40,810 nucleotides of DNA from a virus: UHGV virus genome UHGV-0096231; one strand, written 5' to 3'. Positions within the stretch are counted from its first letter, which is position 1. Each line of letters begins with the position of its first letter. Shown one piece after another: positions 1 to 40,810 of the stretch. The position numbers were made by a program, and so were the translations under genes. The notes under the pieces are model-generated. The model saw nothing but the letters and a program-made list of their open reading frames with translations. It searched no databases and had not been told where the DNA came from.

Positions 1-49
1 ACGGCGCTTAGTGCTGAATTCACTATCGGCGAAGGTGAGTTGATGGCTC

Positions 50-658
50 ATGATGTCCCTCTGGGATGCGCTCCGGATGAATATGATGATCTCATATCAG
101 GAACTTGTTCGCACCTTCCCTAATGAACTGGCAGGGAGAAACGAATTAAGGACAGATGGCAAGTTATACGGGAATATACTTGATCTAGATTTATCAAGTG
201 AAATTAGAGCGTTATTTGTGGCAAGCCTAACGTTTTATGGTAAAGCTTTCTCTGAAGCTAAAGGGAGAAAGTTAAAGATGGAGCGTGATTGGCTTGATTC
301 TGAATATTTTGGGTTGCATGACTGTATTATTAACTACAGGCATAATTTTGCAGCACATAGCGGCAACCAAGACTATGAGTCAGCAGAAACTTCATTGTTA
401 CTAATAAGGAAAAATGGGAAAACATTTTATCAAGCAGTGACAGATAGAAAACAACTGAGCATGATTGGTGTCGAGGACGAGCATGTTGATATGATTAATT
501 TATTTGAACATGCGATACAGGTTGTTGAGAAAAAATATAATGAAACATTAGAGAGAATTAGAACCTATGTCATGCAAAAGAGTTATTCTTTTTGGTGTTT
601 AGCTGCCACAGGGAAAGATCCCGTCAATTTAGATAAGTTAAATAAGAAGAAAAAATAA
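50..658 (+). CDS. hypothetical protein; AT-rich moron upstream of the packaging module, possible HEPN-like abortive-infection-type protein
   Basis: 202-aa ORF, much more AT-rich than the flanking phage genes. Contains an R-x5-H motif (NYRHNFAAHS) compatible with the HEPN Rx4-6H signature. Followed by a hairpin plus T-run terminator. No homology search was possible. Confidence 0.5.
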   Translation: MMSLWDALRMNMMISYQELVRTFPNELAGRNELRTDGKLYGNILDLDLSSEIRALFVASLTFYGKAFSEAKGRKLKMERDWLDSEYFGLHDCIINYRHNFAAHSGNQDYESAETSLLLIRKNGKTFYQAVTDRKQLSMIGVEDEHVDMINLFEHAIQVVEKKYNETLERIRTYVMQKSYSFWCLAATGKDPVNLDKLNKKKK

Positions 659-684
659 ACCTACTCTTCACATTAGTAGATGCT

Positions 685-716
685 AAGCCACTAGCAATCG
701 ATGGTGGCTTTTTTAT
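685..716 (+). terminator. Rho-independent terminator after ORF 50..658
   Basis: Stem agccac/gtggct with a 12-nt loop, followed by a TTTTTT run, directly after the stop codon of the upstream ORF. Confidence 0.5.
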
Positions 717-728
717 TGGAGCTTACCA

Positions 729-1079
729 ATGCCACCACGAACCCCAAAAGCCTGCCGTGTTCGCGGCTGCCGCTCTACAACCACAGACCCGTCAGGCTAC
801 TGCGAAAGCCACAAAAGCGAAGGCTGGAAGCAATACAAGCCAGGTCAGTCCCGTCATCAGCGCGGTTATGGTTCGAAGTGGGACGCTATCCGCGCGCGTG
901 TGCTGAAGCGTGACAAAGGTTTATGTCAGTTATGTCTGCGTGCCGGTGTGGTGCGTGAGGCGAAAACCGTTGACCACATCATCCCTAAAGCGCATGGCGG
1001 CACTGATGCCGACTGTAATCTGCAGAGTCTGTGTTGGCCGTGTCATAAGGCGAAGACGGCCCGTGAACGGTTAAAGTGA
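729..1079 (+). CDS. HNH endonuclease (terminase-associated)
   Basis: 116 aa with paired Cys motifs (CRVRGC, CESH, CQLC, CWPCH) and a DHIIP...HGG...N core typical of phage HNH proteins. Sits immediately upstream of terS/terL as in HK97-type cos phages. Confidence 0.85.
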   Translation: MPPRTPKACRVRGCRSTTTDPSGYCESHKSEGWKQYKPGQSRHQRGYGSKWDAIRARVLKRDKGLCQLCLRAGVVREAKTVDHIIPKAHGGTDADCNLQSLCWPCHKAKTARERLK

Positions 1080-1099
1080 TAATAACTCTCAACTGTCTG

Positions 1100-1165
1100 A
1101 GGGGAGGGGCGGGTCACATCCCTGTGACCTGACGTCTTCCGGACTGCCCGCCCCATCGTTTTTTT
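1100..1165. other. candidate cos / packaging-site region (G-rich inverted repeat)
   Basis: The HNH-terS intergenic region contains ggggcggg ... cccgcccc inverted repeats around an inner gtcaca..tgtgac palindrome, followed by a T-run. Position matches where cos lies in HK97-like genomes. Inference only. Confidence 0.3.
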
Positions 1166-1204
1166 ATACCCGCGAAAAATGAAATTTAACCAGGAGTGCC
1201 GCAT

Positions 1205-1699
1205 ATGGCTGGAACGGCGGGGCGTTCCGGGCGTCGCCCCAAGCCAACGGCGCGCAAGGCGCTGGCCGGAAACCCCGGCAAGCGAGCCCTGAACAAAGAT
1301 GAACCTGTTTTTACGCCCATCAAAGGTGTTGAGCCACCAGAGTGGTTCGCTGAAGAAGATCTCCCTCTCGCCACGATCATGTGGCAACTGACAACCAAAG
1401 AACTCTGCGGTCAGGGCCTGCTGTGCGTGACTGACCTGGCGGTACTTGAGCGGTGGTGCGTGGCCTATGAGTTCTGGCGACGTGCCGTGAAAAATATTGC
1501 CATACAGGGCAACACTATCACCGGTGCAATGGGCGGCAGGGTCAAAAATCCGGAGCTGACCGCCAAAAAAGAACAGGAGTCCGAGATGAGCAGCACGGGG
1601 GCAATGCTCGGACTCGACCCCAGCAGCCGCCAGCGTCTGATTGGCCTGGCGGGGCAGAAGAAAGCCACTAACCCGTTTCTGAAAATTATCGAATCATGA
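1205..1699 (+). CDS. terminase small subunit (P27-like)
   Basis: Basic Gly/Arg-rich N-terminus ([23 protein letters not shown]) and overall pattern typical of the P27 terS family. Start chosen at the ATG at 1205 with AGGAG 9 nt upstream, rather than the GTG at 1196 in the ORF track. Stop overlaps the terL start. Confidence 0.8.
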
Positions 1700-3429
1700 G
1701 CCGGAAATCTTACCCCAACGTAAATGCTGCCAATCAGTATGCCCGGGATGTCGTGCGCGGAAAGATTGTTGCCTGCCAGTTTGTGATTCAGGCCTGCCAG
1801 CGCCATCTTGATGACCTGATGGCGGAAAAAAGTAAGTCGTTTCGTTACCGCTTCGACAAGGACCTGGCTGAACGGGCCGCGAAATTTATTCAGCTGTTGC
1901 CGCACACCAAGGGGGAGTGGGCATTCAAACGGATGCCCATCACGCTGGAGTCGTGGCAGCTATTTGTGATCTGCTGTGCGTTTGGCTGGGTCAATAAAGG
2001 CACCCGGTTGCGCCGCTTCCGGGAGGTGTACACCGAAATCCCCCGTAAGAACGGCAAATCAGCAATCTCTGCCGGTGTTGCCCTGTATTGTTTTGCCTGT
2101 GATAACGAGTTTGGCGCGGAAGTGTATTCCGGTGCCACGACAGAGAAACAGGCGTGGGAAGTCTTTCGCCCGGCGCGACTGATGTGTAAACGCACACCCA
2201 TGCTGACAGAAGCGTTCGGGATTGAGGTTAACGCCTCAAACATGAACCGTCCGGAGGATGGCGCGCGGTTTGAACCGCTGATCGGCAACCCAGGTGATGG
2301 TTCATCACCCCACTGTGCCGTGGTTGATGAATATCACGAGCATGCCACCGATGCGCTTTATACCACAATGCTTACCGGGATGGGGGCGCGACGTCAGCCA
2401 CTGATGTGGGCCATCACCACCGCCGGGTACAACATTGAGGGGCCGTGCTACGACAAACGGCGGGAAGTCATCGAGATGCTCAACGGCTCGGTGCCTAACG
2501 ATGAACTGTTCGGGATCATCTATACCGTTGATGAAGGTGACGACTGGACCGACCCGCAGGTGCTGGAAAAAGCCAATCCAAATATTGGCGTGTCGGTTTA
2601 TCGCGAATTTTTGTTAAGTCAGCAGCAGCGTGCGAAAAATAACGCCCGTCTGGCAAACGTCTTTAAAACAAAACACCTCAATATCTGGGTGTCGGCGCGT
2701 TCGGCGTATTTCAACCTGGTGAGCTGGCAGAGCTGCGAGGATAAATCACTGACTCTTGAGCAGTTCGAGGGGCAGCCGTGCATTCTGGCCTTTGACCTGG
2801 CGCGTAAGCTGGATATGAACAGCATGGCGCGACTTTATACCCGCGAGATTGACGGTAAAACGCATTACTACAGTGTGGCTCCGCGCTTCTGGGTACCGTA
2901 TGACACGGTGTACAGCGTCGAGAAAAATGAAGATCGACGGACAGCCGAACGCTTTCAGAAATGGGTGAAAATGGGCGTTCTGACCGTTACCGATGGTGCG
3001 GAGGTGGATTATCGCTACATCCTCGAGGAGGCCAAAGCGGCGAACAAAATCAGCCCGGTCAGTGAGTCACCCATCGACCCCTTCGGGGCGACCGGGCTGT
3101 CGCATGACCTTGCTGATGAAGACCTGAACCCCATCACCATCATTCAGAACTACACCAACATGTCCGATCCGATGAAAGAACTGGAAGCGGCGATTGAATC
3201 GGGGCGCTTTCATCATGACGGCAATCCCATCATGACCTGGTGTATCGGCAACGTGGTCGGCAAAACCATTCCGGGTAACGATGATGTGGTGAAGCCCGTC
3301 AAAGAGCAGGCGGAAAACAAAATCGATGGTGCAGTTGCGCTGATTATGGCGGTTGGCAGAGCCATGCTGTACGAGAAAGAAGACACGTTGTCTGACCACA
3401 TTGAGTCCTATGGGATCCGCTCGCTTTAA
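1696..3429 (+). CDS. terminase large subunit
   Basis: 577-aa ORF directly after terS with ATGA overlap. Has the ATPase N-domain and nuclease C-domain layout; size and position are typical of HK97-type terL. Confidence 0.9.
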
Positions 3430-3440
3430 CTGAGGTAATT

Positions 3441-3623
3441 ATGATCATGCTGATTCTCGCGCCTCTGGTGGGCGTGCTGGGGGCGCTTTTGCTGGCGTAT
3501 GGTGCCTGGCTGATTTATCCCCCGGCGGGGTTTGTTGTTGCCGGGGCGTTGTGTCTGTTCTGGTCGTGGCTGGTGGCGCGATATCTCGACCGTACACAGT
3601 CGTCTGTCGGCGGAGGTAAATAG
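3441..3623 (+). CDS. small membrane protein (two predicted TM helices)
   Basis: 60 aa, strongly hydrophobic ([23 protein letters not shown]...[14 protein letters not shown]). GAGGT RBS upstream. Translationally coupled between terL and portal. Confidence 0.45.
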
Positions 3624-4864
3624 TGTTCTTTTCGGGATTATTTCAACGAAAAAGTAACGCACCGGTGACCACGCCAGCAGAGCTGGCGGATGCTATCGGG
3701 TTGTCCTACGACACCTATACCGGAAAGCAGATCAGCAGCCAGCGGGCCATGCGACTGACGGCGGTTTTTTCCTGCGTCAGGGTGCTGGCAGAGTCGGTCG
3801 GGATGTTGCCCTGCAATCTGTATCACCTGAACGGCAGCCTGAAACAGAGAGCCACCGGCGAACGTCTGCATAAGCTGATCTCCACGCATCCCAATAGCTA
3901 TATGACGCCGCAGGAGTTCTGGGAGCTGGTGGTCACCTGTCTGTGCCTGCGGGGAAACTTTTACGCCTACAAAGTGAAAGCATTTGGCGAAGTGGCTGAA
4001 CTGCTGCCCGTCGATCCTGGCTGTGTGGTACCGAAGCTTAACAGTAGCTGGGAGCCGGTCTATCAGGTCACATTCCCGGACGGCTCCACGGATGTGCTGA
4101 CCCAGGAGGATATCTGGCATGTGCGCACGCTGACGCTGGACGGTCTGGTGGGGCTGAATCCCATCGCCTATGCCCGCGAGGCAATATCGCTGGCAGCTGC
4201 GACCGAAGAGCACGGGGCCAGACTGTTCAGCAATGGTGCGGTGACGTCGGGTGTGTTGCGTACAGAGCAGACGCTGTCAGATCAGGCTTACGAGCGCCTG
4301 AAGAAAGATTTTGAGGAGCGTCACACCGGGCTTGGTAATGCTCACCGCCCGATGATCCTTGAGATGGGGCTGGACTGGAAGTCGATGGCGCTGAACGCCG
4401 AGGACAGCCAGTTCCTGGAAACCCGCAAGTTTCAGCTTGAAGAAATTTGTCGTCTGTTCCGTGTGCCATTGCACATGGTGCAGAACACCGATCGCGCCAC
4501 CTTCAACAATATCGAAGAGCTGGGGCTCGGATTTATCAACTATTCACTGGTGCCGTATCTGACCCGCATTGAGCAGCGGATCAACACCGGACTGGTACGA
4601 AAAAGTAAGCAGGGTGTTTATTACGCCAAATTTAACGCCGGGGCGTTACTGCGCGGGGATATGAAGTCCCGTTTTGAAGCCTACGCCACCGGGATTAACT
4701 GGGGAATTTACTCTCCCAATGACTGCCGCGACCTGGAAGATATGAATCCGCGTCCCGGTGGTGATGTCTATCTCACACCGATGAACATGACCACGAAACC
4801 CTCCGATGGCAGTAAAGCCGGTAAGCAGAAGGATAACGCCAATGCAGACGAAACAACGTCTTGA
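3623..4864 (+). CDS. portal protein (HK97 family)
   Basis: 413 aa, immediately after terminase. Size, position and sequence character match HK97-type portals. GTG start overlapping the upstream stop. Confidence 0.85.
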   Translation: MFFSGLFQRKSNAPVTTPAELADAIGLSYDTYTGKQISSQRAMRLTAVFSCVRVLAESVGMLPCNLYHLNGSLKQRATGERLHKLISTHPNSYMTPQEFWELVVTCLCLRGNFYAYKVKAFGEVAELLPVDPGCVVPKLNSSWEPVYQVTFPDGSTDVLTQEDIWHVRTLTLDGLVGLNPIAYAREAISLAAATEEHGARLFSNGAVTSGVLRTEQTLSDQAYERLKKDFEERHTGLGNAHRPMILEMGLDWKSMALNAEDSQFLETRKFQLEEICRLFRVPLHMVQNTDRATFNNIEELGLGFINYSLVPYLTRIEQRINTGLVRKSKQGVYYAKFNAGALLRGDMKSRFEAYATGINWGIYSPNDCRDLEDMNPRPGGDVYLTPMNMTTKPSDGSKAGKQKDNANADETTS

Positions 4865-5492
4865 TGTACCGCTGAGTCTGAAATCTGTCAGTGACTCCGG
4901 TGAGTTTGAAGGATATGGCTCCGTCTTTGGTGTAAAGGACAGTCACGATGATGTGGTGATGTCCGGGGCATTTGCTGCGTCCCTGCGGGCGTGGAGTGAC
5001 AGAAAAGCGTTACCTGCGCTGCTCTGGCAGCACCGCATGGATGAGCCCATCGGTGTTTACACCGAAATGAAGGAAGACGATGTCGGGCTTTACGTCAGAG
5101 GGCGGTTGCTCATTGATGATGATCCCCTCGCAAAACGCGCACATGCACACATGAAGGCCGGTTCGTTAACCGGCCTTTCTATTGGGTACGTCCTGAAGGA
5201 CTGGGAATACGACCGGACGAAAGAAGCCTTTCTGCTGAAAGAAATCGACCTCTGGGAAGTCAGTCTGGTGACGTTTCCGTCTAACGACGAGGCGCGGATC
5301 AGCGACGTCAAGAACGCGCTAGCCCGCGGGGAAATCCCCGAACAGAAAAAAATCGAAAGAGTCCTGCGTGATGTCGGACTCTCCCGTACCCAGGCCAAAG
5401 CATTCATGGCCGGGGGCTATGGCGCACTGTCCCTGCGCGACGCTGAGGATGTGGGCTCTGCACTGAATGCACTGAAAAATCTGAACTTCTAA
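4842..5492 (+). CDS. prohead protease (HK97 family)
   Basis: ORF between portal and capsid. Start placed at the ATG at 4842 (AAGGA RBS) rather than 4806. About 216 aa, in the canonical portal-protease-capsid order. Confidence 0.8.
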   Translation: MQTKQRLDVPLSLKSVSDSGEFEGYGSVFGVKDSHDDVVMSGAFAASLRAWSDRKALPALLWQHRMDEPIGVYTEMKEDDVGLYVRGRLLIDDDPLAKRAHAHMKAGSLTGLSIGYVLKDWEYDRTKEAFLLKEIDLWEVSLVTFPSNDEARISDVKNALARGEIPEQKKIERVLRDVGLSRTQAKAFMAGGYGALSLRDAEDVGSALNALKNLNF

Positions 5493-5506
5493 TCAGGAGA
5501 AATACG

Positions 5507-6712
5507 ATGGCGGTTGATATTAAAGATGTGGAACAGGTCGCGCAGGAGCTGCAGCAGAAGTTTGACGACTTCAAGGCAAAGAACGACAAGCGCGTGGATG
5601 CGATTGAGCAGGAAAAAGGCAAACTTGCCGGGCAGGTGGAAACCCTGAACGGGAAACTCAGCGAGCTGGAAAATCTCAAAAGCGACCTTGAAAAAGAGCT
5701 GCTTGAGCTGAAACGTCCGGCTGGTGGAGCGCAAAATAAACTGGCCACCGAGCATAAAGAGGCGTTTGTGGGCTTCCTGCGTAAAGGCCGTGAAGACGGT
5801 CTGCGCGATCTGGAGCGTAAGGCATTGCAGGTGGGTACCGATGAGGACGGTGGCTACGCCGTGCCGGAAGAACTGGATCGCAACATTCTTAACCTGCTGA
5901 AAGATGAAGTGGTGATGCGTCAGGAAGCCACGGTGATCACCGTTGGCGGTTCCGACTACAAAAAACTGGTGAATCTGGGCGGTACGGCTTCCGGATGGGT
6001 GGGGGAAACGGATACGCGATCCCAGACTGCCACCTCCAGACTGGAGCTGATTGAACCTCTCATGGGGGAAATTTACGGCAACCCGCAGGCTACCCAGAAA
6101 ATGCTGGACGATGCCTTCTTCAACGTGGAGGCCTGGATCAACAGCGAGCTGGCAACCGAATTTGCCGAACAGGAAGAAATTGCCTTTACCTCAGGCGATG
6201 GCACCAAGAAGCCGAAAGGGTTCCTGGCGTATGAATCCACTGATGAAACCGACAAGGTCCGGGCGTTCGGCAAACTTCAGCATATTGTATCCGGCGAAGC
6301 GACCGCGGTGACCGCAGACGCCATTATCAAACTGATTTACACGCTGCGTAAGGCACACCGCACTGGCGCGAAGTTCATGATGAACAACAACAGCCTGTTT
6401 GCCATCCGTCTGCTGAAAGACACCGAGGGTAACTATCTGTGGCGTCCGGGGCTGGAACTGGGGCAGCCGTCCTCTCTGGCGGGTTACGGTATCGCTGAAA
6501 ACGAACAGATGCCGGATATCGCCGCTGATGCGAAAGCCATTGCATTTGGTAACTTCAAACGGGGTTACACCATCGTTGACCGTATCGGCACCCGCATTCT
6601 GCGTGACCCGTACACCAATAAACCGTTTGTCGGTTTTTATACCACCAAGCGCACCGGCGGGATGCTGGTCGATTCGCAGGCCATCAAACTGCTGAAGATT
6701 GCAGCGGCGTAA
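5507..6712 (+). CDS. major capsid protein (HK97 fold) with N-terminal coiled-coil delta domain
   Basis: 401 aa. The N-terminal roughly 100 aa is a Lys/Glu-rich coiled coil (scaffold-like delta domain), followed by a capsid body. AGGAG RBS. No separate scaffold gene is present. Confidence 0.85.
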   Translation: MAVDIKDVEQVAQELQQKFDDFKAKNDKRVDAIEQEKGKLAGQVETLNGKLSELENLKSDLEKELLELKRPAGGAQNKLATEHKEAFVGFLRKGREDGLRDLERKALQVGTDEDGGYAVPEELDRNILNLLKDEVVMRQEATVITVGGSDYKKLVNLGGTASGWVGETDTRSQTATSRLELIEPLMGEIYGNPQATQKMLDDAFFNVEAWINSELATEFAEQEEIAFTSGDGTKKPKGFLAYESTDETDKVRAFGKLQHIVSGEATAVTADAIIKLIYTLRKAHRTGAKFMMNNNSLFAIRLLKDTEGNYLWRPGLELGQPSSLAGYGIAENEQMPDIAADAKAIAFGNFKRGYTIVDRIGTRILRDPYTNKPFVGFYTTKRTGGMLVDSQAIKLLKIAAA

Positions 6713-6716
6713 TCAC

Positions 6717-6742
6717 TCAGGGGCGTGGAACCGCGCCCCCTG
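6717..6742 (+). terminator. hairpin after the major capsid gene (partial terminator or RNA stabiliser)
   Basis: aggggcg-tggaacc-gcgcccct stem-loop directly after the capsid stop. No strong T-run follows. Confidence 0.3.
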
Positions 6743-6761
6743 TTCTGACGGGTGAAGAATC

Positions 6762-6962
6762 ATGATCCTGAAACAAGATCTGAAATGGTCACCGGACGGT
6801 ATGCGTGTTGAGGTCATTCGGGCCGGTGAGTATGACGACGGAGCGCTTCCTGCCCGGGTGCAGGAGATTGCACTTCAGGCCGGGTTAGCAGAGCGCGGAA
6901 CCCGTGCAAAAAGCAGTAAAGCGACAAAAGAGAAAAAAGCCACGACCAGTAAAGAGGGCTGA
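6762..6962 (+). CDS. hypothetical small protein
   Basis: 66-aa ORF between the capsid and connector genes, same strand, stop adjacent to the next start. Confidence 0.4.
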   Translation: MILKQDLKWSPDGMRVEVIRAGEYDDGALPARVQEIALQAGLAERGTRAKSSKATKEKKATTSKEG

Positions 6963-6964
6963 GT

Positions 6965-7288
6965 ATGCTTCTGACAATGGAAGAGATTAAAGCCCAACTC
7001 CGGCTGGATGAGGATTTCGATGCTGATGACCGCCATCTGCAACTGCTGGCCTGTGCGGCGCAAAAGCGGACGGAAACGTATCTGAACCGGAAGCTCTATG
7101 CTCCGGATGAAACCATTCCGGACAGCGATCCGGACGGGCTGCACCTGCCGGATGATATTCGTCTGGGGATGCTGATGCTTATCAGCCATTTTTACGAAAA
7201 CCGCTCGTCGGTTACGGAAGTGGAGAAACTCGACATGCCGCAGAGTTTTGGCTGGCTTGTCGGCCCGTACAGGTACTTTCCGCAATGA
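6965..7288 (+). CDS. head-tail connector (gp6-like)
   Basis: 107 aa. N-terminus MEEIKAQLRLDEDFDADD...LL is the characteristic pattern of gp6-like head-tail connectors. Position after the capsid gene. Confidence 0.6.
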   Translation: MLLTMEEIKAQLRLDEDFDADDRHLQLLACAAQKRTETYLNRKLYAPDETIPDSDPDGLHLPDDIRLGMLMLISHFYENRSSVTEVEKLDMPQSFGWLVGPYRYFPQ

Positions 7289-7695
7289 AAATTCGTCAGG
7301 CGCAGACCAGCGCAACCTACATTCTGCCTGACCCAGGCGAGCTGAATAAACGCGTCCTGATCCGCCAGCGGGTGGATATGCCCGCGGATAACTTTGGCGT
7401 GGAGCCTCAATACCCGGTTGCGTTCCGGGCATGGGCGAAGGTTATCCAGACCAGTGCCACCACCTGGCAGGAAACCGCGCAGACCGGGGACGCCATCACC
7501 CATTACATCACCATTCGCTACCGCCGGGGGATCACTGCTGATTATGAGGTGGTCTGTGATGACAGTGTGTACCGGGTGAAACGTCAGCGTGATCTGAACG
7601 GGGCGCGGCGCTTTCTGCTGCTGGAGTGTACGGAGCTGGGCGAATGTAGGCAGAGTCACGGAGGCAGCAATGGCGACTCCCTTTTTTCACGTTGA
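7285..7695 (+). CDS. head-tail adaptor / head closure protein
   Basis: 136 aa, ATGA-coupled to the connector gene. Assigned by position within the head-completion block. Confidence 0.5.
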   Translation: MKIRQAQTSATYILPDPGELNKRVLIRQRVDMPADNFGVEPQYPVAFRAWAKVIQTSATTWQETAQTGDAITHYITIRYRRGITADYEVVCDDSVYRVKRQRDLNGARRFLLLECTELGECRQSHGGSNGDSLFSR

Positions 7696-8176
7696 TGTTC
7701 AGCAGCCCGCCGAGATGCGCTTTAACCGCGCCCGTGTCCGGCGGGCGTTTGTCACGATTGGGCAGCGTCATATGCGTGATGCCCGTCGGCTGGTGATGCG
7801 CCGTGCGCGGTCGGCACCGGGTGAAAACCCCGGTTATCAGACCGGACGCCTGGCTCGTTCGATTGGTTATATGGTGCCGAGAGCCAGTAAAAAGCGAGCC
7901 GGTTTTATGACACGCATTGCCCCTAACCAGCGCAACGGGAAGGGGAACCGGATGATCTCTGGTGACTTCTATCCGGCGTTTCTGTTTTTTGGTGTCCGGG
8001 GAGGAGCAAAACGTCGTCGTAGTCATCATCGTGGTGCATCCGGTGGCAGCGGCTGGCGACTGGCTCCACGTAATAACTTCATGGTGGAAATTCTTGAAAA
8101 GAACCGCAGCTGGACACGCTATTTTCTGGCGCGGGAATTGCGTAAATCACTGAAGCCGGAGCGACGACACAGATGA
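7670..8176 (+). CDS. phage morphogenesis protein (HK97 gp10-like)
   Basis: 168 aa, basic. Assigned by position in the head-tail joining block. Confidence 0.45.
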   Translation: MATPFFHVDVQQPAEMRFNRARVRRAFVTIGQRHMRDARRLVMRRARSAPGENPGYQTGRLARSIGYMVPRASKKRAGFMTRIAPNQRNGKGNRMISGDFYPAFLFFGVRGGAKRRRSHHRGASGGSGWRLAPRNNFMVEILEKNRSWTRYFLARELRKSLKPERRHR

Positions 8177-8733
8177 AACTGACGCCTGTTATTGCTGCGC
8201 TGCGTGCCCGCTGCCCGTATTTTGAAAACCGGGTGGCAGGCGCGGCACAGTTCAAAAATCTGCCGGAGGTCGGAAAGCTGAGACTCCCGGCGGCGTATGT
8301 GGTACCGGGTGATGACTCTCCGGGAGAAAACAAAAGCCAGACCGACTACTGGCAGGAGCTGAAAGAGGGCTTCTCCGTGGTTGTCATACTGAGTAACGGG
8401 CGTGATGAGCGCGGTCAGTTTGCCTCGTATGATGTGGTGGACGATGTCCGGCAGATGCTCTTTAAGGCCCTGCTGGGCTGGAACCCGGAAGCGTGCGGTA
8501 ACCCGATTACCTATGACGGCGGCACGCTGCTGGATCTGAATCGTCATGAGCTGATTTATCAGTTCGATTTTTCGGTCATCAGCGAGCTGACTGAAGACGA
8601 TACCCGCCAGCAGGATGATCTGAACAGTCTGGATGAACTGCAAACGCTGGCGATTGATGTTGATTATCTCGAGCCCGGTAACGGGCCTGACGGCGATATC
8701 GAACATCACACCGAAATAACCCTTCCTTCCTGA
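8173..8733 (+). CDS. tail completion / terminator-like protein
   Basis: 186 aa, ATGA-coupled. Precedes the sheath gene as in Mu-like tail modules. Confidence 0.45.
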   Translation: MKLTPVIAALRARCPYFENRVAGAAQFKNLPEVGKLRLPAAYVVPGDDSPGENKSQTDYWQELKEGFSVVVILSNGRDERGQFASYDVVDDVRQMLFKALLGWNPEACGNPITYDGGTLLDLNRHELIYQFDFSVISELTEDDTRQQDDLNSLDELQTLAIDVDYLEPGNGPDGDIEHHTEITLPS

Positions 8734-8741
8734 GGATCCTC

Positions 8742-8912
8742 ATGTTTGTCAAACCTGTTAAAGGGCGGTCAGTGCCTGACCCTGCCCGCGGCGACCTTTT
8801 GCCCGCCGAAGGGCGAAATGTTGACGAGAACAACTACTGGCTGCGCCGTGAAGCAGCGGGTGATATCCGGCGCGTGAATAAAAAGGTGAACACCGATGAC
8901 GATAAGCTTTAA
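8742..8912 (+). CDS. small hypothetical protein overlapping the sheath start
   Basis: 56-codon ORF (MFVKPVKGRSVPDPARGDLL...), not in the ORF track because it is under 60 aa. Overlaps the sheath start by 17 nt. Confidence 0.3.
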   Translation: MFVKPVKGRSVPDPARGDLLPAEGRNVDENNYWLRREAAGDIRRVNKKVNTDDDKL

Positions 8913-10392
8913 CACCATTCCGTCGAATACGCTGGTTCCGTTGTTTTATGCGGAAATGGATAACCAGGCGGCGAATACTGCACAGGACAGCGGAGCATCG
9001 CTGCTGATTGGTCATGCCAATAACGGTGCAGAGATTGTTGCCAACAGTCTGGTACTGATGCCGTCGGCAGACTATGCACGCCAGATTTGTGGTGCGGGAA
9101 GTCAGCTGGCGCGTATGGTCGAGGCTTATCGCCAGACCGACCCGTTTGGTGAACTGTATGTGATTGCCGTTCCTGAATCCACGGGCGCGGCGGCAACAGT
9201 TACGCTGACGGTGACCGGGGCGTCAACCGAAACCGGCACGGTGAATGTTTATGTGGGACGTACCCGCGTGCAGGCACCGGTGACCAACGGCGATAACGTC
9301 GCGACGATTGCCAGCAGTATCAAAGATGCCATTAATGCCGTTCCGGCCCTGCCGTTTACGGCCTCATCTTCGGCAGGCGTGGTCACGCTGACCGCGCGTC
9401 ATAAGGGGCTTTGCGGGAATGAAATTCCTGTCAGCCTCAATTACTACGGCTTTGGTGGGGGCGAAGTGCTGCCAGCGGGCGTACAGATTGCCGTGGCGAC
9501 GGGGACCGCCGGAACGGGCGCTCCGGTTCTCACCGGCGCGGTGGCTGCAATGGCGGATGAGCCGTTTGATTATATCGGTCTGCCGTTCAACGACACGGCC
9601 TCTGTTAACACGCTGGTGACCGAGATGAACGATACCAGCGGTCGCTGGAGCTATGCGCGTCAGCTGTATGGTCATGTGTATACGGCAAAGGCCGGCACAC
9701 TGTCAGAACTGGTGAACGCAGGTGACCAGTTTAACCAGCAGCACATCACCCTGGCGGGGTACGAAAAAGAGACCCAGACGCCTGCCGACGAGCTGGCAGC
9801 CAGCCGTACCGCCCGCGCAGCGGTGTTTATCCGCAACGATCCGGCACGTCCCACGCAGACCGGTGAGATGGTGGGTATGCTGCCTGCGCCGAAGGGGAAA
9901 CGGTTCACGATGACCGAACAACAGACCCTGCTGTCTCATGGCGTGGCAACGGCGTATGTCGAAAGCGGGGTACTGCGCATTCAGCGTGATGTCACCACGT
10001 ACAGGAAAAACGCTTACGGGGTTGCGGATAACAGCTACCTCGACAGTGAGACACTGCATACCAGCGCGTATGTACTGCGCAAACTGAAATCCGTCATTAC
10101 CAGTAAGTACGGGCGTCACAAGCTTGCCAGTGACGGTACCCGCTTTGGTCCCGGTCAGGCGATTGTCACCCCGGCGGTGATCAAAGGGGAACTGCTGGCA
10201 ACCTACCGTCAGCTTGAGCGTGCGGGGATCGTGGAAAACTACGAACTGTTTAAGCAGTACCTGGTTGTGGAGCGTGATGCCAGCGATCCGAACCGCCTGA
10301 ACACGCTGTTCCCGCCTGACTATGTTAACCAGTTGCGTGTCTTTGCCGTGGTTAACCAGTTCCGTCTTCAGTATTCAGAGGAGTCTGCATAA
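8896..10392 (+). CDS. contractile tail sheath protein (Mu gpL-like)
   Basis: 498 aa. Size, Gly/Thr/Ala-rich composition and position directly before a roughly 118-aa tube gene match myovirus sheath proteins. Confidence 0.8.
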   Translation: MTISFNTIPSNTLVPLFYAEMDNQAANTAQDSGASLLIGHANNGAEIVANSLVLMPSADYARQICGAGSQLARMVEAYRQTDPFGELYVIAVPESTGAAATVTLTVTGASTETGTVNVYVGRTRVQAPVTNGDNVATIASSIKDAINAVPALPFTASSSAGVVTLTARHKGLCGNEIPVSLNYYGFGGGEVLPAGVQIAVATGTAGTGAPVLTGAVAAMADEPFDYIGLPFNDTASVNTLVTEMNDTSGRWSYARQLYGHVYTAKAGTLSELVNAGDQFNQQHITLAGYEKETQTPADELAASRTARAAVFIRNDPARPTQTGEMVGMLPAPKGKRFTMTEQQTLLSHGVATAYVESGVLRIQRDVTTYRKNAYGVADNSYLDSETLHTSAYVLRKLKSVITSKYGRHKLASDGTRFGPGQAIVTPAVIKGELLATYRQLERAGIVENYELFKQYLVVERDASDPNRLNTLFPPDYVNQLRVFAVVNQFRLQYSEESA

Positions 10393-10748
10393 TGGCCCGT
10401 ATCGGGGGAACCTGTTATTTCAAAATTGACGGTCAGCAGCTATCGCTGACCGGCGGCATTGAGGTGCCCATGAACAGGACGGTCAATGATGACATCATCG
10501 GCCTGGACGGTTCAGTGGACCGCAAGGAAACTCACCGTGCGCCCTATGTCAAAGGGACCTTCAAGGTGCCGAAGAATTTTCCGGTGAGCAAAATCACCTC
10601 GTCTGATGAGATGACCATCACTGCCGAGCTGGCGAACGGTCAGGTCTATGTACTGTCGTCTGCCTGGCTGCACGGCGAAGCGAACCATAATGCCGAAGAA
10701 GGCACGGTTGATCTTGAGTTCCACGGTGAAGAAGGGGATTACCAGTGA
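10392..10748 (+). CDS. tail tube protein (Mu gpM-like)
   Basis: 118 aa, immediately after the sheath gene with overlapping stop and start. Confidence 0.75.
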   Translation: MARIGGTCYFKIDGQQLSLTGGIEVPMNRTVNDDIIGLDGSVDRKETHRAPYVKGTFKVPKNFPVSKITSSDEMTITAELANGQVYVLSSAWLHGEANHNAEEGTVDLEFHGEEGDYQ

Positions 10749-11068
10749 TTGAGCTTGTACTTAAAAAACCGATCATCGCCCACAAAGAAACACTGCATGT
10801 GCTGGAAATACGTGAGCCTACGTATGACGAGATTGAGGCGCTGGGGTTCCCTTTCTCTGTTTCACCTGATGGTGGTATGAAAATGGACAGTCAGGTAGCG
10901 CTGAAATATATCCCGCTTCTGGCCGGGATCCCGCGCTCGTCTGCAGCGCAGATGACGAAGCTGGATATTTTCAAGGCAGGCATGATTGTAATGCGTTTTT
11001 TTACCGGCTTGGAGACGGAAGAGACCTCCGGAAGCGATTCTACAATGTCGCGTGGTTCTGGAAATTAA
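10745..11068 (+). CDS. tail assembly chaperone (short form)
   Basis: 107 aa between tube and tape measure. Contains an in-frame T_TTT_TTT slippery heptamer at 10996-11002. Confidence 0.6.
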   Translation: MIELVLKKPIIAHKETLHVLEIREPTYDEIEALGFPFSVSPDGGMKMDSQVALKYIPLLAGIPRSSAAQMTKLDIFKAGMIVMRFFTGLETEETSGSDSTMSRGSGN

Positions 11069-11160
11069 ACCCCCTTGAACTTCGCCGGACGGCTATTTCC
11101 CACTTTGCTGATCTGGAGGCAGAGGCCGTCCGTATAAATGAGGAGATGAAGCATGGCTGA
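10745..11160 (+). CDS. tail assembly chaperone, predicted -1 frameshift extended isoform
   Basis: The -1 frame from the heptamer at 10996-11002 is open for 54 codons and ends at a TGA at 11158-11160, overlapping the tape-measure start. This is the classic G/GT-type arrangement. Confidence 0.5.
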
Positions 11161-13060
11161 TAATTTTCAGCTGAAAGCCATCATCACCGCCGTTGACAGG
11201 CTGTCCGGCCCGCTTAAAGGTATGCAGCGTCAGCTTAAGGGGTTTCAGAAAGAAGTCTCCAGCCTTGCTCTGGGCGCTGCCGGGGCGGGTACTGCAATAA
11301 TGGGGGCACTGGCACTCCCTGTAAAATCAGCCATCACCCTTGAATCGAAGATGGCTGATGTCCGCAAAGTGGTAGACGGTCTGGATACGCCGGATGCGTT
11401 TAAGGCCATGACGGAGCAGGTACGTGCTTTGTCTACTGAGCTTCCCATGTCTGCAGACGGGATCGCGGAAATTGTGGCGGCTGGCGGTCAGGCCGGGATT
11501 GCACGTGATGAACTGATGCAGTTTGCCACTGATGCGGTGAAGATGGGCGTGGCCTTTGATACCACGGCTGAAGAGTCCGGGCAGATGATGGCCCAGTGGC
11601 GTACTGCGTTTAATATGACGCAGGATGAAGTGGCCGGGCTGGCTGACAAAATCAACTACCTTGGTAATACCGGCCCGGCGAATGCGAAGAAAATCTCCGA
11701 TATTGTTACGCGTATTGGTCCTTTAGGTGGTGTTGCAGGTGTGGCTTCCGGCGAAATCGCGGCAATGGGGGCAACCATTGCCGGGATGGGCGTGGAGTCA
11801 GAAATTGCCGCCACAGGGATCAAGAACTTCATGCTTTCCCTGACCGCGGGAAATTCCGCGACAAAATCGCAGAAACAGGCATTACGTTTTCTGCGGATCA
11901 ATCCGAAGAAATTAGCTGCTGATATGCAGAAAGATGCCCGGGGAACCATGCTGTCTGTACTGGATGCGATGGCTAAAGTGCCCAAAGAAAAACAGGCAGC
12001 TGTGCTGAATGCCCTGTTCGGGAAAGAGTCTCTGGGCGCGATAGCACCTCTGCTGACTAACCTTGATTTGTTGCGTACCAACTTCAGGCGGGTTGCGGAT
12101 TCCCAGCAGTATGGCAGTTCGATGCAGAAGGAATATGCTTCGAGGGCAGCGACGACGGAAAACCAGCTTTTACTTCTGCAAAATCAACTTGATGCCATTT
12201 CTTCCACGCTGGGGGAAACGTTTCTTCCTGAGGTTAATGATGGTCTTGAAGCGGTAAAACCGCTCCTTGAGGAAGTGAGAACGTTTGTCCGTGAAAACCC
12301 GGAGCTCGTTAAGACCATTGCTAAAATCGGTCTGGCCTTACTGACGGTGGGAGCCGCTGCAGGCTCTTTGTCCAGAATTATGAAAGTTCTCGGCGGTGTG
12401 ATGAATATGACGCCTGCTAAGGGGCTGATTGCTCTTCTGGTTGGTGGCGCTTACCTCATTATTGATAACTGGGAAACCGTAGGTCCTGTCATAAAAAAAG
12501 TCTGGCACGTGGTGGATGAAACGGCGCAGGCGATGGGGGGATGGGAAACTGTTCTGAAAGCGATTGCCCTGTTTATGGCAACCAAATGGGTTGCTGACGT
12601 TACCAAATCCATTACCGCAGTGACCAGAGAGATGCGTACGCTGGGGAAGGTATCGGCAGAAACGGGATTGATGGGGAAAGGCCGCGGCTTTATCGGGAAG
12701 GCCGGGGTATATGGTTTTCTGGGAACCCTGATGTATGAGCCGGTTAAAGATACTCTGGAAAGTGTTGTTCCTGAAGATACGGTTAACTGGCTGGATAATA
12801 AAGGGCTGTTTCTGGCTTCAGACTGGACGCCTTTTTTTGATCGTAAAGAGTACGAGCAGTATCAGGCCAGCCTGAGTCAGTACAAACCCAATGTTCCGCT
12901 GTTGAATCCATCTCCTTCCATGACACAGCACAGCGAGCTGAAAGTCACGTTCGAGAATGCTCCGCCAGGTATGAAGATAATTGATGTACCGGGCAAAGCC
13001 GATCCCCTGATGAAAATCACGCACGATGTGGGGTATTCCCCTTTTCGTTTTCCACGATAA
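11153..13060 (+). CDS. tail tape measure protein
   Basis: 635 aa. Ala/Gly-rich with hydrophobic central segments. Follows the chaperone frameshift pair. Confidence 0.8.
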   Translation: MADNFQLKAIITAVDRLSGPLKGMQRQLKGFQKEVSSLALGAAGAGTAIMGALALPVKSAITLESKMADVRKVVDGLDTPDAFKAMTEQVRALSTELPMSADGIAEIVAAGGQAGIARDELMQFATDAVKMGVAFDTTAEESGQMMAQWRTAFNMTQDEVAGLADKINYLGNTGPANAKKISDIVTRIGPLGGVAGVASGEIAAMGATIAGMGVESEIAATGIKNFMLSLTAGNSATKSQKQALRFLRINPKKLAADMQKDARGTMLSVLDAMAKVPKEKQAAVLNALFGKESLGAIAPLLTNLDLLRTNFRRVADSQQYGSSMQKEYASRAATTENQLLLLQNQLDAISSTLGETFLPEVNDGLEAVKPLLEEVRTFVRENPELVKTIAKIGLALLTVGAAAGSLSRIMKVLGGVMNMTPAKGLIALLVGGAYLIIDNWETVGPVIKKVWHVVDETAQAMGGWETVLKAIALFMATKWVADVTKSITAVTREMRTLGKVSAETGLMGKGRGFIGKAGVYGFLGTLMYEPVKDTLESVVPEDTVNWLDNKGLFLASDWTPFFDRKEYEQYQASLSQYKPNVPLLNPSPSMTQHSELKVTFENAPPGMKIIDVPGKADPLMKITHDVGYSPFRFPR

Positions 13061-13084
13061 CGCAGTCCTTTTTGAGGTCAGTCT

Positions 13085-14461
13085 ATGGATTTATCCTCAT
13101 TTCCCACCCGACCTTCATTACTTTCGTCGTCTTCAGGCTGGCGTGACAGACTTCAGGACGCGTCATTTCGCGGCGTGCCGTTTAAGGTTGAAGAAGAAAG
13201 TGCGGGAACCGGTCGCCGTGTGGAAACACATGAATACCCGAACCGCGACAAGCCCTATACCGAAGATCTGGGAAAAATCACTTTCCGCCCGTCCATCACA
13301 GCTTATGTGGTGGGAGATGACTGCTTTGACCAGCGCGATCGCCTGATTGAAGCGCTGAATAAACCCGGTCCCGGCACGCTTGTCCACCCGACATATGGTG
13401 AGCTGAAAGTCTGTGTTGACGGGGAAGTTCGGGTCAGCACATCGAAAAGTGAAGGGCGTATTGTCCGCTTTGACCTGAAGTTTGTCGAAGCAGGAGAACT
13501 CTCTTACCCCACATCAGGTGCGGCGACGGCGCAGACGCTGATGTCATCCTGTTCTGCACTGGATGACTGCATCAGTGACAGCTTCAGCGGTTTCAGTATC
13601 GATGGTGTGGCGGATTTCGTGCAGAACGACGTTATCGGTAATGCCAGCATAATGCTGGGGTATGTTTCTGATGCGATGAAAGTGGTGGATTCTGTCGTAT
13701 CGGATGCCGCCAGGCTGTTGCAGGGGGATATCTCGGTACTTCTGCCGCCGCCATCGTCAGGCAAAAATTTCGTTGAGCAGGTGCAGAAAATGTGGCGTAC
13801 CGGGAAACGCCTTTATGGTAACGCCAGCGACCTGGTCACCATGATCAAAACGCTTTCCGGTGTCAGCCTCGGCAGCGATCTGCAACCGCGCGGCGTCTGG
13901 AAAACGGACAGTAAAACCACCGCCACGGCGACGCAGCAGCGTAACGTGGTTGCCAGCACCCTTCGTACGACCGCAATCAGCGAAGCGGCGTATGCCGTCA
14001 CCCGATTGCCTGCGCCAACAACTTCCGCGGTGATGCAGAATTCCGCAGTGGGGCAGGCAACAACACCCGCGCAGAGCACTGGCTGGCCTTCCGTCACGCA
14101 TCCGGCACTGAACAATGCACCGGCGGTGAAAAACACGGTTGACCTGCCGACGTGGGAAGAACTGACTGACATTCGCGACACACTGAATACGGCAATTGAT
14201 AAGGAGTTGTCCCGTACAACCAGCGATGCGCTGTTTCTGGCGCTGCGCCGGGTGAAAGCAGATCTGAATGCGGATATCAACACGCGCCTTGAACAGTCTG
14301 CACGGATCATTCAGCGCACACCGGATGAGATTTTACCCGCGCTGGTGCTGGCGGCGACCTGGTTTGATAACGCGGCGCGTGACGCGGACATTATCCGGCG
14401 TAATGCCATTACGCATCCCGGCTTTGTGCCGGTGATCCCTCTGAAGGTGCCAGTGCAATGA
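13085..14461 (+). CDS. DNA circulation protein (Mu gpN-like)
   Basis: 458 aa. N-terminal FRGVPF...GRRVETHEYPNRDKPYTEDLG...GPGTLVHPTYG matches the DNA-circulation N-domain pattern. Confidence 0.65.
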   Translation: MDLSSFPTRPSLLSSSSGWRDRLQDASFRGVPFKVEEESAGTGRRVETHEYPNRDKPYTEDLGKITFRPSITAYVVGDDCFDQRDRLIEALNKPGPGTLVHPTYGELKVCVDGEVRVSTSKSEGRIVRFDLKFVEAGELSYPTSGAATAQTLMSSCSALDDCISDSFSGFSIDGVADFVQNDVIGNASIMLGYVSDAMKVVDSVVSDAARLLQGDISVLLPPPSSGKNFVEQVQKMWRTGKRLYGNASDLVTMIKTLSGVSLGSDLQPRGVWKTDSKTTATATQQRNVVASTLRTTAISEAAYAVTRLPAPTTSAVMQNSAVGQATTPAQSTGWPSVTHPALNNAPAVKNTVDLPTWEELTDIRDTLNTAIDKELSRTTSDALFLALRRVKADLNADINTRLEQSARIIQRTPDEILPALVLAATWFDNAARDADIIRRNAITHPGFVPVIPLKVPVQ

Positions 14462-15537
14462 ACGACAATGTCACGCTACGGGTAAATGGCCGGGAGTGGA
14501 ATGGCTGGACATCGGTGCGCATCGGTGCCGGTATTGAACGGCTGGCGCGGGATTTCAGTGTGGAGATCACTCGCCAGTGGCCGGGAGATGAGGGTATCAC
14601 CACGCTTCAGCCGCGCATTAAAAACGGTTCAAAAGTGGAAGTGCTGATTGGTGATGAGCTGGTGATCACCGGCTGGGTGGAGGCGACTCCCGTTCGTTAC
14701 GATGCCCGTTCGGTCAGCACCGGTATTGCCGGACGTAGTCTGACGGCTGACCTGATTGACTGTGCAGCCGAACCGACACAGTTTAACGGACGCTCGCTGG
14801 TGCAGATTGCGCAGGCGCTTGCTGTGCCTTTCGGCATTGAGGTGGTGAACAGCGGTGCGCCGTCGGGTGTTATTCCTGATGTTCAGCCTGATCACGGTGA
14901 AACGGTGATTGAGGTAATCAACAAAATACTCGGTCAGCAGCAGGCACTGGCTTACGACGACCCGCACGGCAGGCTGGTGATTGGCGGTATTGGCTCAACG
15001 CGGGCACATACTGCGCTGGTACTCGGGGAAAACATCCTTTCCTGCGATACGGAGAAGAGTATCCGGGAGCGGTTTTCTGTTTACCAGGTGGCGGGGCAGC
15101 GTGCCGGAAACGACGATGATTTCGGTGAGGCCACAACCACCGCGCTGCGGGCCCGCACAGAGGACGCATTTATTGCCCGTTACCGTCCGATGTATATCAG
15201 GCAGACAGGGCAGGCTACGGGGGCAGGCTGTATTGCCCGAGCGGACTTTGAAGCCAGACAACGGGCGGCGCGGACGGATGAAACCACCTATGTGGTGCAG
15301 GGGTGGCGACAGGGTAACGGTACGCTGTGGCAGCCCAACCAGCGGGTGATTGTCTTTGATCCGGTCTGTGGTTTCGACAATACCGAACTGCTTGTTTCGG
15401 AAGTCACGTTTACTCAGGACCAGAACGGCACCCTGACAGAAATCCGTGTCGGCCCACCTGATGCTTATCTGCCTGAACCCGAAGCCCCCGGCGCGCGGAA
15501 AAAGAAAAGAGCCAGAGTACAGGAGGACCCGTTCTGA
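14458..15537 (+). CDS. baseplate hub / tail protein (Mu gpP-like)
   Basis: 359 aa, ATGA-coupled, in canonical Mu tail gene order. Confidence 0.6.
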   Translation: MNDNVTLRVNGREWNGWTSVRIGAGIERLARDFSVEITRQWPGDEGITTLQPRIKNGSKVEVLIGDELVITGWVEATPVRYDARSVSTGIAGRSLTADLIDCAAEPTQFNGRSLVQIAQALAVPFGIEVVNSGAPSGVIPDVQPDHGETVIEVINKILGQQQALAYDDPHGRLVIGGIGSTRAHTALVLGENILSCDTEKSIRERFSVYQVAGQRAGNDDDFGEATTTALRARTEDAFIARYRPMYIRQTGQATGAGCIARADFEARQRAARTDETTYVVQGWRQGNGTLWQPNQRVIVFDPVCGFDNTELLVSEVTFTQDQNGTLTEIRVGPPDAYLPEPEAPGARKKKRARVQEDPF

Positions 15538-16085
15538 TGAGGACGATTGAAGCCATGCAGCGACAACTCCTCGGCCTGATTGCGCGGGCAGTGGTGAAAA
15601 GCATCAGTGCCGCCACGAAATGTCAGACCGTGGATGTGTCCCTGATTGCCGGTGAACCCAAAGCCGGGGTTGAACATCTTGAACCCTACGGTTTTACCGC
15701 AAGGGCAAACAGCGGCGCGGAAGCGGTGGTGTTGTTTCCGGATGGCGACCGTTCTCATGCGGTGGTTGTTACGGTGTCGGACCGGCGCTACCGCCTGAAA
15801 GGGCTGCAGACGGGTGAGGTGGCTGTCTATGACGATCAGGGGCAGTCCGTGACGCTGACCCGGGAGGGGATCGTGGTGGACGGTGCAGGTAAAACGATCA
15901 CGTTTCGCAATTCACCTAAAGCACGTTTTGAAATGGACCTGGAAGTGACAGGACAGGTGAAAGACCTGTGCGACTCCGGCGGCACCACCATGTCAGCGAT
16001 GCGGCTTGCCTATAACGGGCATCGTCACAGAGAGAACGGTCAGGGCAGTAACACCGACAAACCTGATAAAGCGATGGAGGCATGA
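15537..16085 (+). CDS. baseplate assembly protein V / spike (Mu gp45-like)
   Basis: 182 aa, in the position and size expected for a gpV-like spike protein. Confidence 0.6.
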   Translation: MRTIEAMQRQLLGLIARAVVKSISAATKCQTVDVSLIAGEPKAGVEHLEPYGFTARANSGAEAVVLFPDGDRSHAVVVTVSDRRYRLKGLQTGEVAVYDDQGQSVTLTREGIVVDGAGKTITFRNSPKARFEMDLEVTGQVKDLCDSGGTTMSAMRLAYNGHRHRENGQGSNTDKPDKAMEA

Positions 16086-16510
16086 TGGAACTGTGGCTGA
16101 CGGTGAACGGTAAACGCACCTGCGCCAGCGCACCGCTGGATCCGCTGACCCGCGCCGTGGTGATTTCCCTGTTTACCTGGCGGCGGGCGGAGCCTGATGA
16201 CAACGCCGACGTCCCGATGGGATGGTGGGGGGATACCTGGCCTGCGGTACAGAATGACCGTTACGGCTCCCGACTGTGGCTGCTTCAGCGCAGCAAACTG
16301 ACCAATCAGCTGGTGCAGACGGTAAGGGGGTATATCCACGAATGCCTGCAATGGATGATTGATGACGGCGTGGTGTCCCGTATTGATCTGGATATCCGCC
16401 GCACCGGGATTAATGAACTGGGTAACAGTATCACTCTCTGGCGTCGTGACGGACCGGTAATGATTTCTTTTGATGATCTGTGGAGTGCGATAACGCATGG
16501 CGGACAGTGA
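16082..16510 (+). CDS. baseplate protein (Mu gp46-like)
   Basis: 142 aa, ATGA-coupled, assigned by gene order. Confidence 0.55.
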   Translation: MMELWLTVNGKRTCASAPLDPLTRAVVISLFTWRRAEPDDNADVPMGWWGDTWPAVQNDRYGSRLWLLQRSKLTNQLVQTVRGYIHECLQWMIDDGVVSRIDLDIRRTGINELGNSITLWRRDGPVMISFDDLWSAITHGGQ

Positions 16511-17555
16511 ATTTCAGCGCCCGACGCTGGCAGAAAATATCAGTATGCTCCGTAACGATTTATTCGCCAGGCTGGACGTCAGCGACACGCTCCGGCGCAT
16601 GGATGAAGACGTGCGGGCAAAGGTGTATGCGGCGTCGCTGCATACGGTTTACGGGTACATCGATTATCTGGCAATGAATATGCTGCCTGACCTGTGCGAT
16701 GAGTCCTGGCTGGCGCGACATGCTGCGATGAAACGGTGCCCGCGCAAGGGGGCCACGGCTGCCAGTGGGTATATGCGCTGGGAAGGTGTCAGCGATGGCC
16801 TGAAGGTGACTGCCGGGAGCGTGATTCAGCGCGATGACCTGGTTCAGTACACGGCAACTGCCGATGCAACCAGCTCCGGTGGTGTCCTGCGTGTGCCGAT
16901 CACTTGCTCAACTACAGGCGCGGTCGGTAACGCTGACGACGGTACGGCATTAATCCTGGTCACGCCGGTGAATGGTCTGCCGTCTTCCGGTGTGGCTGAC
17001 ACCCTGACAGGCGGATTTGATACTGAAGAGCTGGAAACGTGGCGCGCCCGCGTCATTGAGCGGTATTACTGGACGCCTCAGGGCGGGGCTGACGGGGACT
17101 ATGTCGTCTGGGCTAAAGAAGTGCCCGGCATTACCCGCGCATGGACATACCGACACTGGATGGGAACGGGGACTGTCGGTGTGATGATTGCCAGCAGTGA
17201 CCTGATTAATCCCATTCCGGAAGAGTCAACGGAAACGGCGGCAAGACAACATATCGGGCCACTGGCCCCGGTGGCAGGCTCTGATTTGTATGTATTCAGG
17301 CCGGTGGCGCATAAAGTGGATTTTCATATCCGCGTGACGCCGGACACACCGGAAATACGGGCTGCCATCACCGCCGAGTTGCGTTCGTTCCTGCTGCGTG
17401 ATGGTTATCCGCAGGGAGAACTGAAGGTGTCACGTATCAGTGAAGCGATTTCCGGTGCGAACGGGGAATACAGCCATCAGTTGCTTGCACCGGCGGACAA
17501 TATCTCCATTGCAAAAAATGAACTGGCGGTTCTGGGGACGATTTCATGGACGTGA
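16497..17555 (+). CDS. baseplate J-like protein (Mu gp47-like)
   Basis: 352 aa, assigned by gene order and size. Confidence 0.65.
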
Positions 17556-18130
17556 CAAACGATGATTACATCCGTCTGTTGTCGGCACTGCTGCCGCCCG
17601 GTCCGGCGTGGTCAGCCAGCGATCCGGCGATTGCTGGTGCGGCACCGTCATTAACCCGTGTTCATCAGCGTGCGGATGCCCTGATGCGGGAGCTGGATCC
17701 GCGCACCACCACTGAACTGATAAACCGTTGGGAGCGTCTGTGCGGTCTGCCGGATGAATGTATTCCCGCAGGGACACAGACCCTTCGCCAGCGTCAGCAA
17801 CGGCTGGATGCGAAGGTTAATCTGGCGGGCGGCATCAATGAGGATTTTTACCTTGCACAGCTTGCTGCCCTGGGCAGACCAGACGCCACTATCACGCGAT
17901 ACGACAAAAGCACGTTCACCTGCTCATCGGCCTGTACTGACGCGGTGAATGCGCCGGAATGGCGGTATTACTGGCAGGTCAACATGCCAGCCGCCACCAA
18001 CACCACCTGGATGACATGTGGCGATCCCTGTGATTCCGCACTGCGTATCTGGGGCGACACCGTTGTCGAGTGCGTGCTTAACAAACTCTGCCCTTCGCAT
18101 ACCTACGTAATTTTTAAATATCCGGAGTAA
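17546..18130 (+). CDS. tail protein (Mu gp48 / YmfQ-like)
   Basis: 194 aa, the same length and position as ymfQ of e14, immediately before the tail fibre gene. Confidence 0.65.
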
Positions 18131-18133
18131 TCC

Positions 18134-18892
18134 ATGCATCGTATAGACACGAAAACCGCGCAGAAGGATAAGTTCGGCGCGGGTAAAAACGGTTTTACCC
18201 GTGGTAACCCCAAGACCGGCACACCTGCCACCGATCTGGATGATGACTACTTTGATATGTTGCAGGAAGAACTCTGCAGCGTGGTGGAGGCATCCGGTGC
18301 CAGCCTGGAGAAGGGGCGGCACGATCAGTTGCTTACCGCACTTCGCGCGCTGCTGTTAAGCCGCAAGAATCCGTTTGGCGATATCAAATCGGATGGCACT
18401 GTGCAAACGGCTCTCGAAAACCTTGGTTTGGGCGAAACGATAAATAAAGCCTCCGGAGCTATGCAGAAATCGGCTAATGGAGCTGATATTTCTGATGTAT
18501 CAGCCTTCCGAAATGCGCTCCAGTTAGGGACCGCCGCAACACGAGATGTTGGAGCAGATAATGCCTCGAAGTTACTGGGTTTAGACAGCTTCAGGTCAAT
18601 GATGTCAGGGAATGGCTACATCTACATTCCATGCATTGCGACGACAGGAAACCCGGTGAAACTTATGTTGCAGTGGGGAACGGTGGCAACACAAAAGGGA
18701 GCTGATGCTGGATATGCCTTACCATTTGCTTTTCCCTATGCAGGCTTATTTGCGACCGGAAACCGTGGAACATCTGGCTACAATGCCGCGATGAATGTGC
18801 GTATTGCCAGCAGAACGCATATCAGTATTCAGAACTGGTCGCCATCCGGAGAGGGCACCGAAGATTGTTGTTTTATCGCGCTGGGGTATTAA
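18134..18892 (+). CDS. side tail fibre protein (StfP-like)
   Basis: 252 aa. The C-terminal part (RDVG...ALGY) resembles the inverted alternative segment at 19522..19995, indicating a switchable distal domain. Confidence 0.65.
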
Positions 18893-18894
18893 GA

Positions 18895-19305
18895 ATGAAT
18901 AAATTTTATAAAGGCTCTTTCTATCCGAAAGCACTAAAAGAGGTATATATCAGCGCCGGTTCATGGCCTGAAAATGGCGTTGATGTTGATGATGAAACAA
19001 TGGCAATTTACACAGGCGTAGCGCCACAAGGCAAAACGCTGGGGGCTGATAAAAATGGTAATCCTGCGTGGATTGATATCCCGCCACTCTCCGCTGAACA
19101 ACAGATTATTCAGGCTGAACAGAAAAGAACGGTATTGCGTTCTATGGCTGATAAGGAAATAGCCTGGAGACAGGATGCTTTTGATGCGGAAATCGCGACG
19201 GCAGAAGAAACCGCCGCGTTATCTGAATGGAAAAAATACCGGGTCCTGCTGATGCGCGTTGATACAGCAAAACCCGTATGGCCTGTCAATCCGCAGGATA
19301 TTTAA
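18895..19305 (+). CDS. tail fibre assembly protein (TfaP-like)
   Basis: Start placed at the ATG at 18895, immediately after the stf stop. About 136 aa. N-terminal NKFYKGSFYP is a typical Tfa start. Confidence 0.65.
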   Translation: MNKFYKGSFYPKALKEVYISAGSWPENGVDVDDETMAIYTGVAPQGKTLGADKNGNPAWIDIPPLSAEQQIIQAEQKRTVLRSMADKEIAWRQDAFDAEIATAEETAALSEWKKYRVLLMRVDTAKPVWPVNPQDI

Positions 19306-19519
19306 CGGGGGCGTTGTAGGTGGTGACATATTCAAGCAGTTCTGTTGGATATGTCACCGTTGCTGCATCTCGCTCTACGTTAAATGTATCCGCTCCCCAG
19401 ATAACACACTCCCTCAAAAATGCCTCCACCTCTGGCGAGACTTCAACCGCATCATCAGGTCGCTCTTGTTCAGAAACATAAAAACCAACGGTCGTTGGGC
19501 TGAAATAGATATTCTCCAT
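19286..19519 (-). CDS. tail fibre assembly protein, alternative (TfaE-like, short)
   Basis: 77 aa on the opposite strand, convergent with the tfaP-like gene. N-terminus MENIYFSPTTVGFYVSE is Tfa-like. Confidence 0.5.
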   Translation of the reverse strand: MENIYFSPTTVGFYVSEQERPDDAVEVSPEVEAFLRECVIWGADTFNVERDAATVTYPTELLEYVTTYNAPVKYPAD

Positions 19520-19521
19520 AT

Positions 19522-19995
19522 TTAGTATCCTATTGCTTCAAAATGCAGTGTCGGTGTTTCGCCGAGATTGGGTGTCGTATACGCCACAGTGAATCGCGTT
19601 CTTGATACGTCAGTGCCAGAATCAGTATCGCGATGCGTTGCCAGTGATTTTCCGGCCATTGTTGCCTGGGTCGAATAGCTGTAACTCGCTAGTGTTGCCA
19701 GCGTTGCTATTTGTGCATTTGGGAATTGTCTGGGGAAATTAACCCTGTAGTAATGGGTGTAGTACGTCACCCCACCAAGCACCTGCGCGTTGAAGTTACC
19801 AACTGGTGTCAGTGTCACAGTGCCAGCCTGTCGAATCATACCATTTGGGAGAATATCCCAGGCAGTTTGTCCGTTTCGCGACATACCAAATGCGGACATG
19901 TCCGGGAGTTGATTATTACCGGTTCCGACATCCCGTTTTGCCGCTTCTCCCAATTGAACGTTTATGAAAATGCAGAAATAGCGCGCAAATGGCAT
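19522..19995 (-). CDS. alternative tail fibre distal segment (StfE-like), inverted orientation
   Basis: 157-aa ORF on the minus strand ending in AIGY, matching the ALGY end of the plus-strand fibre, with a similar RDVG region. It lacks an N-terminal constant part of its own and would be expressed only after inversion. Confidence 0.6.
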   Translation of the reverse strand: MPFARYFCIFINVQLGEAAKRDVGTGNNQLPDMSAFGMSRNGQTAWDILPNGMIRQAGTVTLTPVGNFNAQVLGGVTYYTHYYRVNFPRQFPNAQIATLATLASYSYSTQATMAGKSLATHRDTDSGTDVSRTRFTVAYTTPNLGETPTLHFEAIGY

Positions 19996-20024
19996 CGTTC
20001 CTGTTTTTGTCAGGAGGAGCTATC

Positions 20025-20579
20025 ATGCTTATTGGCTATGTTCGCGTATCAACAAATGACCAGAACACCGATCTACAACGTAATGCGTTGAACTGTGCAG
20101 GATGCGAGCTGATTTTTGAAGACAAGATAAGCGGTACAAAGTCCGACAGACCAGGACTGAAAAAGCTGCTCAGGACATTATCGGCAGGTGACACGCTGGT
20201 GGTCTGGAAACTGGACCGACTGGGGCGCAGTATGCGGCATCTTGTCGTGCTGCTGGAGGAGTTGCGTGAACGAGGCATCAACTTTCGTAGTCTGACGGAT
20301 TCAATTGATACCAGTACCCCAATGGGGCGCTTTTTCTTTCATGTGATGGGTGCCCTGGCTGAAATGGAGCGTGAACTGATTGTTGAACGAACAAAAGCTG
20401 GACTGGAAGCAGCTCGCACACAGGGACGAATTGGTGGACGTCGCCCCAAACTTACACCAGAACAATGGGAGCAGGCCGGACGATTAATTGCATCAGGCGT
20501 TCCTTGCCAGAAGGTGGCGATCATCTATGATGTTGGTATATCGACACTGTATAAGAAGTTTCCGGTCGGAGATAAATGA
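20025..20579 (+). CDS. pin: DNA invertase (serine recombinase, Pin/Gin/Hin family)
   Basis: N-terminus MLIGYVRVSTNDQNTDLQ carries the catalytic serine motif of resolvase/invertase. 184 aa from the ATG at 20025 with AGGAGG RBS. C-terminal helix-turn-helix present. Same position as pinE in e14. Confidence 0.9.
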   Translation: MLIGYVRVSTNDQNTDLQRNALNCAGCELIFEDKISGTKSDRPGLKKLLRTLSAGDTLVVWKLDRLGRSMRHLVVLLEELRERGINFRSLTDSIDTSTPMGRFFFHVMGALAEMERELIVERTKAGLEAARTQGRIGGRRPKLTPEQWEQAGRLIASGVPCQKVAIIYDVGISTLYKKFPVGDK

Positions 20580-20620
20580 AACCGTAGCACGTCGTATGCA
20601 AGAAGATCGTGCTGCGGTTT
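20578..20620. repeat. hairpin repeat, copy A
   Basis: accgtagcacg-(16 nt loop)-cgtgctgcggt imperfect inverted repeat directly after the pin stop. Shares the core gaaaccg.ag.cacgt.gtatgc with copies B and C. Confidence 0.6.
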
Positions 20621-20639
20621 ATGCTTATCACTTAAAGAC

Positions 20640-21509
<870 letters not shown>

Positions 21510-21583
21510 CTAAGCCTTTGAATTTACATAGTACAAAAAAGATACTTTTCCTCATAATGTGAGCTAATTTTATGTTTCGTTTG

Positions 21584-21627
21584 ATGATTGGACCGGTCTC
21601 GAAAACCGTAGGCACGTAGTATGCGTT
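21584..21627. repeat. hairpin repeat, copy B (partial)
   Basis: atgattgg ... gaaaaccgtaggcacgtagtatgc. Shares the atgattgg leader with copy C and the core with copies A and C. Lies in the divergent intergenic region between the GIY-YIG gene and the methyltransferase gene. Confidence 0.5.
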
Positions 21628-21774
21628 AATTTATGAACAAACTACTTGTCTGCTGTTTTTCTGTCATTAGTCGTATATAGAATGATTCTCTATGCCTAAC
21701 AAAGCATCACCAGTGCTAGATTACGTTGCAGTCACTGTTTAAATATCCAGATAAAACATTTCCTTCTGGGTTGA

Positions 21775-23250
21775 ATGAGTGATAAAGTTTCACCCATTAG
21801 ACCCCTTGGAGGAATTATGTCTGAATTTGAAGTGTTGGCACAGCATCTGCTGAAGGAAGCCGAGGCGGAAGAAAAGCTGCGACAGGAAAATGATAAAAAG
21901 CTTATCGAGAAAGTGCTGGAAATCTATGATCAGAAGTATGTGGCTGAATTACTGAGAAAAGTCGGAAGAAATGAGTGGAGCCGTGAAACCATTAACCGCT
22001 GGATTAATGGCAAGTGTTTACCAAAATCGTTGACTTCAGTAGAAGAGTCTCTTCTGCGTAAGATGCTACCAGAACCACCTGCAAACCATCCGGAATATGC
22101 TTTCCGCTTCATTGACTTATTTGCTGGAATTGGAGGGATACGGAAAGGTTTTGAGGCCATTGGAGGCCAGTGTGTTTTTACCAGTGAATGGAATAAAGAT
22201 GCTGTGCGTACATACAAGGCCAACTGGTTTAACGATGAACAGGTGCATAAATTCAATCTCGATATTCGGGAAGTCACGCTGAGTGATAAAACCGATATAT
22301 TGGAAACGGATGCTTATGCATATATTGATGAGCATGTGCCGGATCATGATGTGCTTCTTGCGGGGTTCCCGTGCCAGCCATTTAGCCTTGCTGGTGTTAG
22401 TAAGAAAAACTCACTTGGTCGTGCGCATGGTTTTGAATGTGAAGCACAAGGAACACTTTTTTTTGACGTGGCACGTATTATACGAGCAAAAAAACCGGCA
22501 ATTTTTGTGCTGGAAAATGTCAAAAATCTGAAGAGCCATGATAAGGGTAAAACTTTCAAAGTCATTATGGAGACCCTTGACGAGCTGGGCTACGAAGTTG
22601 CCGATGCTGCAGAAATGGGAAAAAACGATCCAAAGATTATCGATGGGAAGCATTTTTTGCCTCAGCATCGTGAACGCATTGTTCTGGTCGGATTTAGACG
22701 AGATCTGAATATTCACAAGGGGTTTACCTTGCGTGATATCAGTCGTTTTTATCCGGAACACCGCCCATCATTTGGTGAATTGCTGGAGCCTGTAGTCGAC
22801 AGTAAATATATACTTACGCCAAAACTATGGGAGTACCTTTATAACTACGCCAAAAAGCATGCAGCCAAGGGGAATGGTTTTGGCTTTGGGTTGGTCAATC
22901 CTGAGAATAAGGAAAGCATTGCACGCACACTTTCTGCCAGATATCACAAAGACGGATCAGAAATTCTTATTGATCGTGGTTGGGATATGGCAACGGGAGA
23001 GGCTGACTTTATGAATGAGAGTAACCAGGCTCGTCGACCACGCAGGCTGACTCCCCGAGAGTGCGCACGCCTTATGGGGTTTGAAAAACCTGGAGGGAAA
23101 CCATTCCGTATTCCGGTTTCAGATACTCAGTCATATCGGCAGTTCGGTAACTCCGTTGTGGTGCCAGTATTTGAAGCCGTTGCCAGACTTCTGGAACCCT
23201 ATATCCTCAAAGCTGTTTCTGCTGATGCTGGTAAGACTGGGCAGCCTTGA
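21775..23250 (+). CDS. ecoRIIM: DNA cytosine-5 methyltransferase (Dcm / M.EcoRII-like)
   Basis: C5-methyltransferase motifs are present: FAGIGG (motif I), GFPCQPFS (motif IV, catalytic Cys) and ENV. Close overall resemblance to E. coli Dcm and M.EcoRII as recalled from memory. Convergent with an EcoRII-like endonuclease gene. Confidence 0.9.
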
Positions 23251-23284
23251 GAACACCTCCCGGCCTTTTAAGCCGGGAGTCAGC

Positions 23285-24499
23285 CTATGATAGTTCAGTG
23301 TAAAGTTCTATCAGCTCAGTAATGAATGCTCCGAGCGTTATTAATTCTTCTCTAACTGCTTCTGGGTATTTTTTATGTAAAGTTGATGGTACAACGAGTC
23401 TGACACCCGCATCTTTCATTTCTCGGTATTGTGCTGAAGAAACACCTTCTTGCAGCGTAAATAAATGTACCTGATGGATTTTATCTGCTTCATTCAGTAT
23501 CTGACGCCAGCGATCTTTGCAGGTGGTCTTTACTGCCAGCATACGTAAGTTTTCTACAGGAAATTCAGCGTTATGATATGCCTCTGCTGAAGGAAACAGG
23601 AAATCTGGTTTTTTATTACCTTCAGTAACTGCCTGAGTGGAGAAATGCCGTAGTCCGTGCTCGATAAAAAGCTTCTCTAGGTGAAGTTCAAGTGATTTAC
23701 CTGCCCTTGATTTACGTCGATTACTGACAGAGTTGGCTAATGCAATAAACTCATCTACAGAATCGAATCCTTTCTTAATAATATCAAGAACATGTAATTC
23801 CTCGACGAGTAGAAAAATATCATACTCGACACGCCGACGGTCAATCAGTTGCTCATCTGGATCCTTGGAGTTTTTAGCATAATGGCCAGCAGCATATTGA
23901 ATAATTTCGTTTCCAGAAGGAAAACGCTTCTTCCAGTCTTCAGGAATAACATATTTATGATTTACTGGAGTTTGCTGAAGAGACAATCCGCCCAAAATTT
24001 GTCCGGCTGGGCCGAAAATTAGGGTTCCAGGTATGATTTCGCCAATAGCAGACTCGATGAGATCCTCTTCATCGGGATTGACGCAGACCCATATATCTAC
24101 CTCGGAACAGTCAGTGTTCTGTTCGTTTAACCTGAAAGCAAGAATTGTGAGGGCTCCTGTATTTTCAGGGTTCTGTAATGGACTTCCTCTCCCCCAGCGC
24201 GTAATTCTTTTTTCGTTTCGGGTCTTACCAAAATAACGGTTGTTGTAATAAATTGCGCGTGCTTGGGTATCAGGGCAATCATGGGATGATACATGCGCAG
24301 TAAGGAAGACTGAAGGGTTCAGTTCGCGAGTATGATTGATAGATGGAAAAAGCTTTTCAACGATATTTGAGGGGATATAAAGTCCGACCTGATGGCCACC
24401 TGTTGCGCCTGTGTCGTTTGCAGAAAGGCGTTTGATGTAGATAAAGTAATTCCCGCTTGCGATATCAAGCAGCCAGTTATGAAAAACCGACATATACAT
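23285..24499 (-). CDS. ecoRIIR: type IIE restriction endonuclease (R.EcoRII-like)
   Basis: 404 aa. N-terminus MSVFHNWLL...YIKRLSANDTGATGGHQVGLYIP and the rest match R.EcoRII closely, from memory of that protein. Partnered with a Dcm-like methyltransferase. The true start may be the second Met. Confidence 0.85.
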   Translation of the reverse strand: MYMSVFHNWLLDIASGNYFIYIKRLSANDTGATGGHQVGLYIPSNIVEKLFPSINHTRELNPSVFLTAHVSSHDCPDTQARAIYYNNRYFGKTRNEKRITRWGRGSPLQNPENTGALTILAFRLNEQNTDCSEVDIWVCVNPDEEDLIESAIGEIIPGTLIFGPAGQILGGLSLQQTPVNHKYVIPEDWKKRFPSGNEIIQYAAGHYAKNSKDPDEQLIDRRRVEYDIFLLVEELHVLDIIKKGFDSVDEFIALANSVSNRRKSRAGKSLELHLEKLFIEHGLRHFSTQAVTEGNKKPDFLFPSAEAYHNAEFPVENLRMLAVKTTCKDRWRQILNEADKIHQVHLFTLQEGVSSAQYREMKDAGVRLVVPSTLHKKYPEAVREELITLGAFITELIELYTELS

Positions 24500-24570
24500 C
24501 CCTTTGTTAACATACAGTCAGGGTTAACATTTTTCCATAGTTATAGATAAGCGGCTAGGAACTTAAGGGA

Positions 24571-24603
24571 AAAACAAAAAGCCCGCATAAGCGGGCTTTT
24601 GTG
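24571..24603. terminator. bidirectional Rho-independent terminator-like hairpin
   Basis: aaaaacaaaaa-gcccgc-ataa-gcgggc-ttttgtg: a GC stem flanked by an A-run and a T-run. Lies upstream of the endonuclease start, between divergent genes. Confidence 0.5.
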
Positions 24604-24722
24604 TCACTCGAGAGCCGCGGCTCCTTTGCGTATCCTTTTTTGTCTCCTCACCGTCTGGTCGGTGTCCTGCTGAGACTGCTAACTTCCTGTTTTCGTTGGT
24701 GTTGTCCTTACACCGTTCAATC

Positions 24723-24788
24723 ATGATTGGTGGAGCTTGCGGGAGTTGAAACCGCAGCCACGTCGTATGCAAGAACGTGCTGCGGTTG
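24723..24788. repeat. hairpin repeat, copy C
   Basis: atgattgg ... accgcagccacg-(13 nt loop)-cgtgctgcggt. Same core as copies A and B. Confidence 0.6.
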
Positions 24789-25257
24789 GCTGGTGAACTT
24801 CCGATAGGGCGAGTATTGAATGATTTACAGCCGTTATTGATTTTACATATTTTTTGTATGAAAGGATTAGCGTCTCCTCCCACCGATCCTCCATGGCTTT
24901 ACGCCAGTGTCTCTAGGACTGCTATGTGCCATAAGCGGAAGTATTTAACAACTATCAGTGTTGTTCAACAGATAAAGGGGCACTTGATTTTTTCTGTTCT
25001 CAGGAAATGATAAAAGCGCGTCGGTTCAAGCCTGCTTAACGGGAGTTTGTTAATCCTGTTGCCGTGACGTTTTGACACCATTATGATGGGGAGACACTTA
25101 ATGTATGAAGGTTCCGCCACTTATACCTGTCCAACAACTGCCTCGGGTGTTTCTTTGTATGAATAAGTGGTAATGAGTAGTGAATCGCTAACAGTCACCC
25201 GAACAATCGGTGCCTGCAATTAATTCTATATTCTAAACGAGGGGGAGATTATTACAC

Positions 25258-26238
25258 ATGAAATTTAAGGACAAGAACCTTAAGGCTCTCGCGGAATGTA
25301 TCATAGGAGATAATAAGGCATTTCTGTATCGTTCAAGCAGTCACATCACTGAATTTTTCCAGGACTGCGGCATGGATGTTACTCATGACGGATCCACTCG
25401 GTGGAAATGGACGGCCCAGAGGCTTGAAGAACTTCTTTATGAGCCACAGTCAAAGCCACATACTTTGCCGGAAAGGTTTGTTCATGTGCTCAGAACTTTA
25501 ATGTTAAAAGAAGATGCAATGGATGACGATCCAGGAAGATTAAAGGCGCTTGAAGAACTGAACAAGCCTTTGATGCGGGAAGGCTATGAGGCATTCTATG
25601 GTGACGATCGCCTTTTGTATATACGCCATACCGATACCAAAACGGTTTCAGTCAGTAATAACCCTCATCGGCCCTTAACGCCTCACGAAGTAGAATGCAG
25701 AAGGTTACTGACCGCGTTTCTTGATACCTGCTCAGAAGATGAGTTAATAGAAGATATTCTCCTTCCTTTATTCCGGCAACTTGGTTTTCACCGGATAACA
25801 GCAGTGGGACATAAAGATAAAGCGCTGGAATACGGGAAAGACATCTGGATGAAGTTCACACTGCCAACTCAGCATGTTCTTTATTTCGGCATTCAGGCAA
25901 AAAAAGGTAAGTTGGATGCGTCCGGTGCCAGCAAATCTACGAATTCAAACGTGGCAGAAATCTTCAACCAGGTACTGATGATGCTTGGCCATGAAATATT
26001 TGACCCAGAAACAAATAGAAAGGTGCTGGTAGATCATGCCTTTATCGTTGCTGGCGGAGAAATTACTAAACAGGCGAGGAACTGGCTGGGCGGGAAACTT
26101 GATGCCAGCAAAAGAAGCCAGATAATATTTATGGACCGGGAAGACATTCTTAATTTATATACTGTAAGTAATGTACCTCTGCCAACAGGTGCTCTCATCT
26201 CTGATGATGCCGTTAAGAACGATGATATTCCTTTCTAA
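25258..26238 (+). CDS. hypothetical protein with PD-(D/E)xK-like nuclease motif (candidate defence gene)
   Basis: 326 aa, AT-rich, GGAG RBS. The segment ELIEDILLPLFRQLGFHRITAVGHKDKALEYGKDIWMKF...HVLYFGIQAKKGK fits an E...D...(Q)xK restriction-endonuclease-fold pattern. Function not established. Confidence 0.5.
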   Translation: MKFKDKNLKALAECIIGDNKAFLYRSSSHITEFFQDCGMDVTHDGSTRWKWTAQRLEELLYEPQSKPHTLPERFVHVLRTLMLKEDAMDDDPGRLKALEELNKPLMREGYEAFYGDDRLLYIRHTDTKTVSVSNNPHRPLTPHEVECRRLLTAFLDTCSEDELIEDILLPLFRQLGFHRITAVGHKDKALEYGKDIWMKFTLPTQHVLYFGIQAKKGKLDASGASKSTNSNVAEIFNQVLMMLGHEIFDPETNRKVLVDHAFIVAGGEITKQARNWLGGKLDASKRSQIIFMDREDILNLYTVSNVPLPTGALISDDAVKNDDIPF

Positions 26239-26733
26239 TCAGAAGTACGTCTTTTTCTGAAAGAATACGTGATAGGTAGCCACACCACACCTTTAGTGAC
26301 CCCTTAATCTGGTAATATAACAGCCCGTATGAATGTCCGCGGCATCGCGGGCTGAAATTTATTAAAAATACTTATTCATCAAGCTGGAGTAGTTTGCCGA
26401 GTAACTGTAAACGCCCAACTTAACCGGACCATTCACTTTTAGATTGCTACCAGCAAACCAACTTCCGTTTCTCGCTCATAACAGACATTAACTACAGTTA
26501 TGGTAGAAGGTATGCATACTGGGTGGGGAAAGTATGAAGGAAAAGAAGACTGCTGCGCAGTTTGTCGTCACATTTATCTTCATTGGCTATGCAAGTCATA
26601 ATACAAGGTGGGACAAAACTGAGACACATAAGGCCTCACAATGACTTGCAAGGCTTTACATGTTTTGATGTGGTGGGACGTGTGAGCGCAGTATTGATGG
26701 GGTAATACTTTGAATTAGAAGCGGATTCTTATA

Positions 26734-26779
26734 ATTCGTAATGCGAAGGTCGTAGGTTCGACTCCTATTATCGGCACCA
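26734..26779 (+). other. att core: 46 bp identical to the 3' end of tRNA-Thr(CGU) (thrW), not an intact tRNA
   Basis: ATTCGTAATGCGAAGGTCGTAGGTTCGACTCCTATTATCGGCACCA matches thrW from the anticodon loop (CGT) through the T-arm and acceptor 3' end. The 5' half of the tRNA is absent, so this is a duplicated attachment-site core. Confidence 0.8.
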
Positions 26780-26796
26780 TTCAAACATCTCCCCAA

Positions 26797-26880
26797 GTCT
26801 ACTAAAGTCTTTCAAAACCCCTTATAATCCGCGTATTAAAGCCCCGTTCGTCTTTTGACGTCTACTAAAGTCCCTCAAAA
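26797..26880 (+). promoter_or_regulatory. putative integrase arm-type binding sites (direct repeats)
   Basis: gtctactaaagtc occurs twice (26797-26817 and 26860-26880), plus inverted gggggtac/gtaccccc motifs nearby at about 26890-26935. All lie between the att core and the integrase start. Confidence 0.45.
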
Positions 26881-26944
26881 TCTACGGTCAGATGGGGGTA
26901 CTTATGGGGGTATTTGCTGTTCGGTTTAGTGGAGGTACCCCCAA

Positions 26945-28159
26945 GTGAAACTCAATGCCCGTCAAATAGACACAGCCAAGCCAAAAGAGAAGGCTTACAA
27001 GCTGGCCGATGGTGGCGGTTTGTATCTCTTGGTAAAACCTAATGGAGGTAAATACTGGCGACTTAAATATCGTGTAGCTGGTAAAGAGAAGCTATTGGCA
27101 CTAGGTGTGTATCCTGAGGTTACTCTAGCCGATGCTCGGGCAAAACGTGAAGATGCGAAAAGAGGTATCGCTGGTGGTATCGATCCGATGGAAGCGAAAC
27201 GAGAGGAAAAGATTGCCCGGGAAACGCAGTTAAACAACACCTTCAAAGATATTGCCCTTGAGTGGCACAGCAGCAAATTAAAAAAATGGTCTGCTGGTTA
27301 TGCTTCAGACATCCTCGAAGCCTTCAACAAAGATGTGTTCCCTTACATTGGCAAAAAACCAATCGCCGAAATCAAACCACTTGAACTTCTGAATGTGCTG
27401 CGGCGCATCGAGGGGCGCGGTGCTACAGAAAAAGCCAAAAAAGTGAGGCAGCGGTGCGGGGAAGTTTTCCGCTATGCAATAGTCACTGGTCGCGCAGAGT
27501 ATAACCCTGCACCAGACCTTACTAGCGCGATGCAAGGCCATGAATCTAATCATTACCCTTTCCTTACAGCTAAAGAATTACCTGATTTTTTCAAGGCATT
27601 GTCCAGTTACTCAGGAAGCGCATTGGTTGTTATGGCGGCTCGTCTACTGATTATCACCGGCTTGCGGACTGGCGAACTACGTGGCGCATTATGGGATGAA
27701 ATTGATTTCAACAAGGCTATCTGGGAGATACCCGCTTCACGTATGAAAATGCGGCGGCCTCATATTGTGCCATTGTCTGATCAGGCTCTTTCGCTTATTG
27801 GGAAGATTAGAGAAATAACAGGCAATTACCCTCTTATGTTTCCCGGGCGCAATGATCCAAGGAAAACAATGAGTGAGGCCAGCATAAACCAAGTGTTTAA
27901 GCGCATTGGCTACGCTGGACGTGTAACTGGTCATGGGTTCCGGCACACTATGAGCACGATTTTGCATGAGCAGGGCTATAACACCGCGTGGATAGAAACG
28001 CAGCTCGCTCACGTTGATAAGAACTCAATTCGTGGCACATACAACCATGCGCAATATCTGGATGGAAGGCGGGAGATGCTTCAATGGTATGCCGACTATA
28101 TGGATTCTCTCGAGCATGGCGGAAATGTGGTGCATATGGTGTTTGAAAAACACGCATGA
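26945..28159 (+). CDS. tyrosine integrase (P4 family)
   Basis: 404 aa. N-terminus KLNARQIDTAKPKEKAYKLADGGGLYLLVKPNGGKYWRLKYR is the typical P4-type integrase arm-binding domain. C-terminal catalytic region with HGFRHT...Y. GTG start. Immediately downstream of the tRNA-derived att core. Confidence 0.9.
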   Translation: MKLNARQIDTAKPKEKAYKLADGGGLYLLVKPNGGKYWRLKYRVAGKEKLLALGVYPEVTLADARAKREDAKRGIAGGIDPMEAKREEKIARETQLNNTFKDIALEWHSSKLKKWSAGYASDILEAFNKDVFPYIGKKPIAEIKPLELLNVLRRIEGRGATEKAKKVRQRCGEVFRYAIVTGRAEYNPAPDLTSAMQGHESNHYPFLTAKELPDFFKALSSYSGSALVVMAARLLIITGLRTGELRGALWDEIDFNKAIWEIPASRMKMRRPHIVPLSDQALSLIGKIREITGNYPLMFPGRNDPRKTMSEASINQVFKRIGYAGRVTGHGFRHTMSTILHEQGYNTAWIETQLAHVDKNSIRGTYNHAQYLDGRREMLQWYADYMDSLEHGGNVVHMVFEKHA

Positions 28160-28429
28160 AACAACTGGACAAGTATACAGAGGTTTACTAAAGTATAGGG
28201 GAGTAGATTGATAAAAACTCACAGAGGATTGCTATTTAACAGTTAGCCCTGGAGAAGGGCAATCGCTCTTTTATAAACGAAGGTGTATTGAGCCTTCTAC
28301 GTCGCTGACAAAGCGGAATGTTCTTTAAAACTACTGGATGTCACGCCTAATAGCGTGATCCTGCCGAAATGCAGGGTAGCTCTACCCTTGTGGAGCAAAC
28401 AAACCAAAACAATCTGACTATCTTTTATA

Positions 28430-28464
28430 AAAGACCGCAATATGTTTTTCATATTGTGGTCTTT
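28430..28464. promoter_or_regulatory. 15-bp-stem hairpin / palindrome upstream of alpA
   Basis: aaagaccgcaatatg-ttttt-catattgtggtcttt, one mismatch in the stem. Candidate operator or terminator. Confidence 0.35.
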
Positions 28465-28550
28465 GGCGTATTCGACATTTGACGCAAATAAAACTCTCGC
28501 CATTCGTTGCAGGAGGGGGTTATTGCGTCATTAGTACAGGATATTAATAA

Positions 28551-28754
28551 ATGGCTAATTACAATTCATTAATTCGTCTCTCTGAAGTTCAAAGGCGAAC
28601 TGGTTATAGCAAAGCATGGATTTATCGTCTTATTAGTCAGGGGAGGTTCCCTAAACAGGTAAAAATTGGAAGTCGGGCAATTGCTTTTGTTGAGTCTGAA
28701 ATAGATGAATGGATTGAGAAGTGTATATTAGAATCTAGAGACGAGGTGGCCTGA
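28551..28754 (+). CDS. AlpA-family transcriptional regulator / excisionase
   Basis: 67 aa. LIRLSEVQRRTGYSKAWIYRLISQGRFPKQVKIGSRAIAFVESEIDEWI is the canonical AlpA helix-turn-helix pattern. Confidence 0.8.
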   Translation: MANYNSLIRLSEVQRRTGYSKAWIYRLISQGRFPKQVKIGSRAIAFVESEIDEWIEKCILESRDEVA

Positions 28755-29185
28755 TGGAAAAGAAAAACCGCCCATTACAGGCGGCTAATTCAGATATTCG
28801 TGTATCTGATGTTACGCCCCTTACAAAATCCCTTCAAGCACCAAAGCGCACACCGAAAAAGCATCGTGCCAGAGTCTATATGCTGCGTACTGGTATAGAG
28901 GGATGGACAGAAAATGACATTCTTCGCTACTGCCGTCTGTCTTCTGGTCGTAACTATGCAACAGAGTTAGAACGCCAGCTTGGAATCACTCTGGAGCGTA
29001 TCGACGAAAAGAATCCTGATGGTATCGGAACACACCTTCGCTACCGTTTCTCCTGCCGTGGTGATGTTCTGAAAGTGATCACTCATATTAACCATCTTGC
29101 GAACATAAATGATCACAACGGACTTTCTCAGCAGGAAATTGCCGACATTCTGAAACTCTACCCGGACGCGTTTAACGCCGCCTAA
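28754..29185 (+). CDS. hypothetical protein
   Basis: 143 aa, ATGA-coupled to alpA. Confidence 0.5.
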   Translation: MEKKNRPLQAANSDIRVSDVTPLTKSLQAPKRTPKKHRARVYMLRTGIEGWTENDILRYCRLSSGRNYATELERQLGITLERIDEKNPDGIGTHLRYRFSCRGDVLKVITHINHLANINDHNGLSQQEIADILKLYPDAFNAA

Positions 29186-29197
29186 CGGAGACTGAAA

Positions 29198-30031
29198 ATG
29201 AACATCGAAAAAAGCAGATTAATTTCTGAGGCTGCCCCTCATCTGAACGCCTCTCTGGGCACAATTAACGGTAATGAATTTGCCGCAATTGTCCCGGTTA
29301 TTCCTGGTCATATCGGTGGGCGTGAAACCAATATTGTTAGCGCAAAAGCGTTACACAAAGCGTTGGGCGTGGGAAAAGACTTCTCTACATGGATCACTGA
29401 TCGCATCTCTGAATATGACTTCACCATTGGGCACGATTACTCAGTCCATAAAACAATTTCCCCAAATTTGGGGAAAAGCCCGAATGGCGCGGCTTACAGC
29501 AAGATTAAGCAGTCTGGCAGACCCGGCAAAGACTATCTGTTAAGTGTCGGAATGGCGAAAGAACTGGCAATGATCGAACGCAATGATCAGGGTCGCGCTA
29601 TCCGTCGTTATTTCATCCAGTGCGAGGAAGAATTACAGCGTAGCGTGCCTGAAATCGCCGCCCGCTATCGTCGCCAGCTAAAAGCCCGTATTAGTGCCGC
29701 AAACAACTTTAAGCCAATGTGCGATGCGCTGAATATGGCCCGTGCCGAGCAGGGGAAAACGACGCAGCAACACCACTACACAAACGAGAGCAATATGATT
29801 TCTCGTATCGTTCTTGGTGGGCTAACTGCTAAGCAGTGGGCGCGGATAAATGGCTATTCTGGCGAACCTCGCGACCATATGAACGCAGAACAGCTTGAGC
29901 ACCTCTCATATCTCGAAAGCACCAATATCACGTTAATTGATATGGGCATGGAATATGAGCAGCGCAAAGGAGAACTCACCCGCCTGTCGCAACGCTGGCT
30001 CGCCAAGCGTCTGGAGGCGGTCCATGTTTAA
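29198..30031 (+). CDS. phage antirepressor-like protein (AntA / KilAC-type)
   Basis: 277 aa. The segment KDFSTWITDRI ... DYLLSVGMAKELAMIERNDQGRAIRRYFIQCEEEL resembles Ant-type antirepressor domains. Assignment from memory of the motif. Confidence 0.5.
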   Translation: MNIEKSRLISEAAPHLNASLGTINGNEFAAIVPVIPGHIGGRETNIVSAKALHKALGVGKDFSTWITDRISEYDFTIGHDYSVHKTISPNLGKSPNGAAYSKIKQSGRPGKDYLLSVGMAKELAMIERNDQGRAIRRYFIQCEEELQRSVPEIAARYRRQLKARISAANNFKPMCDALNMARAEQGKTTQQHHYTNESNMISRIVLGGLTAKQWARINGYSGEPRDHMNAEQLEHLSYLESTNITLIDMGMEYEQRKGELTRLSQRWLAKRLEAVHV

Positions 30032-30206
30032 GCCGACAGGAACACCACAACCTCAAAAACGCTACAAAGATGCCCACGGAGCACTCGTTACTGTCGAAAG
30101 CGTGTCTCACAACCGAGTGACGTTTTATCGCGACGGGTATCAATCGCCATGCGTACAACCGCTGGCACGTTTCATGAAGGAGTTCGCGGAGGTTAACAAA
30201 TGCTAA
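30027..30206 (+). CDS. small hypothetical protein
   Basis: 59 aa starting at an ATG that overlaps the ant stop (ATGTTTAA). Translational coupling suggests it is a real gene. Confidence 0.35.
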   Translation, partial: FKPTGTPQPQKRYKDAHGALVTVESVSHNRVTFYRDGYQSPCVQPLARFMKEFAEVNKC

Positions 30207-31267
30207 CCGCCCAGAAGAAGATATTTTCACTGGCTGGTATGTCGCCAAAATCCAGCAATATGACAGCAAAGTCAGACATTAATACAGCAGATACAAGCAA
30301 AGTTTATCATTTGCTGGTGGTCGGAACGGATGCCTTAACCATACCAGAAATCTCGGGCGATGATATTAGCATTGAGAAGGTCAGCGGCTGCGCCAGAAAA
30401 TTTCTGGTCGTAGATGATGTCTTCAGCTCGTGTAGTGACTCCACAAAAACATTCGTCCACGCGCGTGACGTTAACGAAATGAGCGCGATGTACTGTGCTT
30501 CTGGTTCTTCCAATAGTGAGTTTTCGGAGTCCATAAAAAAGAGCTTGCCGTTATGCGGCAACACGGTTTATGGTTATAAGGCACCTCATAAAACGGGTGC
30601 CGGGATTGGCGTCCTGGTAAATCGAATGGCGACATATGACGCGCCGAGCGTCTTTTTTTATGTCGTAGGTCTGACTCACCCATTTTTTGGGCGTTGGTGT
30701 ATAATCCAGCGCCTTTGTCAATCAATGGTGGCTCAGGCAGGGGCTTCTTCGGAAGCGCCGGTATCCATTCGAGCCGGTTACGCCAACCCTGTCTGGGCTA
30801 CCACCAGCGAAATTGGCGTTTCCGGTGGTAGCGTTACATGCTATCGAATGGAGGCTGCCACATGCTGGCTACTACCCCTACCCAAAAACCGCAATTTATC
30901 TGGATTATCGCCGCAGTTCGCCGCGATTGCCCGACAATTACCGCCAAAATTCATCATATTGCTGCCGAGTCTGAACGCGATGCTCGCCGTTCTCTGGTGC
31001 GCGATCACATCTGCTTTTTTGCTGGTCGTATCCGCATGGAGGTGGCACATGATTAAAACCTACGATGTGCATATGGATCCCCTCGAACGCACAAGCCAGA
31101 TCATCACACTGACAGAAGTGATTAACGATATTCTGGTGAGCAACTCTCCCTCACGAGACGAAAAACTGAAGGCGTTACTCGCGATATTGGACCTCGCCGT
31201 TCGTGACGTTCATTTCCTGCTGGAAGGTGGACAAATGCCATGCAAAACGGGGGCAACCAATGAATAA
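30200..31267 (+). CDS. hypothetical protein; ORF boundary anomalous (the in-frame read-through to 31267 is probably not one gene)
   Basis: The start is coupled to the upstream stop (ATGCTAA). The frame has no stop until 31267, yet the region 30862-31056 shows better codon usage in another frame. Possible frameshift or fusion. Confidence 0.3.
30862..31056 (+). CDS. small hypothetical protein
   Basis: 64 aa from the ATG at 30862 with GGAGG RBS. Codon usage (ctg, ccg, cgc, atc, acc) is more host-like than the overlapping frame. Confidence 0.45.
   Translation: MLATTPTQKPQFIWIIAAVRRDCPTITAKIHHIAAESERDARRSLVRDHICFFAGRIRMEVAHD
31049..31267 (+). CDS. small hypothetical protein
   Basis: 72 aa. ATG overlaps the previous stop (ATGATTAA). 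Confidence 0.4.
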   Translation: MIKTYDVHMDPLERTSQIITLTEVINDILVSNSPSRDEKLKALLAILDLAVRDVHFLLEGGQMPCKTGATNE

Positions 31268-31454
31268 CTCAATTAATACCCCTCGCCTTACGTCCGCACT
31301 TCAATTAATCGAGCAAGCAGCGGCTGTCCCGGTTGCTGTCAGTCTTTCGGCTGAAGAAATGGACGCTGCTGATGTCGTGGATGCGATTAAAGCGTGCTCA
31401 TCTTTGGTTAACGATGCCCGTGCCGAGCTGGTAATTCTTGGGGGTGAAAAATGA
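31260..31454 (+). CDS. small hypothetical protein
   Basis: 64 aa. ATG overlaps the previous stop (ATGAATAA). Confidence 0.4.
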   Translation: MNNSINTPRLTSALQLIEQAAAVPVAVSLSAEEMDAADVVDAIKACSSLVNDARAELVILGGEK

Positions 31455-31714
31455 ATATCACCTTAATTTATCGTCATCCGTGTGAGCTGGAAATTGAATC
31501 ATTGCTGGGGCGCGAAGAGCCATATCCAGACACATTCACTCCCGCAGATTGCGCGACTGAACGGCTTACCAGAGCGCGCACAGGTCTGGTTCATGTGATG
31601 AATGAGATTGTTCCCTCGGTGGGAGGGGAACAGGCGACAGTAATCAATAGCTGGCTACAAAAAGTTACCTCCCTGATAGATATCGGTTTAATCGATGTGG
31701 AGAGTGCGAAATGA
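31451..31714 (+). CDS. small hypothetical protein
   Basis: 87 aa, ATGA-coupled. Confidence 0.4.
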   Translation: MNITLIYRHPCELEIESLLGREEPYPDTFTPADCATERLTRARTGLVHVMNEIVPSVGGEQATVINSWLQKVTSLIDIGLIDVESAK

Positions 31715-31932
31715 CCAACATCCAGCTCATTGAAGCGCAATGTCGCATCGAACAGGTTCAGACTGTTTTAGGGTTCTGGCTTGAAGGGGCCAGCCCCTGC
31801 AACAGAGACAAGTTAATGATTGGCGCGGTTATGTCACTGCTCAATGGCGTACCAGAAGCTATTCAGGAAGCGGACGAATTGTTGGGCAAATATGAGTTAC
31901 AGAATCATTCAGGCGAGGCGAAACATGAATAA
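31711..31932 (+). CDS. small hypothetical protein
   Basis: 73 aa, ATGA-coupled. Confidence 0.4.
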   Translation: MTNIQLIEAQCRIEQVQTVLGFWLEGASPCNRDKLMIGAVMSLLNGVPEAIQEADELLGKYELQNHSGEAKHE

Positions 31933-32527
31933 TTTCTTAACTTTCCATGCAGAAGCAACGCCTGACGGCGTAAACATCATGTACCGCAGCAACGATGGCA
32001 TGACAGAACGCGTTGATACCGTCTCATATATTGATGCCGTAAATCGTCTGGATGCCGGGGATTATGACGATAAACCAGATGAAGGCATGTTTATACATCT
32101 CGCTATTGCCAGTGGCGGCAACCAGGGATATTTCGATTACACATCACAGCATCACGTGATTATGTGGCGCTGGCTGATAGCAACAGCATTCATCAATGAA
32201 ATGAGAAAGGAAAACGGCACCGTCAGCATTATTGATGACAGTGGCAATCATTCCGTGGTTTCTGTTTATTCCAATGGCATCGTCGCCATGCCGCTGTATC
32301 CAGTAGCAGAGCGCCTCGCTATGGCAAACAACATTGAGGGCGCAATGATCGAGAAATATGGTGTTGATGTCGGAACAAAGAATGCCATCATTTTTTACAG
32401 CAACATGTTCGATGTCGAACAGGGAACACTCACTTCGTTTGGGCGAGAAGTGCTTGCCGATCTTCACAACAGCTTTATTGCCGAACTAAACGAAAACGGC
32501 ATCCCAGAAGCACCAGTGACGCACTAA
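31925..32527 (+). CDS. hypothetical protein
   Basis: About 200 aa from the ATG at 31925, which overlaps the previous stop. Directly precedes the primase gene. Confidence 0.5.
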   Translation: MNNFLTFHAEATPDGVNIMYRSNDGMTERVDTVSYIDAVNRLDAGDYDDKPDEGMFIHLAIASGGNQGYFDYTSQHHVIMWRWLIATAFINEMRKENGTVSIIDDSGNHSVVSVYSNGIVAMPLYPVAERLAMANNIEGAMIEKYGVDVGTKNAIIFYSNMFDVEQGTLTSFGREVLADLHNSFIAELNENGIPEAPVTH

Positions 32528-32539
32528 ACGGGGGCCAGA

Positions 32540-34891
32540 ATGCGAAACATTGATCTTATCCGTCAGGTTATCAGTGCGTCTGAAAACAACTGGCCTCATG
32601 TGCTGGGCTGCCTGAACATAAATGTCCCTGACTCTCCGCGCCGTCATGCTCCCTGCCCTGCATGTGGGGGCAAAGATCGATTCCGGTTCGATGACAACGG
32701 GCGCGGTAGCTTCATCTGTAATCAGTGCGGCGCTGGTGATGGGCTGGATTTAATTAAACGCGTAAATAACTGCGACACAACAGAGGCGGCGCTTCTTGCC
32801 GCTGATGTTCTGGGTATTGATTACCGGACAACGGAAACACCAGAAGCCACCAGCCAGAAACGGGAACAACTGGAAACCGAGCGCCAGCGACGCGAACAGG
32901 AGCGCCTGAAAAGGGCAGAGAAGGACGAACAACAAAGACGGGATACGTTTTCCCGTCAGTTTGATGACATGCGCAGAAAGGCTGTAAACGGCAAATCTGA
33001 TTATCTGGTTGCGAAAGGGGTAGGTGATTTTACATTCCCCGTGTTGCCCGATGGATCTCTGTTGCTGGCGCTGGTGGATAAATCCGGCGCAGTCACAGCA
33101 GCACAGACTATTACCTCACATGGTGAAAAAAGACTCCTGACAGGTTCGGCAAAGCGGGGGGCATATCACGCCATAAACGCACAGAAACGACCTCACAGCA
33201 TCATAATTGCTGAGGGGGTGGCTACCGCCCTGTCGTGCCATTTAATTCGCCCTGACGCAATGACAGTGGCAGCAATCGACGCTGGCAACCTGTTGCCAGT
33301 AGCGGAAGTCATGCGCAGAACATATCCGCAGGCACAAATAATCATTGCCGCAGATAACGATCACCAGCAAGGAGACTCAGAAAGTGGAGGGATCAACACG
33401 GGGAAAGATGCCGCAGAGAGGGCCGCTATTTCCGTAGCTGGCAGGGTGTCTCTGCCACCGACTGACTATAAAGCCGACTGGAACGACTATCACCAACAAC
33501 ACGGGCTGGCGGCAGCCACAGCAGCATTTAAAGATTCGATGTACCAGCCACGGGGGAAAGGGGCGCAGGTGAAAAATCACAAACAGTCAGTCGGGGCGCT
33601 GAATGAGATCAGTTCTGGCGAGGTGTTAAGCGATGATGAAATTGCTGTCCTCGAAGAAATCAACCGGACGTTTACGCATGTCACCATCGGCGGGAAACAC
33701 AAGGTGGTGTCGCTAAAGCCTTCTCAAACCGGCGGTGTATCGCACGTTTTCGAGGATTTATCACAATTTCAGCATTATTTTCATCATAAACCGAGAGTCG
33801 CCAGAAAGCTGGCGGGATCGGCGTGGCTGTCATGGAGTGGGAAGAACTACAAGCCAGGAGGCGTAGGATTTTATCCAGTACCAGACAAATGCCCTGACGA
33901 TGTTTTTAATCTGTATGAGGGGCTGGCACTGGAACCAATTGAAGGAGATTGCACGGTATACCTTAATCACCTGTTGCAGGTTGTCTGTGCCGGTAATGAA
34001 GAGGCATACCAATATCTTATCCAGTGGATGGCGCACATTATCCAAAAGCCTGATGAAAAACCGTCCGTGGCAATCGTGATGAAATCTGTCCCGGGCACAG
34101 GGAAAGGCACAACGGTTAAACCGCTGCTGCAAATACTGGGGCAGTACGCCGCCCACATTAACGGGGCGGGACATATTTCAGGGCGCTTCAATTCAATACT
34201 TGCTAACAAGCTACTGGTATTTGCTGACGAAGTGACGATCCACAAGCCGTCTGAAGCTGACAGACTTAAAGCGATTATTAGCGAACCGACGTTTAACCTT
34301 GAGCGCAAGGGAATTGATGCTGAACCAATGCCGAATTTTGCCCGGTTGATATTTGCCAGTAACAGCACACAGGTATTACAGGCAGGGATAAGAGAGCGTC
34401 GCTATCTCGTGCTTGAGCCATCTCCTGAAAAAGCACAGAGCCGGGAGTATTTTGATCGGCTGTACAGTTGGCTTAATGATGGCGGTGCCGCAAAGTTGCT
34501 TTGGCATCTTAAAGGGGTGGATCTCTCAGGTTTTGACCCTCAACGAGCGCCACAGACCGATGCCTTACGTGAAGAAATCTTGCTGGGGCTGTCTGGCGTT
34601 GAATTGTTTCTTTATGGCGAGCTAATCAATGAACCTCCGTTTAATGGCGAAGTCCGTTTGTTTGCAAAGGATATGGTTAGTCGGTTTGTAGCGTGGTCGC
34701 TTGAGCGTGGGGAAAAGCTTAAAGAACCAGCTGCCAGATCACTACTGGGTAAATCACTTGCACAAATGGGGCTGGTGAAGCATGGAAGACCAGACCGAGG
34801 GAATGGCGTGTTCTACGAACTACCAGAGGTCGGAGTTCTACAGGCTGCGTTTGCCCGTCTGATCGGTATGGGGGGTTATGATGTTTTTTAA
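32540..34891 (+). CDS. P4 alpha-like primase-helicase (zinc-binding / toprim primase + D5-type helicase)
   Basis: 783 aa. N-terminal Cys cluster CPACGGKDRFRF...FICNQCGAGDG (zinc-binding primase domain), a toprim-like middle region (IIIAEGVATALS, AADND), and a C-terminal P-loop-like VPGTGKGTT. Confidence 0.85.
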   Translation: MRNIDLIRQVISASENNWPHVLGCLNINVPDSPRRHAPCPACGGKDRFRFDDNGRGSFICNQCGAGDGLDLIKRVNNCDTTEAALLAADVLGIDYRTTETPEATSQKREQLETERQRREQERLKRAEKDEQQRRDTFSRQFDDMRRKAVNGKSDYLVAKGVGDFTFPVLPDGSLLLALVDKSGAVTAAQTITSHGEKRLLTGSAKRGAYHAINAQKRPHSIIIAEGVATALSCHLIRPDAMTVAAIDAGNLLPVAEVMRRTYPQAQIIIAADNDHQQGDSESGGINTGKDAAERAAISVAGRVSLPPTDYKADWNDYHQQHGLAAATAAFKDSMYQPRGKGAQVKNHKQSVGALNEISSGEVLSDDEIAVLEEINRTFTHVTIGGKHKVVSLKPSQTGGVSHVFEDLSQFQHYFHHKPRVARKLAGSAWLSWSGKNYKPGGVGFYPVPDKCPDDVFNLYEGLALEPIEGDCTVYLNHLLQVVCAGNEEAYQYLIQWMAHIIQKPDEKPSVAIVMKSVPGTGKGTTVKPLLQILGQYAAHINGAGHISGRFNSILANKLLVFADEVTIHKPSEADRLKAIISEPTFNLERKGIDAEPMPNFARLIFASNSTQVLQAGIRERRYLVLEPSPEKAQSREYFDRLYSWLNDGGAAKLLWHLKGVDLSGFDPQRAPQTDALREEILLGLSGVELFLYGELINEPPFNGEVRLFAKDMVSRFVAWSLERGEKLKEPAARSLLGKSLAQMGLVKHGRPDRGNGVFYELPEVGVLQAAFARLIGMGGYDVF

Positions 34892-34920
34892 TATAGTCTT
34901 TTTACAAGAAGATCGTTTTT

Positions 34921-35026
34921 ACCTGTACCACCTATACCACTTTGCTAATTCAGCATTAAAAACAATGTGTTATAGTGGTACAGGTCAATATCTTACCTAT
35001 ACCAGACCTGTACCACCTATACCATT
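34921..35026. repeat. iteron cluster 1 (ACCTGTACC / GGTACAGGT family)
   Basis: cctgtaccacctatacca occurs twice as a direct repeat (34922-34939 and 35007-35024), with an inverted copy tggtacaggtc between. Immediately downstream of the primase gene. Confidence 0.6.
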
Positions 35027-35067
35027 AACAAACGCATTTCTTCTGGCTGGCTGAGAGGGAACAACCA

Positions 35068-35298
35068 ATGATGAGCGCACCATTTTACAAAGTGCGCCAG
35101 TTAGCTTCTTCCTCTGGCTGGCAGCTACGGTTTGAGGGGCGTTCAGACTGGCTACCCATTGCGGCATGGGCGAATGTTGAAATGTGTATTGACGGCGATA
35201 CCGTTGAAATCATTATTCCCTGCGTGGCAAGTCGGGACGGCTGTATAGAGCCAACAGATATGGCAGCAGAAATCAGAGAGGTAAAACATGAGCAATAA
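35068..35298 (+). CDS. hypothetical protein
   Basis: 76-aa ORF between the two iteron clusters. Confidence 0.4.
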   Translation: MMSAPFYKVRQLASSSGWQLRFEGRSDWLPIAAWANVEMCIDGDTVEIIIPCVASRDGCIEPTDMAAEIREVKHEQ

Positions 35299-36025
35299 CT
35301 ATTGCATACCGCAGGGAATGACCAGAACGGAGCGCGAAGAATTAAAAAGTTTCGCTACACAGTGCGGGAATGCTGGCGACATCCAAAGTCTGGAACGCAC
35401 TTTAATTATGATTGCGCACTGGATGCGTCAGGGGCAAAGGGTTTCATTTACTGAATATGCCAGCCAGTGGACAGAGGCACAGCGCGAACGGAGCGACGGT
35501 AATCACTCAACACCCGAAATGGCGAAGCAATGGCCTTTCAGTGGTAAACGCTGTATCAGTCCCGGTGGTTCAGATTATTACCCTGCTGGTGTGGGAGATG
35601 AGCCATGTTGTGACGAGACTGAAATCCGCCACGCAGTGACAGTAATTACCGCTGAATACCCACAATTTAACCTTGACGGACTGGCGCTCCACAACCGGAA
35701 TGCGGACTGGGAAAACCCGCTTGATAACCCGTCATTTATCGTATCGGCGAAAAGCTGCCTGAGATGGATCAGAGACAACGGGATGAGTAATGCCCAGATT
35801 GAGAGCTTCCCGCAGGATAACCCCACATCTGACACGTTGAAGCATGAAGTGGAGCGATATAACCAGATAAACCACCAGCACAGTGATCACCCGCACTATA
35901 TCCCCAACGGAGCATTTATTGCGGCGATGGTGGCAAGCGGCTACAAGGTTAAGCCAGCGGGAAGAATGAACGCATTTTTCAATATTTCAAAAAAGGGATT
36001 ATGTGCTGCTATGGGTAAAAATTAA
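35288..36025 (+). CDS. hypothetical protein
   Basis: 245-aa ORF overlapping the previous gene. Confidence 0.5.
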   Translation: MSNNYCIPQGMTRTEREELKSFATQCGNAGDIQSLERTLIMIAHWMRQGQRVSFTEYASQWTEAQRERSDGNHSTPEMAKQWPFSGKRCISPGGSDYYPAGVGDEPCCDETEIRHAVTVITAEYPQFNLDGLALHNRNADWENPLDNPSFIVSAKSCLRWIRDNGMSNAQIESFPQDNPTSDTLKHEVERYNQINHQHSDHPHYIPNGAFIAAMVASGYKVKPAGRMNAFFNISKKGLCAAMGKN

Positions 36026-36030
36026 ATAAA

Positions 36031-36134
36031 TGGTACAGGTCTGTACAGGTGGGGAGAGGTCATTTTTACCCACCTGTACCACCTGCAGGCCGCGTCACAC
36101 AAGGGTTTGTGACATGGTGGTACAGGTGGTACAG
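36031..36134. repeat. iteron cluster 2 (GGTACAGGT family) with central palindrome
   Basis: tggtacaggtctgtacaggtgg, cacctgtaccacctg and tggtggtacaggtggtacag are copies of the same motif as cluster 1. A gtcacac...tgtgac palindrome lies at 36094-36113. Confidence 0.6.
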
Positions 36135-36499
36135 CAAAAACAGCGATTTTCTTTATAAGGTATGTTTTGCTCATCTGGCAGACGGAGGTATTCGCTGCGG
36201 TTTGGCACATAGCCCAGAACAGCAAAGAGTTTTACGAGACTTTTGTAAAATCCAGTGTACAAGGGCGTGACGTTTTTGAAGGAGAGACCTACGAAATTTT
36301 CGTAGTTCAAAAAATAGCCTCTGAGATGTTGTTATGCCTGTTCAGCAAACCATCCGCATAGCTGATCGCGAATCAAATTACCAATGGAGCCAGAAGCAAG
36401 GGCAGAACTGGAAAGCGCCTGCCGTGAAGAGTAATGCGACATCGTAAATATAGTTTTTAGAGTCCATAAAAAACCTGTCAAAACCTGACATACAGAACG

Positions 36500-36533
36500 A
36501 TGCCACCAGCTACTGAGCGGTGGCATTTTTTTG
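36500..36533 (+). terminator. Rho-independent terminator
   Basis: atgccacc-agctactgagc-ggtggcat followed by TTTTTTT. Confidence 0.6.
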
Positions 36534-36627
36534 TGCTATTTGTTTCATATTTTGCAATCACAATGATGAATATTGCGTTTTATGAAACTATAATGACTGT
36601 TGTTTTATACAGTTCTAAGGGGGCGTT

Positions 36628-36786
36628 ATGGCTATTTCAGTAAAGCCGGTATTGATAAGTGAGAAGCAAATGGAAGCGATAAAGAAAATTCAGGAGGAGC
36701 AGCGTAAAAAATCAGAGGTAGGAGTTGCGCCAACGATCCACGAAATTGCTCGGGGATTAATGGATAAGGCGCTGGCTTACACTTTA
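36628..36786 (+). CDS. small hypothetical protein (52 aa), first gene of the unknown operon
   Basis: ATG with AAGGGGG RBS. Encodes MAISVKPVLISEKQMEAIKKIQEEQRKKSEVGVAPTIHEIARGLMDKALAYL. Not in the ORF track because it is under 60 aa. Possibly a small DNA-binding or regulatory protein. Confidence 0.35.
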
Positions 36787-36793
36787 ACTGGAC

Positions 36794-38155
36794 GTGGGTA
36801 AATCAATGGCTACGTGGAAACAGGGTATTAATTCTGGTGGTTTTCTGGCTGGCATTGGTGCGCAAAATGAGAATGCGCCAAAGGCAAGCGACATTAACGC
36901 AACGCTTGGTCTGATCCGCGAAAACAATGAACTGGCTCGATCAGGTGCAAATAACGTTGCTCTGACAGGCCTTCGTGGTCTGGCTGGAGTTGCTGACATT
37001 TATAAGCAGGAACAGCAACAGAAAGCGATTAGTGCGTTCAATAAGGTTCATGCTGATGCATGGGCTTCTGGTGATCCATCGGGACTATTTAAGTTTGCCC
37101 AGGAAAATCCAGCGTTTGTTGCACAGGCACAACAGGCATTTTCCGGTCTTAATGAGCAGCAACGCAACGATATGGGCGATTTAGCCATGAGGGCTAACGT
37201 CGCTCTTTCTCAGGGACCGGAAGCCTACAGTAAATTCATTACTGACAACAAGGACAGGTTAAATCGCGTTGGTGCTAATGCTGACTGGATGATTCAGACA
37301 GGTATCCAGAATCCAGAGCAGCTATCACACATGCTGACTACTATGTCTCTCGGTGCGCTTGGACCAGAAAAGGCGTTTGCTGTTCAGGATAAGATGGTTG
37401 GTCGCCAGCAGGAGCAGCAAAGAATTAACGAAACCATTCGCAATAATGACATGACGAATGCGAGGGCTATTAGGGGTCAGGATCTTTCCTATAAGGCTCA
37501 AATGGCAAGACTGAATCACGACAAGTATGTGTTTAAGCAGTCACAGGCGGCCCTTGAAAGAGCAGGACAACTTCAGGATATGGATGTTTTGTCTCTTAAC
37601 TCACAGATAGCAGCGACGGGAATTGATCCGCTAACCGGTAAAGCTGCAACGTCAGCCAGAATGTCTCAGGCTAAGAGATGGCTTGATGGCAACAATAATT
37701 ACAACAATGCGTTAATTACTGGTGAGCGAGGGATAGAGAAAATTGATTCTTTGCTTGGTAAGAAGGAGCTTGAAGGTATTGGTCGCTTCGAAGGAAGAAA
37801 TATAGATGGCTTCACAAGTGCTGAAGGGCTTGCAAACCGTAATGCGATAGAAGAATTAAAGTCGGGTGCGTTTGTCCAGAACGTGCAGACTATGCGAGGT
37901 ATGGGTAGCCTCTCCAATGCTGAAGGCCAAAAACTGGAAAACCTGATCGCGAAACTCGATATAACACAGCCTGAAGAGGTCGTCAGAAAACAGTTATCTG
38001 AAATCCGATCGCAATATTCTGTATTTCAAAAGGTTGCAGCAAGGGAGGCTGAATCAATGGGATATAGTTCATCAGGTTATGACACATATGTTAGTGAGCG
38101 AAAATCAGGAAGCGACAGCAATAAGTCCGGTTTCTCGTCTTTATGGGGTGATTAA
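36794..38155 (+). CDS. hypothetical protein (453 aa), Gln/Ala/Asn-rich, predicted coiled-coil
   Basis: Long ORF with no recognisable catalytic motif. The start may be the GTG at the track coordinate or the ATG four codons later. The stop overlaps the next start (TAATG). Confidence 0.6.
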
Positions 38156-40260
38156 TGGCTAAAGCATGGAAAGATGTTATCGCTTCTCCACAGTATCAGG
38201 CGTTAGCACTAGAACAAAAAGCGCAGGCTCAGGAGCAATACTTCAATGAAGTCGTGGCCCCGCAAGCCGGAGAAAGTGTAGAGCAGGCTAAGCAGGCTTT
38301 TTATGCTGCCTATCCACTACCATCAACGAATGAAATAGACCGATCCCAATCAGCAACTCAAAATATTCAACATACATCATCTGATAATTCTCTTGCGTCA
38401 GGGTATGCAAAGTTAGCTACTCAGCAAAGAGAGGGGCTTGAGCGTTCAGCAGAACAGGGAGCCAGTCTTGGGGCTGCGATGCGCGATGCTATAACAGGCG
38501 AAAGCCGAATGACTCCAGAGATGGAGAGACTGCAAAATGTCGCCTCTGCCCCAGAATTGAACTCACTAAGCATGGATGCCCTAAAGGCTGGATGGTCTCA
38601 ACTTTTCGGCTCTGACGCGTCTCAGGAAAAGATTCTTCAGGGAATGGGGGCGACATTAAGGCAGGATGAGAAGGGGAATACTATCGTTTCTCTGCCATCA
38701 GGTGATTATGCCCTAAACAAGCCGGGTTTATCACCGCAAGACCTGACTTCGTTTCTTGCTAATGCGTTGGCGTTTACACCAGCGGGCAGGGCTGGAACGG
38801 TGCTTGGTGCCATAGGAAAATCAGCAGCTACAGATTTAGCACTACAGGGAGCCACCAGCCTTGCTGGTGGAGAAGATATTGATCCGTTACAAACGGTAAT
38901 TTCTGCTGGCATTGGTGGTATTGGTAAGGGGCTGGAAAATACAGCGAGTGCGGTTTCGAGGGCTGTTCGTGGTGATATGTCGCCTGAAGCAAAGGCTGCT
39001 GTCGACTTTGCATCGGAAAGAAATCTGCCGTTAATGACCAGTGACATGCTGAAAGATAAAACCTTTATGCAGAGTCAGGCTCAGACATTAGGCGAAAGAG
39101 TTCCTTTTTTTGGAACCGGTAAGAACCGACTGAATCAACAACAAGCACGAGAAAATTTAGTCAGAACATTTAGCGATGGTCTGGGGGGAATTTCAGATAA
39201 ACAGCTTTATGAATCTGCGACTAAAGGGCAGCAAAAATTCATTGAGGCAGCAGGAAAGCGATATAACCGCATAATTGACGCTATGGGGGATACCCCTGTC
39301 GATCTCTCAAACACGGTAAAAGCTATCGACAATCAGATTGCCGTGTTAAGCCGACCGGGCAAATCTCAGGATAGAGCCGCGGTAAAAGTCTTGCAGCAAT
39401 TTAAAGACGATATCACCAGCGGACCCAATGACCTGCGTCTGGCGAGAGAAAACAGAACTGACCTTCGAAAGCGGTTCATGAATTCAAACGAGACTGTTGA
39501 TAAAGACACGCTCCAGAAAGCCAGCGATATTGTCTACAAGGCATATACAGCGGATATGAAAAAAGCAGTATCCCAAAAACTAGGCTCAGAAGAAGCTACC
39601 AATATGTCTAGGGTTGATCGCTCATGGGCTAGATTCAATGACATGATGGGAAGAACGCGCGTTCAAAAGGCAATAGCCAGCGGCAAGGCCACGCCTGAGG
39701 ATGTAACAAAACTCGTTTTTAGCCAAAACCCATCAGAACGTTCTCAGCTTTACAGGCTTCTGGATGACAATGGTAGGCAAAACGCACGAGCCGCCATAGT
39801 TCAGAATGCTGTAGATAAGGCGACTGATCCGTCTGGAAATATCAGTGTTGAGAAGTTTATTAATGCGTTACACCGGAACAGAAAGCAATCCGCAACGTTC
39901 TTTAAGGGCGTGCACGGAAAGGAACTGGACGGCATTATTAAATACCTCAACGATACCAGACAGGCGGCAAAGGTTGACGGTCAGAAATTAAACAGCCAGA
40001 AACTTTATGGCCTGCTGGTTGGTGGAGGCGCTATAAATGCGGCAGTTCTGGCGGGGATGCTGAAAACGGCTGCGTTTGTTGTTCCTGCTGCAGGTGCCGT
40101 AGGCGGAGCAGCGAAGGCATACGAAAGCCCTGTTATACGAAATGCCTTGTTACGTCTGGCAAATACGCCAAAAGGTAGCACAGCATATGACAGAGCGATC
40201 AGTACGGTCACACAATCACTGACCACAGCAGCACAAGCATCGCAAAAGGAAGCTCAATAA
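38155..40260 (+). CDS. hypothetical protein (701 aa) with C-terminal hydrophobic helical hairpin
   Basis: Long, largely helical Q/A-rich protein. The C-terminal LYGLLVGGGAINAAVLAGMLKTAAFVVPAAGAVGGAAKAY (about nt 40003-40125) is a glycine-zipper-like membrane hairpin. No P-loop or nuclease motif seen. Confidence 0.6.
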   Translation: MAKAWKDVIASPQYQALALEQKAQAQEQYFNEVVAPQAGESVEQAKQAFYAAYPLPSTNEIDRSQSATQNIQHTSSDNSLASGYAKLATQQREGLERSAEQGASLGAAMRDAITGESRMTPEMERLQNVASAPELNSLSMDALKAGWSQLFGSDASQEKILQGMGATLRQDEKGNTIVSLPSGDYALNKPGLSPQDLTSFLANALAFTPAGRAGTVLGAIGKSAATDLALQGATSLAGGEDIDPLQTVISAGIGGIGKGLENTASAVSRAVRGDMSPEAKAAVDFASERNLPLMTSDMLKDKTFMQSQAQTLGERVPFFGTGKNRLNQQQARENLVRTFSDGLGGISDKQLYESATKGQQKFIEAAGKRYNRIIDAMGDTPVDLSNTVKAIDNQIAVLSRPGKSQDRAAVKVLQQFKDDITSGPNDLRLARENRTDLRKRFMNSNETVDKDTLQKASDIVYKAYTADMKKAVSQKLGSEEATNMSRVDRSWARFNDMMGRTRVQKAIASGKATPEDVTKLVFSQNPSERSQLYRLLDDNGRQNARAAIVQNAVDKATDPSGNISVEKFINALHRNRKQSATFFKGVHGKELDGIIKYLNDTRQAAKVDGQKLNSQKLYGLLVGGGAINAAVLAGMLKTAAFVVPAAGAVGGAAKAYESPVIRNALLRLANTPKGSTAYDRAISTVTQSLTTAAQASQKEAQ

Positions 40261-40322
40261 CAGATGGCCATGGATGGTTGGTTATAATAGTAATTAGTAT
40301 TTTTTTCAAATAGTTATGAACA

Positions 40323-40730
40323 TTAACACTTGCCTTTAACATTGCCGACAAATGAGCCTGTAAATGAGCCTATATCAGATCGACTAATTGTTCGTGTATG
40401 GATCACTTTTCCGTCATTTGAGATTGCCCATGTGACAAGCGTCAGTTGACCATCTCGATAGCTTCTTCCCATCATGGCATTCGGAGATAGCGGGTAATAA
40501 TCAATACCTCCACCTATACCATCTTTTGCCAAGATAAGATCCGCCTTCTCTTTACTTATTACCAAATGAAAGGTATCTGGTATAGATGATAACTTATAGT
40601 TATACCCATCTGAACTTGAGGCTTCTTGTCCTTTCAGATCACCAATAATCCAGCATTCAGCGTTCGCTCCAAAAGAAGCAAATAATAAACCGGAGACAAC
40701 CAATCGCTTCAATTGATTCACACCAACCCT
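40323..40730 (-). CDS. secreted (signal-peptide) hypothetical protein, convergent with the 701-aa gene
   Basis: Start placed at a GTG with AGGGAGGG RBS, giving MNQLKRLVVSGLLFASFGANA-E..., a typical Sec signal peptide with an ANA cleavage motif. About 135 aa. The ORF track gives a longer version, 40323..40790. Confidence 0.5.
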   Translation of the reverse strand, partial: RVGVNQLKRLVVSGLLFASFGANAECWIIGDLKGQEASSSDGYNYKLSSIPDTFHLVISKEKADLILAKDGIGGGIDYYPLSPNAMMGRSYRDGQLTLVTWAISNDGKVIHTRTISRSDIGSFTGSFVGNVKGKC

Positions 40731-40810
40731 CCCTTTAGCGTTGTTTAGAATGGCAATCATCATATATCCAAGACATGGCATTTGGTACATAGCTTGGGTC
40801 GGGATTTCAA

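Follow-up and report, generated by a model that had tools for sequence, protein, structure and literature searches.

At the left edge of the stretch of DNA analysed here (40,810 nucleotides of the virus genome UHGV-0096231, hereafter the window), a markedly AT-rich open reading frame of 202 codons lies just upstream of the packaging genes. The first-pass annotation had described it as an intact moron with its own terminator, encoding a HEPN-like protein of the kind that acts in abortive infection. The locus raises two questions: whether the reading frame is a gene in its own right, and what kind of protein its undisturbed form would encode.

An IS5 end at the start of the reading frame

The window opens with the left end of an IS5 element, comprising the first 17 codons of ins5A/insH, the region upstream of that gene and the terminal inverted repeat (Table 1). 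The insH start codon, as annotated in RCS47, maps to window positions 51..49 on the minus strand, and the remainder of the element lies beyond the window's left edge. The terminal repeat, GGAAGGTGCGAACAAG, has a single match in the window and matched in 0 of 100 shuffled sequences. A megablast search with bases 1–1200 splits at this point: bases 1–122/123 match IS5 copies at 100% identity, and bases 120–1200 match 23 complete E. coli genomes at 96–100%, with the matches to these uninterrupted genomes starting exactly at base 120. No genome in the complete E. coli collection matched both parts of this query at one place. In a three-way alignment, the window follows IS5 to base 119, CTAA is present in both IS5 flank and gene, and the uninterrupted gene follows from there on.

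It is IS5 that provides the ATG at position 50 called as the start of the frame, the stop codon upstream of it (41–43) and the first 23 codons. The frame is joined to that of the gene by chance, (120−50) mod 3 and (6001−5781) mod 3 both being equal to 1. The terminal repeats of IS5 are 16 bp long and imperfect, its target consensus is C(A/T)A(G/A), and it prefers AT-rich DNA (PMC11677980); preferences for AT-rich DNA and CTAA-like targets fit a landing in a cassette of 35% GC. In its exact IS5 end, its 16-bp repeat and the use of a CTAA target within AT-rich recipient DNA, the locus resembles IS5 insertional inactivation as described (PMC11677980) and has nothing unusual about it, differing in that a single junction is visible and the assembly stops inside the element. 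A second copy of CTAA would be expected where IS5 ends on its far side, a point that the window does not reach. With the window ending inside IS5, the single junction seen is compatible both with a simple insertion and with an IS5-associated deletion or rearrangement.

The exact chimeric protein is recorded on three contigs (exact-protein look-up). One of them, a 94-kb contig from a human-gut metagenome (ENA ERZ920059, k127_62660), shares 10,658 bases with the window without a difference and stops 2 bases to the left of the window's start, inside IS5; the window sequence probably derives from an assembly broken at the IS5 repeat. A sequence search of genome, viral and metagenome contig collections did not return the IS5/gene junction.

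Table 1. Coordinates of features at the left end of the window
Feature	Position	Strand	Evidence or remarks
IS5 left end	1..119	−	Identity of 100% with IS5 copies such as insH/IS5D of phage RCS47
Chimeric ORF	50..658	+	23 codons from IS5, 1 at the junction and 178 from the truncated gene; 202 codons, ATG start (ORF call)
IS5 16-bp terminal inverted repeat	104..119	−	GGAAGGTGCGAACAAG on the minus strand
IS5 target site CTAA	120..123	.	Common to the IS5 flank and the uninterrupted gene
Remnant, codons 74–252 of a 252-aa prophage accessory gene, family phrog_8440	120..658	+	PHROGs, DNA identity
RHNFAAH codons	338..358	+	ORF residues 97–103, equivalent to R147..H153 in the intact protein; predicted active-site motif of HEPN type
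Terminator-like hairpin and T-run	685..718	+	AAGCCAC...GTGGCTT; closes the AT-rich cassette
HNH endonuclease gene	729..1079	+	Pfam HNH, E = 5.3e-15; conserved, bordering the variable slot on its right
Small and large terminase genes	1196–3429		Downstream of the HNH gene

The intact gene and its truncated copy

The intact allele is found in E. coli LD22-1, whose DNA matches window bases 120–1200 (1,081 bases) at 100% identity. There the gene is 759 nt long, encodes 252 aa (WP_001407090.1, 'hypothetical protein') and has an Rz-like lysis gene on one side and the HNH endonuclease gene on the other. Each of the 23 matching complete E. coli genomes carries one larger annotated gene, of 252 aa in LD22-1, the sole locus read. 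The true start lies 220 nt upstream of the junction in uninterrupted prophages, and no copy of the missing 5′ part was found anywhere in the window. At a CTAA site, IS5 has deprived a prophage accessory gene of codons 1–73.

The protein profile gives the same result. The reading frame matches phrog_8440 with E = 1.6e-81, its residues 25–192 aligning with profile positions 75–239 of 239, and because the profile is covered from position 75 only, the frame is recognized as a chimera independently of the IS5 match. What had been taken for a single intact gene of 202 codons is an IS5-derived start joined to the remainder of a gene whose real length is 252 codons.

Lost with residues 1–73 are the native start, two N-terminal β-strands, the invariant or nearly invariant residues D63 and W70 and most of helix 1 (residues 49–80), of which the last seven residues are left in the remnant. 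As the native start and its ribosome-binding site, most of helix 1, D63 and W70 are all gone, the remnant is taken to be non-functional, and this copy is almost certainly a dead pseudogene. From the identity of the remaining 1,081 bases to the intact allele, we infer that the insertion is recent.

A variable slot between lysis and packaging genes

A moron, in the Hendrix-lab definition, is inserted between genes that are adjacent in relatives, has an odd composition and carries its own promoter and terminator. The slot occupied by the gene is variable: in SfV it is empty, with 26 bp from Rz1 to the HNH gene; in E. coli MLI107 it holds iss (bor-like); and in 23 of 5,426 complete E. coli genomes it holds the phrog_8440 gene. 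Matches to cassette-free relatives (ST64B, SfI, SfIV and E. coli prophages) restart at about position 703–706. The base composition is foreign, as first described, with a GC content of 0.353 over bases 120–658 against 0.567 in the HNH gene and 0.552 in the terminase genes; by segment, values run from 0.32 to 0.39 in the cassette, 0.47 to 0.54 in the lysis genes and 0.54 to 0.60 in the HNH and terminase genes.

Below the reading frame is the terminator-like hairpin (685–710), with a stem of 9 bp and a loop of 8 nt followed by TTTTTATT; the terminator call for it is a pattern match only, the surrounding 51 nt having a folding energy of −14.3 kcal/mol (z = −2.2 against shuffles). An identical hairpin is present downstream of the intact gene. 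A search of the 81 bp upstream of the intact gene yielded no sigma-70-like site; for the copy studied here, IS5 cuts that region off from the remnant and it falls beyond the window. The assignment as a prophage accessory gene of the moron type is partly supported: the variable slot between otherwise adjacent genes, the foreign composition and the terminator-like hairpin are all seen, but those 81 bp yielded no promoter. The gene shares with the lambda bor and iss morons a position after Rz/Rz1 and before the packaging genes, and presence in some relatives only. It differs from them in that bor and iss encode small outer-membrane lipoproteins on the opposite strand, whereas the phrog_8440 gene encodes a cytoplasmic-looking helical protein of 252 aa on the late-gene strand.

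The placement ahead of an HNH–terminase block is also as originally described, the HNH gene being followed by the small terminase gene, which is of the P27 type (Pfam Terminase_4, E = 3.9e-20), and by the large terminase gene (ORF 1696–3429), whose name is taken from the annotation of the intact locus. The ends of the published linear genomes of SfV, SfIV and SfI map to window positions 1137–1154, and that of ST64B near 1189. Within positions 1081–1160, at the presumed cos region, is a G+C-rich inverted repeat, gggcgggtcacatccctgtgacc...gcccgcccc. The cos site of this HK97-type packaging module is probably located between the HNH and small terminase genes.

Homologues sharing 61% and 55% identity occupy the same post-lysis slot in two other lambdoid lineages (three in all), with HNH/TerL as packaging neighbours in one and lambda-type Nu1/GpA in the other. 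Further afield, a distant homologue follows zot in a filamentous Vibrio phage, homologues lie beside an integrase in a Pseudomonas prophage and in coliphage 2H10, another is in the early region of a Pseudomonas prophage, and a Herminiimonas homologue is next to an apparent prophage tail region, which is another prophage end. No neighbour is conserved across the homologue loci examined, making this a solo gene.

CTX-type phages carry cargo genes after zot. In Vibrio phage 10N.286.54.E4_PE002 (Tubulavirales), the homologue after a zot-like gene (L011:4986–5723) bears the depositors' note 'endonuclease'. A related prophage (ENA ERZ15609681) with the 61%-identical homologue in its post-lysis slot also has the Kiwa defence genes KwaA and KwaB (L018:1759–3172), which run on the opposite strand and are flanked by the genes for the Q antiterminator and the holin; the Q–holin slot of LD22-1 (L001:2721–4133) holds two unannotated minus-strand genes.

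A large and unannotated protein family

An initial search returned 58 homologues from gamma- and betaproteobacteria, about 220–275 aa long bar three shorter entries. An exhaustive profile search of cluster representatives (50% identity) extended this to at least 956 clusters at E ≤ 0.001, 504 of them at E ≤ 1e-10, and among the matches listed nearly all members stand alone at about 220–260 aa. Members align from the N-terminus at full length. The carriers comprise lambdoid and SfV-like prophages, Pseudomonas prophages and filamentous Vibrio phages.

The family to which the intact gene belongs is large, unnamed and unannotated. No Pfam, NCBIfam or PADLOC model matches the reading frame or 51–66 diverse members, the one match being to phrog_8440 itself, of unknown function. 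Searches of PDB sequences gave no match beyond chance level, either with the protein (phmmer) or with two profiles (hmmsearch). When 5.8 billion proteins were searched with a profile, the 120 matches listed were all strong, unannotated family members, and among these 120 there was no distant relative with a Pfam HEPN label that would bridge to phrog_8440. Nothing was found in the literature under WP_001407090.1 or phrog_8440.

The dominant signature, Y-R-[H/N]-N-F-A-A-H-S-G, is kept in 51 of 51 close homologues. Among 66 diverse members, R147 is present in all and H153 in 65, and position 148 is H in 35, N in 25 and D in 6, with nothing else occurring there. Also present in 66/66 are Y113, R123 and H140; D63, W70 and K115 are nearly invariant.

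Predicted fold and the HEPN question

HEPN domains are defined as four-helix up-down bundles, commonly with an insert between helices 2 and 3, and with an Rx4-6H motif at the end of helix 3 in which a polar residue, mostly N, D or H, follows the arginine (Anantharaman et al. 2013, PMC3710099). Many HEPN families, although not all, have a second conserved acidic residue in helix 2, typically as Ex3[KR] (PMC3710099). HEPN RNases are metal-independent, depend on the R and H residues, and usually pair two motifs in a dimer.

Two proteins were modelled with AlphaFold2, that of E. coli (pLDDT 85.3, pTM 0.82) and a Pseudomonas homologue 30% identical to it (pLDDT 89.1, pTM 0.81). The models agree in their architecture, which is composed of two N-terminal β-strands, H1–H2–loop–H3, a long β-hairpin and H4. 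The helices of the E. coli model span residues 49–80, 96–116, 134–151 and 198–225, with a 17-residue insert between H2 and H3. In both models the Rx5H motif runs from the end of H3 into the following loop (R147..H153 against helix 134–151 in the first, R133..H139 against 120–137 in the second). The predicted structures display these features of the HEPN definition: a four-helix bundle, an H2/H3 insert, an Rx4-6H motif placed at the H3 end and a polar residue after the arginine.

The RHNFAAH motif on which the first-pass annotation relied is real and invariant in the family, but it is not significant in a single sequence, as Rx4-6H occurs in 60% of shuffles of this protein; it carries weight only because of its conservation across the family and its position. 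The acidic residue of helix 2 is not clearly conserved in phrog_8440: K/R103 is conserved in 53 of 66 members and the acidic positions 97 and 100 are partly conserved, with a spacing unlike Ex3[KR]. Y113, K115, R123 and H140, invariant in the family, are without counterpart in the HEPN definition.

The HEPN-like label accordingly stands on the predicted bundle and the motif at the end of H3, but sequence comparison linked the protein to no HEPN or Abi family: neither the protein nor 51–66 members matched any HEPN, Abi or defence family in Pfam (E ≤ 1), NCBIfam, PADLOC or PDB sequences. The best Foldseek match in the PDB had E = 0.13, and structural scores did not separate HEPN proteins from generic helical bundles. 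Set beside known HEPN proteins (the HepT-type toxins 7ae2, 5yep and 8xdj, YutE (1ylm) and an integron-cassette HEPN protein (3jrt)), the family differs: sequence and profile searches detected no similarity to the HEPN families in Pfam or the PDB, and the protein has in addition the N-terminal pair of β-strands and the long β-hairpin right after the motif. Unlike the HepT-type toxins, it has no adjacent MNT antitoxin or other conserved partner. On the strength of the models and the motif, we regard phrog_8440 as probably a family of HEPN-type nucleases, with a fair measure of reserve.

Other genes in the window

Just past the prophage tail genes is a restriction–modification module (20640–24499), in which an EcoRII-type restriction enzyme with EcoRII-N and EcoRII-C domains (23285–24499, minus strand) adjoins a C-5 cytosine methylase (21775–23250), and a reading frame with a LEM-3-like GIY-YIG nuclease domain occupies positions 20640–21464 on the minus strand. 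Between this module and a second integrase is a 326-aa reading frame (25258–26238) that no Pfam family matches at E ≤ 1e-5. A second copy of IS5 can be discounted here, because the window holds a single IS5 inverted repeat.

A second mobile element (26945–34891) encodes a tyrosine integrase (26945–28159), an AntA-type antirepressor (29198–30031), an Ash-family protein (30200–31267) and a primase-helicase with Zn-ribbon, Toprim and DUF5906 domains (32540–34891). Its layout resembles that of a P4-like satellite or integrative element. At positions 36794–40260 is a reading frame with a full-length match to Inj_translocase, the P22 injectosome DNA/protein translocase (E = 7.8e-109), followed by a 701-aa reading frame without a Pfam match, both outside an obvious P22-like prophage context.

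Alternative readings

That the 202-codon frame is an intact HEPN-like abortive-infection moron, expressed and active in the prophage, would account for the ATG-initiated frame, the Rx5H motif, the AT-rich composition and the terminator-like hairpin, all of which are present. The first 70 nt of the frame, however, are IS5; full-length members of about 220–275 aa align from the N-terminus, whereas here phrog_8440 is matched from position 75 only; and the absent residues 1–73 hold D63, W70 and most of helix 1. We rejected this reading on the IS5 junction and consider it extremely improbable. Little more probable, and still very unlikely, is that the truncated gene is expressed by ins5CB read-through from the ATG at 50, giving a residual, deregulated or dominant-negative product. 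An AAGGTGA sequence (32–38) precedes the IS5-borne ATG; ins5CB is transcribed opposite to ins5A (PMC11677980), which here means on the plus strand and towards the remnant; and the frame is open from 50 to 658, with helices 2–4 and the Rx5H motif kept. Against this, terminator-like sequences inside IS5 have been reported (as cited in PMC11677980), the loss of helix 1, D63 and W70 should block folding, and an in-frame join is expected by chance in one case in three. A chimeric transcript is conceivable, but a functional product from it is unlikely.

For the intact gene, one alternative is that it belongs to the lysis cassette, for example as a lysis regulator or spanin accessory. In enterobacterial prophages the gene does lie directly after an Rz-like gene on the same strand, in one lineage the lysis gene runs right up to its called start, and the 81 bp upstream of the intact gene yielded no promoter of its own. 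Yet SfV and other close relatives have complete lysis cassettes without it, another relative has iss in its place, its GC content is 20 points below that of the lysis genes, and homologues occur beside integrases and after zot in a filamentous phage, whose genome lacks lysis genes; co-occurrence with holin, endolysin and spanin genes is not constant, as the Vibrio filamentous phage, Pseudomonas and 2H10 loci show. This candidate was rejected on the homologues in phages without lysis genes, and we give it hardly any credence. A weightier alternative is that the protein is a four-helix bundle of another kind, which might serve as a regulator or exclusion factor, or as a module that senses or binds a ligand; its conserved RHNFAAHSG loop would bind a ligand or partner and the likeness to Rx4-6H would be convergent. 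We think this non-HEPN reading less likely than the HEPN assignment.

A proposed explanation

The explanation we favour is an IS5-interrupted accessory gene whose product would be a divergent HEPN-type protein acting in abortive infection or exclusion; taken as a whole, it seems to us somewhat better than an even proposition. IS5 has interrupted the gene at CTAA and severed codons 1–73, leaving a chimeric frame that starts in the element, and without most of helix 1 the four-helix bundle of the remnant would be unable to close. The intact protein, as modelled, would be a divergent HEPN domain whose third helix ends in the invariant R-[H/N/D]-x4-H, functioning as a metal-independent RNase. Unrelated temperate phages carry its gene on its own in their variable slots, and it would most likely be a prophage-encoded nuclease for abortive infection or exclusion; it is the genomic context that suggests a defence role.

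A precedent is HepS (STM14_3211), a solo HEPN abortive-infection protein of the Salmonella prophage Gifsy-1 with Rx4H at R100–H105 (PMC13043305). At rest HepS is tetrameric and inactive; tail-tip proteins of incoming siphoviruses activate it, and tRNA anticodon loops are cleaved (PMC13043305). Common to HepS and the intact gene are a HEPN-motif protein of at most 250 aa, made from one gene with no partner, and a lambdoid prophage whose accessory slot houses that gene. By analogy, the nuclease may stay latent until a phage cue, and the intact family could share the HepS mechanism of a latent oligomer, activation by a phage protein and tRNA anticodon cleavage. The broader proposal, that phrog_8440 is an unrecognised, widespread family of solo HEPN nucleases serving as a one-gene abortive-infection or exclusion system in very different temperate phages, is more tentative, and we hold it to be possible rather than probable. 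The claim for the fold is a modest one, as the predicted structures leave HEPN and a generic helical bundle unseparated.

The correct annotation for the '202-aa HEPN moron' is a pseudogene disrupted by IS5, in which the start codon comes from the element and does not mark a true N-terminus. The feature in this window is ordinary; the family behind the gene is plausibly a new solo HEPN-like family. After HepS, in which a lone prophage HEPN protein senses phage and aborts infection, such families are reasonable candidates for single-gene defence. If phrog_8440 is indeed a solo HEPN family, the recent knock-out by IS5 would represent a host or prophage shedding a costly nuclease.

Follow-up and report, generated by a model that had tools for sequence, protein, structure and literature searches.

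A putative mobile nuclease of the PD-(D/E)xK type with a C-terminal tail resembling that of SSB

We analyzed a 326-aa gene in a viral DNA stretch of 40,810 nucleotides (UHGV-0096231; referred to as the window), and its product is best read, from structure prediction, as a DNA nuclease of the PD-(D/E)xK (Mrr/FokI) type, with a C-terminal tip that resembles the tail of bacterial SSB. The preferred reading, to which we give about an even chance, is that the protein is a stand-alone mobile nuclease, which is joined to the SSB interactome by a host-matched mimic of the SSB tail and probably acts against phages or plasmids. The protein would then consist of four parts, i.e., a family-specific N-terminal domain, a catalytic domain, a flexible variable linker, and a tip that copies the SSB-Ct of the host. 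The positions of these parts and of the surrounding features are listed in Table 1.

Table 1. Features of the nuclease gene and its surroundings (positions in the window)
Feature	Position	Strand	Basis or remark
Dcm-type m5C methyltransferase	21775-23250	+	
EcoRII endonuclease	23285-24499	-	
Upstream non-coding stretch travelling with the gene in Enterobacterales	24921..25257	+	blastn boundaries, alignment
Sigma-70-like site within the upstream stretch	25059-25087		promoter scan
CDS, 326 aa	25258..26238	+	ORF list; identical to RefSeq WP_023147794.1 'hypothetical protein'
N-terminal domain, aa 1-135	25258..25662	+	
PD-(D/E)xK (Mrr/FokI-type) nuclease domain, aa ~142-305	25681..26172	+	
E160-D161, start of first core helix; candidate metal-binding acidic residues	25735..25740	+	at least 90% conserved in A2; helix 160-174 in model
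D195 (GKDIWM, first core strand), 'D' of D...QxK	25840..25842	+	at least 90% conserved in A2; strand 196-201 in model
Q213-A-K215 (YFGIQAKKGK, second core strand), 'QxK' of Mrr/MspJI-type motif	25894..25902	+	Q213 and K215 at least 90% conserved in A2; strand 207-215 in model
Variable Pro-rich linker, aa 306-320, NVPLPTGALISDDAV	26173..26217	+	
SSB-Ct-like tip, aa 321-326, K-NDDIPF	26218..26235	+	E. coli SSB ends DFDDDIPF
Downstream flank travelling with the gene	26239..26486	+	blastn boundaries at 26405-26486
GC-rich hairpin in the downstream flank	~26323-26353		sequence read directly
3' 46 nt of tRNA-Thr, thrW-type att core	26734..26779	+	100% identity to annotated tRNA-Thr genes
P4-type integrase	26945-28159		

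The open reading frame runs from ATG to stop exactly as the preliminary description had delimited it, and the same gene is annotated as hypothetical in E. coli genomes. A Shine-Dalgarno-like GGGGGAG stretch lies 5' of the ATG, and the start codon is correct, because the N-terminus MKFK... is kept in homologues of many phyla. The GC content of the gene is ~0.43-0.44, whereas that of the phage structural genes on its left is 0.53-0.59. The edges of the cassette were defined by blastn against an E. coli Qin-type prophage, a Salmonella plasmid and Pantoea, and the same cassette of 1.56 kb (~1.5 kb) is present in the Qin-type prophage. In the alignment, the last ~140 nt of the upstream stretch were nearly invariant. 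Conservation of this leader was not found outside Enterobacterales, and an Rfam search of positions 19000-29000 gave nothing above the gathering scores. From these two results, a non-coding partner of the gene was rejected.

In an SfIV-like prophage, the gene adjoins PD-T4-3 and the EcoRII R-M pair near the thrW end. Its placement between the R-M pair and the thrW-derived att core was confirmed, with the methylase and EcoRII to the left and the tRNA-Thr stretch to the right, and the methylase pairs with EcoRII, not with the nuclease. No complete tRNA was found in the window; the tRNA-Thr stretch is the junction between the end of the SfIV-like prophage and the next P4-type island.

Structure prediction, which had been proposed as a check of the nuclease fold, gave an alpha-beta-beta-beta-alpha-beta core, with a D...QxK motif on adjacent strands and acidic residues in the first helix, as in the PD-(D/E)xK superfamily. 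The GKDIWMKF and YFGIQAKKGK motifs, on which the preliminary description relied, are present, and their residues D195, Q213 and K215, together with E160/D161 of the preceding helix, are at least 90% conserved in the alignment A2, composed of 46 sequences including relatives with 25-45% identity. Since the homologues form 3,877 clusters (~3,900 at 90% identity), this conservation is far beyond chance. Among the best matches by structure were Mrr-type domains and two enzymes that depend on DNA modification, AspBHI and MspJI. The window protein itself did not match any entry in Pfam, PADLOC, NCBIfam, PHROGs or the PDB sequences, and the PDB profile search returned only a chance-level match to GatB. 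Pfam Mrr_cat (PF04471) did not match it at E <= 1 either, and gave weak, sub-threshold matches in 7 of the 46 relatives (best E, 0.0012). The N-terminal part had been described as uncharacterised over roughly 170 aa; it is indeed a domain without a known relative, but its length is ~135 aa. It is predicted to contain five helices and a beta-hairpin, and carries the invariant motifs FxYRSS and HDGSTRW. An OB fold or a match to the Pfam models of SSB was not detected, and the predicted body is made up of this helical domain and the nuclease.

The C-terminus follows the layout of an SSB tail, in which a disordered linker is followed by an acidic tip, D-D-[IL/P]-P-F, at the very end. Within the protein, conservation is lowest in the linker (mean top-residue frequency, 0.47), which also has low pLDDT and differs in both length and sequence between relatives. 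In contrast to the linker, the tip is retained: 120 of 134 full-length relatives end with [IVLMY]PF, 44 of them have the exact DDDIPF end, and the D/E-D/E-[IV]-P-F form persists in relatives at 39-59% identity. A random DDIPF ending is expected at ~3e-7, and a chance C-terminus was rejected from this value and from the retention of the tip across the whole family. Imperfect tips are found in some members, including the window protein (NDDIPF, without F at position -7). AF2 left the tail unplaced (pLDDT < 50), and therefore neither docking in cis nor docking in trans is structurally supported. The SSB-like C-terminus and the unusually high conservation of the family were both absent from the preliminary description, and the tip is the most informative feature of the protein.

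At the sequence level, the tip of the nuclease follows the SSB tail of the host lineage. The tip of bacterial SSB is the SSB-Ct, DDDIPF; SSB tails were taken from the literature (PMC5872125 among others), and the published ones include WMDFDDDIPF in E. coli and GADDEPPF in M. smegmatis (PMC3575820), WGSAPASGSFGGGDDEPPF in M. tuberculosis (PMC7847540), DEPPF in S. coelicolor (PMC3616714), and DLDDEIPF in R. sphaeroides and FDDEIPF in Halomonas (PMC13490951). In the nuclease family, the tip is of the (D)FDDDIPF type in gamma/beta-proteobacteria, (D)LDDEIPF in alpha-proteobacteria and PW...DEPPF in Actinobacteria. In the Proteobacteria-dominated set, [IVL]PF ends were found in 113 of 120 sequences and PPF in none, whereas PPF ends were found in 108 of 120 in the actinobacterial set (Rhodococcus, Nocardia, Streptomyces and Mycobacterium), with no [IVL]PF and with an upstream PW in 95. 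Position -7 was F in 15 and L in none of 26 gamma/beta-proteobacterial sequences, and L in 13 and F in one of 30 alpha-proteobacterial sequences. These counts come from related, non-independent sequences with taxonomic labels of MAGs, and the SSB tails used for the comparison are the published ones of a few species, not those from the same genomes.

The family is found in Proteobacteria, Actinobacteria, Cyanobacteria, Acidobacteria, Verrucomicrobia and others, and no Pfam family exists for it. Its distribution is sporadic: the gene was present in 191 of 5,426 complete E. coli genomes (3.5%), and 463 relatives were found among 185,579 species genomes in the search with the closer alignment A3. 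The cassette moves between prophages, plasmids and defence islands, in agreement with the proposed horizontal acquisition. The proposal that the gene is a single-gene unit also held: when 618 neighbour ORFs from 80 genomes were compared all-against-all, no neighbour family occurred in more than 6 of the 80 loci, and the hand-picked neighbours in Vibrio, Ruficoccus, a cyanobacterium and E. coli were mutually unrelated. Neither a linked cognate methyltransferase, as in a type II R-M system, nor a conserved adjacent antitoxin or immunity gene, as in a toxin-antitoxin system, was found at the 80 loci. A vapBC pair, itself complete, is adjacent only on related IncF plasmids. The neighbours at the other loci include DISARM-like genes, type I R-M, DRT, AriA, HipA, integrases and IS elements. 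Qualitatively, defence genes recur nearby (PD-T4-3, EcoRII, DISARM-like, type I R-M, DRT, AriA and TA), with some housekeeping genes also among the neighbours. A gene of the leading region of conjugative plasmids (with ssb, psiB and ardA) was rejected, as the sole case was an IS110-linked insertion on the opposite strand, and on other IncF plasmids the gene lies in the maintenance/accessory region beside vapBC.

Several points count against the preferred reading, among them the unplaced tail, the imperfect tips and the limits of the host-matching counts given above, and the lack of a PADLOC match. The identity of ~70% across phyla makes this an unusually conserved family, unlike most defence genes. 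No match to the gene was obtained in 50,697 phage genomes, a result from which a phage gene proper was rejected, and among 2.9 million viral contigs it was present in only 23. In addition, one tail per polypeptide has to compete with thousands of SSB tails per cell.

According to the preferred reading, the tail would be functional and, acting in trans, would dock into pockets normally used by the SSB tail. Provided that the tail is functional, we somewhat favor such docking on host SSB-interacting proteins or on SSB-adapted proteins of phages or plasmids. The candidate receptors of the host are ExoI, RecQ, RecJ, PriA, the chi subunit and other SSB-interacting proteins. Foreign candidates would be phage or plasmid proteins adapted to the host SSB, such as the RecT/Red-beta-type annealases, and phage recombinases have been reported to depend on the host SSB-Ct (PMC13490951). 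Once docked, the nuclease would be placed at the intermediates that invading DNA forms during replication or recombination, or would receive helper enzymes, and the FokI-like domains could then pair and cut there. At rest, the acidic tail may also fold back and hold the protein off, as the tails of SSB, T4 gp32 and T7 gp2.5 do, and such self-inhibition is probable by analogy. The tail by itself cannot distinguish infection from normal growth, because the SSB-interacting proteins of the host would bind it constantly. A role in defence or exclusion against phages or plasmids has, in our estimate, slightly better than an even chance. No family of PADLOC-DB v2.0.0 (5,027 models) was matched at E <= 1, and our literature search found no paper on this family.

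A more specific possibility, which we regard as tentative, is that the protein is an immune sensor-effector working by mimicry of the hub tail, in which the copy of the host SSB tail serves as a bait or as an internal pseudo-ligand. Phage proteins that grab SSB tails, or abnormal arrays of SSB-coated ssDNA on replicating or entering foreign DNA, would switch on the FokI-type nuclease. As far as we know, bacterial immunity would thereby gain a new principle of sensing, and we know of no other effector that reads the state of the SSB interactome directly.

A sensor of SSB-coated ssDNA is an unlikely rival. The N-terminal domain would have a pocket for the host SSB tail, which is filled at rest by the protein's own tail as a pseudo-ligand, so that the enzyme is off. 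This tail would be displaced by long arrays of exposed SSB tails, whether on incoming conjugative ssDNA, on ssDNA phages or on the intermediates of phage or plasmid replication; the arrays would also concentrate the enzyme, and the FokI-like domains would dimerise and cut. This model explains the host matching, since the pocket must read the host SSB tail, and also the need for a long flexible linker. It also fits the finding that the N-terminal domain and the tail are never found apart: where relatives have the nuclease domain alone in common, their N-termini are of other kinds (SLFN_AlbA_2 in one case) and the tail is missing, a modularity that supports the preferred reading as well. The IPF-type and PPF-type clades are separated by 13 fixed differences, 11 of which map to the N-terminal domain; in five, a conserved basic residue is lost in the clade with fewer acidic tail residues, although this comparison represents a single phylogenetic split. 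On the other hand, the model needs the extra assumption of an SSB-Ct pocket in a domain without a known relative, AF2 did not dock the tail there, and the ordinary SSB arrays of the lagging strand would have to be tolerated.

It is improbable, in our view, that the protein has no immune function and is an accessory nuclease of mobile elements, which would join the replication, repair or recombination complexes of the host for the benefit of the element (e.g., processing of forks or recombination intermediates, addiction or competition), or a toxin of the SSB interactome. At the 80 loci, genes for replication, recombination or antitoxins were not conserved as neighbours, the carrier elements and insertion points are highly varied, and the gene often lies beside R-M, DRT, PARIS-like and DISARM-like genes. 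Least probable is a modification-dependent enzyme (type IV/END-like), in which the N-terminal domain reads (hyper)modified phage DNA, the Mrr/FokI-type domain cuts, and the tail either is incidental or does no more than call in exonucleases or helicases of the host to complete the work; the structural matches noted above and the lack of a linked methyltransferase fit such an enzyme, and the fusion of a stand-alone type IIS-like nuclease to a sensing domain is already established in defence by the END nucleases (PMC12191111), but the helical N-terminal domain has no SRA, winged-helix or EndoIII-type match, so that the modified-base reader fused to the nuclease in type IV enzymes was not found, common methylation cannot be the target because the neighbouring Dcm-type methylase looks active and the hosts are Dcm+/Dam+, a reader of phage modifications, which change fast, would not be expected to stay nearly invariant across phyla, and the host-matched tail is too conserved for an incidental feature.

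If the preferred reading is correct, a widespread single-gene nuclease would be added to the known mobile defence and conflict genes. It would also mean that an effector can be tied to the cell in a new manner, through a copy of the docking tail of SSB, an essential hub, with tuning for each host lineage. The tail provides a testable handle, through deletion, swaps and peptide binding, on the control of a nuclease without a methylase, and on the part of the SSB interactome in conflicts among bacteria, phages and plasmids. With the tail rule (IPF, EIPF or EPPF, depending on the host), one could predict the host range of the cassette and search for other proteins mimicking the SSB tail.

The closest relatives in fold are the Mrr/FokI-type cleavage domains (FokI, AF1548, the nuclease domain of LlaBIII, MspJI, AspBHI and Mrr_cat). 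Unlike these enzymes, the window protein has no methyltransferase partner, and its N-terminal domain is unrelated to the FokI recognition domains, SRA or the winged-helix readers; to our knowledge, an SSB-like tail is not a feature of Mrr/FokI-type enzymes. It differs from Shedu SduA, Hachiman HamA, the Avs4 nuclease domain, Upx and the END nucleases in its N-terminal domain, and the family is far more conserved across phyla than these effectors and carries a mimic of the host SSB tail. Like bacterial SSB, the protein has a disordered variable linker and an acidic -PF tip at the very C-terminus, near-identical or identical to that of the host lineage, but it lacks the OB fold and its body is a predicted nuclease.

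Acidic tails of this kind have precedents. T7 gp2.5, an SSB, and the T7 gp4 helicase-primase share acidic C-terminal tails; the latter is a non-SSB enzyme whose SSB-like acidic tail, ending in Phe, competes for a shared docking site. Self-inhibiting tails are known from T4 gp32 and E. coli SSB, and set a precedent for folding back to mask a DNA-binding surface. The T7 and T4 tails belong to replication proteins of a single phage, whereas the window family is a mobile nuclease with a tail copying the host SSB. NucS/EndoMS is a PD-(D/E)xK mismatch nuclease with a C-terminal clamp-binding peptide; its motif binds the hub (clamp), in contrast to the window protein, which copies the tail of the hub itself, and it is a vertically inherited repair gene, while the window gene is mobile. 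Deinococcus DdrB, a non-OB protein, was reported to have an SSB-like C-terminal motif, and this motif was reported as dispensable for radioresistance (PMC3834827). Unlike the window protein, DdrB is an ssDNA-annealing protein without a nuclease domain.

A purine-rich, ribosome-binding stretch lies 5' of the nuclease ORF, which runs from ATG to stop, and the GC content was 0.43-0.44 around the gene versus 0.53-0.59 in the phage structural genes (1-18000). A PD-T4-3-type gene, a Dcm-type methyltransferase gene and an EcoRII gene are located to its left, and a tRNA-Thr fragment and a P4-type integrase gene to its right; no complete tRNA was found in the window. Over 1-18400, the sequence shares 97-98% identity with the late regions of the Shigella phages SfIV, SfII and SfI. 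These phages integrate at thrW, and therefore, an SfIV-like prophage carries the nuclease gene as its last cargo, at the att end, in agreement with the preliminary description. The late-gene block of this identity, together with a Gin/Pin-type invertase gene that adjoins an inverted tail-fibre segment, was located at 1-19300 and 19989-20579. The PD-T4-3 homologue directly follows these tail-fibre and invertase genes, the EcoRII-type restriction-modification pair is complete, and the att-proximal cargo region of the prophage is occupied by defence genes. In the gap of 750 bp that separates EcoRII from the nuclease cassette, there is a strong terminator-like hairpin, and the stretch 24563-24883 gave only sub-threshold Rfam matches (STnc350, CssrB and RsmY).

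Features of the window around the nuclease gene and in the adjoining P4-like element
Feature	Position	Strand	Remark
PD-T4-3-type GIY-YIG gene	20640-21464	-	PADLOC E 5e-140; full-length; LEM-3-like GIY-YIG domain
Dcm-type m5C methyltransferase	21775-23250	+	DNA_meth_N domain present
EcoRII endonuclease	23285-24499	-	both EcoRII-N and EcoRII-C domains
Terminator-like hairpin	24577-24600	-
Non-coding leader	24921-25257
Cassette common to E. coli sites	24925-26486		1.56 kb
Nuclease ORF	25258-26238	+	326 aa
tRNA-Thr 3' fragment	26734-26779		last 46 nt; 100% identity to annotated tRNA-Thr genes
P4-like integrative element	26945-40790
P4-type integrase	26945-28159
AlpA-like regulator	28551-28754
AntA-type protein	29198-30031
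Ash-type protein	30200-31267
Toprim/DUF5906 primase-helicase	32540-34891
P22-injectosome-type translocase homologue	36794-38155

The nuclease protein gave no match in Pfam, PADLOC, NCBIfam, PHROGs or the PDB sequence set. With close homologues alone as input, AlphaFold gave a confident model of residues 1-135 and failed in the C-terminal half; once relatives with as little as 25% identity had been added to the alignment, a second model attained a mean pLDDT of 84. Structure comparison of the model scored FokI at 9.9, AspBHI at 9.4, AF1548 (an Mrr-type domain) at 9.2, the LlaBIII nuclease at 8.7, MspJI at 8.3, the BspD6I small subunit at 8.1, the Avs4 nuclease domain at 7.6, and HamA, Shedu, Can2, Cap4 and NucC at 5.7-6.7. 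Foldseek agreed (FokI and MspJI at probability 0.91-0.95), with all matches short of E 0.001, so that the relationship is distant. The residues to which the preliminary description had pointed, D195 (GKDIWM), Q213 and K215 (YFGIQAKKGK), and also E160/D161, with which the preceding helix begins, are conserved at 90% or more in the divergent alignment. The model places them as expected, on the helix and on two strands that follow one another. The fold matches together with these correctly placed residues support a PD-(D/E)xK domain of the Mrr/MspJI 'D...QxK' kind, and the nuclease fold suggested in the preliminary description was thereby borne out. By modelled fold and motif, the catalytic domain belongs to the PD-(D/E)xK superfamily, closest to Mrr/FokI-type domains; because it failed the Pfam Mrr_cat sequence test (weak matches in seven of 46 family members, best E 0.0012), it was treated as a new family within the superfamily. 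Some relatives share only the nuclease domain. In this sister family (P0235, P0240, P0257, P0258 and P0268; 25-30% identity overall), the N-terminal domains are different, one being of the Schlafen/AlbA_2 type (SLFN_AlbA_2 in P0268), and the SSB-like tail is absent, which points to the nuclease domain as an exchangeable effector module.

The homologue alignment revealed a C-terminal tail that the preliminary description did not contain. The last helix is followed by a variable Pro-rich linker (about 15 residues), in which conservation is lower than in any other block, and then by the terminal NDDIPF. Most relatives end in DDDIPF, the six residues with which E. coli SSB closes and onto which its many partner proteins dock (PMC5872125); the E. 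coli tail peptide is WMDFDDDIPF (PMC3575820). Among the 134 full-length relatives gathered, 120 end in [IVLMY]PF and 44 in exactly DDDIPF, and full-length relatives with just 39-59% identity end in NADIPF, DDDVPF, DDEIPF, NEDIPF, EEDVPF, GDDIPF or SGDIPF. The protein is not an SSB, because the OB fold is absent.

The tail varies with the host lineage. A homologue on a Rhodococcus plasmid ends in ...SPWALSNDEPPF, and a search seeded with it collected 120 close relatives, of which those with an organism name belong to Rhodococcus, Nocardia, Streptomyces, Mycobacterium, Saccharopolyspora and other Actinobacteria. In this set, 108 proteins end in PPF, none in [IVL]PF, and 95 have PW within the last ~20 residues; the corresponding numbers for the first, Proteobacteria-dominated set of 120 were 0, 113 and 0. 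The SSB tails are GADDEPPF in M. smegmatis (PMC3575820), WGSAPASGSFGGGDDEPPF in M. tuberculosis (PMC7847540) and DEPPF in S. coelicolor SsbA (PMC3616714). Within 80 genome loci with organism names, residue -7 was F in 15 and L in none of 26 gamma/beta-proteobacterial loci (typically ...DFDDDIPF), and F in one and L in 13 of 30 alpha-proteobacterial loci (typically ...(D/S)LDDEIPF), with Fisher p values of ~1e-5 and 7e-5 for mutually related sequences. The SSB tails are DLDDEIPF in Rhodobacter sphaeroides and FDDEIPF in Halomonas (PMC13490951), and that of E. coli was published as DFDDDIPF. Each of the three lineage-specific versions agrees with the corresponding SSB tip over 5-8 residues, in a comparison of kin sequences, many with MAG-derived labels, against SSB tails taken from model-species papers and thus from other genomes. 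Such a match is hard to explain otherwise than by imitation of the host SSB tail. No nuclease, nor any defence protein, carrying a host-matched SSB tail was found in the literature, the coverage of which was incomplete.

From these sequence patterns, we infer that the tail is a working mimic of the C-terminal docking tip of SSB. The simplest consequence would be docking in trans into pockets for SSB tails. Candidates among the host SSB partners are ExoI, RecQ, RecJ, PriA, chi and others, the five named being members of the E. coli SSB interactome. Phage or plasmid proteins such as RecT/Red-beta annealases, which have adapted to the tail of the host SSB (PMC13490951), would offer further candidate pockets. 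Docking would bring the non-specific FokI-type cleavage domain to replication or recombination intermediates or, alternatively, would recruit helper exonucleases and helicases to the nuclease cuts. Cutting of both strands by FokI-type domains requires pairing. In the resting state, the enzyme may also be masked by its own tail folding back, as happens with the acidic tails of SSB, T4 gp32 and T7 gp2.5. Another explanation, a more specific variant that we consider rather unlikely, is that the N-terminal domain itself holds an SSB-tail pocket, which the protein's own tail occupies until it is displaced by arrays of exposed SSB tails on abnormal ssDNA. In favour of this variant, the tail shows strict linkage with the N-terminal domain, and this domain contains 11 of the 13 differences fixed between the IPF and PPF clades, including four losses of conserved basic residues in the clade with the less acidic tail; however, the clade evidence is a single phylogenetic split, and AlphaFold left the tail unplaced.

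The family comprises 3,877 clusters at 90% identity in a large protein collection and 971 representatives, many of them fragments, at 50% identity, and a search of 185,579 species-level genomes found relatives in 463 of them, from phyla including Proteobacteria, Cyanobacteria, Acidobacteriota, Planctomycetota, Verrucomicrobiota and Synergistota, and also in Bacteroidales. Sequence identity is 70-75% among homologues from E. coli, Vibrio, a cyanobacterium, Ruficoccus and an Omnitrophica MAG, and at 151 of the 326 positions the proteobacterial-type and actinobacterial-type clades share one residue that is conserved at 90% or more in both. The exact protein (WP_023147794.1, 'hypothetical protein') occurs in 191 of 5,426 complete E. 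coli genomes, at the thrW prophage end and, far more commonly, within a Qin-type prophage, where it has an integrase fragment on one side and hokD on the other. Forty-seven plasmids, 25 of them conjugative, carry the gene; in one Salmonella plasmid, the insertion is linked to IS110. The gene was absent from 50,697 sequenced phage genomes, and among 2.9 million viral contigs it was present in just 23, for the most part predicted prophages. The protein is a predicted stand-alone PD-(D/E)xK nuclease of mobile elements, whose putative SSB-tail mimicry and extreme conservation go beyond the preliminary description.

No neighbour family was common to more than six loci in an all-against-all comparison of 618 neighbouring ORFs from 80 genomes, and hand-picked neighbours from four distant taxa were unrelated to each other; the earlier proposal of a single-gene system agrees with this result. 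Immediate neighbours included type I restriction-modification subunits, DRT-type reverse transcriptases, PD-T4-3, AriA-like and AbiEii-like ATPases, caspase-like proteases, integrases, resolvases and some housekeeping genes. A DISARM-like DUF1156/SNF2-PLD block was found at the cyanobacterial locus, HipA, NA37 and NADAR/PRTase genes at the Vibrio locus, and Mob, RHS and AAA_13 genes at the Ruficoccus locus. Such surroundings, an association only, are characteristic of defence islands and of the cargo of mobile elements. A defence role is plausible. In functional design, the nearest are defence nucleases that lack a methylase and are fused to a sensor, such as the END nucleases (PMC12191111), Upx (PMC13099982), Shedu and the Avs4 effector; NucS, a hub-tethered nuclease, is another comparison. 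On the other hand, the protein matches none of the known systems, PADLOC systems included, its conservation is far above that usual for immune genes, and the tail would be constantly engaged by host SSB partners. A non-immune accessory or addiction nuclease is quite unlikely in our estimation, and the gene is not a TA module. That the protein is a modification-dependent restriction enzyme is improbable. The gene does not belong to the neighbouring EcoRII system.

In E. coli, E. albertii and Klebsiella, IncF plasmids carry the gene 139 bp downstream of the toxin-antitoxin pair vapBC, with which it may be co-transcribed. In four such loci (L012, L093, L094 and L095), it is at ~6001-6981 or 7001-7981 on the same strand as vapBC, and the enterobacterial leader is absent; in all but L094, a 523-aa AAA ATPase gene is convergent on it. 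The leader, which accompanies the gene when it moves, was not found beyond Enterobacterales. Its last ~140 nt (25120-25257) are near-invariant in E. coli, Salmonella, Pantoea and Leclercia, whereas the coding DNA is just 82-90% identical, and it could be a lineage-specific promoter/operator or 5' UTR element. In the Leclercia locus L014 (2562-2759 versus 5866-6978), the upstream part of the leader, equivalent to 24921-25118 of the window, lies ~3.1 kb away from the gene, and the stretch between carries an 897-aa ORF, apparently inserted into the leader. The window contains a second, P4-like integrative element, of which the proteins at 35288-36025, 38155-40260 and 40323-40790 had no match in Pfam or PADLOC; it starts straight after the thrW fragment.

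Follow-up and report, generated by a model that had tools for sequence, protein, structure and literature searches.

The tRNA-Thr fragment between an SfV-like prophage and an EcCIMP1-type island: a probable composite attachment junction at thrW

The sequence analysed here is a stretch of 40,810 nucleotides from a virus genome (UHGV-0096231), in the following called the window. Within it, the 3' portion of a tRNA gene separates prophage genes from the gene of a P4-type integrase. Which elements meet at this fragment, and which part of it does each of them use for recombination? A preliminary description had proposed two elements inserted in tandem at one tRNA site. The analysis agrees with this proposal: the 46-bp fragment is very probably a composite attachment junction, at which two independent integrative elements are stacked at thrW. 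From left to right, the junction consists of the P arm of the phage, the shared core and the P' arm of the island.

The tRNA fragment and the prophage to its left

The 46-mer ATTCGTAATGCGAAGGTCGTAGGTTCGACTCCTATTATCGGCACCA at positions 26734-26779 (+ strand) is identical in all 46 residues to positions 31-76 of thrW, which encodes the E. coli tRNA-Thr(CGU). The preceding base 26733 is an A, where thrW has a C. Allowing for up to three mismatches, this is the single match in the window, and none is expected from shuffled sequences. ARAGORN detected no tRNA gene in the whole window; the 5' half of thrW is therefore absent. The exact match and the lack of the 5' half had both been described correctly. 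The fragment represents the 46-bp att repeat at the right junction (P-O-B') of an SfV-like prophage, and it holds the attL core of the island on its right.

Positions 1-20579 (+) contain the late region of a myovirus prophage that resembles SfIV, SfII and SfV in nucleotide identity and Pfam content. It comprises genes for an HNH protein, terminase, portal, HK97-type capsid, Mu-type sheath, tube and baseplate, and tail fibres; the Pin invertase is encoded at 19989-20579. Over ~17 kb (1138-18436), the nucleotide identity to SfIV, SfII, SfI and SfV is 97-98%. The prophage extends leftward past the contig end: the source contig, represented by L007 and L022, which both show 0 mismatches where they overlap the window, stops 2 nt left of the window, and it includes neither the int/xis end of the prophage nor proA.

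At the site where the Shigella phages bear gtrABC, the prophage carries a cargo block (20640-26238). According to Pfam, it encodes a GIY-YIG protein (20640-21464, -), a Dcm-type C5 methyltransferase (21775-23250, +) and an EcoRII-type endonuclease (23285-24499, -), which are followed by a hypothetical protein of 326 amino acids (25258-26238, +). The junctions of SfIV, SfII, SfI, SfV and SfX have the same 46-bp core and, as here, cargo between the tail fibre genes and attP; in SfIV this cargo is gtrIV-gtrB-gtrA. All five phages possess a P22-type integrase, target thrW and duplicate the 46-bp repeat. The position of the cargo is the same and its content differs: an EcoRII-type restriction-modification system, a GIY-YIG protein and a hypothetical protein take the place of gtrABC. 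In contrast to the Shigella records, the window stems from a human gut metagenome contig with the yagP-paoDCBA flank of E. coli genomes. The same cargo also precedes the core in CRE1493, ECO20, Sanji and BNFJ01000001.

The attP-proximal arm (P arm) of the SfV-like prophage occupies 26458-26733 (+), with homology to PK8276 beginning at ~26458, and is common to other thrW prophages that bear different cargo. The 150 nt left of the core agree with the left arm of SfIV attP in 126 positions. Alignable homology to SfIV begins at 26609, and the corresponding BLAST match (26609-26785) has 96.6% identity. SfIV attP contains the same 46-mer, and its right arm agrees in 149 of 150 positions with the flank that adjoins the intact thrW of CRE1493 on the int side. 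The left element combines the core, the phage-side arm and the structural module of an SfV/SfIV-type right junction at thrW. Judging from synteny and from the comparator genomes, the source genome probably has an intact thrW beyond the far left end of the prophage.

The island to the right

As had been described, the core lies between the prophage cargo and the gene of a P4-family integrase. This gene (26945-28159, +) starts with GTG 165 nt downstream of the core and codes for a tyrosine integrase of 404 amino acids. According to Pfam, the protein contains the domains Arm-DNA-bind_3 (DUF4102; 1e-28), Phage_int_M (1e-34) and Phage_integrase (1e-26); it shares 42% identity with P4 Int over 405 amino acids (E = 8e-116). 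Its domains, its location 3' of the target tRNA with a reading direction away from it and the predicted arm sites on both sides place it in the P4 family. A genome scan covered 24 loci encoding integrases with at least 71% identity to Int. An intact tRNA-Thr(CGU) gene ends ~165 nt upstream on the same strand in 22 of these, and the remaining two have thrW 3' fragments upstream. The clade is thrW-specific across ~13 genera.

Judged by its sequence, the right-hand element is an EcCIMP1-type phage-inducible chromosomal island, of which only 52% aligns with EcCIMP1 at the nucleotide level. All 404 residues of Int and all 67 residues of the AlpA-family winged-helix protein (28551-28754, +; Phage_AlpA, 7e-20) are identical to those of EcCIMP1, and the attL and attR regions, the latter at the right end, agree to 99.1% and 99.7%, respectively. 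The island body (28754-40810, +) encodes an AntA antirepressor, a DUF4222 protein, an Ash family protein, isrK-like and C4/CI-type RNAs (30581-30808), a P4-alpha-like primase (32540-34891) and two P22-type ejection proteins, which are gp20-like (36794-38155) and gp16-like (38155-40260). On the source contig the island continues for 4.3 kb past the window with Abi_2, PerC and PRiA4_ORF3. Its gene set comprises antirepressor, Ash, primase, DNA-transfer proteins and PerC and is devoid of capsid, tail and lysis genes. No psu, sid or delta gene was recognisable in the island, and the window yielded no helper-type phage.

The order AntA-DUF4222-Ash-primase-ejection protein-PerC-PRiA4 is that of EcCIMP1. 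The two islands differ in their primases, which are of the 783-aa DUF5906 type here and of the 918-aa DUF927 type in MP1, and in their gp20 and gp16 alleles. Furthermore, the island described here lacks the gp14/gp7-like genes and DUF2824, and it has Abi_2 where EcCIMP1 has alpA_1. EcCIMP1 of E. coli MP1 (ISME J 2025) is flanked by TCCTATTATC and excises, for which int and alpA are required (PMC11773190). Its helper-phage-dependent excision, circularisation and transfer were shown in MP1 with phage Kapi1, and it sits in thrW between proA and yagU (PMC11773190). It is plausible to assume that the copy found here is still mobile. In MP1 the intact thrW directly adjoins the island, after which comes a Vat island, whereas here the prophage lies between thrW and the island. 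A new class of satellites with P22-type ejection proteins was considered, and a literature search for phage satellites with ejection proteins gave no match; the idea was dropped because the EcCIMP1 paper names these genes DNA transfer proteins (PMC11773190). K-12 CP4-6 was rejected as the closest relative, because it encodes another integrase, IntF, whose gene is at the opposite end, and because its repeat comprises 49 nt.

Two elements sharing one attachment site

A second copy of the core was not found within the window, either with the 46-mer or with 20-mers at up to three mismatches, or with exact matches of at least 12 nt from 26650-26960. These thresholds missed the far repeat because it lies outside the window and is exact over 10-11 nt only. 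It was recovered by means of a 10-mer search of the extended contig. The right end of the island is located 18.3 kb downstream and consists of a thrW repeat, TCCTATTATC-GCACCA, that adjoins yagP (attR core at window-equivalent positions 45095-45110; second copy of TCCTATTATC at 16941-16950 of L022). The contig reads TCCTATTATC-GCACCATT at the island end, and beyond it follows the ancestral downstream flank of thrW, yagP-paoDCBA. Relative to thrW the far repeat has a 1-nt deletion, and the same deletion is present at the right repeat in MP1, where the island excises. The expectation of further core copies outside the window was thus borne out in part: a thrW repeat closes the right element, but it is shorter than 46 bp.

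The repeat also indicates how the fragment is divided between its neighbours. The block found again at the far end of the island is the 17-nt TCCTATTATCGGCACCA at 26763-26779 (+), which begins with TCCTATTATC (26763-26772, +), the direct repeat published as the att core of EcCIMP1 (PMC11773190). The full 46 bp are used in recombination by the left prophage only; the right element uses only the last ~10-17 nt. In one locus of the integrase clade (L045), a thrW suffix of 19 nt is found at a tandem junction.

In complete E. coli genomes each element occurs alone, with breakpoints exactly at the fragment, which supports tandem integration. The order proA - intact thrW - island - yagP is found in MSB1_8G and in further complete genomes (coverage of at least 80%), and in island-only genomes the homology begins exactly at 26734 in 15 of the 15 matches listed. 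Conversely, in BNFJ01000001 the prophage cargo and the core are followed directly by yagP. The combined arrangement is found in CRE1493, which has the order proA - intact thrW - int/xis - SfV-like prophage - same cargo - 46-bp core - P4-type int. The proposal of two elements in tandem at one tRNA is also borne out by the flanks of the core, an SfIV-type attP arm on one side and an EcCIMP1-type attL arm on the other.

A tandem arrangement at thrW is ordinary and has been documented before, and the current understanding remains unchanged. SfI was shown experimentally to insert at the intact-thrW end of a resident SfX, which results in a tandem (PMC3306764). In this S. flexneri lysogen, too, two thrW elements are split by an att copy (PMC3306764). 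The two phages share one integrase type and one 46-bp core, whereas the window combines two integrase families and overlapping cores of unequal lengths. For the window, the order in which prophage and island arrived at thrW is a deduction.

Other origins of the junction have to be weighed against this stacking of two elements. As the window stems from a MEGAHIT-style k127 metagenome contig, elements of two strains might have been joined through the shared thrW repeat during assembly. No complete E. coli genome has the whole of 25200-28200 at more than 87% identity, and a single contig connects the island with the cargo left of ~26458. However, P arm, core and int (26458-28200) are contiguous at 98-99% identity in at least 15 complete genomes; cargo, core and int start (25200-27283) are contiguous at 96.5% in ECO20 and ECO21; and the same architecture exists in CRE1493, Sanji and PK8276. 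Moreover, the 46-bp repeat is shorter than k = 127. A chimera is therefore very unlikely, and it could touch only the linkage of this cargo to this island variant, not the kind of junction. Still less probable is a single composite prophage, whose cargo would include the tRNA fragment and the second integrase without a second integration event. The adjacency and the phage-related nature of both parts speak for this reading, but complete genomes contain either part by itself at thrW, with breakpoints at the core edges, and SfIV attP ends at the core. The right part also has its own att repeat and predicted arm sites at both ends, and its Int and AlpA are identical to those of EcCIMP1, which was shown to excise by itself. 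The missing 5' half could also be taken as the sign of a decayed tRNA pseudogene that arose by deletion and is unrelated to site-specific recombination. This origin has a negligible probability, as the fragment matches thrW in 46 of 46 positions and shows no decay, and it begins on the left at exactly the base where the SfIV/SfV att core has its edge and where the homology breakpoints lie.

Candidate binding sites and a possible mechanism

Two classes of repeats lie between the core and int. The first comprises the tandem pair ATGGGGGTACTT ATGGGGGTATTT at 26892-26915 (+), predicted arm-type sites of Int (P'), and a third, inverted site TTGGGGGTACCT at 26933-26944 (-), which ends 1 nt before the GTG of int. 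A further predicted pair is present at the far end of the island (window-equivalent positions 45012-45035). Five of the seven occurrences of GGGGGTA on both strands of 50 kb lie within the two att arms. The TGGGGGTAY pair is found in each of the 24 thrW-clade loci; all copies change between T and C in concert, and the G5TA/G5CA state tracks columns 29, 52 and 55 of the Int N-domain across four lineages. In P4 (NC_001609, features annotated as 'attP arm sequence repeat'; Pierson and Kahn architecture), each arm contains a tandem pair of the 12-bp repeat TGGGGGYAY, the core is likewise a tRNA 3' end, and int starts beside the core. P4 targets leuX and has GGGGGCA repeats (TGGGGGCAY), whereas the island targets thrW and has GGGGGTA. 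The inverted repeat of P4 overlaps the int ATG; its counterpart in the window stops 1 nt short of the GTG. The TGGGGGTAY repeats are thus predicted to be the P4-homologous arm sites of the island. A promoter scan of 26500-27000 gave no match to the sigma-70 consensus.

The second class, confined to the int-proximal arm, consists of TCTAC repeats of a protein-binding type. The 13-mer GTCTACTAAAGTC occurs exactly twice (26797-26809 and 26860-26872, +), and each copy extends to a repeat of 21 nt; a third (G/A)TCTAC direct repeat, ATCTACG, is found at 26880-26886 (+). Any exact 13-mer repeat was observed in 3 of 20000 shuffles of the 165-nt spacer. The (G/A)TCTAC repeats are kept in 17 of the 24 thrW-clade loci. 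Near the far end, no copy of GTCTACTAAAGTC was detected at up to two mismatches, and apart from the two exact copies there is a weak one at 28183.

The GTCTACTAAAGTC motifs had been put forward as arm-type sites, in which case they would be bound by the N-terminal domain of the P4-family Int. The exact duplication between core and int, the conservation in related islands and the presence of TAAA, which also occurs in the IntS arm sites of KplE1, are compatible with this function. However, GTCTACTAAAGTC is absent from the far arm, where the TGGGGGTAY pair is present, and it is the TGGGGGTAY repeats that share their layout with the annotated P4 arm repeats TGGGGGCAY; the sites of KplE1 read GGGTAAAA and are of the G-run type (PMC2951348). 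In addition, the two classes switch independently, as L040-42 combine TCTAC with G5CA, and the N-domain residues of Int follow G5YA and not TCTAC. It is therefore unlikely that Int binds GTCTACTAAAGTC, which is confined to the int-proximal arm, whereas TGGGGGTAY matches the P4 arm repeats in both sequence and layout. The motifs are probably not arm-type sites.

The TCTAC repeats form a second, independently evolving class and are possibly sites of AlpA as excision factor or regulator. Their position corresponds to that of the TorI sites in KplE1 attL (PMC2951348), and the order in KplE1/CPS-53 attL is core, excision-factor direct repeats, and G-run arm sites over the int promoter and start (PMC2951348). 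Int is ~49% identical to the IntS orthologues of Sf6 and HK620. KplE1 differs in its target, argW, and in its excision-factor repeats, which are five of the GTTCG type versus three TCTAC in the island. Furthermore, the TorI gene is situated at the far prophage end, whereas in the island the gene for AlpA adjoins int. No convincing IHF consensus was seen by eye beside the TCTAC repeats. In L044-L050 all three repeats read TCAAC and AlpA belongs to a different subfamily. The change from TCTAC to TCAAC occurs only in these loci, where both Int and AlpA diverge; the assignment of TCTAC to AlpA is confounded because the switch coincides with the divergence of both proteins.

The following mechanism very probably accounts for the junction. 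SfIV/SfV-like phages integrate by means of a P22-type integrase through the 46-bp core, which is identical to thrW 31-76; this rebuilds an intact tRNA at the int-proximal end and leaves the phage P arm plus the 46-bp core at the other end, as seen in the window. The P4-family integrase of the island recombines at the same end of the tRNA, within its last ~10-17 nt (TCCTATTATC), and the second copy of the TCCTATTATC block, beside yagP, constitutes the right end of the island. The inverted arm site abutting the start of int probably also mediates autoregulation of int, and the TCTAC repeats between core and arm sites would most likely be bound by the AlpA of the island. The predicted attP of the island reads TGGGGGTACTTTTGGGGGTAT-58 nt-TCCTATTATC(G)GCACCA-TTCAAACATC, and after loss of the island the site should consist of the phage arm, the 46-mer with the G deletion and TTAAAATC.

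A more far-reaching reading of the TCTAC repeats is speculative, and we regard it as doubtful. It takes them for AlpA operator or excision sites, whose code (TCTAC versus TCAAC) would co-evolve with AlpA subfamilies independently of the arm code of the integrase (GGGGGTA versus GGGGGCA). When the elements are stacked, these sites have the phage P arm beside them instead of the tRNA 5' half, and binding of phage Int, Xis and IHF on that side could then influence the expression of the island int or the excision of the island. If true, this would give a prophage and a satellite a physical route of cross-talk outside any helper-client relationship.

The result is mainly an aid to annotation. The length of the tRNA fragment tells the type of integrase: 46 nt correspond to the P22/SfV type and 17-19 nt to the P4 type. 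The 1-nt-deleted repeat beside yagP is a mark of a past or present EcCIMP1-type island. Moreover, the recently described satellite EcCIMP1 is placed in a human gut metagenome, beside an SfV-like prophage in which a restriction-modification system replaces the O-antigen genes. The predicted site map, with five TGGGGGTAY and three TCTAC repeats, offers concrete targets for studies of how the excision of the island is controlled.

The junction at thrW and the phage on its left

The 46-mer ATTCGTAATGCGAAGGTCGTAGGTTCGACTCCTATTATCGGCACCA at 26734–26779 (+ strand) is unique in the window when up to 3 mismatches are allowed (chance expectation 0), and it is identical to positions 31–76 of E. coli thrW, which encodes tRNA-Thr(CGU). 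ARAGORN found no tRNA gene in the whole window; the 5' half of thrW is therefore missing. The exact 3' match and the P4-family integrase beside it had both been noticed in the preliminary description. The integrase ORF (26945–28159) encodes 404 residues with the Arm-DNA-bind_3/Phage_int_M/Phage_integrase architecture and 42% identity to P4 Int (E 8e-116).

To the left, window 1–18.4 kb matches, at 97–98% identity, the structural genes of SfIV, SfII, SfI, and SfV, myoviruses that convert the serotype of Shigella. Invertible tail-fibre genes and a Pin invertase follow, and then a cargo of a GIY-YIG protein, a Dcm-type methyltransferase, an EcoRII-type endonuclease, and a 326-residue hypothetical protein (25258–26238). 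In SfIV, gtrIV-gtrB-gtrA lie between tail fibre genes and attP, where the window has its cargo, and int-xis lie on the opposite side of attP. The left arm of SfIV attP is identical in 126 of 150 positions to the sequence left of the core, the central part contains the identical 46-mer, and the right arm matches in 149 of 150 positions the sequence after the intact thrW of E. coli CRE1493. The window thus contains the exact "P arm + core" product expected of such a phage integrating into thrW. The complete order in CRE1493 is proB-proA-thrW(intact)-int-xis-early genes-lysis-terminase-head-tail-pin-GIY-YIG-Dcm-EcoRII-hypothetical-46-bp core-P4-type int.

Within the cargo, 20640–24499 comprises a complete EcoRII-type restriction-modification pair, with an endonuclease of EcoRII N and C domains, and an accompanying LEM-3-like GIY-YIG protein. 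These genes occupy the exact slot of the O-antigen gtr genes in the Shigella relatives. Since the genome PK8276 carries the retron Ec67 reverse transcriptase and a DUF262 protein there, the slot behaves as a defence-gene hotspot. For the 326-residue protein, whose gene adjoins the P arm, a Pfam search gave no match and the contig index lists 5163 blocks; among the places shown, it occurs in two prophage contexts, one SfV-like (at thrW) and the other a Rac/Qin-like lambdoid region by a truncated integrase. In the invertible tail-fibre segment (18134–20579), gp53-like fibre C-termini and assembly genes lie on opposing strands (18134–19305, +; 19522–19995, -), adjoined by the Pin-type serine invertase (19989–20579); its orientation differs between the window and CRE1493. 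Terminator-like hairpins lie on the - strand of the P arm (26620–26654), 80–115 nt from the core, within a block (26472–26668) whose similarity to phage 21 and lambda-like phage DNA is 88.5%. Once the phage is circular, the hairpins would sit downstream of int across attP, like the lambda sib/tI retroregulation site.

The island and its far end

EcCIMP1, a phage-inducible chromosomal island described in E. coli MP1, measures 19,963 bp, is integrated in tRNA-Thr between proA and yagU, and is bounded by TCCTATTATC; its excision and circularisation occur only when the P22-like helper Kapi1 is present and require the island's own int and canonical alpA (PMC11773190). In a comparison with the MP1 genome, the right element was identical in Int (404/404 residues) and AlpA (67/67; gene at 28551–28754), with 99.1% identity in the attL region, 94.4% in the regulatory module, and 99.7% at the right end. 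In contrast, it carries other alleles of the primase and ejection modules, and nucleotide alignment covers only 52% of the element. This makes it a mosaic within the EcCIMP1 family. Its AlpA-family gene is followed by AntA, DUF4222, Ash, isrK-like and C4/CI-type RNAs (30581–30808), a P4-alpha-like primase, and P22-type gp20-like and gp16-like ejection proteins; Abi_2, PerC, and PRiA4_ORF3 lie in the last 4.3 kb of the island, which extends rightward beyond the window on the source contig.

The Rfam matches (isrK, 67 bits; C4/CI-type antisense RNA, 79.5 bits) fall inside the 355-residue "Ash" ORF (30200–31267), which is probably over-extended. The contig's own gene calls place no gene in 30206–30862, where MP1 is annotated with a truncated ash gene and an Icd-like gene. 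A P4/P1-like RNA immunity locus is one possible reading of this region. Furthermore, two other islands (L017, on JAXKKJ010000001 near ligB-gmk-spoT-recG, and L018) share a block of primase, DUF2824, P22 gp7, gp20, gp16, a 155-residue ORF, and PerC; as this block occurs at thrW and at another chromosomal site, the EcCIMP1-type body travels with differing integration modules.

A human gut metagenome contig of 94,456 bp (ERZ920059 k127_62660) has the window at its end; two contig loci (L007, L022) overlap the window with 0 mismatches. Leftward, the contig extends just 2 nt past the window, short of any intact thrW. A second copy of the core outside the window, on which the preliminary description had made its reading depend, was sought on this contig, and a shorter one was found. 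This far end, TCCTATTATC-GCACCATT (window-equivalent 45095–45112), repeats the 3' end of thrW with one nucleotide deleted. To its right lie TTAAAATCAAAGAG and yagP-paoDCBA, a flank identical to that of the thrW repeat ending CP4-6 in K-12. Because EcCIMP1 excises in MP1 with the same deleted repeat, the deletion is no bar to recombination, and the crossover must therefore fall in or near TCCTATTATC. The junction thus holds two nested cores, of 46 nt and ~17 nt. The ~17-nt target of the island is found in intact thrW as well as in the 46-bp copy, and either element may have arrived first.

In BNFJ01000001 (11477–11525 of locus L011), an SfV-like prophage without island has a right repeat of 40 nt of the core plus the 1-nt-deleted ending ATC-GCACCA, which otherwise marks the island far end (compare window 26734–26779 and L022 16941–16958). 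It looks like a scar left in the past when an EcCIMP1-type island was lost through recombination within TCCTATTATC.

Candidate arm-type sites and proposed AlpA repeats

In the P4 record, the 12-bp features annotated as "attP arm sequence repeats" comprise two tandem pairs, one on either side of the core, and an inverted copy that overlaps the int ATG. The layout here is the same, with TGGGGGTAY instead of TGGGGGCAY: a tandem pair ATGGGGGTACTT ATGGGGGTATTT (26892–26915), an inverted copy (26933–26944) abutting the int GTG start, and a far-arm pair ATGGGGGTACTT TTGGGGGTATCT 58 nt before the far core on the source contig. Five of the seven occurrences of GGGGGTA in 50 kb (both strands) are the TGGGGGTAY sites of the two arms. 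Within each of 24 thrW-clade loci, CRE1493, and P4, all copies are GGGGGTA or all are GGGGGCA, and this state co-segregates perfectly with columns 29 (L vs E/Q), 52 (L vs R), and 55 (L vs F) of the Int N-domain. On these sequence grounds, the TGGGGGTAY repeats are the best candidates for integrase arm-type sites.

The preliminary description had proposed this role for GTCTACTAAAGTC, which is indeed repeated between core and int, with exact copies at 26797 and 26860 inside a 21-nt repeat; when the 165-nt spacer was shuffled 20000 times, only 3 shuffles had an exact 13-mer repeat of any kind. The proposed role is unlikely, as the motif is confined to one arm and the P4-type repeats fit better. 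GTCTACTAAAGTC belongs to another class of repeats, (G/A)TCTAC, present in three direct copies (26797, 26860, 26880) and restricted to the int-proximal arm. In L044–L050, all three TCTAC are changed to TCAAC and the neighbouring AlpA is of a different subfamily (42–50% vs 62–77% identity); Int diverges there too. L040–L042 have kept TCTAC although their G-run repeats have switched to GGGGGCA; each class thus evolves independently of the other. In KplE1 attL, the excision factor TorI binds five sites at the equivalent position (PMC2951348), and P4 has TCCGA/G-type repeats there. The location in one arm, the AlpA subfamily switch, the independence from GGGGGYA, and the TorI position are the grounds for assigning the TCTAC repeats to AlpA as putative sites, an assignment to which we give even chances.

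Stacking at thrW

Each element occurs alone in complete genomes, with breakpoints at the core. Sequences matching 26400–40810 with ≥80% coverage were found in 29 complete genomes, and among the 15 listed the match always starts at query 333–335, i.e. at 26734 or ≤2 nt off. MSB1_8G has the order proA-thrW(intact)-int-island-yagP without prophage, and in BNFJ01000001 yagP comes immediately after the SfV-like cargo and core. In other genomes this phage arm with its core precedes a Vat island (ECO20), another P4-type island (CRE1493, Sanji), or a second lambdoid prophage (L013); in MP1, EcCIMP1 and a Vat island are stacked. Tandem SfI-SfX lysogens at thrW have been produced experimentally, the incoming phage using the intact-tRNA end (PMC3306764). 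The independent occurrence and the documented stacks thus support the tandem reading well.

An assembly chimera is unlikely for the junction itself, given that 26458–28200 is contiguous at 98–99% in at least 15 complete genomes and 25200–27283 at 96.5% in two. Base-exact breakpoints and the independent occurrence of each part contradict both a single composite element and a decayed tRNA pseudogene. Stacked integration at thrW is real and was correctly read in the preliminary description; both partners and the stacking phenomenon have already been described. The useful corrections are the identification of the right element as an EcCIMP1-type phage-inducible island, the nested cores, the location of the island far end, and the reassignment of the arm-type sites.

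Scanning one genome per species yielded 80 integrase relatives. Where Int is at least 71% identical, all 24 loci adjoin thrW, and in 22 of them an intact tRNA-Thr(CGU) ends ~165 nt upstream of int. Relatives at ≤69% identity adjoin other tRNA genes (Gly-CCC, Arg-UCU, Sec, Ser-UGA, Phe, Arg-CCU). The two remaining thrW loci, in Phytobacter and Enterobacter genomes, have a thrW suffix (L039, 45 nt, 2281–2325; L045, 19 nt, 2013–2031), each preceded by an opposite-strand integrase gene. They are stacked arrays in other genera; stacking at thrW is therefore not confined to E. coli, and the length of the thrW fragment reports the core size of the neighbouring element.

Follow-up and report, generated by a model that had tools for sequence, protein, structure and literature searches.

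A chromosomal island of the EcCIMP1 family at thrW of Escherichia coli carries two P22-type DNA-injection genes, suggesting a P22-like helper

The window, meaning the whole stretch of 40,810 nucleotides that was analysed (UHGV virus genome UHGV-0096231), contained a myovirus prophage (1-26700) and, in tandem behind it, an unrelated island that reached the right edge of the window (Table 1). The junction between the two (26734-26779) was an att copy, whose core TCCTATTATC (26763-26772, within the thrW 3' end) is the att core published for EcCIMP1; no whole tRNA was detected in the window by ARAGORN. The capsid and terminase genes of the window belong to the separate prophage. The entire region could be read as a single composite phage with the island as its right arm, given that prophage and island are co-oriented and directly adjoining and that terminase, capsid and tail genes are present within 1-19000. 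Nevertheless, this reading is extremely improbable: the att copy parts the prophage from the island, and the prophage has a contractile tail whereas the virion genes of the island are of podovirus type. Furthermore, the island stands alone at an intact tRNA-Thr in MSB1_8G and MP1, and in CRE1493 the same prophage is followed by a different island.

Table 1. Positions of the island features identified in the window.
Feature	Position	Strand	Evidence or remarks
attL, 3' 46 nt of tRNA-Thr (thrW)	26734-26779	+	Same as annotated tRNA-Thr 3' end in loci L001, L002 and L003
P4-type tyrosine integrase, 404 aa	26945-28159	+	Pfam Arm-DNA-bind_3, Phage_int_M, Phage_integrase (E 1e-26 to 1e-34)
Small divergent ORF, counterpart of EcCIMP1_002	28297-28503	-	98% identical in L003
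AlpA, 67 aa	28551-28754	+	PF05930, E 7e-20
143-aa protein, "PM1773 family" in one relative's annotation	28754-29185	+	Translationally coupled to alpA
AntA/Bro-network protein, 277 aa	29198-30031	+	PF08346, E 1e-21; phrog_5817, E 1e-37
DUF4222 small protein	30024-30206	+	PF13973, E 2e-24; annotated in L001 and L003
"Ash" ORF, 355 aa, enclosing P4/P1-type RNA immunity region	30200-31267	+	Pfam Ash, Rfam
isrK-like RNA	30581-30658		Inside "Ash" ORF; Rfam
C4/CI antisense RNA	30721-30808		Inside "Ash" ORF; Rfam
Four translationally coupled genes (31260-31454, 31451-31714, 31711-31932, 31925-32527)	31260-32527	+	Overlapping stop/start codons; annotated in L001; 31925-32527 is phrog_1515, E 3e-47
Primase-helicase, 783 aa	32540-34891	+	Zn ribbon, Toprim, DUF5906 (Pfam, PHROGs)
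Iteron cluster 1, putative ori or crr	34921-35024		Six ACCTRTACCA copies, both orientations
o76	35068-35298	+	Variable cargo slot between primase and ORF57
h245	35288-36025	+	Variable cargo slot between primase and ORF57
Iteron cluster 2	36031-36127		Three exact ACCTGTACCA copies and partial copies
Conserved non-coding leader	36226-36627	+	93% identical to EcCIMP1 (alignment)
Intrinsic terminator in leader	36503-36532		Terminator scan
Promoter/operator after leader terminator	36590-36595 (TATAAT)		No -35 element
ORF57, 57 aa, head of cassette operon, family marker	36628-36801	+	92% identical to EcCIMP1
P22 gp20-type ejection protein, 449 aa, HK620/CUS-3 allele	36806-38155	+	PF16928 Inj_translocase, E 8e-109; phrog_2534, E 1e-175
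P22 gp16-type ejection protein, 701 aa, intact	38155-40260	+	phrog_770, E 2e-159
Secreted 155-aa moron-type protein	40323-40790	-	Signal-peptide-like N-terminus; position of P22 sieA

The left 5.8 kb of the island (26734-32525), from the integrase through the small coupled ORFs, was 95% identical at the nucleotide level to EcCIMP1, a proven phage satellite of E. coli MP1 (GenBank OR778291; Pick, Stadel & Raivio, ISME J 2025, PMC11773190). The encoded integrase was 99.5% identical to that of EcCIMP1 and 42.5% identical to P4 Int, AlpA was 100% identical, the AntA protein 98.6%, and the small coupled ORFs 86-99%; the DUF4222 gene and the Ash/CI-RNA region were also near-identical. In EcCIMP1, AlpA was shown by experiment to be the helper-induced master activator required for excision and transfer (PMC11773190). 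The 143-aa protein, 99% identical in EcCIMP1 and 63-78% conserved across the family, had no match in Pfam, PHROG or PADLOC, and the AntA C-terminus gave a weak PADLOC match to PDC-S22. No Pfam match was obtained for the small divergent ORF, and the "UvrB-like" label of its counterpart EcCIMP1_002 is a misannotation, the protein having no UvrB activity (Pick et al., PMC11773190).

Inside the "Ash" ORF, the Pfam Ash domain (aa 124-232) coincided exactly with the isrK-like and C4/CI RNAs (RF01394, 67.1 bits, gathering 50; RF01695, 79.5 bits, gathering 45). Matches to the P4 cI region here covered 162 nt at 71% and 38 nt at 92%, and the "cI ORF" of P4 aligned to this region in two different frames. 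A mosaic boundary was located within the primase gene, at 33561: the N-terminal Zn-ribbon and Toprim part was 85% identical in amino acids to EcCIMP1 (tblastn) and 34% identical to P4 alpha, whereas the C-terminal domain was DUF5906 and not the DUF927 of EcCIMP1. Ten copies of the iteron ACCTRTACCA were found in the window (0.08 expected), nine of them in the two clusters; in EcCIMP1, with its other helicase type, different repeats occupy the position of cluster 2.

The genes o76 and h245, without matches in Pfam and PADLOC, are missing from EcCIMP1, and in relatives this slot holds defence-like genes. Two palindromes (TTTCAT..TGCAAT/ATTGCG..ATGAAA and CTGTTG..ATACAG) were found in the leader and, like the promoter, are conserved across all cassette types in the family-wide alignment. 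The lack of a -35 element and the position behind a terminator suggest that the cassette is induced rather than constitutively expressed. Homologues of ORF57 were found only in Enterobacterales. In its AlphaFold model (mean pLDDT 74.6), an extended N-terminus preceded two helices (residues 12-28 and 37-53), and the predicted fold had no significant structural match; ORF57 is probably a small DNA-binding regulator.

The most conspicuous cargo, 3.5 kb of virion genes overlooked in the initial annotation, was the gp20-gp16 pair of ejection proteins. Island gp20 was 98% identical in amino acids and 97% in nucleotides to gene 20 of HK620 (dN 0.007, dS 0.092), the homology beginning 10 nt before the ATG. 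The island gp16 was 68% identical to that of phage N7 and 95-99.5% identical to copies in other islands, and its C-terminus aligned with that of P22 gp16. Of 14 island copies with this type of gp16, 13 had intact ORFs, and dN/dS among the copies was 0.13-0.16; the PGAP pseudogene flag on gp16 in some relatives is wrong, as the reading frames extend over all 701 aa. Part of this signal of purifying selection could stem from time spent in phages, because the same gp16 type was also seen in a true P22-like prophage. The moron-type protein, without matches in Pfam and PADLOC, was 29-34% identical to products of P22-like and lambdoid phages, among them Emek (downstream of its ejection genes) and Sf6 (gene 38).

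All the features listed in the initial annotation (integrase, AlpA, AntA, small coupled ORFs and primase-helicase with iterons) were found where it had placed them, and its statement that 26734-40810 lacks terminase, portal and capsid genes held, with zero family matches among the ORFs of the element. Its conclusion of a probable phage satellite and not an autonomous phage is well supported by the identity to EcCIMP1 and by complete relatives at the same locus, in which the second att core was reached after 18,770 and 19,963 bp without head, packaging or lysis genes. Structural genes immediately beyond 40810, which would have made it a complete prophage, were absent from every complete relative; the right end of this island itself, like its helper, is outside the window, which stops about 4.7 kb short of the right att copy. 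At their right ends, some 18.8-20 kb away from the att site, the relatives carry Abi, PerC and pRiA4b-like genes, the Abi family protein gene being past the position where the window ends. The element is thus an E. coli chromosomal island of about 19 kb. It is closely related to EcCIMP1 and belongs with it to one family of Gram-negative phage-inducible chromosomal islands (Pick et al. 2025); of 5426 complete E. coli genomes, 503 contained the family marker.

A set of 55 loci marked by ORF57 was compared, the IMG/VR loci among them being partly redundant. In all 55, the conserved promoter and the 57-aa gene led a variable cassette of genome-delivery proteins: P22 E-proteins (19), other podovirus internal virion proteins (12), myovirus tape-measure plus hub (8), hub sets (7), lytic-transglycosylase/tape-measure-like (5), siphovirus tape-measure (3) and hub plus TerS (1), the non-P22 types being named by PHROG family annotation only. 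Cassette alleles were shuffled among islands without regard to the type of primase or integrase. From these arrangements we infer that satellites may re-equip the injection machinery of the helper with a genome-delivery cassette of their own.

A life cycle can be proposed on the model of EcCIMP1, which excises only on induction of its helper Kapi1, a P22-like phage (Lederbergvirus) that transduces it, with excision and transfer depending on alpA and int (PMC11773190). Induction of a P22-like helper would likewise increase alpA expression here, and AlpA and the integrase would excise and circularise the island. The primase-helicase would then replicate the circle from the two iteron clusters under P4-type CI/C4 antisense-RNA control, and the DNA would enter helper capsids by headful packaging; for EcCIMP1, packaging has been seen only as specific, low-frequency transduction of about 5e3 particles per ml (PMC11773190). 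A P22-size head holds about two island copies, so that capsid-size genes would not be needed. The operon behind the activator-type promoter and ORF57 would supply a matched gp20-gp16 pair for assembly into helper procapsids, and particles carrying the island would inject through an island-type conduit and not that of the helper. In published P22 genetics, gp16 and gp20 must match as a pair, gp7 is interchangeable and virions take up foreign E-proteins, which fits a minimal cassette of gp20 and gp16. In line with this, the gp20 and gp16 of EcCIMP1 differ far more from those of its helper than its gp14 and gp7 do. SieA-escape mutations also map to gp16 and gp20 in P22; the most attractive payoff might therefore be entry into cells with SieA-type exclusion, that is, helper lysogens. 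Taken whole, a mosaic EcCIMP1-family satellite at thrW with this helper-dependent cycle and ejection cassette is very probably the best explanation, and the two injection genes point to a P22-like helper.

Other functions of the cassette were weighed against this explanation. The initial annotation had assigned the cargo to helper interference or host defence; PADLOC detected no known defence system in the in-window part of the element. It is nonetheless conceivable, if rather unlikely, that gp20-gp16 acts to the benefit of the resident cell or against the helper, and not in the transfer of the island: its proteins would poison the assembly of helper conduits that do not match them, or sit at the entry site in the inner membrane, giving superinfection immunity like that which EcCIMP1 adds to Kapi1 lysogens against Kapi1 (PMC11773190). 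Mismatched gp16/gp20 combinations do yield non-functional virions, and island and helper pairs are of different sequence types (EcCIMP1 against Kapi1, only 26% and 24% identity for the two proteins of the pair, with 83% for gp14 and 57% for gp7). Poisoning of progeny is nevertheless opposed by Kapi1 titres after induction, which EcCIMP1 did not lower (PMC11773190), and the promoter structure suggests induced expression. Less likely still, the phage-derived genes may serve mainly as a homology patch. The replicating island would recombine with helper concatemers through 1.47 kb that is 97% identical to gene 20 of HK620/CUS-3, and the cointegrates would be headful-packaged from the helper pac site. 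Plasmids with cloned P22 DNA are packaged through such cointegrates with a helper. Near-identity to sequenced phages is limited in this element to gene 20 and the first 106 nt of gene 16, P22-type islands yielded neither a pac site nor a small terminase, and EcCIMP1 transfer is specific yet infrequent, all of which would suit this route; the missing pac site and small terminase also weigh against the satellite cycle proposed above. However, EcCIMP1 and its proven helper share only 590 nt at 81% identity, and the cassette ORFs are intact under purifying selection. Moreover, the captured genes were genome-delivery genes in every surveyed locus, without capsid or portal genes and with TerS in one set, which a pure homology patch does not predict.

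An immobile, decaying hybrid of a P4/PICI-like island and a P22-like prophage remnant, with no present satellite function, is improbable. Of the four genes of the ejection module, the cassette does hold only two (gp14 and gp7 are missing), PGAP flagged gp16 in some relatives, and the scheme of De Sousa would place EcCIMP1 among the uncertain "type C" PICIs. On the other hand, the element ORFs in the window are all intact, the flags are erroneous, dN/dS is 0.15, this architecture is seen again in combination with other integrases, primases and cassettes, and a near-identical relative was mobile by experiment. The "P4-family" label of the initial annotation was borne out for the integrase, the primase N-terminus, the CI/C4-type immunity RNA and the two iteron clusters. 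A genuine P4-like satellite with a P2-like helper is nevertheless hardly tenable and is refuted on gene content: tblastn with P4 Sid, Delta, Psu, Epsilon, ORF106 and ORF151, of which the first three had been named as genes to look for, gave zero hits in the window and two complete relatives, P2-type cos similarity was absent, the virion genes are those of a P22-type podovirus, and a Lederbergvirus is the helper proven for the closest relative. The evidence as a whole supports a satellite, but not the P4 label.

The island shares with EcCIMP1 the thrW site, the att core, the left 5.8 kb and the order primase, leader, ORF57, P22-type ejection operon and opposite-strand moron, with PerC and pRiA4b-like genes following in its full-length relatives. 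It differs in the primase C-terminus and the corresponding iterons, in its extra o76 and h245, in its position behind a prophage and not directly at the tRNA, and in the cassette, which in EcCIMP1 is gp14-gp7-gp20-gp16, with gp20 27% identical between the islands, no detectable match for gp16 and a lytic transglycosylase domain in the EcCIMP1 gp16. Given the differences in the primase C-terminal domain, iterons and cassette, neither mobility nor a particular helper specificity can be taken for granted, and the family may be poorly mobile because EcCIMP1 transfer is very inefficient. With P22-like phages (HK620, CUS-3, N7 and P22) the island shares the order 20-16 followed by the opposite-strand moron, but its module follows the primase and ORF57 and not genes 26-14-7, and the island lacks every head, tail and terminase gene. 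The likeness to P4 comprises the integrase family, the alpha-like primase domain, the immunity RNA region (over 200 nt), iteron clusters comparable to ori and crr and the lack of own capsid genes; unlike P4 (11.6 kb), the island has podovirus ejection genes, lacks gop/beta/cII as well, and its closest relative uses a P22-like and not a P2-like helper. Classical PICIs (EcCICFT073 and EcCIEDL933; Fillol-Salom et al.), kinship with which is taken from Pick et al. (PMC11773190), have the same Int, alpA and primase order, AlpA as helper-induced master regulator, a PerC-like gene and no lysis or capsid genes. The module after the primase, however, bears no resemblance to the Rpp/capsid-morphogenesis packaging module of those islands and consists of helper-type genome-delivery proteins.

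The left end of the element, as placed in the initial annotation, coincided with the 3' end of a tRNA-Thr gene (thrW), and the integrase, AlpA, AntA/Bro protein, coupled small genes and primase with iterons reported there were all recovered. The iteron ACCTRTACCA was present in 10 copies in the window against 0.08 expected, six of them directly after the primase stop codon (34921-35024) and three at 36031-36127. None of the ORFs of the element matched a terminase, portal or capsid family in Pfam or PHROG, which agreed with the earlier reading, and no lysis genes were seen in the part of the element inside the window. Its last 3.5 kb consisted of virion protein genes, homologues of the P22 ejection proteins gp20 and gp16, which had been overlooked and turned out to be the most informative genes of the element.

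Features of the element and of the neighbouring prophage, with identity to the E. coli MP1 island EcCIMP1
Feature	Coordinates	Strand	Evidence or remark	Identity to EcCIMP1
Prophage: Pin/Gin-type invertase	19989-20579			
Prophage: LEM-3-like GIY-YIG protein	20640-21464	minus		
Prophage: Dcm-type C5 methyltransferase	21775-23250			
Prophage: EcoRII-type restriction endonuclease	23285-24499	minus		
Prophage: 326-aa ORF	25258-26238		no assigned function	
3' 46 nt of tRNA-Thr (thrW)	26734-26779		left boundary	
att core TCCTATTATC	26763-26772		within the 46-nt tRNA-Thr 3' fragment	
Segment: int to phrog_1515 gene	26734-32525			95% nt
P4-type tyrosine integrase	26945-28159		Pfam and PHROG, strong	99.5% aa
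AlpA	28551-28754		Pfam and PHROG, strong	100% aa
143-aa protein				99% aa
AntA/Bro protein	29198-30031		Pfam and PHROG, strong	98.6% aa
DUF4222 protein				98% aa
Ash ORF	30200-31267		355 aa, 'Ash family'	81% aa
isrK-like RNA	30581-30658		Rfam, 67.1 bits (gathering score 50)	
C4/CI antisense RNA	30721-30808		Rfam, 79.5 bits (gathering score 45)	
Four translationally coupled small genes	31260-32527			
Small ORFs				86-99% aa
Segment: primase N-terminus	32540-33561			87.5% nt
Primase-helicase	32540-34891		Zn-ribbon, Toprim and DUF5906 domains; Pfam and PHROG, strong	85% aa (residues 1-351)
Segment: helicase domain, iterons, cargo ORFs o76 and h245	33562-36225			no nt identity
Segment: leader and ORF57	36226-36776			93% nt
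ORF57	36628-36801		57 aa	92% aa
Segment: ejection-protein cassette	36777-40810			no nt identity
P22 gp20-type (injectosome protein) ORF	36806-38155		PF16928, E 8e-109	
P22 gp16-type DNA transfer protein ORF	38155-40260		phrog_770, E 2e-159	
Secreted 155-aa protein	40323-40790	minus	position of sieA in P22	

No whole tRNA was detected in the window by ARAGORN, and the att site is a mere 46-nt tRNA fragment because a prophage sits on the true tRNA side. Positions 1 to ~26700 belong to this neighbour, a prophage distinct from the island, and cover its late half. Its head is of the HK97 type and its tail contractile, and a large terminase, a capsid, a sheath and a tape-measure protein are among its late gene products. 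An att fragment separates the prophage from the island. Strains MSB1_8G and MP1 have the island by itself, next to an intact tRNA-Thr, and strain CRE1493 carries the same prophage with a different island behind it. Hence, prophage and island are independent elements in tandem at thrW. The right arm of this myovirus prophage (19989-26238) is a cargo region that includes an EcoRII-type restriction-modification pair.

The identity of the element was given by EcCIMP1, a 19,963-bp island at the tRNA-Thr between proA and yagU of E. coli MP1, with the att core TCCTATTATC (Pick, Stadel and Raivio 2025, PMC11773190). The thrW 3' end with this same core, the int/alpA/Bro-AntA/Ash/small-ORF module and the succession of primase, leader, ORF57 (the family-marker gene) and P22-type ejection operon were all found in the window. 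After ORF57, EcCIMP1 carries homologues of P22-type gp14, gp7, gp20 and gp16, in alleles unrelated to those of the window at the DNA level; the two gp20 proteins were 27% identical and gp16 gave no detectable match. The right att copy was located in MSB1_8G and MP1 (L001 and L003), delimiting islands of 18,770 and 19,963 bp; that of the element itself lies beyond the window, which ends ~4.7 kb before the expected right end. In the complete relatives, gp16 is followed by a minus-strand moron and later by PerC-like and pRiA4b-ORF3-like genes; MSB1_8G, like several others, also has an Abi family gene after the moron. No head or packaging genes were present between the moron and the right end of the complete relatives, so that the structural and packaging genes beyond 40810 that would have made the element a complete prophage were found in none of them. 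The satellite architecture proposed in the initial annotation was thus correct, and the element is a new mosaic member of the already described, proven-satellite EcCIMP1 family. A defective prophage was rejected as its identity, as was a P22-like prophage (Lederbergvirus), since the late operon 3, 2, 1, 8, 5, 4, 10, 26, 14, 7, 20, 16, 9 is incomplete: only genes 20 and 16 are present, with the primase, cargo and ORF57 upstream.

When the Gram-negative PICI criteria were applied, as cited from Fillol-Salom and de Sousa, integrase, AlpA and primase were co-oriented and the relatives (18.8-20 kb) were within the size of ~10-20 kb, but the absence of phage structural and lysis genes was contradicted by the two virion (ejection) protein genes. 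In the scheme of de Sousa, the EcCIMP1 family scores only 'type C' (Pick et al., PMC11773190). No packaging-redirection module (Rpp, TerS, capsid morphogenesis) was found in the window or in the P22-type relatives. The guess that the cargo serves interference or defence was not supported, as PADLOC detected no defence system among ten island proteins, with only a weak PDC-S22 match at the AntA C-terminus. The 155-aa protein after gp16 has moron-gene relatives in P22-like and lambdoid phages (29-34% identity), among them those of Emek (3' of its ejection genes) and Sf6 (gene 38, adjoining the repressor), and is a candidate for an envelope or exclusion function.

The label 'P4-family' was examined by direct comparison with P4 (NC_001609), using tblastn of the P4 proteins on the window element and two complete relatives (E <= 0.01). 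The integrase was 42.5% identical to P4 Int, residues 5-314 of P4 alpha were 34% identical to the window primase, and the P4 cI region matched the element at the nucleotide level (71% over 162 nt, 92% over 38 nt), so that P4-type integrase, alpha primase and CI RNA immunity are all present. Nevertheless, Sid, Delta, Psu, Epsilon, ORF106, ORF151, Gop, Beta and cII gave no match, neither in the element nor in the two complete relatives, and similarity to a P2-type cos was limited to chance 10-mers. In integration, immunity and replication the element thus has the P4 backbone, without any of the genes that define the exploitation of P2 by P4; the label is inadequate, and a P4-like satellite was rejected for lack of sid, delta, psu, epsilon and a P2-type cos. 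Additionally, the isrK-like and C4/CI RNAs lie inside the Ash ORF, whose Pfam Phage_ASH domain covers exactly both, and the P4 'cI ORF' matches there in two frames rather than one. Hence, it may be the RNA that is conserved at 30200-31267, and the annotated Ash protein may be an artefact in this element.

Helper-dependent excision, circularisation and transduction have been shown only for EcCIMP1 with Kapi1, a Lederbergvirus (P22-like), and would extend to the present element by analogy. Circular EcCIMP1 arises only in Kapi1 lysogens and increases after mitomycin C; its formation requires alpA, whose transcription is helper-induced, and int; a marked EcCIMP1 was transduced by Kapi1 and a chromosomal marker was not, at only ~5e3 particles per ml (PMC11773190). 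In the same work EcCIMP1 did not reduce the yield of Kapi1 and made Kapi1 lysogens more immune to superinfection, its PerC-like protein was a LEE repressor, and the post-primase genes were named 'DNA transfer/DUF2824' proteins with a suggested role in packaging.

Gene 20 was 97% (nt) and 98% (aa) identical to its counterpart in HK620 and CUS-3, two podoviruses of E. coli, the homology running from 10 nt before its start codon to 106 nt into gene 16, and the remainder of gp16 was a different allele, 68% identical to phage N7. Among the P22-type loci, cassette alleles were shuffled between islands: Escherichia sp. MOD1-EC7003 carries the window-type gp16 (99.5%) after EcCIMP1-type gp14 and gp7 and a third type of gp20. 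In E. coli USMARC-50748 (L059, 2558-18822), ORF57, an HK620-type gp20 and the window-type gp16 were found with a different integrase and a DUF927 primase, between yicC and dinD instead of at thrW, which indicates that modules are exchanged freely between islands. Of 5426 complete E. coli genomes, 418 had the window-type gp16 allele and 503 (~9%) the ORF57 region. Three of four sampled gp16 matches were island-borne and one was in a true P22-like prophage; exclusivity of this allele to islands was rejected, since the prophage of E. coli HS13-1 has a frameshifted copy (93% nt). Cassette alleles thus circulate between islands and phages. Of 14 island copies of the gp16 ORF, 13 reached the full 701 aa, including three marked as pseudogenes by PGAP, and the pairwise dN/dS of the window copy against eight other island copies was 0.13-0.16 at dS 0.13-0.19; these genes are therefore maintained as coding sequences. 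RefSeq/PGAP calls the island gp16 an incomplete pseudogene lacking the C-terminus (L059 13857-15962; L062 and L064 5856-7961), in intact frames of 701 codons.

To describe the cassette slot more widely, ORF57 was used as a marker, which yielded four loci from species-representative genomes and 49 from IMG/VR, or 55 partly redundant loci with the window and MSB1_8G. In nearly all of them ORF57 lay 0.6-8 kb 3' of an EcCIMP1-type primase (60-100% identity) and headed a co-oriented operon. P22-type ejection proteins, as 14-7-20-16 or only 20-16, followed in 19 of the 55 loci. Another 12 carried internal virion proteins of other podoviruses (phrog_418, 1044/992, 3003, 684), including an 840-900-aa lytic-transglycosylase protein, with Stenotrophomonas BUCT708 and E. 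coli TL-2011b as best phage relatives, and eight carried a myovirus tape-measure protein with a transglycosylase domain plus tail and baseplate-hub proteins (phrog_2276, 817, 349, 196, 3443), this tape-measure protein being 86% identical to those of Klebsiella temperate phages. The rest had a hub-type set (7/55), a transglycosylase/tape-measure-like protein (5/55), a siphovirus tape-measure protein (3/55; two full-length of 857-1046 aa, one a 210-aa N-terminal fragment) or a hub set with a small terminase (1/55). No capsid, portal or terminase was found among the sampled large unknown genes of the ORF57 loci. A conserved slot filled with what appear, from annotation of these partly redundant loci, to be helper-type genome-delivery proteins goes beyond the published description; the literature search for satellites with ejection or tape-measure genes returned only the remark of Pick et al. 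that they 'may be involved in packaging'. The papers on helper-embedded PICIs and on the Tai defence were discarded as precedents because they deal with unrelated mechanisms.

A small-terminase-like gene was observed after tape-measure/hub-type cassettes in L046 (12019-12633), L049 (11969-12490) and L056 (12509-13111), with a phrog_51 match in L056 (E 3e-25) and weaker, HTH-only matches in the other two; none was seen in P22-type islands. Such a gene suggests packaging redirection in those branches. Furthermore, the interval between primase and ORF57 varied from 0.6 to ~8 kb in the family; in the window (34892-36627) it holds o76 and h245, bracketed by both iteron clusters, and in L039, L041, L045 and L057 it holds defence-like cargo (AAA ATPase plus S8 subtilase/protease, nucleoside deoxyribosyltransferase-like, HATPase_c_3 and T5orf172/MUG113 proteins).

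No canonical promoter was detected before ORF57 by a sigma-70 scan. A conserved -10 element and palindromes were found instead by family alignment (A3, 12 loci; window 36540-36625): across all cassette types this region has TATAAT with no -35 element, overlapped by the palindrome TTTCAT-N5-TGCAAT / ATTGCA-N5-ATGAAA and followed by CTGTAT-N4-ATACAG. In the window and in EcCIMP1 an intrinsic terminator lies 5' of this promoter. Since the promoter is conserved over all cassette types and, in these two islands, preceded by a terminator, cassette expression is probably governed by island-encoded factors and not by helper-specific late activators. To look for phage-derived DNA such as a helper late promoter or a pac site, the 615-nt leader was compared by blastn with 50,697 phage records, which returned only a 39-nt P1-like ant match (36276-36314, 95% identical to the ant1 region of the P1-like phage RCS47), and megablast of the whole element gave gene 20 as its sole match. 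The main text of the transcriptome paper on the EcCIMP1 host gives no gene-level expression data for the cassette. The ~300 non-coding nt at 36226-36532, 93% identical to EcCIMP1 between unrelated flanks and ended by the intrinsic terminator at 36503-36532, could encode a small RNA or an antitermination leader; Rfam gave no match for the conserved leader (36226-36627). ORF57 had no Pfam match, and a Foldseek search of the PDB with its moderate-confidence AlphaFold model returned nothing at E <= 0.001, so that a ribbon-helix-helix protein is still a guess.

The composition of the cassette can be related to work on P22, in which the prophage exclusion protein SieA blocks DNA entry via the gp20/gp16 conduit, escape requires changes in both gp16 and gp20, these two must be a matched pair while gp7 is interchangeable, and P22 virions accept the E-proteins (ejection proteins) of HK620, CUS-3, Sf6 and L in place of their own (Leavitt et al. 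2024, PMC10883804). The minimal island cassette of exactly gp20 and gp16 fits this pattern. In the sole proven helper pair, EcCIMP1 and Kapi1 proteins were 83% (gp14), 57% (gp7), 26% (gp20) and 24% (gp16) identical; EcCIMP1 therefore brings a conduit pair of another type than that of its helper. The island pair would then enter helper procapsids and change the entry properties of the island-carrying particles, the most plausible gain being entry into Sie-protected helper lysogens. We prefer this reading, although tentatively. Variable gp16 residues at SieA-escape positions were not used as evidence, as the patch at aa 601-650 aligns with P22 G532 but two other patches are equally variable.

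Two other explanations stay in contention. An exclusion or interference role of the cassette would agree with the increased immunity of Kapi1 lysogens carrying EcCIMP1, and fits poorly with the unchanged helper titres. Alternatively, the 97% identity of gene 20 to HK620 could make the cassette a homology patch for cointegrate packaging; nevertheless, EcCIMP1 and Kapi1 share only 590 nt at 81%, and such a role leaves unexplained why only delivery proteins were captured. If incorporation into helper virions is extended to the family, it is possible, though doubtful, that PICI-like satellites across the Enterobacterales keep an activator-type promoter and the ORF57 slot and repeatedly capture helper delivery proteins (P22-like gp20/gp16, internal virion proteins of other podoviruses, tape-measure/hub proteins of long-tailed phages), thereby re-equipping the injection of helper virions, e.g. 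so that helper lysogens can be entered despite superinfection exclusion of the SieA, Ltp or gp15 type.

The satellite finding itself is a rediscovery, but the cassette pattern yields a testable hypothesis on a new step at which satellites would attack their helpers. In annotation, this element and its hundreds of E. coli counterparts pass as 'incomplete prophage' or 'P4-like', yet they are EcCIMP1-type satellites, and their cassette shows which helpers are likely, namely P22-like podoviruses. If the cassette alters which cells can be entered, it would affect the spread among lysogens of islands with PerC-like virulence regulators and defence genes (Abi, hotspot cargo), and would provide an experimental handle on the interaction between the gp16/gp20 conduit and Sie proteins. 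No satellite module dedicated to injection was described in the literature searched. Known satellites act on capsid size, packaging specificity or late transcription; the reading preferred here, if true, would place molecular piracy at injection, rather than at capsid size or packaging.

What the first reader, a model, noticed from the sequence alone, without database searches (positions are those of the whole stretch)
34921..36134. Two iteron clusters (GGTACAGGT family) flanking a 76-aa / 245-aa gene pair downstream of the primase
Multiple direct and inverted copies of ACCTGTACC/GGTACAGGT occur in two clusters about 1.1 kb apart, immediately downstream of the alpha-like primase. In P4 the alpha protein binds iterons in ori and in a second cis replication region (crr), so these are probably the origin and a crr-like site. 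The genes enclosed by them are uncharacterised.
Basis: partly seen in the sequence, partly recalled or inferred. Interest (0 to 1): 0.5.

Follow-up and report, generated by a model that had tools for sequence, protein, structure and literature searches.

The report
Satellite replication origin split by genes
The two repeat clusters are most likely the two mirror-image halves of the replication origin of a phage-satellite island (a Gram-negative PICI), a known kind of origin that here has been pulled about 1 kb apart by two inserted genes of unknown function.

Summary
GGTACAGGT occurs 6 times in 40.8 kb (0.17 expected), always in two ~105-bp clusters starting 30 bp after the primase-helicase stop codon.

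The island has int, AlpA, an AntA/Ash zone with C4/isrK RNAs, a primase and captured phage late genes. That is Gram-negative PICI organisation, and such islands are known to carry an iteron origin just downstream of pri.

- **Same layout as a tested origin.** The site layout (<< > <<< | >> < >>) matches the experimentally validated EcCICFT073 ori.
- **Halves contiguous in relatives.** In Hafnia, Rahnella and others the two halves lie within ~240 bp. Deleting window 35027-36021 in silico restores an origin 84% identical to Hafnia's.
- **Iteron follows the helicase.** CTGTACC-type repeats follow most helicases at ≥42% identity from Enterobacterales to Methylococcales, with or without the 76-aa gene. 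A sibling island with a swapped helicase/C-terminal domain has a different iteron.
- **C-terminus.** It models as a winged helix.

The P4 "ori plus crr" reading is only partly right. There is no distant second site, the octamer differs, and kinship to P4's origin-binding domain is only generic.

The embedded 76-aa gene is a conserved orphan; the 245-aa gene's position varies. This is a new variant of a known kind, of moderate interest.

The parts
32540..34891 (+). Primase-helicase gene (783 aa): Zn-ribbon primase domain, Toprim, DUF5906-type SF3 helicase core, C-terminal winged helix.
   Evidence: Pfam gives Zn_Ribbon_Prim 34-69, Toprim_3 221-322 and DUF5906 515-614. PHROG calls it a DNA primase. 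The helicase core matches the NrS-1 primase-helicase 6k9c. Only the N-terminal 337 aa resemble P4 alpha.
34412..34888 (+). Coding region for primase aa 625-783, the modelled C-terminal domain. It is the proposed iteron-binding winged helix (core about aa 686-760).
34921..35024 (.). Left half of the origin (cluster 1). Sites ACCTGTACC 34921, ACCTATACC 34930, then a 72-73% A+T spacer (~34940-34976, the proposed melting region), then GGTACAGGT 34977 (inverted), ACCTATACC 34995, ACCTGTACC 35006 and ACCTATACC 35015.
   Evidence: Spacer A+T is 0.72-0.73 against 0.52 locally. After subtracting 12 bp, site offsets from the stop codon (31, 40, 86, 105, 116, 125) match Hafnia's (19, 28, 75, 94, 105, 114) to within 1 bp. 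The site order matches the validated EcCICFT073 ori.
35027..36021 (+). Segment of about 1 kb inserted between the two origin halves. It carries the p76 leader, p76 and p245. Boundaries are approximate (± a few bp).
   Evidence: Removing 35027-36021 gives the best alignment to the contiguous Hafnia origin: 185/221 = 83.7% identity, against 66% for the last 300 bp of the helicase gene.
35068..35298 (+). p76, a 76-aa orphan protein conserved between the two origin halves in E. coli, Buttiauxella and Xenorhabdus, and found after the left half in Pantoea.
   Evidence: tblastn finds it ~175 bp after the primase stop in L006-L013. There are 16 invariant residues across 43-84% identity, and dN/dS is 0.05-0.29. 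No Pfam, PHROG or PADLOC family matches. Only 10 representative clusters exist among 1.84 billion proteins. The AF2 model is all-beta but low confidence (pLDDT 64.8), and the fold search is not significant.
35288..36025 (+). p245, a 245-aa protein of unknown function. It overlaps p76 by 11 nt, and its position relative to cluster 2 is not conserved.
   Evidence: It lies inside the clusters in the window and Buttiauxella L007, after cluster 2 in Xenorhabdus L010/L011, and is absent in L006, L009 and L012. A 65%-identical homologue lies right after a different origin and RepA-type helicase in L003. dN/dS is about 0.1. No family or PDB sequence match was found.
36032..36136 (.). Right half of the origin (cluster 2), an inverted image of the left half. 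Sites GGTACAGGT 36032, TGTACAGGT 36042, ACCTGTACC 36072 (inverted), then a G+C-rich spacer with box GGCCGCGTCA (36088-36097) and palindrome GTCACA/TGTGAC (36094-36113), then GGTACAGGT 36119 and GGTACAGCA 36128.
   Evidence: rc(cluster 1) aligns better to cluster 2 than the direct orientation does, in four taxa. Spacer A+T is 0.39. The same >> < >> layout occurs in Hafnia, Rahnella, EcCICFT073 and EcCIRM13514.
26945..28754 (+). Context that classifies the island: a P4-type tyrosine integrase (26945-28159) and an AlpA regulator (28551-28754).
   Evidence: Pfam gives Arm-DNA-bind_3 / Phage_int_M / Phage_integrase and Phage_AlpA at E = 7e-20.

Best explanation
The two clusters together are the replication origin of a Gram-negative phage-inducible chromosomal island (PICI-type satellite). 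The origin is recognised by the island's own primase-helicase.

The ancestral origin is a single ~230-bp element immediately 3' of the helicase gene. It is built from two mirror-image halves, each with 5-6 copies of a 9-bp iteron (core CTGTACC) in both orientations.
- The left half encloses an A+T-rich spacer, the proposed melting site.
- The right half encloses a G+C-rich spacer.

In the lineage that includes this window, a small gene (p76), and here also p245, has been inserted at the junction. The halves now lie 0.3-1.0 kb apart.

Proposed mechanism (inferred, not shown): the C-terminal winged-helix domain of the SF3-type primase-helicase binds the iterons. Oppositely oriented arrays position helicase assemblies head-to-head. 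DNA melts at the A+T-rich spacer, and the N-terminal Zn-ribbon/Toprim primase primes synthesis. The separated halves would cooperate by DNA looping.

p76 lies in the primase transcription unit downstream of the left half. It is therefore well placed to be a replication accessory or regulator, or simply cargo.
For: **Enrichment and position.**

**Natural module swap.** Sibling island L005 matches the window up to 33561 (including the primase N-domain) and again from 36226. The swapped block is the helicase, the C-terminal domain, both clusters and the gene pair. L005 instead has a DUF927 helicase and a different iteron set (GTTGGTTCA x3, A+T spacer, TTGAACCAAC x3) and no p76/p245.

**Iteron tracks helicase similarity over 52 loci.** At ≥42% identity most loci have CTGTACC or one-base variants within 450 bp of the stop codon, and these are rare in the ~10 kb of flanks. 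At 28-38% identity other repeats occupy the same position.

**Iterons persist without p76.** L021-L025, L026, L030, L031, L034, L036 and L038 have the iterons but no p76. In L023-L025 both halves lie within ~240 bp.

**Shared site layout.** The layout is the same in EcCICFT073, whose pri-ori drives plasmid replication and whose ori deletion abolishes it (PMC6092414), and in EcCIRM13514.

**In-silico excision.** Removing 35027-36021 restores 84% identity to the contiguous Hafnia origin.

**C-terminal domain.** It is a confident winged helix.

**Island class.** The island has PICI hallmarks: int, AlpA, C4/isrK, pri and a late zone (PMC10111431).

**Module is maintained.** It occurs in 140 of 5426 E. 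coli genomes (114 at ≥99% identity) and at two or more attachment sites.
Against: - No binding or replication experiment exists for this allele.
- EcCICFT073 and EcCIRM13514 Pri-Rep have no BLASTP similarity to this primase, so transferring the experimental result rests on shared Pfam domains (only the DUF5906 core) and on shared origin layout.
- In E. coli only the left half has an A+T-rich spacer, so the right half may have a different role.
- Some relatives have one decayed half (L006 right half, L010 left half). This means either that one half can suffice or that those copies are dead.
- A few close loci (L028, L029, L032) show no clear CTGTACC array.
- The direction of the event (insertion rather than repeated loss) rests on parsimony only.
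Confidence: 0.75

Rival explanations
1. P4-style two-site system. Cluster 1 is the true origin and cluster 2 is a functionally distinct second cis site, either required like crr or acting in copy control/handcuffing like P1 incA.
For: Both clusters carry the same iteron, as P4 ori and crr do. In E. coli only cluster 1 has an A+T-rich spacer (0.72 against 0.39). The primase N-domain is homologous to P4 alpha. P4 crr also lies directly 3' of alpha.
Against: In relatives, and in the validated EcCICFT073 ori, the two halves form one contiguous ~230-bp unit with the same asymmetry (A+T-rich left spacer, G+C-rich right spacer). The asymmetry is therefore a feature of a single origin, not of two loci. 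No third or distant site exists in the island. The octamer and C-terminal domain type differ from P4.
Confidence: 0.12
2. The split origin is a relic. Insertion of p76/p245 inactivated the origin, and the island is now replicated only passively.
For: Separation of the halves by 0.3-1 kb is unusual. Some relatives show decay of one half (L006, L010). H56 shows that primase-deleted derivatives persist.
Against: Both halves keep intact iterons, spacing and orientation across E. coli, Buttiauxella and several Xenorhabdus species, even though the helicase C-terminal half is only 61-67% identical. The primase ORF is intact. The module is near-identical in over 100 E. coli genomes and sits at two or more attachment sites.
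Confidence: 0.08
3. The repeats are operators for a regulator encoded between them (p76 or p245). This would parallel iteron plasmids such as P1 or F, where iteron sets flank the initiator gene.
For: p76 always co-occurs with the split arrangement and lies between the arrays.
Against: The same iteron arrays occur after homologous helicases in many genera that lack p76 and p245. A 65%-identical p245 homologue sits beside a completely different iteron, AAAGTGAGG, in L003. p245 lies outside the arrays in Xenorhabdus. p76 has no recognisable DNA-binding motif, although its model is weak.
Confidence: 0.03
4. The clusters are terminal inverted repeats of a small mobile cassette carrying p76/p245.
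For: The outer arms 34917-34940 / 36117-36140 are 88% complementary over 24 nt, and the clusters are inverted images of each other.
Against: The inverted halves exist adjacent to each other with nothing between them in many relatives, always at a fixed offset from the helicase stop codon. There is no transposase and no target duplication. p245 lies outside the repeats in Xenorhabdus. All E. coli genome hits that contain the clusters also contain the primase 3' end.
Confidence: 0.02

Closest known systems
Gram-negative PICI pri(-rep)-ori module, e.g. EcCICFT073 (Fillol-Salom et al. 2018, PMC6092414)
   Same: The island organisation matches: int, AlpA, Bro/Ash zone with C4/isrK, primase, origin, late zone. 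The origin lies immediately 3' of pri, with sets of short iterons in both orientations around an A+T-rich region. The site order and offsets are the same (<< > <<< | >> < >>), and the right spacer even shares a G+C-rich box. PICIs at the yicC-dinD site are already catalogued (EcCIRM13514).
   Different: The primase is a different allele: Zn-ribbon + Toprim + DUF5906 with a non-Pox_D5 winged helix, and no BLASTP similarity. The iteron is different (CCTGTACC against CTGTCTACC). The two halves are separated by ~1 kb of coding DNA, which I did not find described.
Satellite phage P4 alpha protein with ori and crr
   Same: A multifunctional primase-SF3 helicase with a C-terminal winged-helix DNA-binding domain. 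A short iteron is used in both orientations. A cis site with two ~110-120-bp repeat units lies directly 3' of the gene. The N-terminal primase domain is homologous.
SaPI (staphylococcal PICI) rep-ori
   Same: The origin is adjacent to the 3' end of the pri-rep genes, with iterons flanking an A+T-rich region, and specificity is matched between Rep and ori (as cited in PMC6092414; details from my own knowledge).
   Different: Different host phylum, different proteins and iterons, and no genes embedded in the origin.
SF3-helicase viral origins (SV40 large T antigen, papillomavirus E1)
   Same: Inverted arrays of short binding sites next to an A+T-rich element load two helicase assemblies head-to-head. 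The helicase here is SF3-type (the DUF5906 core; PPV_E1_C appears weakly in a sibling allele). This comparison rests on general knowledge, not on a test.
   Different: Eukaryotic viral systems with an unrelated origin-binding domain. The analogy is mechanistic only.

Membership tests
Gram-negative PICI origin (pri-ori module) | The element has PICI organisation: integrase, AlpA regulator and primase, all co-oriented, in a 10-20 kb island. | tested here: met
   int 26945-28159, AlpA 28551-28754 (Phage_AlpA, E = 7e-20) and primase 32540-34891 are all on the + strand. The island is about 16 kb in L001, between yicC and dinD. C4/isrK RNAs lie in the Ash zone, as described for PICIs (PMC10111431).
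Gram-negative PICI origin (pri-ori module) | The origin lies immediately downstream of the pri gene. | tested here: met
   The first iteron starts 30 bp after the stop codon. The same holds for most of the 35 relatives at ≥42% identity.
Gram-negative PICI origin (pri-ori module) | Two sets of iterons flank an A+T-rich region. | tested here: met
   The left half has sites at 34921/34930, a 72-73% A+T spacer, then sites at 34977-35023. The overall layout matches EcCICFT073.
Gram-negative PICI origin (pri-ori module) | The pri + ori fragment supports autonomous replication, and deleting the ori abolishes it. | not testable with these tools
   Shown only for EcCICFT073 (PMC6092414), which carries a different Pri-Rep allele.
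Gram-negative PICI origin (pri-ori module) | The origin is a compact, contiguous non-coding element. | tested here: not met
   The halves are separated by ~995 bp that encode p76 and p245. They are contiguous in L023-L025, L086 and L087.
P4 ori/crr system | An alpha-type protein with primase, D5_N, SF3 helicase and a Pox_D5-type origin-binding domain. | tested here: inconclusive
P4 ori/crr system | Type-1 octamer TGTTCACC. | tested here: not met
   The iteron here is CCTGTACC(A). P4's octamers were read from X51522.
P4 ori/crr system | Two separate cis loci (ori and crr) several kb apart. | tested here: not met
   There is only one locus. No other CTGTACC cluster exists in the whole island, and the halves are contiguous in relatives.
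Iteron plasmid replicon with control locus (P1 incC-repA-incA type) | The gene flanked by the iteron sets encodes the iteron-binding initiator. | tested here: not met
   Iteron arrays persist in many loci without p76 or p245. p245 pairs with a different iteron in L003.
Transposable cassette with terminal inverted repeats | A transposase, target-site duplication, and occurrence at unlinked sites. | tested here: not met
   There is no transposase domain. The repeats always follow the helicase gene. No empty or unlinked copies were seen.

The most novel reading that the evidence does not exclude
The split origin is fully functional. The primase-helicase bridges two half-origins 0.3-1 kb apart by looping. 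The embedded orphan p76, transcribed through the left half, is a new origin-coupled replication regulator (functionally comparable to P4 Cnr) or a helper-phage interference factor whose expression reports origin occupancy. A second unexplained element, the G+C-rich box (A)GCCGCG(C/T)CA in the right spacer, is shared between Pri-Rep alleles with different iterons. It could be a common priming or host-factor site.
Probability: 0.2. Interest if true: 0.55.

Novelty: new variant of a known kind. Interest (0 to 1): 0.35.

Why it matters
**Annotation.** The result places an unannotated repeat region, present in about 2.6% of complete E. coli genomes, as the origin of a PICI-type satellite. It also defines the iteron (core CTGTACC) for a very widespread helicase clade found from Enterobacterales to Methylococcales and Alteromonadales. 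That helps when annotating satellites and when predicting replicon specificity or incompatibility.

**A natural experiment.** The split form shows that the two halves of this origin type tolerate 0.3-1 kb of separation, if the split origin is functional. This gives a handle on how SF3 primase-helicases assemble at bipartite origins.

**Candidates for follow-up.** It also flags a conserved orphan gene sitting inside an origin.

None of this overturns current understanding. The class of element and its origin design are already described.

Tried and rejected
- **H56 (strain FMU073332).** It looked like a recombinant joining another primase to the same C-terminus. It is simply the same island with an internal primase deletion, so it is not informative.
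- **The 75-bp stretch at 36226-36300.** It is conserved in hundreds of genomes, but it is only the start of the late region shared with sibling islands, not part of the origin.
- **Rfam.** It finds nothing in 34.9-36.2 kb; only C4 and isrK, elsewhere in the island.
- **Promoter and terminator scans of 34700-36850.** Neither class exceeds shuffled expectation. No terminator lies between the primase and p76.
- **p76 and p245 function.** There are no Pfam, PADLOC or PDB-sequence matches, and only one weak PHROG hit. The p76 AF2 model is too weak (pLDDT 64.8), and its Foldseek hits are not significant (best E = 0.38). Faint PC4/Pur-alpha-like hits were not taken as evidence.
- **Printed iteron sequences.** A search of the Fillol-Salom supplement found none; the figures are not held.
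- **Spacer hairpins.** Several right or left spacers contain small palindromes, but their sequences and stabilities are not consistent across taxa, so I make no claim about them.

Full report
**1. Observation**

The 9-mer GGTACAGGT/ACCTGTACC occurs six times in the 40.8-kb window, all between 34921 and 36127. Dinucleotide-preserving shuffles give 0.17 on average, and none of 100 reaches six. With one mismatch allowed, 11 of the 18 window hits lie in the same two clusters.

- Cluster 1 (34921-35024) starts 30 bp after the stop codon of a 783-aa primase-helicase ORF (32540-34891).
- Cluster 2 (36032-36136) starts 7 bp after the stop codon of a 245-aa ORF.
- ORFs of 76 aa (35068-35298) and 245 aa (35288-36025) lie between the clusters and overlap by 11 nt.
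- Tandem sites are 9-11 bp apart.
- Cluster 2 is an inverted image of cluster 1. The reverse complement of cluster 1 aligns to cluster 2 with score 95, against 66 in direct orientation. The same holds in Buttiauxella (88 against 49) and in two Xenorhabdus species (126 against 72; 124 against 63).

**2. What the surrounding element is**

From 26945 onward the window carries the following:
- a P4-type tyrosine integrase;
- an AlpA regulator (28551-28754, Pfam Phage_AlpA, E = 7e-20);
- AntA and Ash proteins, with a C4 antisense RNA and an isrK RNA inside the Ash region;
- the primase;
- genes resembling P22 ejection proteins.

The same island lies between yicC and dinD in E. coli 2016C-3878. In ETEC H10407 it lies at another site, beside a prophage, as in this window. 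The origin region is present in 140 of 5426 complete E. coli genomes, 114 of them at ≥99% identity.

This organisation is that of Gram-negative phage-inducible chromosomal islands (PICIs). PICIs at yicC-dinD are already catalogued (EcCIRM13514). The Bro/Ash zone with C4/isrK, a replication zone with primase/DUF5906 and an origin, and a late zone of captured phage genes are all described in PMC10111431. Fillol-Salom et al. [quoted passage not shown] They also showed that the EcCICFT073 pri-ori segment drives plasmid replication, and that deleting the ori abolishes it.

**3. Evidence that the repeats belong to the primase-helicase**

(a) Natural module swap. A sibling island in E. coli NGF1 (L005) matches the window over 27215-32525 (94.6%) and 32540-33561 (87.5%, the primase N-terminal domain). 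It matches again only from 36226 onward. The replaced block is therefore the helicase and C-terminal part of the primase, both clusters, and the gene pair. L005 instead has a DUF927 helicase followed by a different, compact site: GTTGGTTCA three times, a ~40-bp A+T-rich spacer, then TTGAACCAAC three times. It has no p76 or p245.

(b) Survey of relatives. I examined 52 of the 80 loci retrieved as encoding relatives of the helicase/C-terminal half.
- At ≥42% identity most loci carry CTGTACC or single-base variants (CTATACC, CTGTTCC, CTGTACA) within 450 bp of the stop codon. The remaining ~10 kb of each locus usually holds 0-3 copies, six at most.
- These hosts range from Enterobacterales to Methylobacter, Methylomonas, Colwellia and Alteromonadaceae.
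- At 28-38% identity the same position holds other repeats, such as GGTCATA x11, CCTAGAC x11 and CTTGGAC x8.

(c) The 245-aa protein does not follow the iteron. In an unrelated island (L003) a 65%-identical p245 homologue sits right after a RepA-type helicase whose intergenic iterons are AAAAGTGAGG.

Binding of this domain to the iterons is an inference.

**4. The two clusters are halves of one origin**

Offsets of sites from the helicase stop codon, where `<` is CTGTACC-type on the + strand, `>` is its complement, and brackets mark imperfect copies:

| Origin | Left half | Right half |
|---|---|---|
| Hafnia L025 | <19 (28 >75 (94 (105 (114 | )139 >148 <179 >225 )234 |
| Rahnella L023 | <19 <28 >75 (94 (105 (114 | >148 <179 >225 |
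| EcCICFT073 (core CTGTCTACC, experimentally validated ori) | <14 <23 >72 <91 (102 (111 | )145 )156 (175 )212 )224 )233 |
| EcCIRM13514 (core TGTTCACC) | <14 <24 >67 (87 (99 <107 | >142 >151 >162 <183 >227 )235 |
| Window | <31 (40 >86 (105 <116 (125 | >1141 )1151 <1182 >1228 )1237 |

After subtracting 12 bp, the window's left half matches Hafnia's positions to within 1 bp. The right half resumes after an extra ~1 kb.

Deleting window 35027-36021 in silico gives the best alignment to the contiguous Hafnia origin, with 185 of 221 aligned positions identical (83.7%). The last 300 bp of the helicase genes are only 66% identical.

The left spacer is A+T-rich in all origins examined (0.59-0.86). 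The right spacer is G+C-rich in the E. coli, Hafnia, Buttiauxella and EcCICFT073 origins (A+T 0.34-0.50). The left/right asymmetry seen in the window is therefore a property of the single ancestral origin. No further CTGTACC cluster exists anywhere in the island.

**5. The enclosed genes**

A p76 homologue follows the primase at a constant ~175 bp in Pantoea, Buttiauxella and six Xenorhabdus genomes, where the helicase half is 81-61% identical. It is not detected in more distant relatives.

In Xenorhabdus the two halves flank p76 alone. Where p245 is present there, it lies after the right half (L010, L011). In the window and in Buttiauxella L007 it lies inside. So p76 is the conserved occupant of the gap, and p245 is mobile relative to it.

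Both genes evolve under purifying selection (dN/dS 0.05-0.29 for p76 and ~0.1 for p245). Neither has any Pfam or PADLOC match or any significant PDB-sequence match; the only PHROG hit is a weak one for p245. p76 is an orphan, with 10 representative clusters among 1.84 billion proteins. Its model is all-beta but unreliable.

The contiguous form is phylogenetically wide, and the split form is confined to the ≥60% identity clade. The nearest outgroups (L014-L016) lack p76. A single insertion is therefore the most parsimonious history. This is inference.

**6. Mechanism proposed**

Shown:
- position, enrichment and mirror architecture of the sites;
- co-variation of the iteron with the helicase/C-terminal module;
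- the same site layout as a validated PICI origin;
- a winged-helix C-terminus.

Inferred:
- the winged helix binds the 9-bp sites;
- the inverted arrays orient two SF3 helicase assemblies toward each other, as at SV40 and papillomavirus origins (general knowledge);
- melting starts in the A+T-rich left spacer;
- the Zn-ribbon/Toprim domain primes;
- in the split form the halves communicate by looping.

No terminator-like site separates the primase from p76. p76 is therefore probably co-transcribed through the left half, which would couple its expression to origin occupancy. This last point is speculative.

**7. Comparison with P4**

P4's own record places crr directly 3' of alpha, as two 120-bp direct repeats each holding five octamers in both orientations. 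Its ori lies 4.5 kb away.

So the system works like P4's in outline, but it is not a member of the ori/crr system. By contrast, EcCIRM13514 has a Pox_D5-type C-terminus and uses exactly P4's octamer TGTTCACC. That fits the rule that iteron type follows the type of C-terminal domain.

**8. Rivals**

- Operators of p76 or p245: contradicted by iteron arrays without those genes, and by p245 pairing with another iteron.
- Transposon-like terminal repeats: contradicted by the adjacent halves in relatives, the fixed position after the helicase gene, and the absence of a transposase.
- Dead relic: not excluded. It is disfavoured because both halves are conserved across genera and the module is widespread.
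- Distinct control site (crr-like or incA-like) for the right half: remains possible as a refinement.

**9. Verdict**

The feature is real. It is best explained as the cognate origin of a PICI-type satellite's primase-helicase. It is a new allele, and a split variant, of an already described origin design. Interest is moderate: the class is known, but the split origin with an embedded conserved orphan gene is a tidy natural experiment.

Noticed in passing
L087 (E. coli RM13514, NZ_CP006027.1) 8066-8290: The catalogued PICI EcCIRM13514 uses exactly P4's type-1 octamer TGTTCACC in its origin. Its Pri-Rep has the same Pox_D5-type C-terminal domain as P4 alpha, but lacks the Zn-ribbon/Toprim primase part.
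   Followed up: partly
window 36088-36097; L086 ~7180-7205; L025 ~6480-6500: A G+C-rich box, (A)GCCGCG(C/T)CA, sits in the right-half spacer. It is shared by origins with different iterons and unrelated Pri-Rep alleles (window, Hafnia, L024, Buttiauxella, EcCICFT073), but is absent in Xenorhabdus and EcCIRM13514. It might be a priming or host-factor site; it remains unexplained.
   Followed up: partly
window 36794-40260 (also L005 9581-14749): The island's late zone encodes homologues of P22-type DNA ejection/injectosome proteins (Inj_translocase, and a PHROG DNA transfer protein/transglycosylase). It encodes no capsid or packaging genes. This suggests a satellite that supplies its own ejection proteins to a P22-like helper.
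   Followed up: no
window 33561/33562 and 36225/36226 against L005: There are sharp recombination breakpoints. The helicase, C-terminal domain and origin are exchanged as one cassette between sibling islands, while the primase N-terminal domain stays constant. The primase gene is therefore itself a mosaic.
   Followed up: yes
L003 (E. coli 'numer 3') 6678-7654: A 65%-identical homologue of p245 lies immediately after the iteron origin of an unrelated RepA-type (AAA_25) helicase in another PICI-like island, followed by ssb, ProQ/FinO and perC. p245 therefore seems to favour the position just downstream of satellite origins, whatever the replicon type.
   Followed up: partly
window 35038-35051 and 35109-35122: A 14-nt direct repeat, TTC(T/C)TCTGGCTGGC, occurs once just upstream of the p76 ribosome-binding site and once inside p76 (codons for the invariant Gly-Trp). 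A similar pair occurs in Buttiauxella L007, and an inverted CCAGCCAG copy upstream in Xenorhabdus.
   Followed up: no
window 30581-30808: isrK (67 bits) and C4 antisense RNA (79.5 bits) lie inside the 355-aa Ash-family ORF. This is P4-type RNA immunity in a PICI-organised island.
   Followed up: no
window 21775-24499: A Dcm-type C5 cytosine methylase and an EcoRII restriction endonuclease (convergent genes), plus a GIY-YIG protein at 20640-21464, lie between a myovirus-like prophage late region (1-20 kb) and the island. ETEC H10407 has the same neighbourhood without the restriction-modification pair.
   Followed up: partly
window ~26730-26780: A tRNA 3'-end-like sequence (...GGTTCGACTCCTATTATCGGCACCA) lies just upstream of the island's integrase, although ARAGORN finds no complete tRNA. 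From memory it matches the 3' part of tRNA-Thr thrW, i.e. an attachment-site remnant. The same replication module occurs with a different integrase at yicC-dinD.
   Followed up: partly
L010 (Xenorhabdus ehlersii) 6296-6400; L006 (Pantoea stewartii) 6729-6800: These are natural half-origin variants. L010 has lost most of the left half, including the A+T-rich spacer, but keeps an intact right half. L006 keeps the left half but has only degenerate CCTGATAC copies where the right half should be.
   Followed up: partly

Follow-up and report, generated by a model that had tools for sequence, protein, structure and literature searches.

What does the operon that lies downstream of the replication module in the virus genome UHGV-0096231 do? 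The window, that is, the whole stretch of DNA analyzed here, comprises 40,810 nt, and the locus in question spans positions 36500 to 40730. An earlier note, made from the sequence alone, described a terminator, a tightly coupled operon of three genes (52, 453, and 701 aa), and a convergent gene for a secreted protein in a P4-family element. It could match the proteins to no known family and proposed a membrane-acting abortive infection or exclusion effector, with podovirus-derived ejection-type proteins as an alternative. The features of the locus are as follows.

36499 to 36532, plus strand: intrinsic terminator (stem at 36499 to 36527, then seven U residues), which insulates the operon from the replication module
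36542 to 36588, unstranded: inverted repeat of 17 bp, conserved (GTTTCATATTTTGCAAT / ATTGCGTTTTATGAAAC); it directly adjoins the -10 hexamer and is a putative operator
36589 to 36594, plus strand: perfect -10 hexamer TATAAT without a good -35 element, invariant in 9/9 aligned loci
36597 to 36612, unstranded: LexA-box-like palindrome CTGT-N8-ACAG directly downstream of the -10 hexamer, assigned by motif match
36628 to 36801, plus strand: lead gene for a conserved satellite-specific protein of 57 aa, 87% identical to a 53-aa ORF of the satellite EcCIMP1
36806 to 38155, plus strand: gp20-type ejection protein (Pfam PF16928, phrog_2534)
38155 to 40260, plus strand: gp16-type ejection protein, 701 aa (PHROG phrog_770, E = 2e-159, full length)
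40003 to 40122, plus strand: hydrophobic segment near the gp16 C terminus, rich in Gly/Ala, with a conserved YES..RNALLRLANTPKGSTAY motif after it
40323 to 40721, minus strand: Hex-like secreted beta-barrel protein (the longest ORF reaches 40790)

Pfam and PHROG placed both large proteins immediately, contrary to the claim that they belong to no known family. The first matched Inj_translocase (PF16928) with an E value of 8e-109 and 362.9 bits against a cut-off of 29.7, as well as phrog_2534 (E = 1e-175); it is 98.7% identical to gp20 of phage HK620, and its N-terminal 232 aa are 85% identical to P22 gp20. The second shares 68% identity with phage N7 gp16, 33% with Sf6 gp13, and 30% over 482 aa with P22 gp16 (E = 3e-52); no phage record exceeded 68% identity to this gp16 allele over most of its length. 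The two genes overlap by one base at 38155, as they do in HK620, whose gene order also matches. By homology and context, the first protein is a homologue of P22 gp20, the ejection protein whose part in the DNA conduit is the periplasmic tube, and the 701-aa protein is a homologue of P22 gp16, the inner-membrane part of that conduit. The pair resembles the ejection proteins of HK620, CUS-3, N7, Sf6, and P22 not only in sequence: the genes have the same order and are translationally coupled, gp20 has the conserved N-terminal domain, and the C terminus of gp16 bears the hydrophobic motif. In the phages, however, the genes come after genes 14 and 7 in a late operon, whereas here they follow a satellite-specific promoter and the 57-aa gene.

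Much of the earlier description survives this assignment. The terminator is real, the three genes are co-oriented and tightly coupled, and both large proteins are rich in Q, A, and N (A 11.8%, Q 8.0%, and N 7.8% in gp20; A 13.8%, Q 7.3%, and N 5.0% in gp16). The size of 701 aa holds, but the 52-aa product has 57 aa, and the 453-aa product most likely has 449, starting at ATG 36806, which gives the length of HK620 gp20, rather than at GTG 36794. The supposed glycine-zipper hairpin does correspond to a hydrophobic Gly/Ala-rich stretch at about residues 617 to 656 (LYGLLVGGGAINAAVLAGMLKTAAFVVPAAGAVGGAA); it is, however, a conserved phage gp16 feature, being found also in gp16 of N7, Sf6, ST64T, P22, Emek, HK620, and Kapi1. 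It is the second least conserved 50-residue block relative to N7 (36%). Clear homology to known ejection proteins, which the note had named as evidence against its effector proposal, was found for both large proteins, and its podovirus alternative is borne out by Pfam, PHROG, and the gp20 and gp16 homologues in HK620, N7, and P22.

The surrounding element places the operon on a satellite, through the following features.

26763 to 26772, plus strand: att core TCCTATTATC, marking the left end of the island; it matches exactly once in the window and precedes int by 173 bp
26945 to 28159, plus strand: tyrosine integrase (Pfam Arm-DNA-bind_3, Phage_int_M, and Phage_integrase)
28551 to 28754, plus strand: AlpA-family regulator, 100% identical to EcCIMP1 AlpA over 67 aa
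32540 to 34891, plus strand: primase/helicase with zinc ribbon, Toprim, and DUF5906 domains (Pfam)
36031 to 36134, unstranded: iteron-like direct and inverted repeats GGTACAGGTGG, a putative replication origin

Judged from its sequence, the host element is a helper-dependent E. coli satellite island, a phage-inducible chromosomal island (PICI) of the type of EcCIMP1, the PICI of E. coli MP1 (Pick, Stadel and Raivio, ISME J 2025, PMC11773190). Its front half is 85 to 100% identical to EcCIMP1, with the same att core as reported for that island (PMC11773190), an integrase 99.5% identical, and the same order of AntA, Ash/Icd, small ORFs, and primase. The N-terminal 351 aa of the primase are 85% identical, but its C-terminal domain has been swapped, DUF5906 replacing the DUF927 of EcCIMP1. 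In both islands, the lead ORF is followed by P22-type ejection genes. EcCIMP1 differs in carrying gp14, gp7, gp20, and gp16, the last with a lytic transglycosylase (SLT) domain (906 aa), whereas the window variant lacks gp14 and gp7 genes; the EcCIMP1 gp20 and gp16 alleles are unrelated to those in the window (27% for gp20), and in EcCIMP1 a lipoprotein takes the slot after gp16 in place of the Hex-like protein. In EcCIMP1, AlpA is the PICI master activator; excision and transduction occur only with the P22-like podovirus helper Kapi1, transduction at a low rate and by a packaging mechanism that the authors were unable to define (PMC11773190). Their description of the ejection genes goes no further than "similar to DNA transfer proteins", and they suggested that these genes act in packaging (PMC11773190). 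There is no P22-like helper within the window. Homology and context identify 36500 to 40730 as the site of the virion module in a PICI of the EcCIMP1 type, whose helpers are P22-like podoviruses.

The assignment to the P4 family held insofar as the element is a helper-dependent satellite. It shares with P4-like satellites an integrase, an AlpA-type regulator, an Ash-family protein, a P4-alpha-like primase (zinc ribbon and Toprim), iterons, and defense cargo close to one end. The helper of P4-like satellites is, however, a P2-like myovirus, whereas the known helper of the EcCIMP1 family is a P22-like podovirus, and no sid, psu, or delta gene was recognizable in the window or in complete relatives. 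Like capsid-forming PICIs (cf-PICIs) and SaPI operon I, the island carries a partial virion program in an operon that follows its replication genes; those operons supply capsid, packaging, or size-redirection functions, whereas this family supplies DNA delivery parts. SaPI operon I is reportedly repressed by LexA (Ubeda et al. 2007), a control to which, in the present operon, only a motif points.

The operon has its own promoter, insulated by a terminator (dG = -17.9 kcal/mol; z = -4.36 against shuffles) and bearing a putative operator. Hairpins with T-runs of different sequences occur at the equivalent position in Leclercia, Serratia, and Erwinia relatives. The blocks TTTCAT, TGCAAT, and ATTGCA/ATTTCA of the inverted repeat are conserved in six genera, and no second copy of the repeat was found elsewhere in the PICI. 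The -10 hexamer was overlooked by a consensus scan because the -35 element is poor. The CTGT-N8-ACAG palindrome occurs only once in the window, where 0.53 occurrences would be expected by chance, and is not significant alone; it is retained in Escherichia and one Leclercia locus and is degenerate in others. The lead protein, identical in relatives to WP_001018522.1, falls into 45 clusters, every one from Enterobacterales, and no phage homologue was found. Its AF2 model has two helices and an extended N terminus (pLDDT 74); a ribbon-helix-helix assignment received no support from Foldseek, PDB, or Pfam.

The leader and small ORF were present in 500 of 5,426 complete E. coli genomes, the direct junction of the small ORF to gp20 in 217/5426, and the full-length gp16 allele in 398/5426. 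Context was inspected in eight complete E. coli genomes; in each, the 701-codon ORF was intact and lay in a satellite, with 0/8 copies in a P22-like prophage; a partial copy occurs in Escherichia sp. L007, and the allele was found in satellites only. Values of dN/dS were 0.07 to 0.09 for gp20 and 0.06 to 0.17 for gp16, a signal of purifying selection that may in part predate the transfer and stem from a phage ancestor. Escherichia, Leclercia, Serratia, Raoultella, Klebsiella, and Erwinia share a conserved promoter region and lead gene, and a DNA delivery or envelope penetration virion part lies downstream of the lead gene in 48/48 IMG/VR loci examined: P22 ejection proteins (15 loci), T7-gp14-like, SLT, or internal virion proteins (10 loci), tape measure proteins with or without Dit and hub (15 loci), or a baseplate hub first (8 loci). 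Many cassettes contain gene 14 (DUF2824), annotated in phages only as a virion assembly factor, and the layout of gp20 and gp16 alone is seen again in Serratia, with gp16 of a different type.

We consider it probable, from homology and a proposed mechanism together, that the operon is an ejection module for satellite DNA. Most likely, the satellite would load its own conduit proteins into helper-built particles. Induction of a P22-like helper would turn the operon on, and satellite gp20, gp16, and DNA would be loaded into helper-built procapsids; in the next cell, gp20 and gp16 would be ejected, dock on helper-supplied gp7 and gp10 via the conserved gp20 N-terminal domain, and form a trans-envelope conduit for satellite DNA. 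In P22, sensitivity to SieA-type exclusion is set by the C-terminal regions of two conduit proteins, gp20 and gp16; escape mutations map there and not to gp7, and P22 virions accept ejection proteins of foreign origin in place of their own (PMC10883804). EcCIMP1 gp20 and gp16 share only 26% and 24% identity with those of its helper Kapi1, against 83% for gp14 and 57% for gp7. Since sensitivity is set by these regions, the satellite's own alleles may, more speculatively, open helper-excluding cells to its particles, helper lysogens and cells expressing its own exclusion-slot gene included. The P22 escape positions G532 and P546 (PMC10883804) align with S614 and K637 of the window gp16; the equivalent of G532 is Ser here and Gly in a sibling copy, so there is no consistent resistance signature.

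Alternatively, island-made gp20 and gp16 might act in the resident cell by blocking an incoming P22-like conduit or poisoning helper progeny, in which case the operon would be a defense system of domesticated ejection proteins. EcCIMP1 boosts superinfection immunity to Kapi1 in lysogens, and PADLOC and DefenseFinder found no known defense system on it (PMC11773190); in principle, an ejection protein gene might be responsible for the immunity. An operon with its own promoter, the membrane association of gp16 (PMC10883804), and exclusion-type genes in the adjoining slot also fit. We nevertheless regard this as unlikely. No signal peptide is present in the gp20 sequence, so cytoplasm-made gp20 would be unable to reach the periplasm, the site of the conduit. 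The assembly factor gp14 is part of many cassettes. In other genera the slot is filled by baseplate hubs, Dit, and tape measure proteins of full length, which are hard to see as decoys; moreover, EcCIMP1 does not lower Kapi1 titers on induction (PMC11773190), and defense system prediction on the locus (PADLOC and NCBIfam) gave no matches.

It is quite unlikely that satellite alleles are co-assembled into all particles and leave helper virions less infectious. Satellites commonly interfere with helper morphogenesis, and satellite and helper alleles are highly divergent. Tai systems also lie downstream of pri in PICIs (PMC11364771). Against this stand the unchanged Kapi1 titers and the functional substitution of divergent ejection proteins in P22; satellite DNA would travel in the same particles, so a nonfunctional conduit would block the satellite too.

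That recombination between the island and a P22-like prophage left an inert remnant, functionless for the satellite, is very unlikely, even though the gp20 DNA shares 96.7% identity with HK620, the boundaries of the mosaic at 36796 and 38261 are sharp, and the window variant lacks gp7 and gp14. The low dN/dS, ORFs intact in every inspected context and carried by hundreds of genomes, a promoter and lead gene kept in six genera with delivery modules always next, and the recurrent two-gene layout in Serratia all argue otherwise. A new membrane-acting abortive infection effector with accessory proteins, unrelated to virion function, is hardly credible: the hydrophobic C-terminal segment and the site near the island's variable cargo would suit one, but the 701-aa protein is homologous to phage gp16 over its full length, the segment is a family feature, and defense libraries gave no matches.

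The exclusion function that the earlier note suspected in the locus is, on sequence grounds, plausible for the convergent gene and not for the 701-aa protein. The secreted product that the note described there (ORF 40323 to 40790, minus strand) does have a signal peptide. Translation most likely starts at GTG 40721, preceded by a GGGAGGG Shine-Dalgarno sequence, so that the product has 132 aa and carries a canonical signal peptide (MNQLKRLVVSGLLFASFGANA/EC). Homology and context assign it to the phage 434 Hex family as a beta-barrel protein of the periplasm, with only about 30% identity to 434 Hex itself. The biochemical role published for Hex, in which it shields the repressor from RecA, belongs to the cytoplasm and fits a signal peptide badly. 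Phage 434 Hex excludes P22 (PMC3564112), and the window protein may tentatively be viewed as a candidate factor with which a resident island would exclude P22-like phages. Its gene occupies the P22 sieA/immI slot, which likewise holds a convergent envelope protein gene directly after gene 16, although SieA is a four-helix membrane protein and the window protein a soluble periplasmic beta-barrel. Phage Emek carries a homologue in exactly this post-gene-16 slot, and sibling satellites carry a gene for a SieA-like protein there. In relatives, variable defense cargo (Abi and RnlAB) starts just past the window boundary.

The two large proteins of the operon are the ejection proteins gp20 and gp16 of P22-like podoviruses. 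The earlier note was accurate on the layout, three coupled genes on one strand downstream of a terminator and then a convergent ORF, and the alternative reading that it offered, podovirus ejection proteins, is correct by homology. Several gene boundaries needed revision. The small ORF encodes 57 rather than 52 aa, and the second gene most likely encodes 449 rather than 453 aa, from the ATG at 36806 that RefSeq annotates in relatives and that is also the start in HK620. The convergent secreted protein is present as described, with its start most likely moved to the GTG at 40721, which follows a strong Shine-Dalgarno sequence and yields a 132-aa product that has a canonical signal peptide.

Genes of the operon and the convergent gene
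36628-36801 (+): lead gene, 57 aa
36806-38155 (+): gene 20, 449 aa
38155-40260 (+): gene 16, 701 aa
40323-40721 (-): Hex-like secreted protein, 132 aa

The 449-aa protein is gp20. It matched Pfam PF16928 (Inj_translocase, "DNA/protein translocase of phage P22 injectosome") over residues 16-232, scoring 362.9 bits where the cut-off is 29.7, and PHROG 2534 with an E value of 1e-175. Identity is 98.7% to HK620 gp20 and, across the N-terminal 232 residues, 85% to P22 gp20; the N-terminal domain conserved across gp20 alleles is kept, and the C-terminal part is mosaic. Gene 20 lies directly upstream of gene 16 with a one-base overlap at 38155, and HK620, Sf6 and P22 have the same gene order and overlap. 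Presence in the virion and ejection are predicted from this homology.

The 701-aa protein is homologous to gp16, matching PHROG 770 ("DNA transfer protein") over residues 20-700, essentially its whole length, with an E value of 2e-159. Its identity is 68% to gp16 of phage N7, ~33% to Sf6 gp13 and ST64T gp16, and 30% over 482 aa to P22 gp16 (BLASTP, E value of 3e-52); among phage records, this allele was found nowhere above 68% identity over most of its length. No Pfam family matched the 701-aa protein at a meaningful level, and sequence searches of the PDB returned no match for gp20 or gp16. The hits to PF16928 and PHROG 2534 for the 449-aa protein and to PHROG 770 for the 701-aa protein nevertheless refute the earlier statement that these proteins belong to no known family. 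The C-terminal hydrophobic "hairpin" of the 701-aa protein exists, and it is a feature of the gp16 family: in the alignment, the hydrophobic Gly/Ala segment of the window protein and the YES..RNALLRLANTPKGSTAY motif that follows it are also found in the gp16 proteins of N7, Sf6, ST64T, P22 and Emek, and HK620 and Kapi1 gp16 have a comparable hydrophobic stretch. Membrane association and DNA transfer are biochemical properties of gp16 in the work of Perez et al. as cited in PMC10883804, and both are predicted for the 701-aa protein.

The operon is carried by a satellite, as the earlier note had supposed, which is of the EcCIMP1 type of phage-inducible chromosomal island (PICI) rather than of the P4 family. 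The window DNA is from E. coli. The left copy of the att core, TCCTATTATC, lies at 26763-26772, and the right end of the island is beyond the window; this left copy was the only one seen, and no tRNA genes were found within the window because another prophage adjoins upstream. Integrase, AlpA and primase genes follow in order by Pfam and sequence comparison, complete relatives have the same content, and the PICI part contains no capsid, terminase or lysis genes. From the att core through the N-terminal third of the primase, a stretch with the integrase, AlpA, AntA and Ash/Icd genes and small ORFs, protein identity to EcCIMP1 of E. coli MP1 is 85-100% (integrase, 99.5%; AlpA, 100%). No recognisable sid, psu or delta was detected by Pfam and PHROG in the ORFs of 26945-40810 or in the RefSeq annotation of complete relatives, and the element is therefore not strictly P4-like. 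EcCIMP1, a PICI characterised by experiment, has 19,963 bp and is located at tRNA-Thr between proA and yagU; its excision, circularisation and transduction occur only with the P22-like podovirus Kapi1 (PMC11773190). Helper-dependent excision and transfer are predicted for the window variant by this relationship.

The two elements diverge in the primase and behind it. The N-terminal 351 aa of the primase are 85% identical, whereas the C-terminal helicase part is DUF5906 in the window and DUF927 in EcCIMP1. The 57-aa ORF has an 87% identical 53-aa counterpart in EcCIMP1, which is followed there by gp14 (DUF2824), gp7, gp20 and a gp16 of 906 aa that contains a transglycosylase domain. In the window variant, the cassette consists of gp20 and gp16 alone, both of quite different alleles. 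The proteins are thus known and the PICI family was published in 2025, with the window contributing a member in which the cassette has two genes, the primase has a swapped domain and a Hex-like gene occupies the slot behind gp16.

The lead gene belongs to a conserved unit. Its 57-aa product represents a small family restricted to Enterobacterales, and a tblastn search of 50,697 phage records gave no match; a gp7 remnant was therefore rejected. The AF2 topology is compatible with a ribbon-helix-helix fold, the best Foldseek match being a ParD RHH domain at an E value of 7.5; no PDB profile match and, in 16 members scanned, no Pfam match supported this fold. In PADLOC-DB 2.0, the protein had only a chance-level Cas11a match (E value of 0.017), and the other operon proteins had none. 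Approximately 90 bp upstream of the lead gene are conserved in Escherichia, Leclercia, Serratia, Raoultella, Klebsiella and Erwinia. The terminator reported in the earlier note is real, and its position is shared across these genera.

Features upstream of the lead gene
36499-36532: terminator hairpin (dG -17.9 kcal/mol, z -4.4, seven U after the hairpin); same position across genera, sequences differ
36542-36558 and 36572-36588: 17-bp inverted repeat, conserved
36589-36594: -10 element TATAAT, invariant; no good -35
36597-36612: LexA-box-like palindrome CTGT-N8-ACAG, directly after the -10
Upstream of the lead gene: Shine-Dalgarno sequence, conserved

Apart from the promoter itself, the 17-bp operator arm had only chance-level matches elsewhere in the window. 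The CTGT-N8-ACAG palindrome, which occurs once in the window with 0.53 copies expected by chance and is insignificant by itself, is kept only in the Escherichia locus and one Leclercia locus. Operon I of the SaPIs is under LexA control, which such a box would parallel.

What stands behind the lead gene varies by locus and is always a virion part for DNA delivery or envelope penetration. This pattern held in 48/48 loci recovered by a scan of IMG/VR, and a capsid, large terminase or tailspike gene was found behind the lead gene in none of the 48. Gene 14, whose product is called a virion-assembly factor and nothing more in phage annotation, is frequent in these cassettes.

Content behind the lead gene
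IMG/VR, 15 of 48 loci: P22-type ejection proteins (gp20 and gp16 only in 5)
IMG/VR, 10 of 48 loci: T7-gp14-like, SLT or internal virion proteins
IMG/VR, 15 of 48 loci: tape measure protein, with or without Dit and baseplate hub
IMG/VR, 8 of 48 loci: baseplate hub first
Leclercia adecarboxylata: gp14, gp7, gp20 and gp16
Serratia: gp20 and an SLT-containing gp16
Leclercia sp. EMC7: T7-gp14-like protein, SLT and internal virion proteins
Erwinia: 1049-aa tape measure protein
Klebsiella: 671-aa tape measure protein with a transglycosylase domain, and a Dit-like protein

The operon as first posed is explained by ordinary P22-type ejection proteins, which raises the question of why a satellite carries proteins of a DNA conduit. 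In P22, gp7, gp20 and gp16 assemble sequentially on the gp10 hub into a trans-envelope channel (bioRxiv 10.64898/2026.09.03.749273, a 2026 preprint). We consider it probable that the satellite gp20 and gp16 would be loaded into capsids built by the helper, would dock on helper gp7 and gp10, and would form the periplasmic and inner-membrane parts of a conduit for satellite DNA. Two observations count against this model: the transduction frequency of EcCIMP1 is low, and EcCIMP1 increases superinfection immunity against Kapi1, yet is without a recognisable defence system (PMC11773190), a phenotype that could involve the ejection genes. A decoy or defence role of the operon in the resident cell is nonetheless decidedly unlikely, since the 48/48 regularity and the frequent gene 14 argue for a dedicated module of virion parts and not for a decoy or an accident. 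Interference with the helper as the function of the operon has little probability.

That the cassette is an inert remnant is very improbable in light of its spread and of the purifying selection on it. The dN/dS ratio between satellite copies lies at 0.06-0.17 in gp16 and, with the phage HK620 comparison included, at 0.07-0.09 in gp20; part of the synonymous divergence behind these ratios may predate the move into satellites. The element is common, being carried by ~9% of complete E. coli genomes. Among 5426 such genomes, 500 have the satellite-specific leader with the small ORF, 217 the direct junction from small ORF to gp20 of the window type, and 418 the window-type gp16 allele, which is at full length and in one piece in 398 of them. 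In the eight complete genomes inspected, the gp16 allele always lies in a satellite (at thrW or yicC-dinD, with different integrases) and never in a P22-like prophage, and each of the eight, including the two called partial by PGAP, has an intact 701-codon ORF. On an Escherichia sp. contig, the allele is likewise in a satellite, and the contig stops after 412 codons. The evidence is against a dead remnant, and a novel abortive-infection effector, as the earlier note read the operon, is scarcely credible beside clear ejection-protein homology and the absence of any meaningful PADLOC or NCBIfam match among the five proteins searched.

Pseudogenes of gp16 in two PGAP-annotated genomes were considered and rejected as an annotation artefact, all 701 codons being intact. 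RefSeq labels these genes "incomplete, missing C-terminus" (8894-10999 in locus L029 and 5894-7999 in locus L078), and such mislabelling would inflate pseudogene counts.

The position behind gp16 appears to be shared with P22-like phages. In P22, sieA lies directly after gene 16 in convergent orientation, whereas the window slot holds a different gene, whose product falls in phrog_2651 (E value of 1e-22). It is 30% identical to Hex of phage 434, with the AECW motif, the terminal Cys and 19 invariant columns in common, and 34% identical to an ORF product that the P22-like phage Emek encodes at this position; gene 38 of Sf6 is a further relative. Hex owes its name to heterologous exclusion of P22, according to the citation of Susskind and Botstein (1980) in PMC3564112, and by analogy the window protein may exclude P22-type phages. 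Membership in the SieA family was rejected for this protein, which has only a signal peptide and a beta-barrel and lacks the four helices and the RYPGEA motif, as was a role as a lysozyme or transglycosylase inhibitor.

In two sibling satellites, the same slot does encode a divergent SieA-like protein, of 204 aa with four helices and an NRYPGEAR motif, which matches P22 SieA by BLASTP (E value of 3e-8), falls in phrog_7745 and is 33% identical to the protein in the sieA slot of the HS1 prophage.

SieA-like slot genes in sibling satellites with an identical leader region
L023 (strain 2016C-3878), 21098-21712
L028 (strain F5656C1), 11018-11632

Other occupants in sibling satellites are another four-helix protein, a lipoprotein and a membrane-anchored coiled coil. 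Since these are envelope proteins, the slot acts like the exclusion-gene slot of P22-like phages. Recognised defence cargo of relatives (Abi, RnlAB) starts just beyond the slot, outside the window. The literature places sieA homologues in P22-like prophages only, and some of these may lie in satellites.

Mutations that escape SieA are located in the C-terminal regions of two proteins, gp16 and gp20, and not in gp7 (Leavitt et al. 2024, PMC10883804), and the window carries exactly these two proteins. The same study lists genes 16 and 20 among the most variable virion genes, finds P22 ejection proteins replaceable by very divergent ones, and describes analogous exclusion proteins of siphoviruses that are overcome through changes in the tape measure protein. 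Between EcCIMP1 and its helper Kapi1, identity is 26% for gp20 and 24% for gp16, and 83% for gp14 and 57% for gp7. In the alignment, the positions of P22 escape mutations, G532 and P546, fall at the borders of and within the hydrophobic stretch of window gp16, a region that is the second least conserved block relative to N7 (36%). A resistance signature at the SieA-escape position was dropped as a candidate, the equivalent of G532 being Ser in three copies and Gly in another.

One conserved promoter and lead gene, a module behind them that is in every case a delivery part, matched to different virion types, and an exclusion slot next to it suggest a satellite engaged in the contest between ejection and exclusion. 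It is conceivable, at rather less than even likelihood, that a swappable "genome-delivery" module (P22/T7-type ejection proteins, tape measure, Dit or hub) with an exclusion slot is a general strategy of enterobacterial PICIs; such a strategy would include rebuilding the conduit in helper particles, entry into cells that exclude the helper, and exclusion of the helper type by the resident island. For the window, the specific purpose, evading exclusion aimed at the conduit in recipient cells while the Hex-like protein excludes from the resident island, is possible but on balance unlikely. The only published remark on the ejection genes of EcCIMP1 likens their products to DNA transfer proteins and suggests a possible role in packaging (PMC11773190); the comparisons made here point in another direction. 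In the searchable literature, the EcCIMP1 paper was the only relevant one on satellites with ejection or tape measure proteins, and we found no description of delivery modules that share a conserved promoter and lead gene, or of their pairing with an exclusion slot.

Upstream of the satellite, positions 1-20500 hold the late region of a myovirus-type prophage, which also has baseplate and tail-fibre genes, as in strain CRE1493, in which pinE comes next. This prophage is unrelated to P22-like phages and is therefore not the expected helper. A cargo block (20640-24499) separates it from the satellite.

Features upstream of the satellite
1-20500: prophage late genes, with P27-type small terminase, HK97-type portal, protease and capsid
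8896-10392: tail sheath
11153-13060: tape measure protein
20640-21464 (-): LEM-3-like GIY-YIG nuclease
21775-23250: C5 cytosine methylase
23285-24499 (-): EcoRII-type restriction endonuclease
25258-26238: 326-aa ORF after the cargo block, no Pfam match

Within the satellite, an Icd-like ORF (30862-31053), 98% identical to its EcCIMP1 counterpart, lies in another reading frame inside the 355-aa Ash-family ORF (30200-31267); in some relatives, ash is an annotated pseudogene and icd is called separately. The DUF5906 and DUF927 versions of the primase (32540-34891 in the window) are each found in otherwise near-identical satellites. A 245-aa ORF (35288-36025) between primase and origin, conserved in relatives (WP_000070012.1), has a weak PHROG match (E value of 7e-4) and no Pfam family. 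Between it and the operon are iteron-like repeats, GGTACAGGTGG, direct and inverted, at 36031-36134, presumed to be the replication origin of the satellite. The same back half of the satellite, with lead gene, ejection proteins and PerC, occurs behind two integrases at two chromosomal sites (yicC-dinD in L023; thrW in L001, L002 and L004), which indicates that the integration module is exchanged in a modular way.
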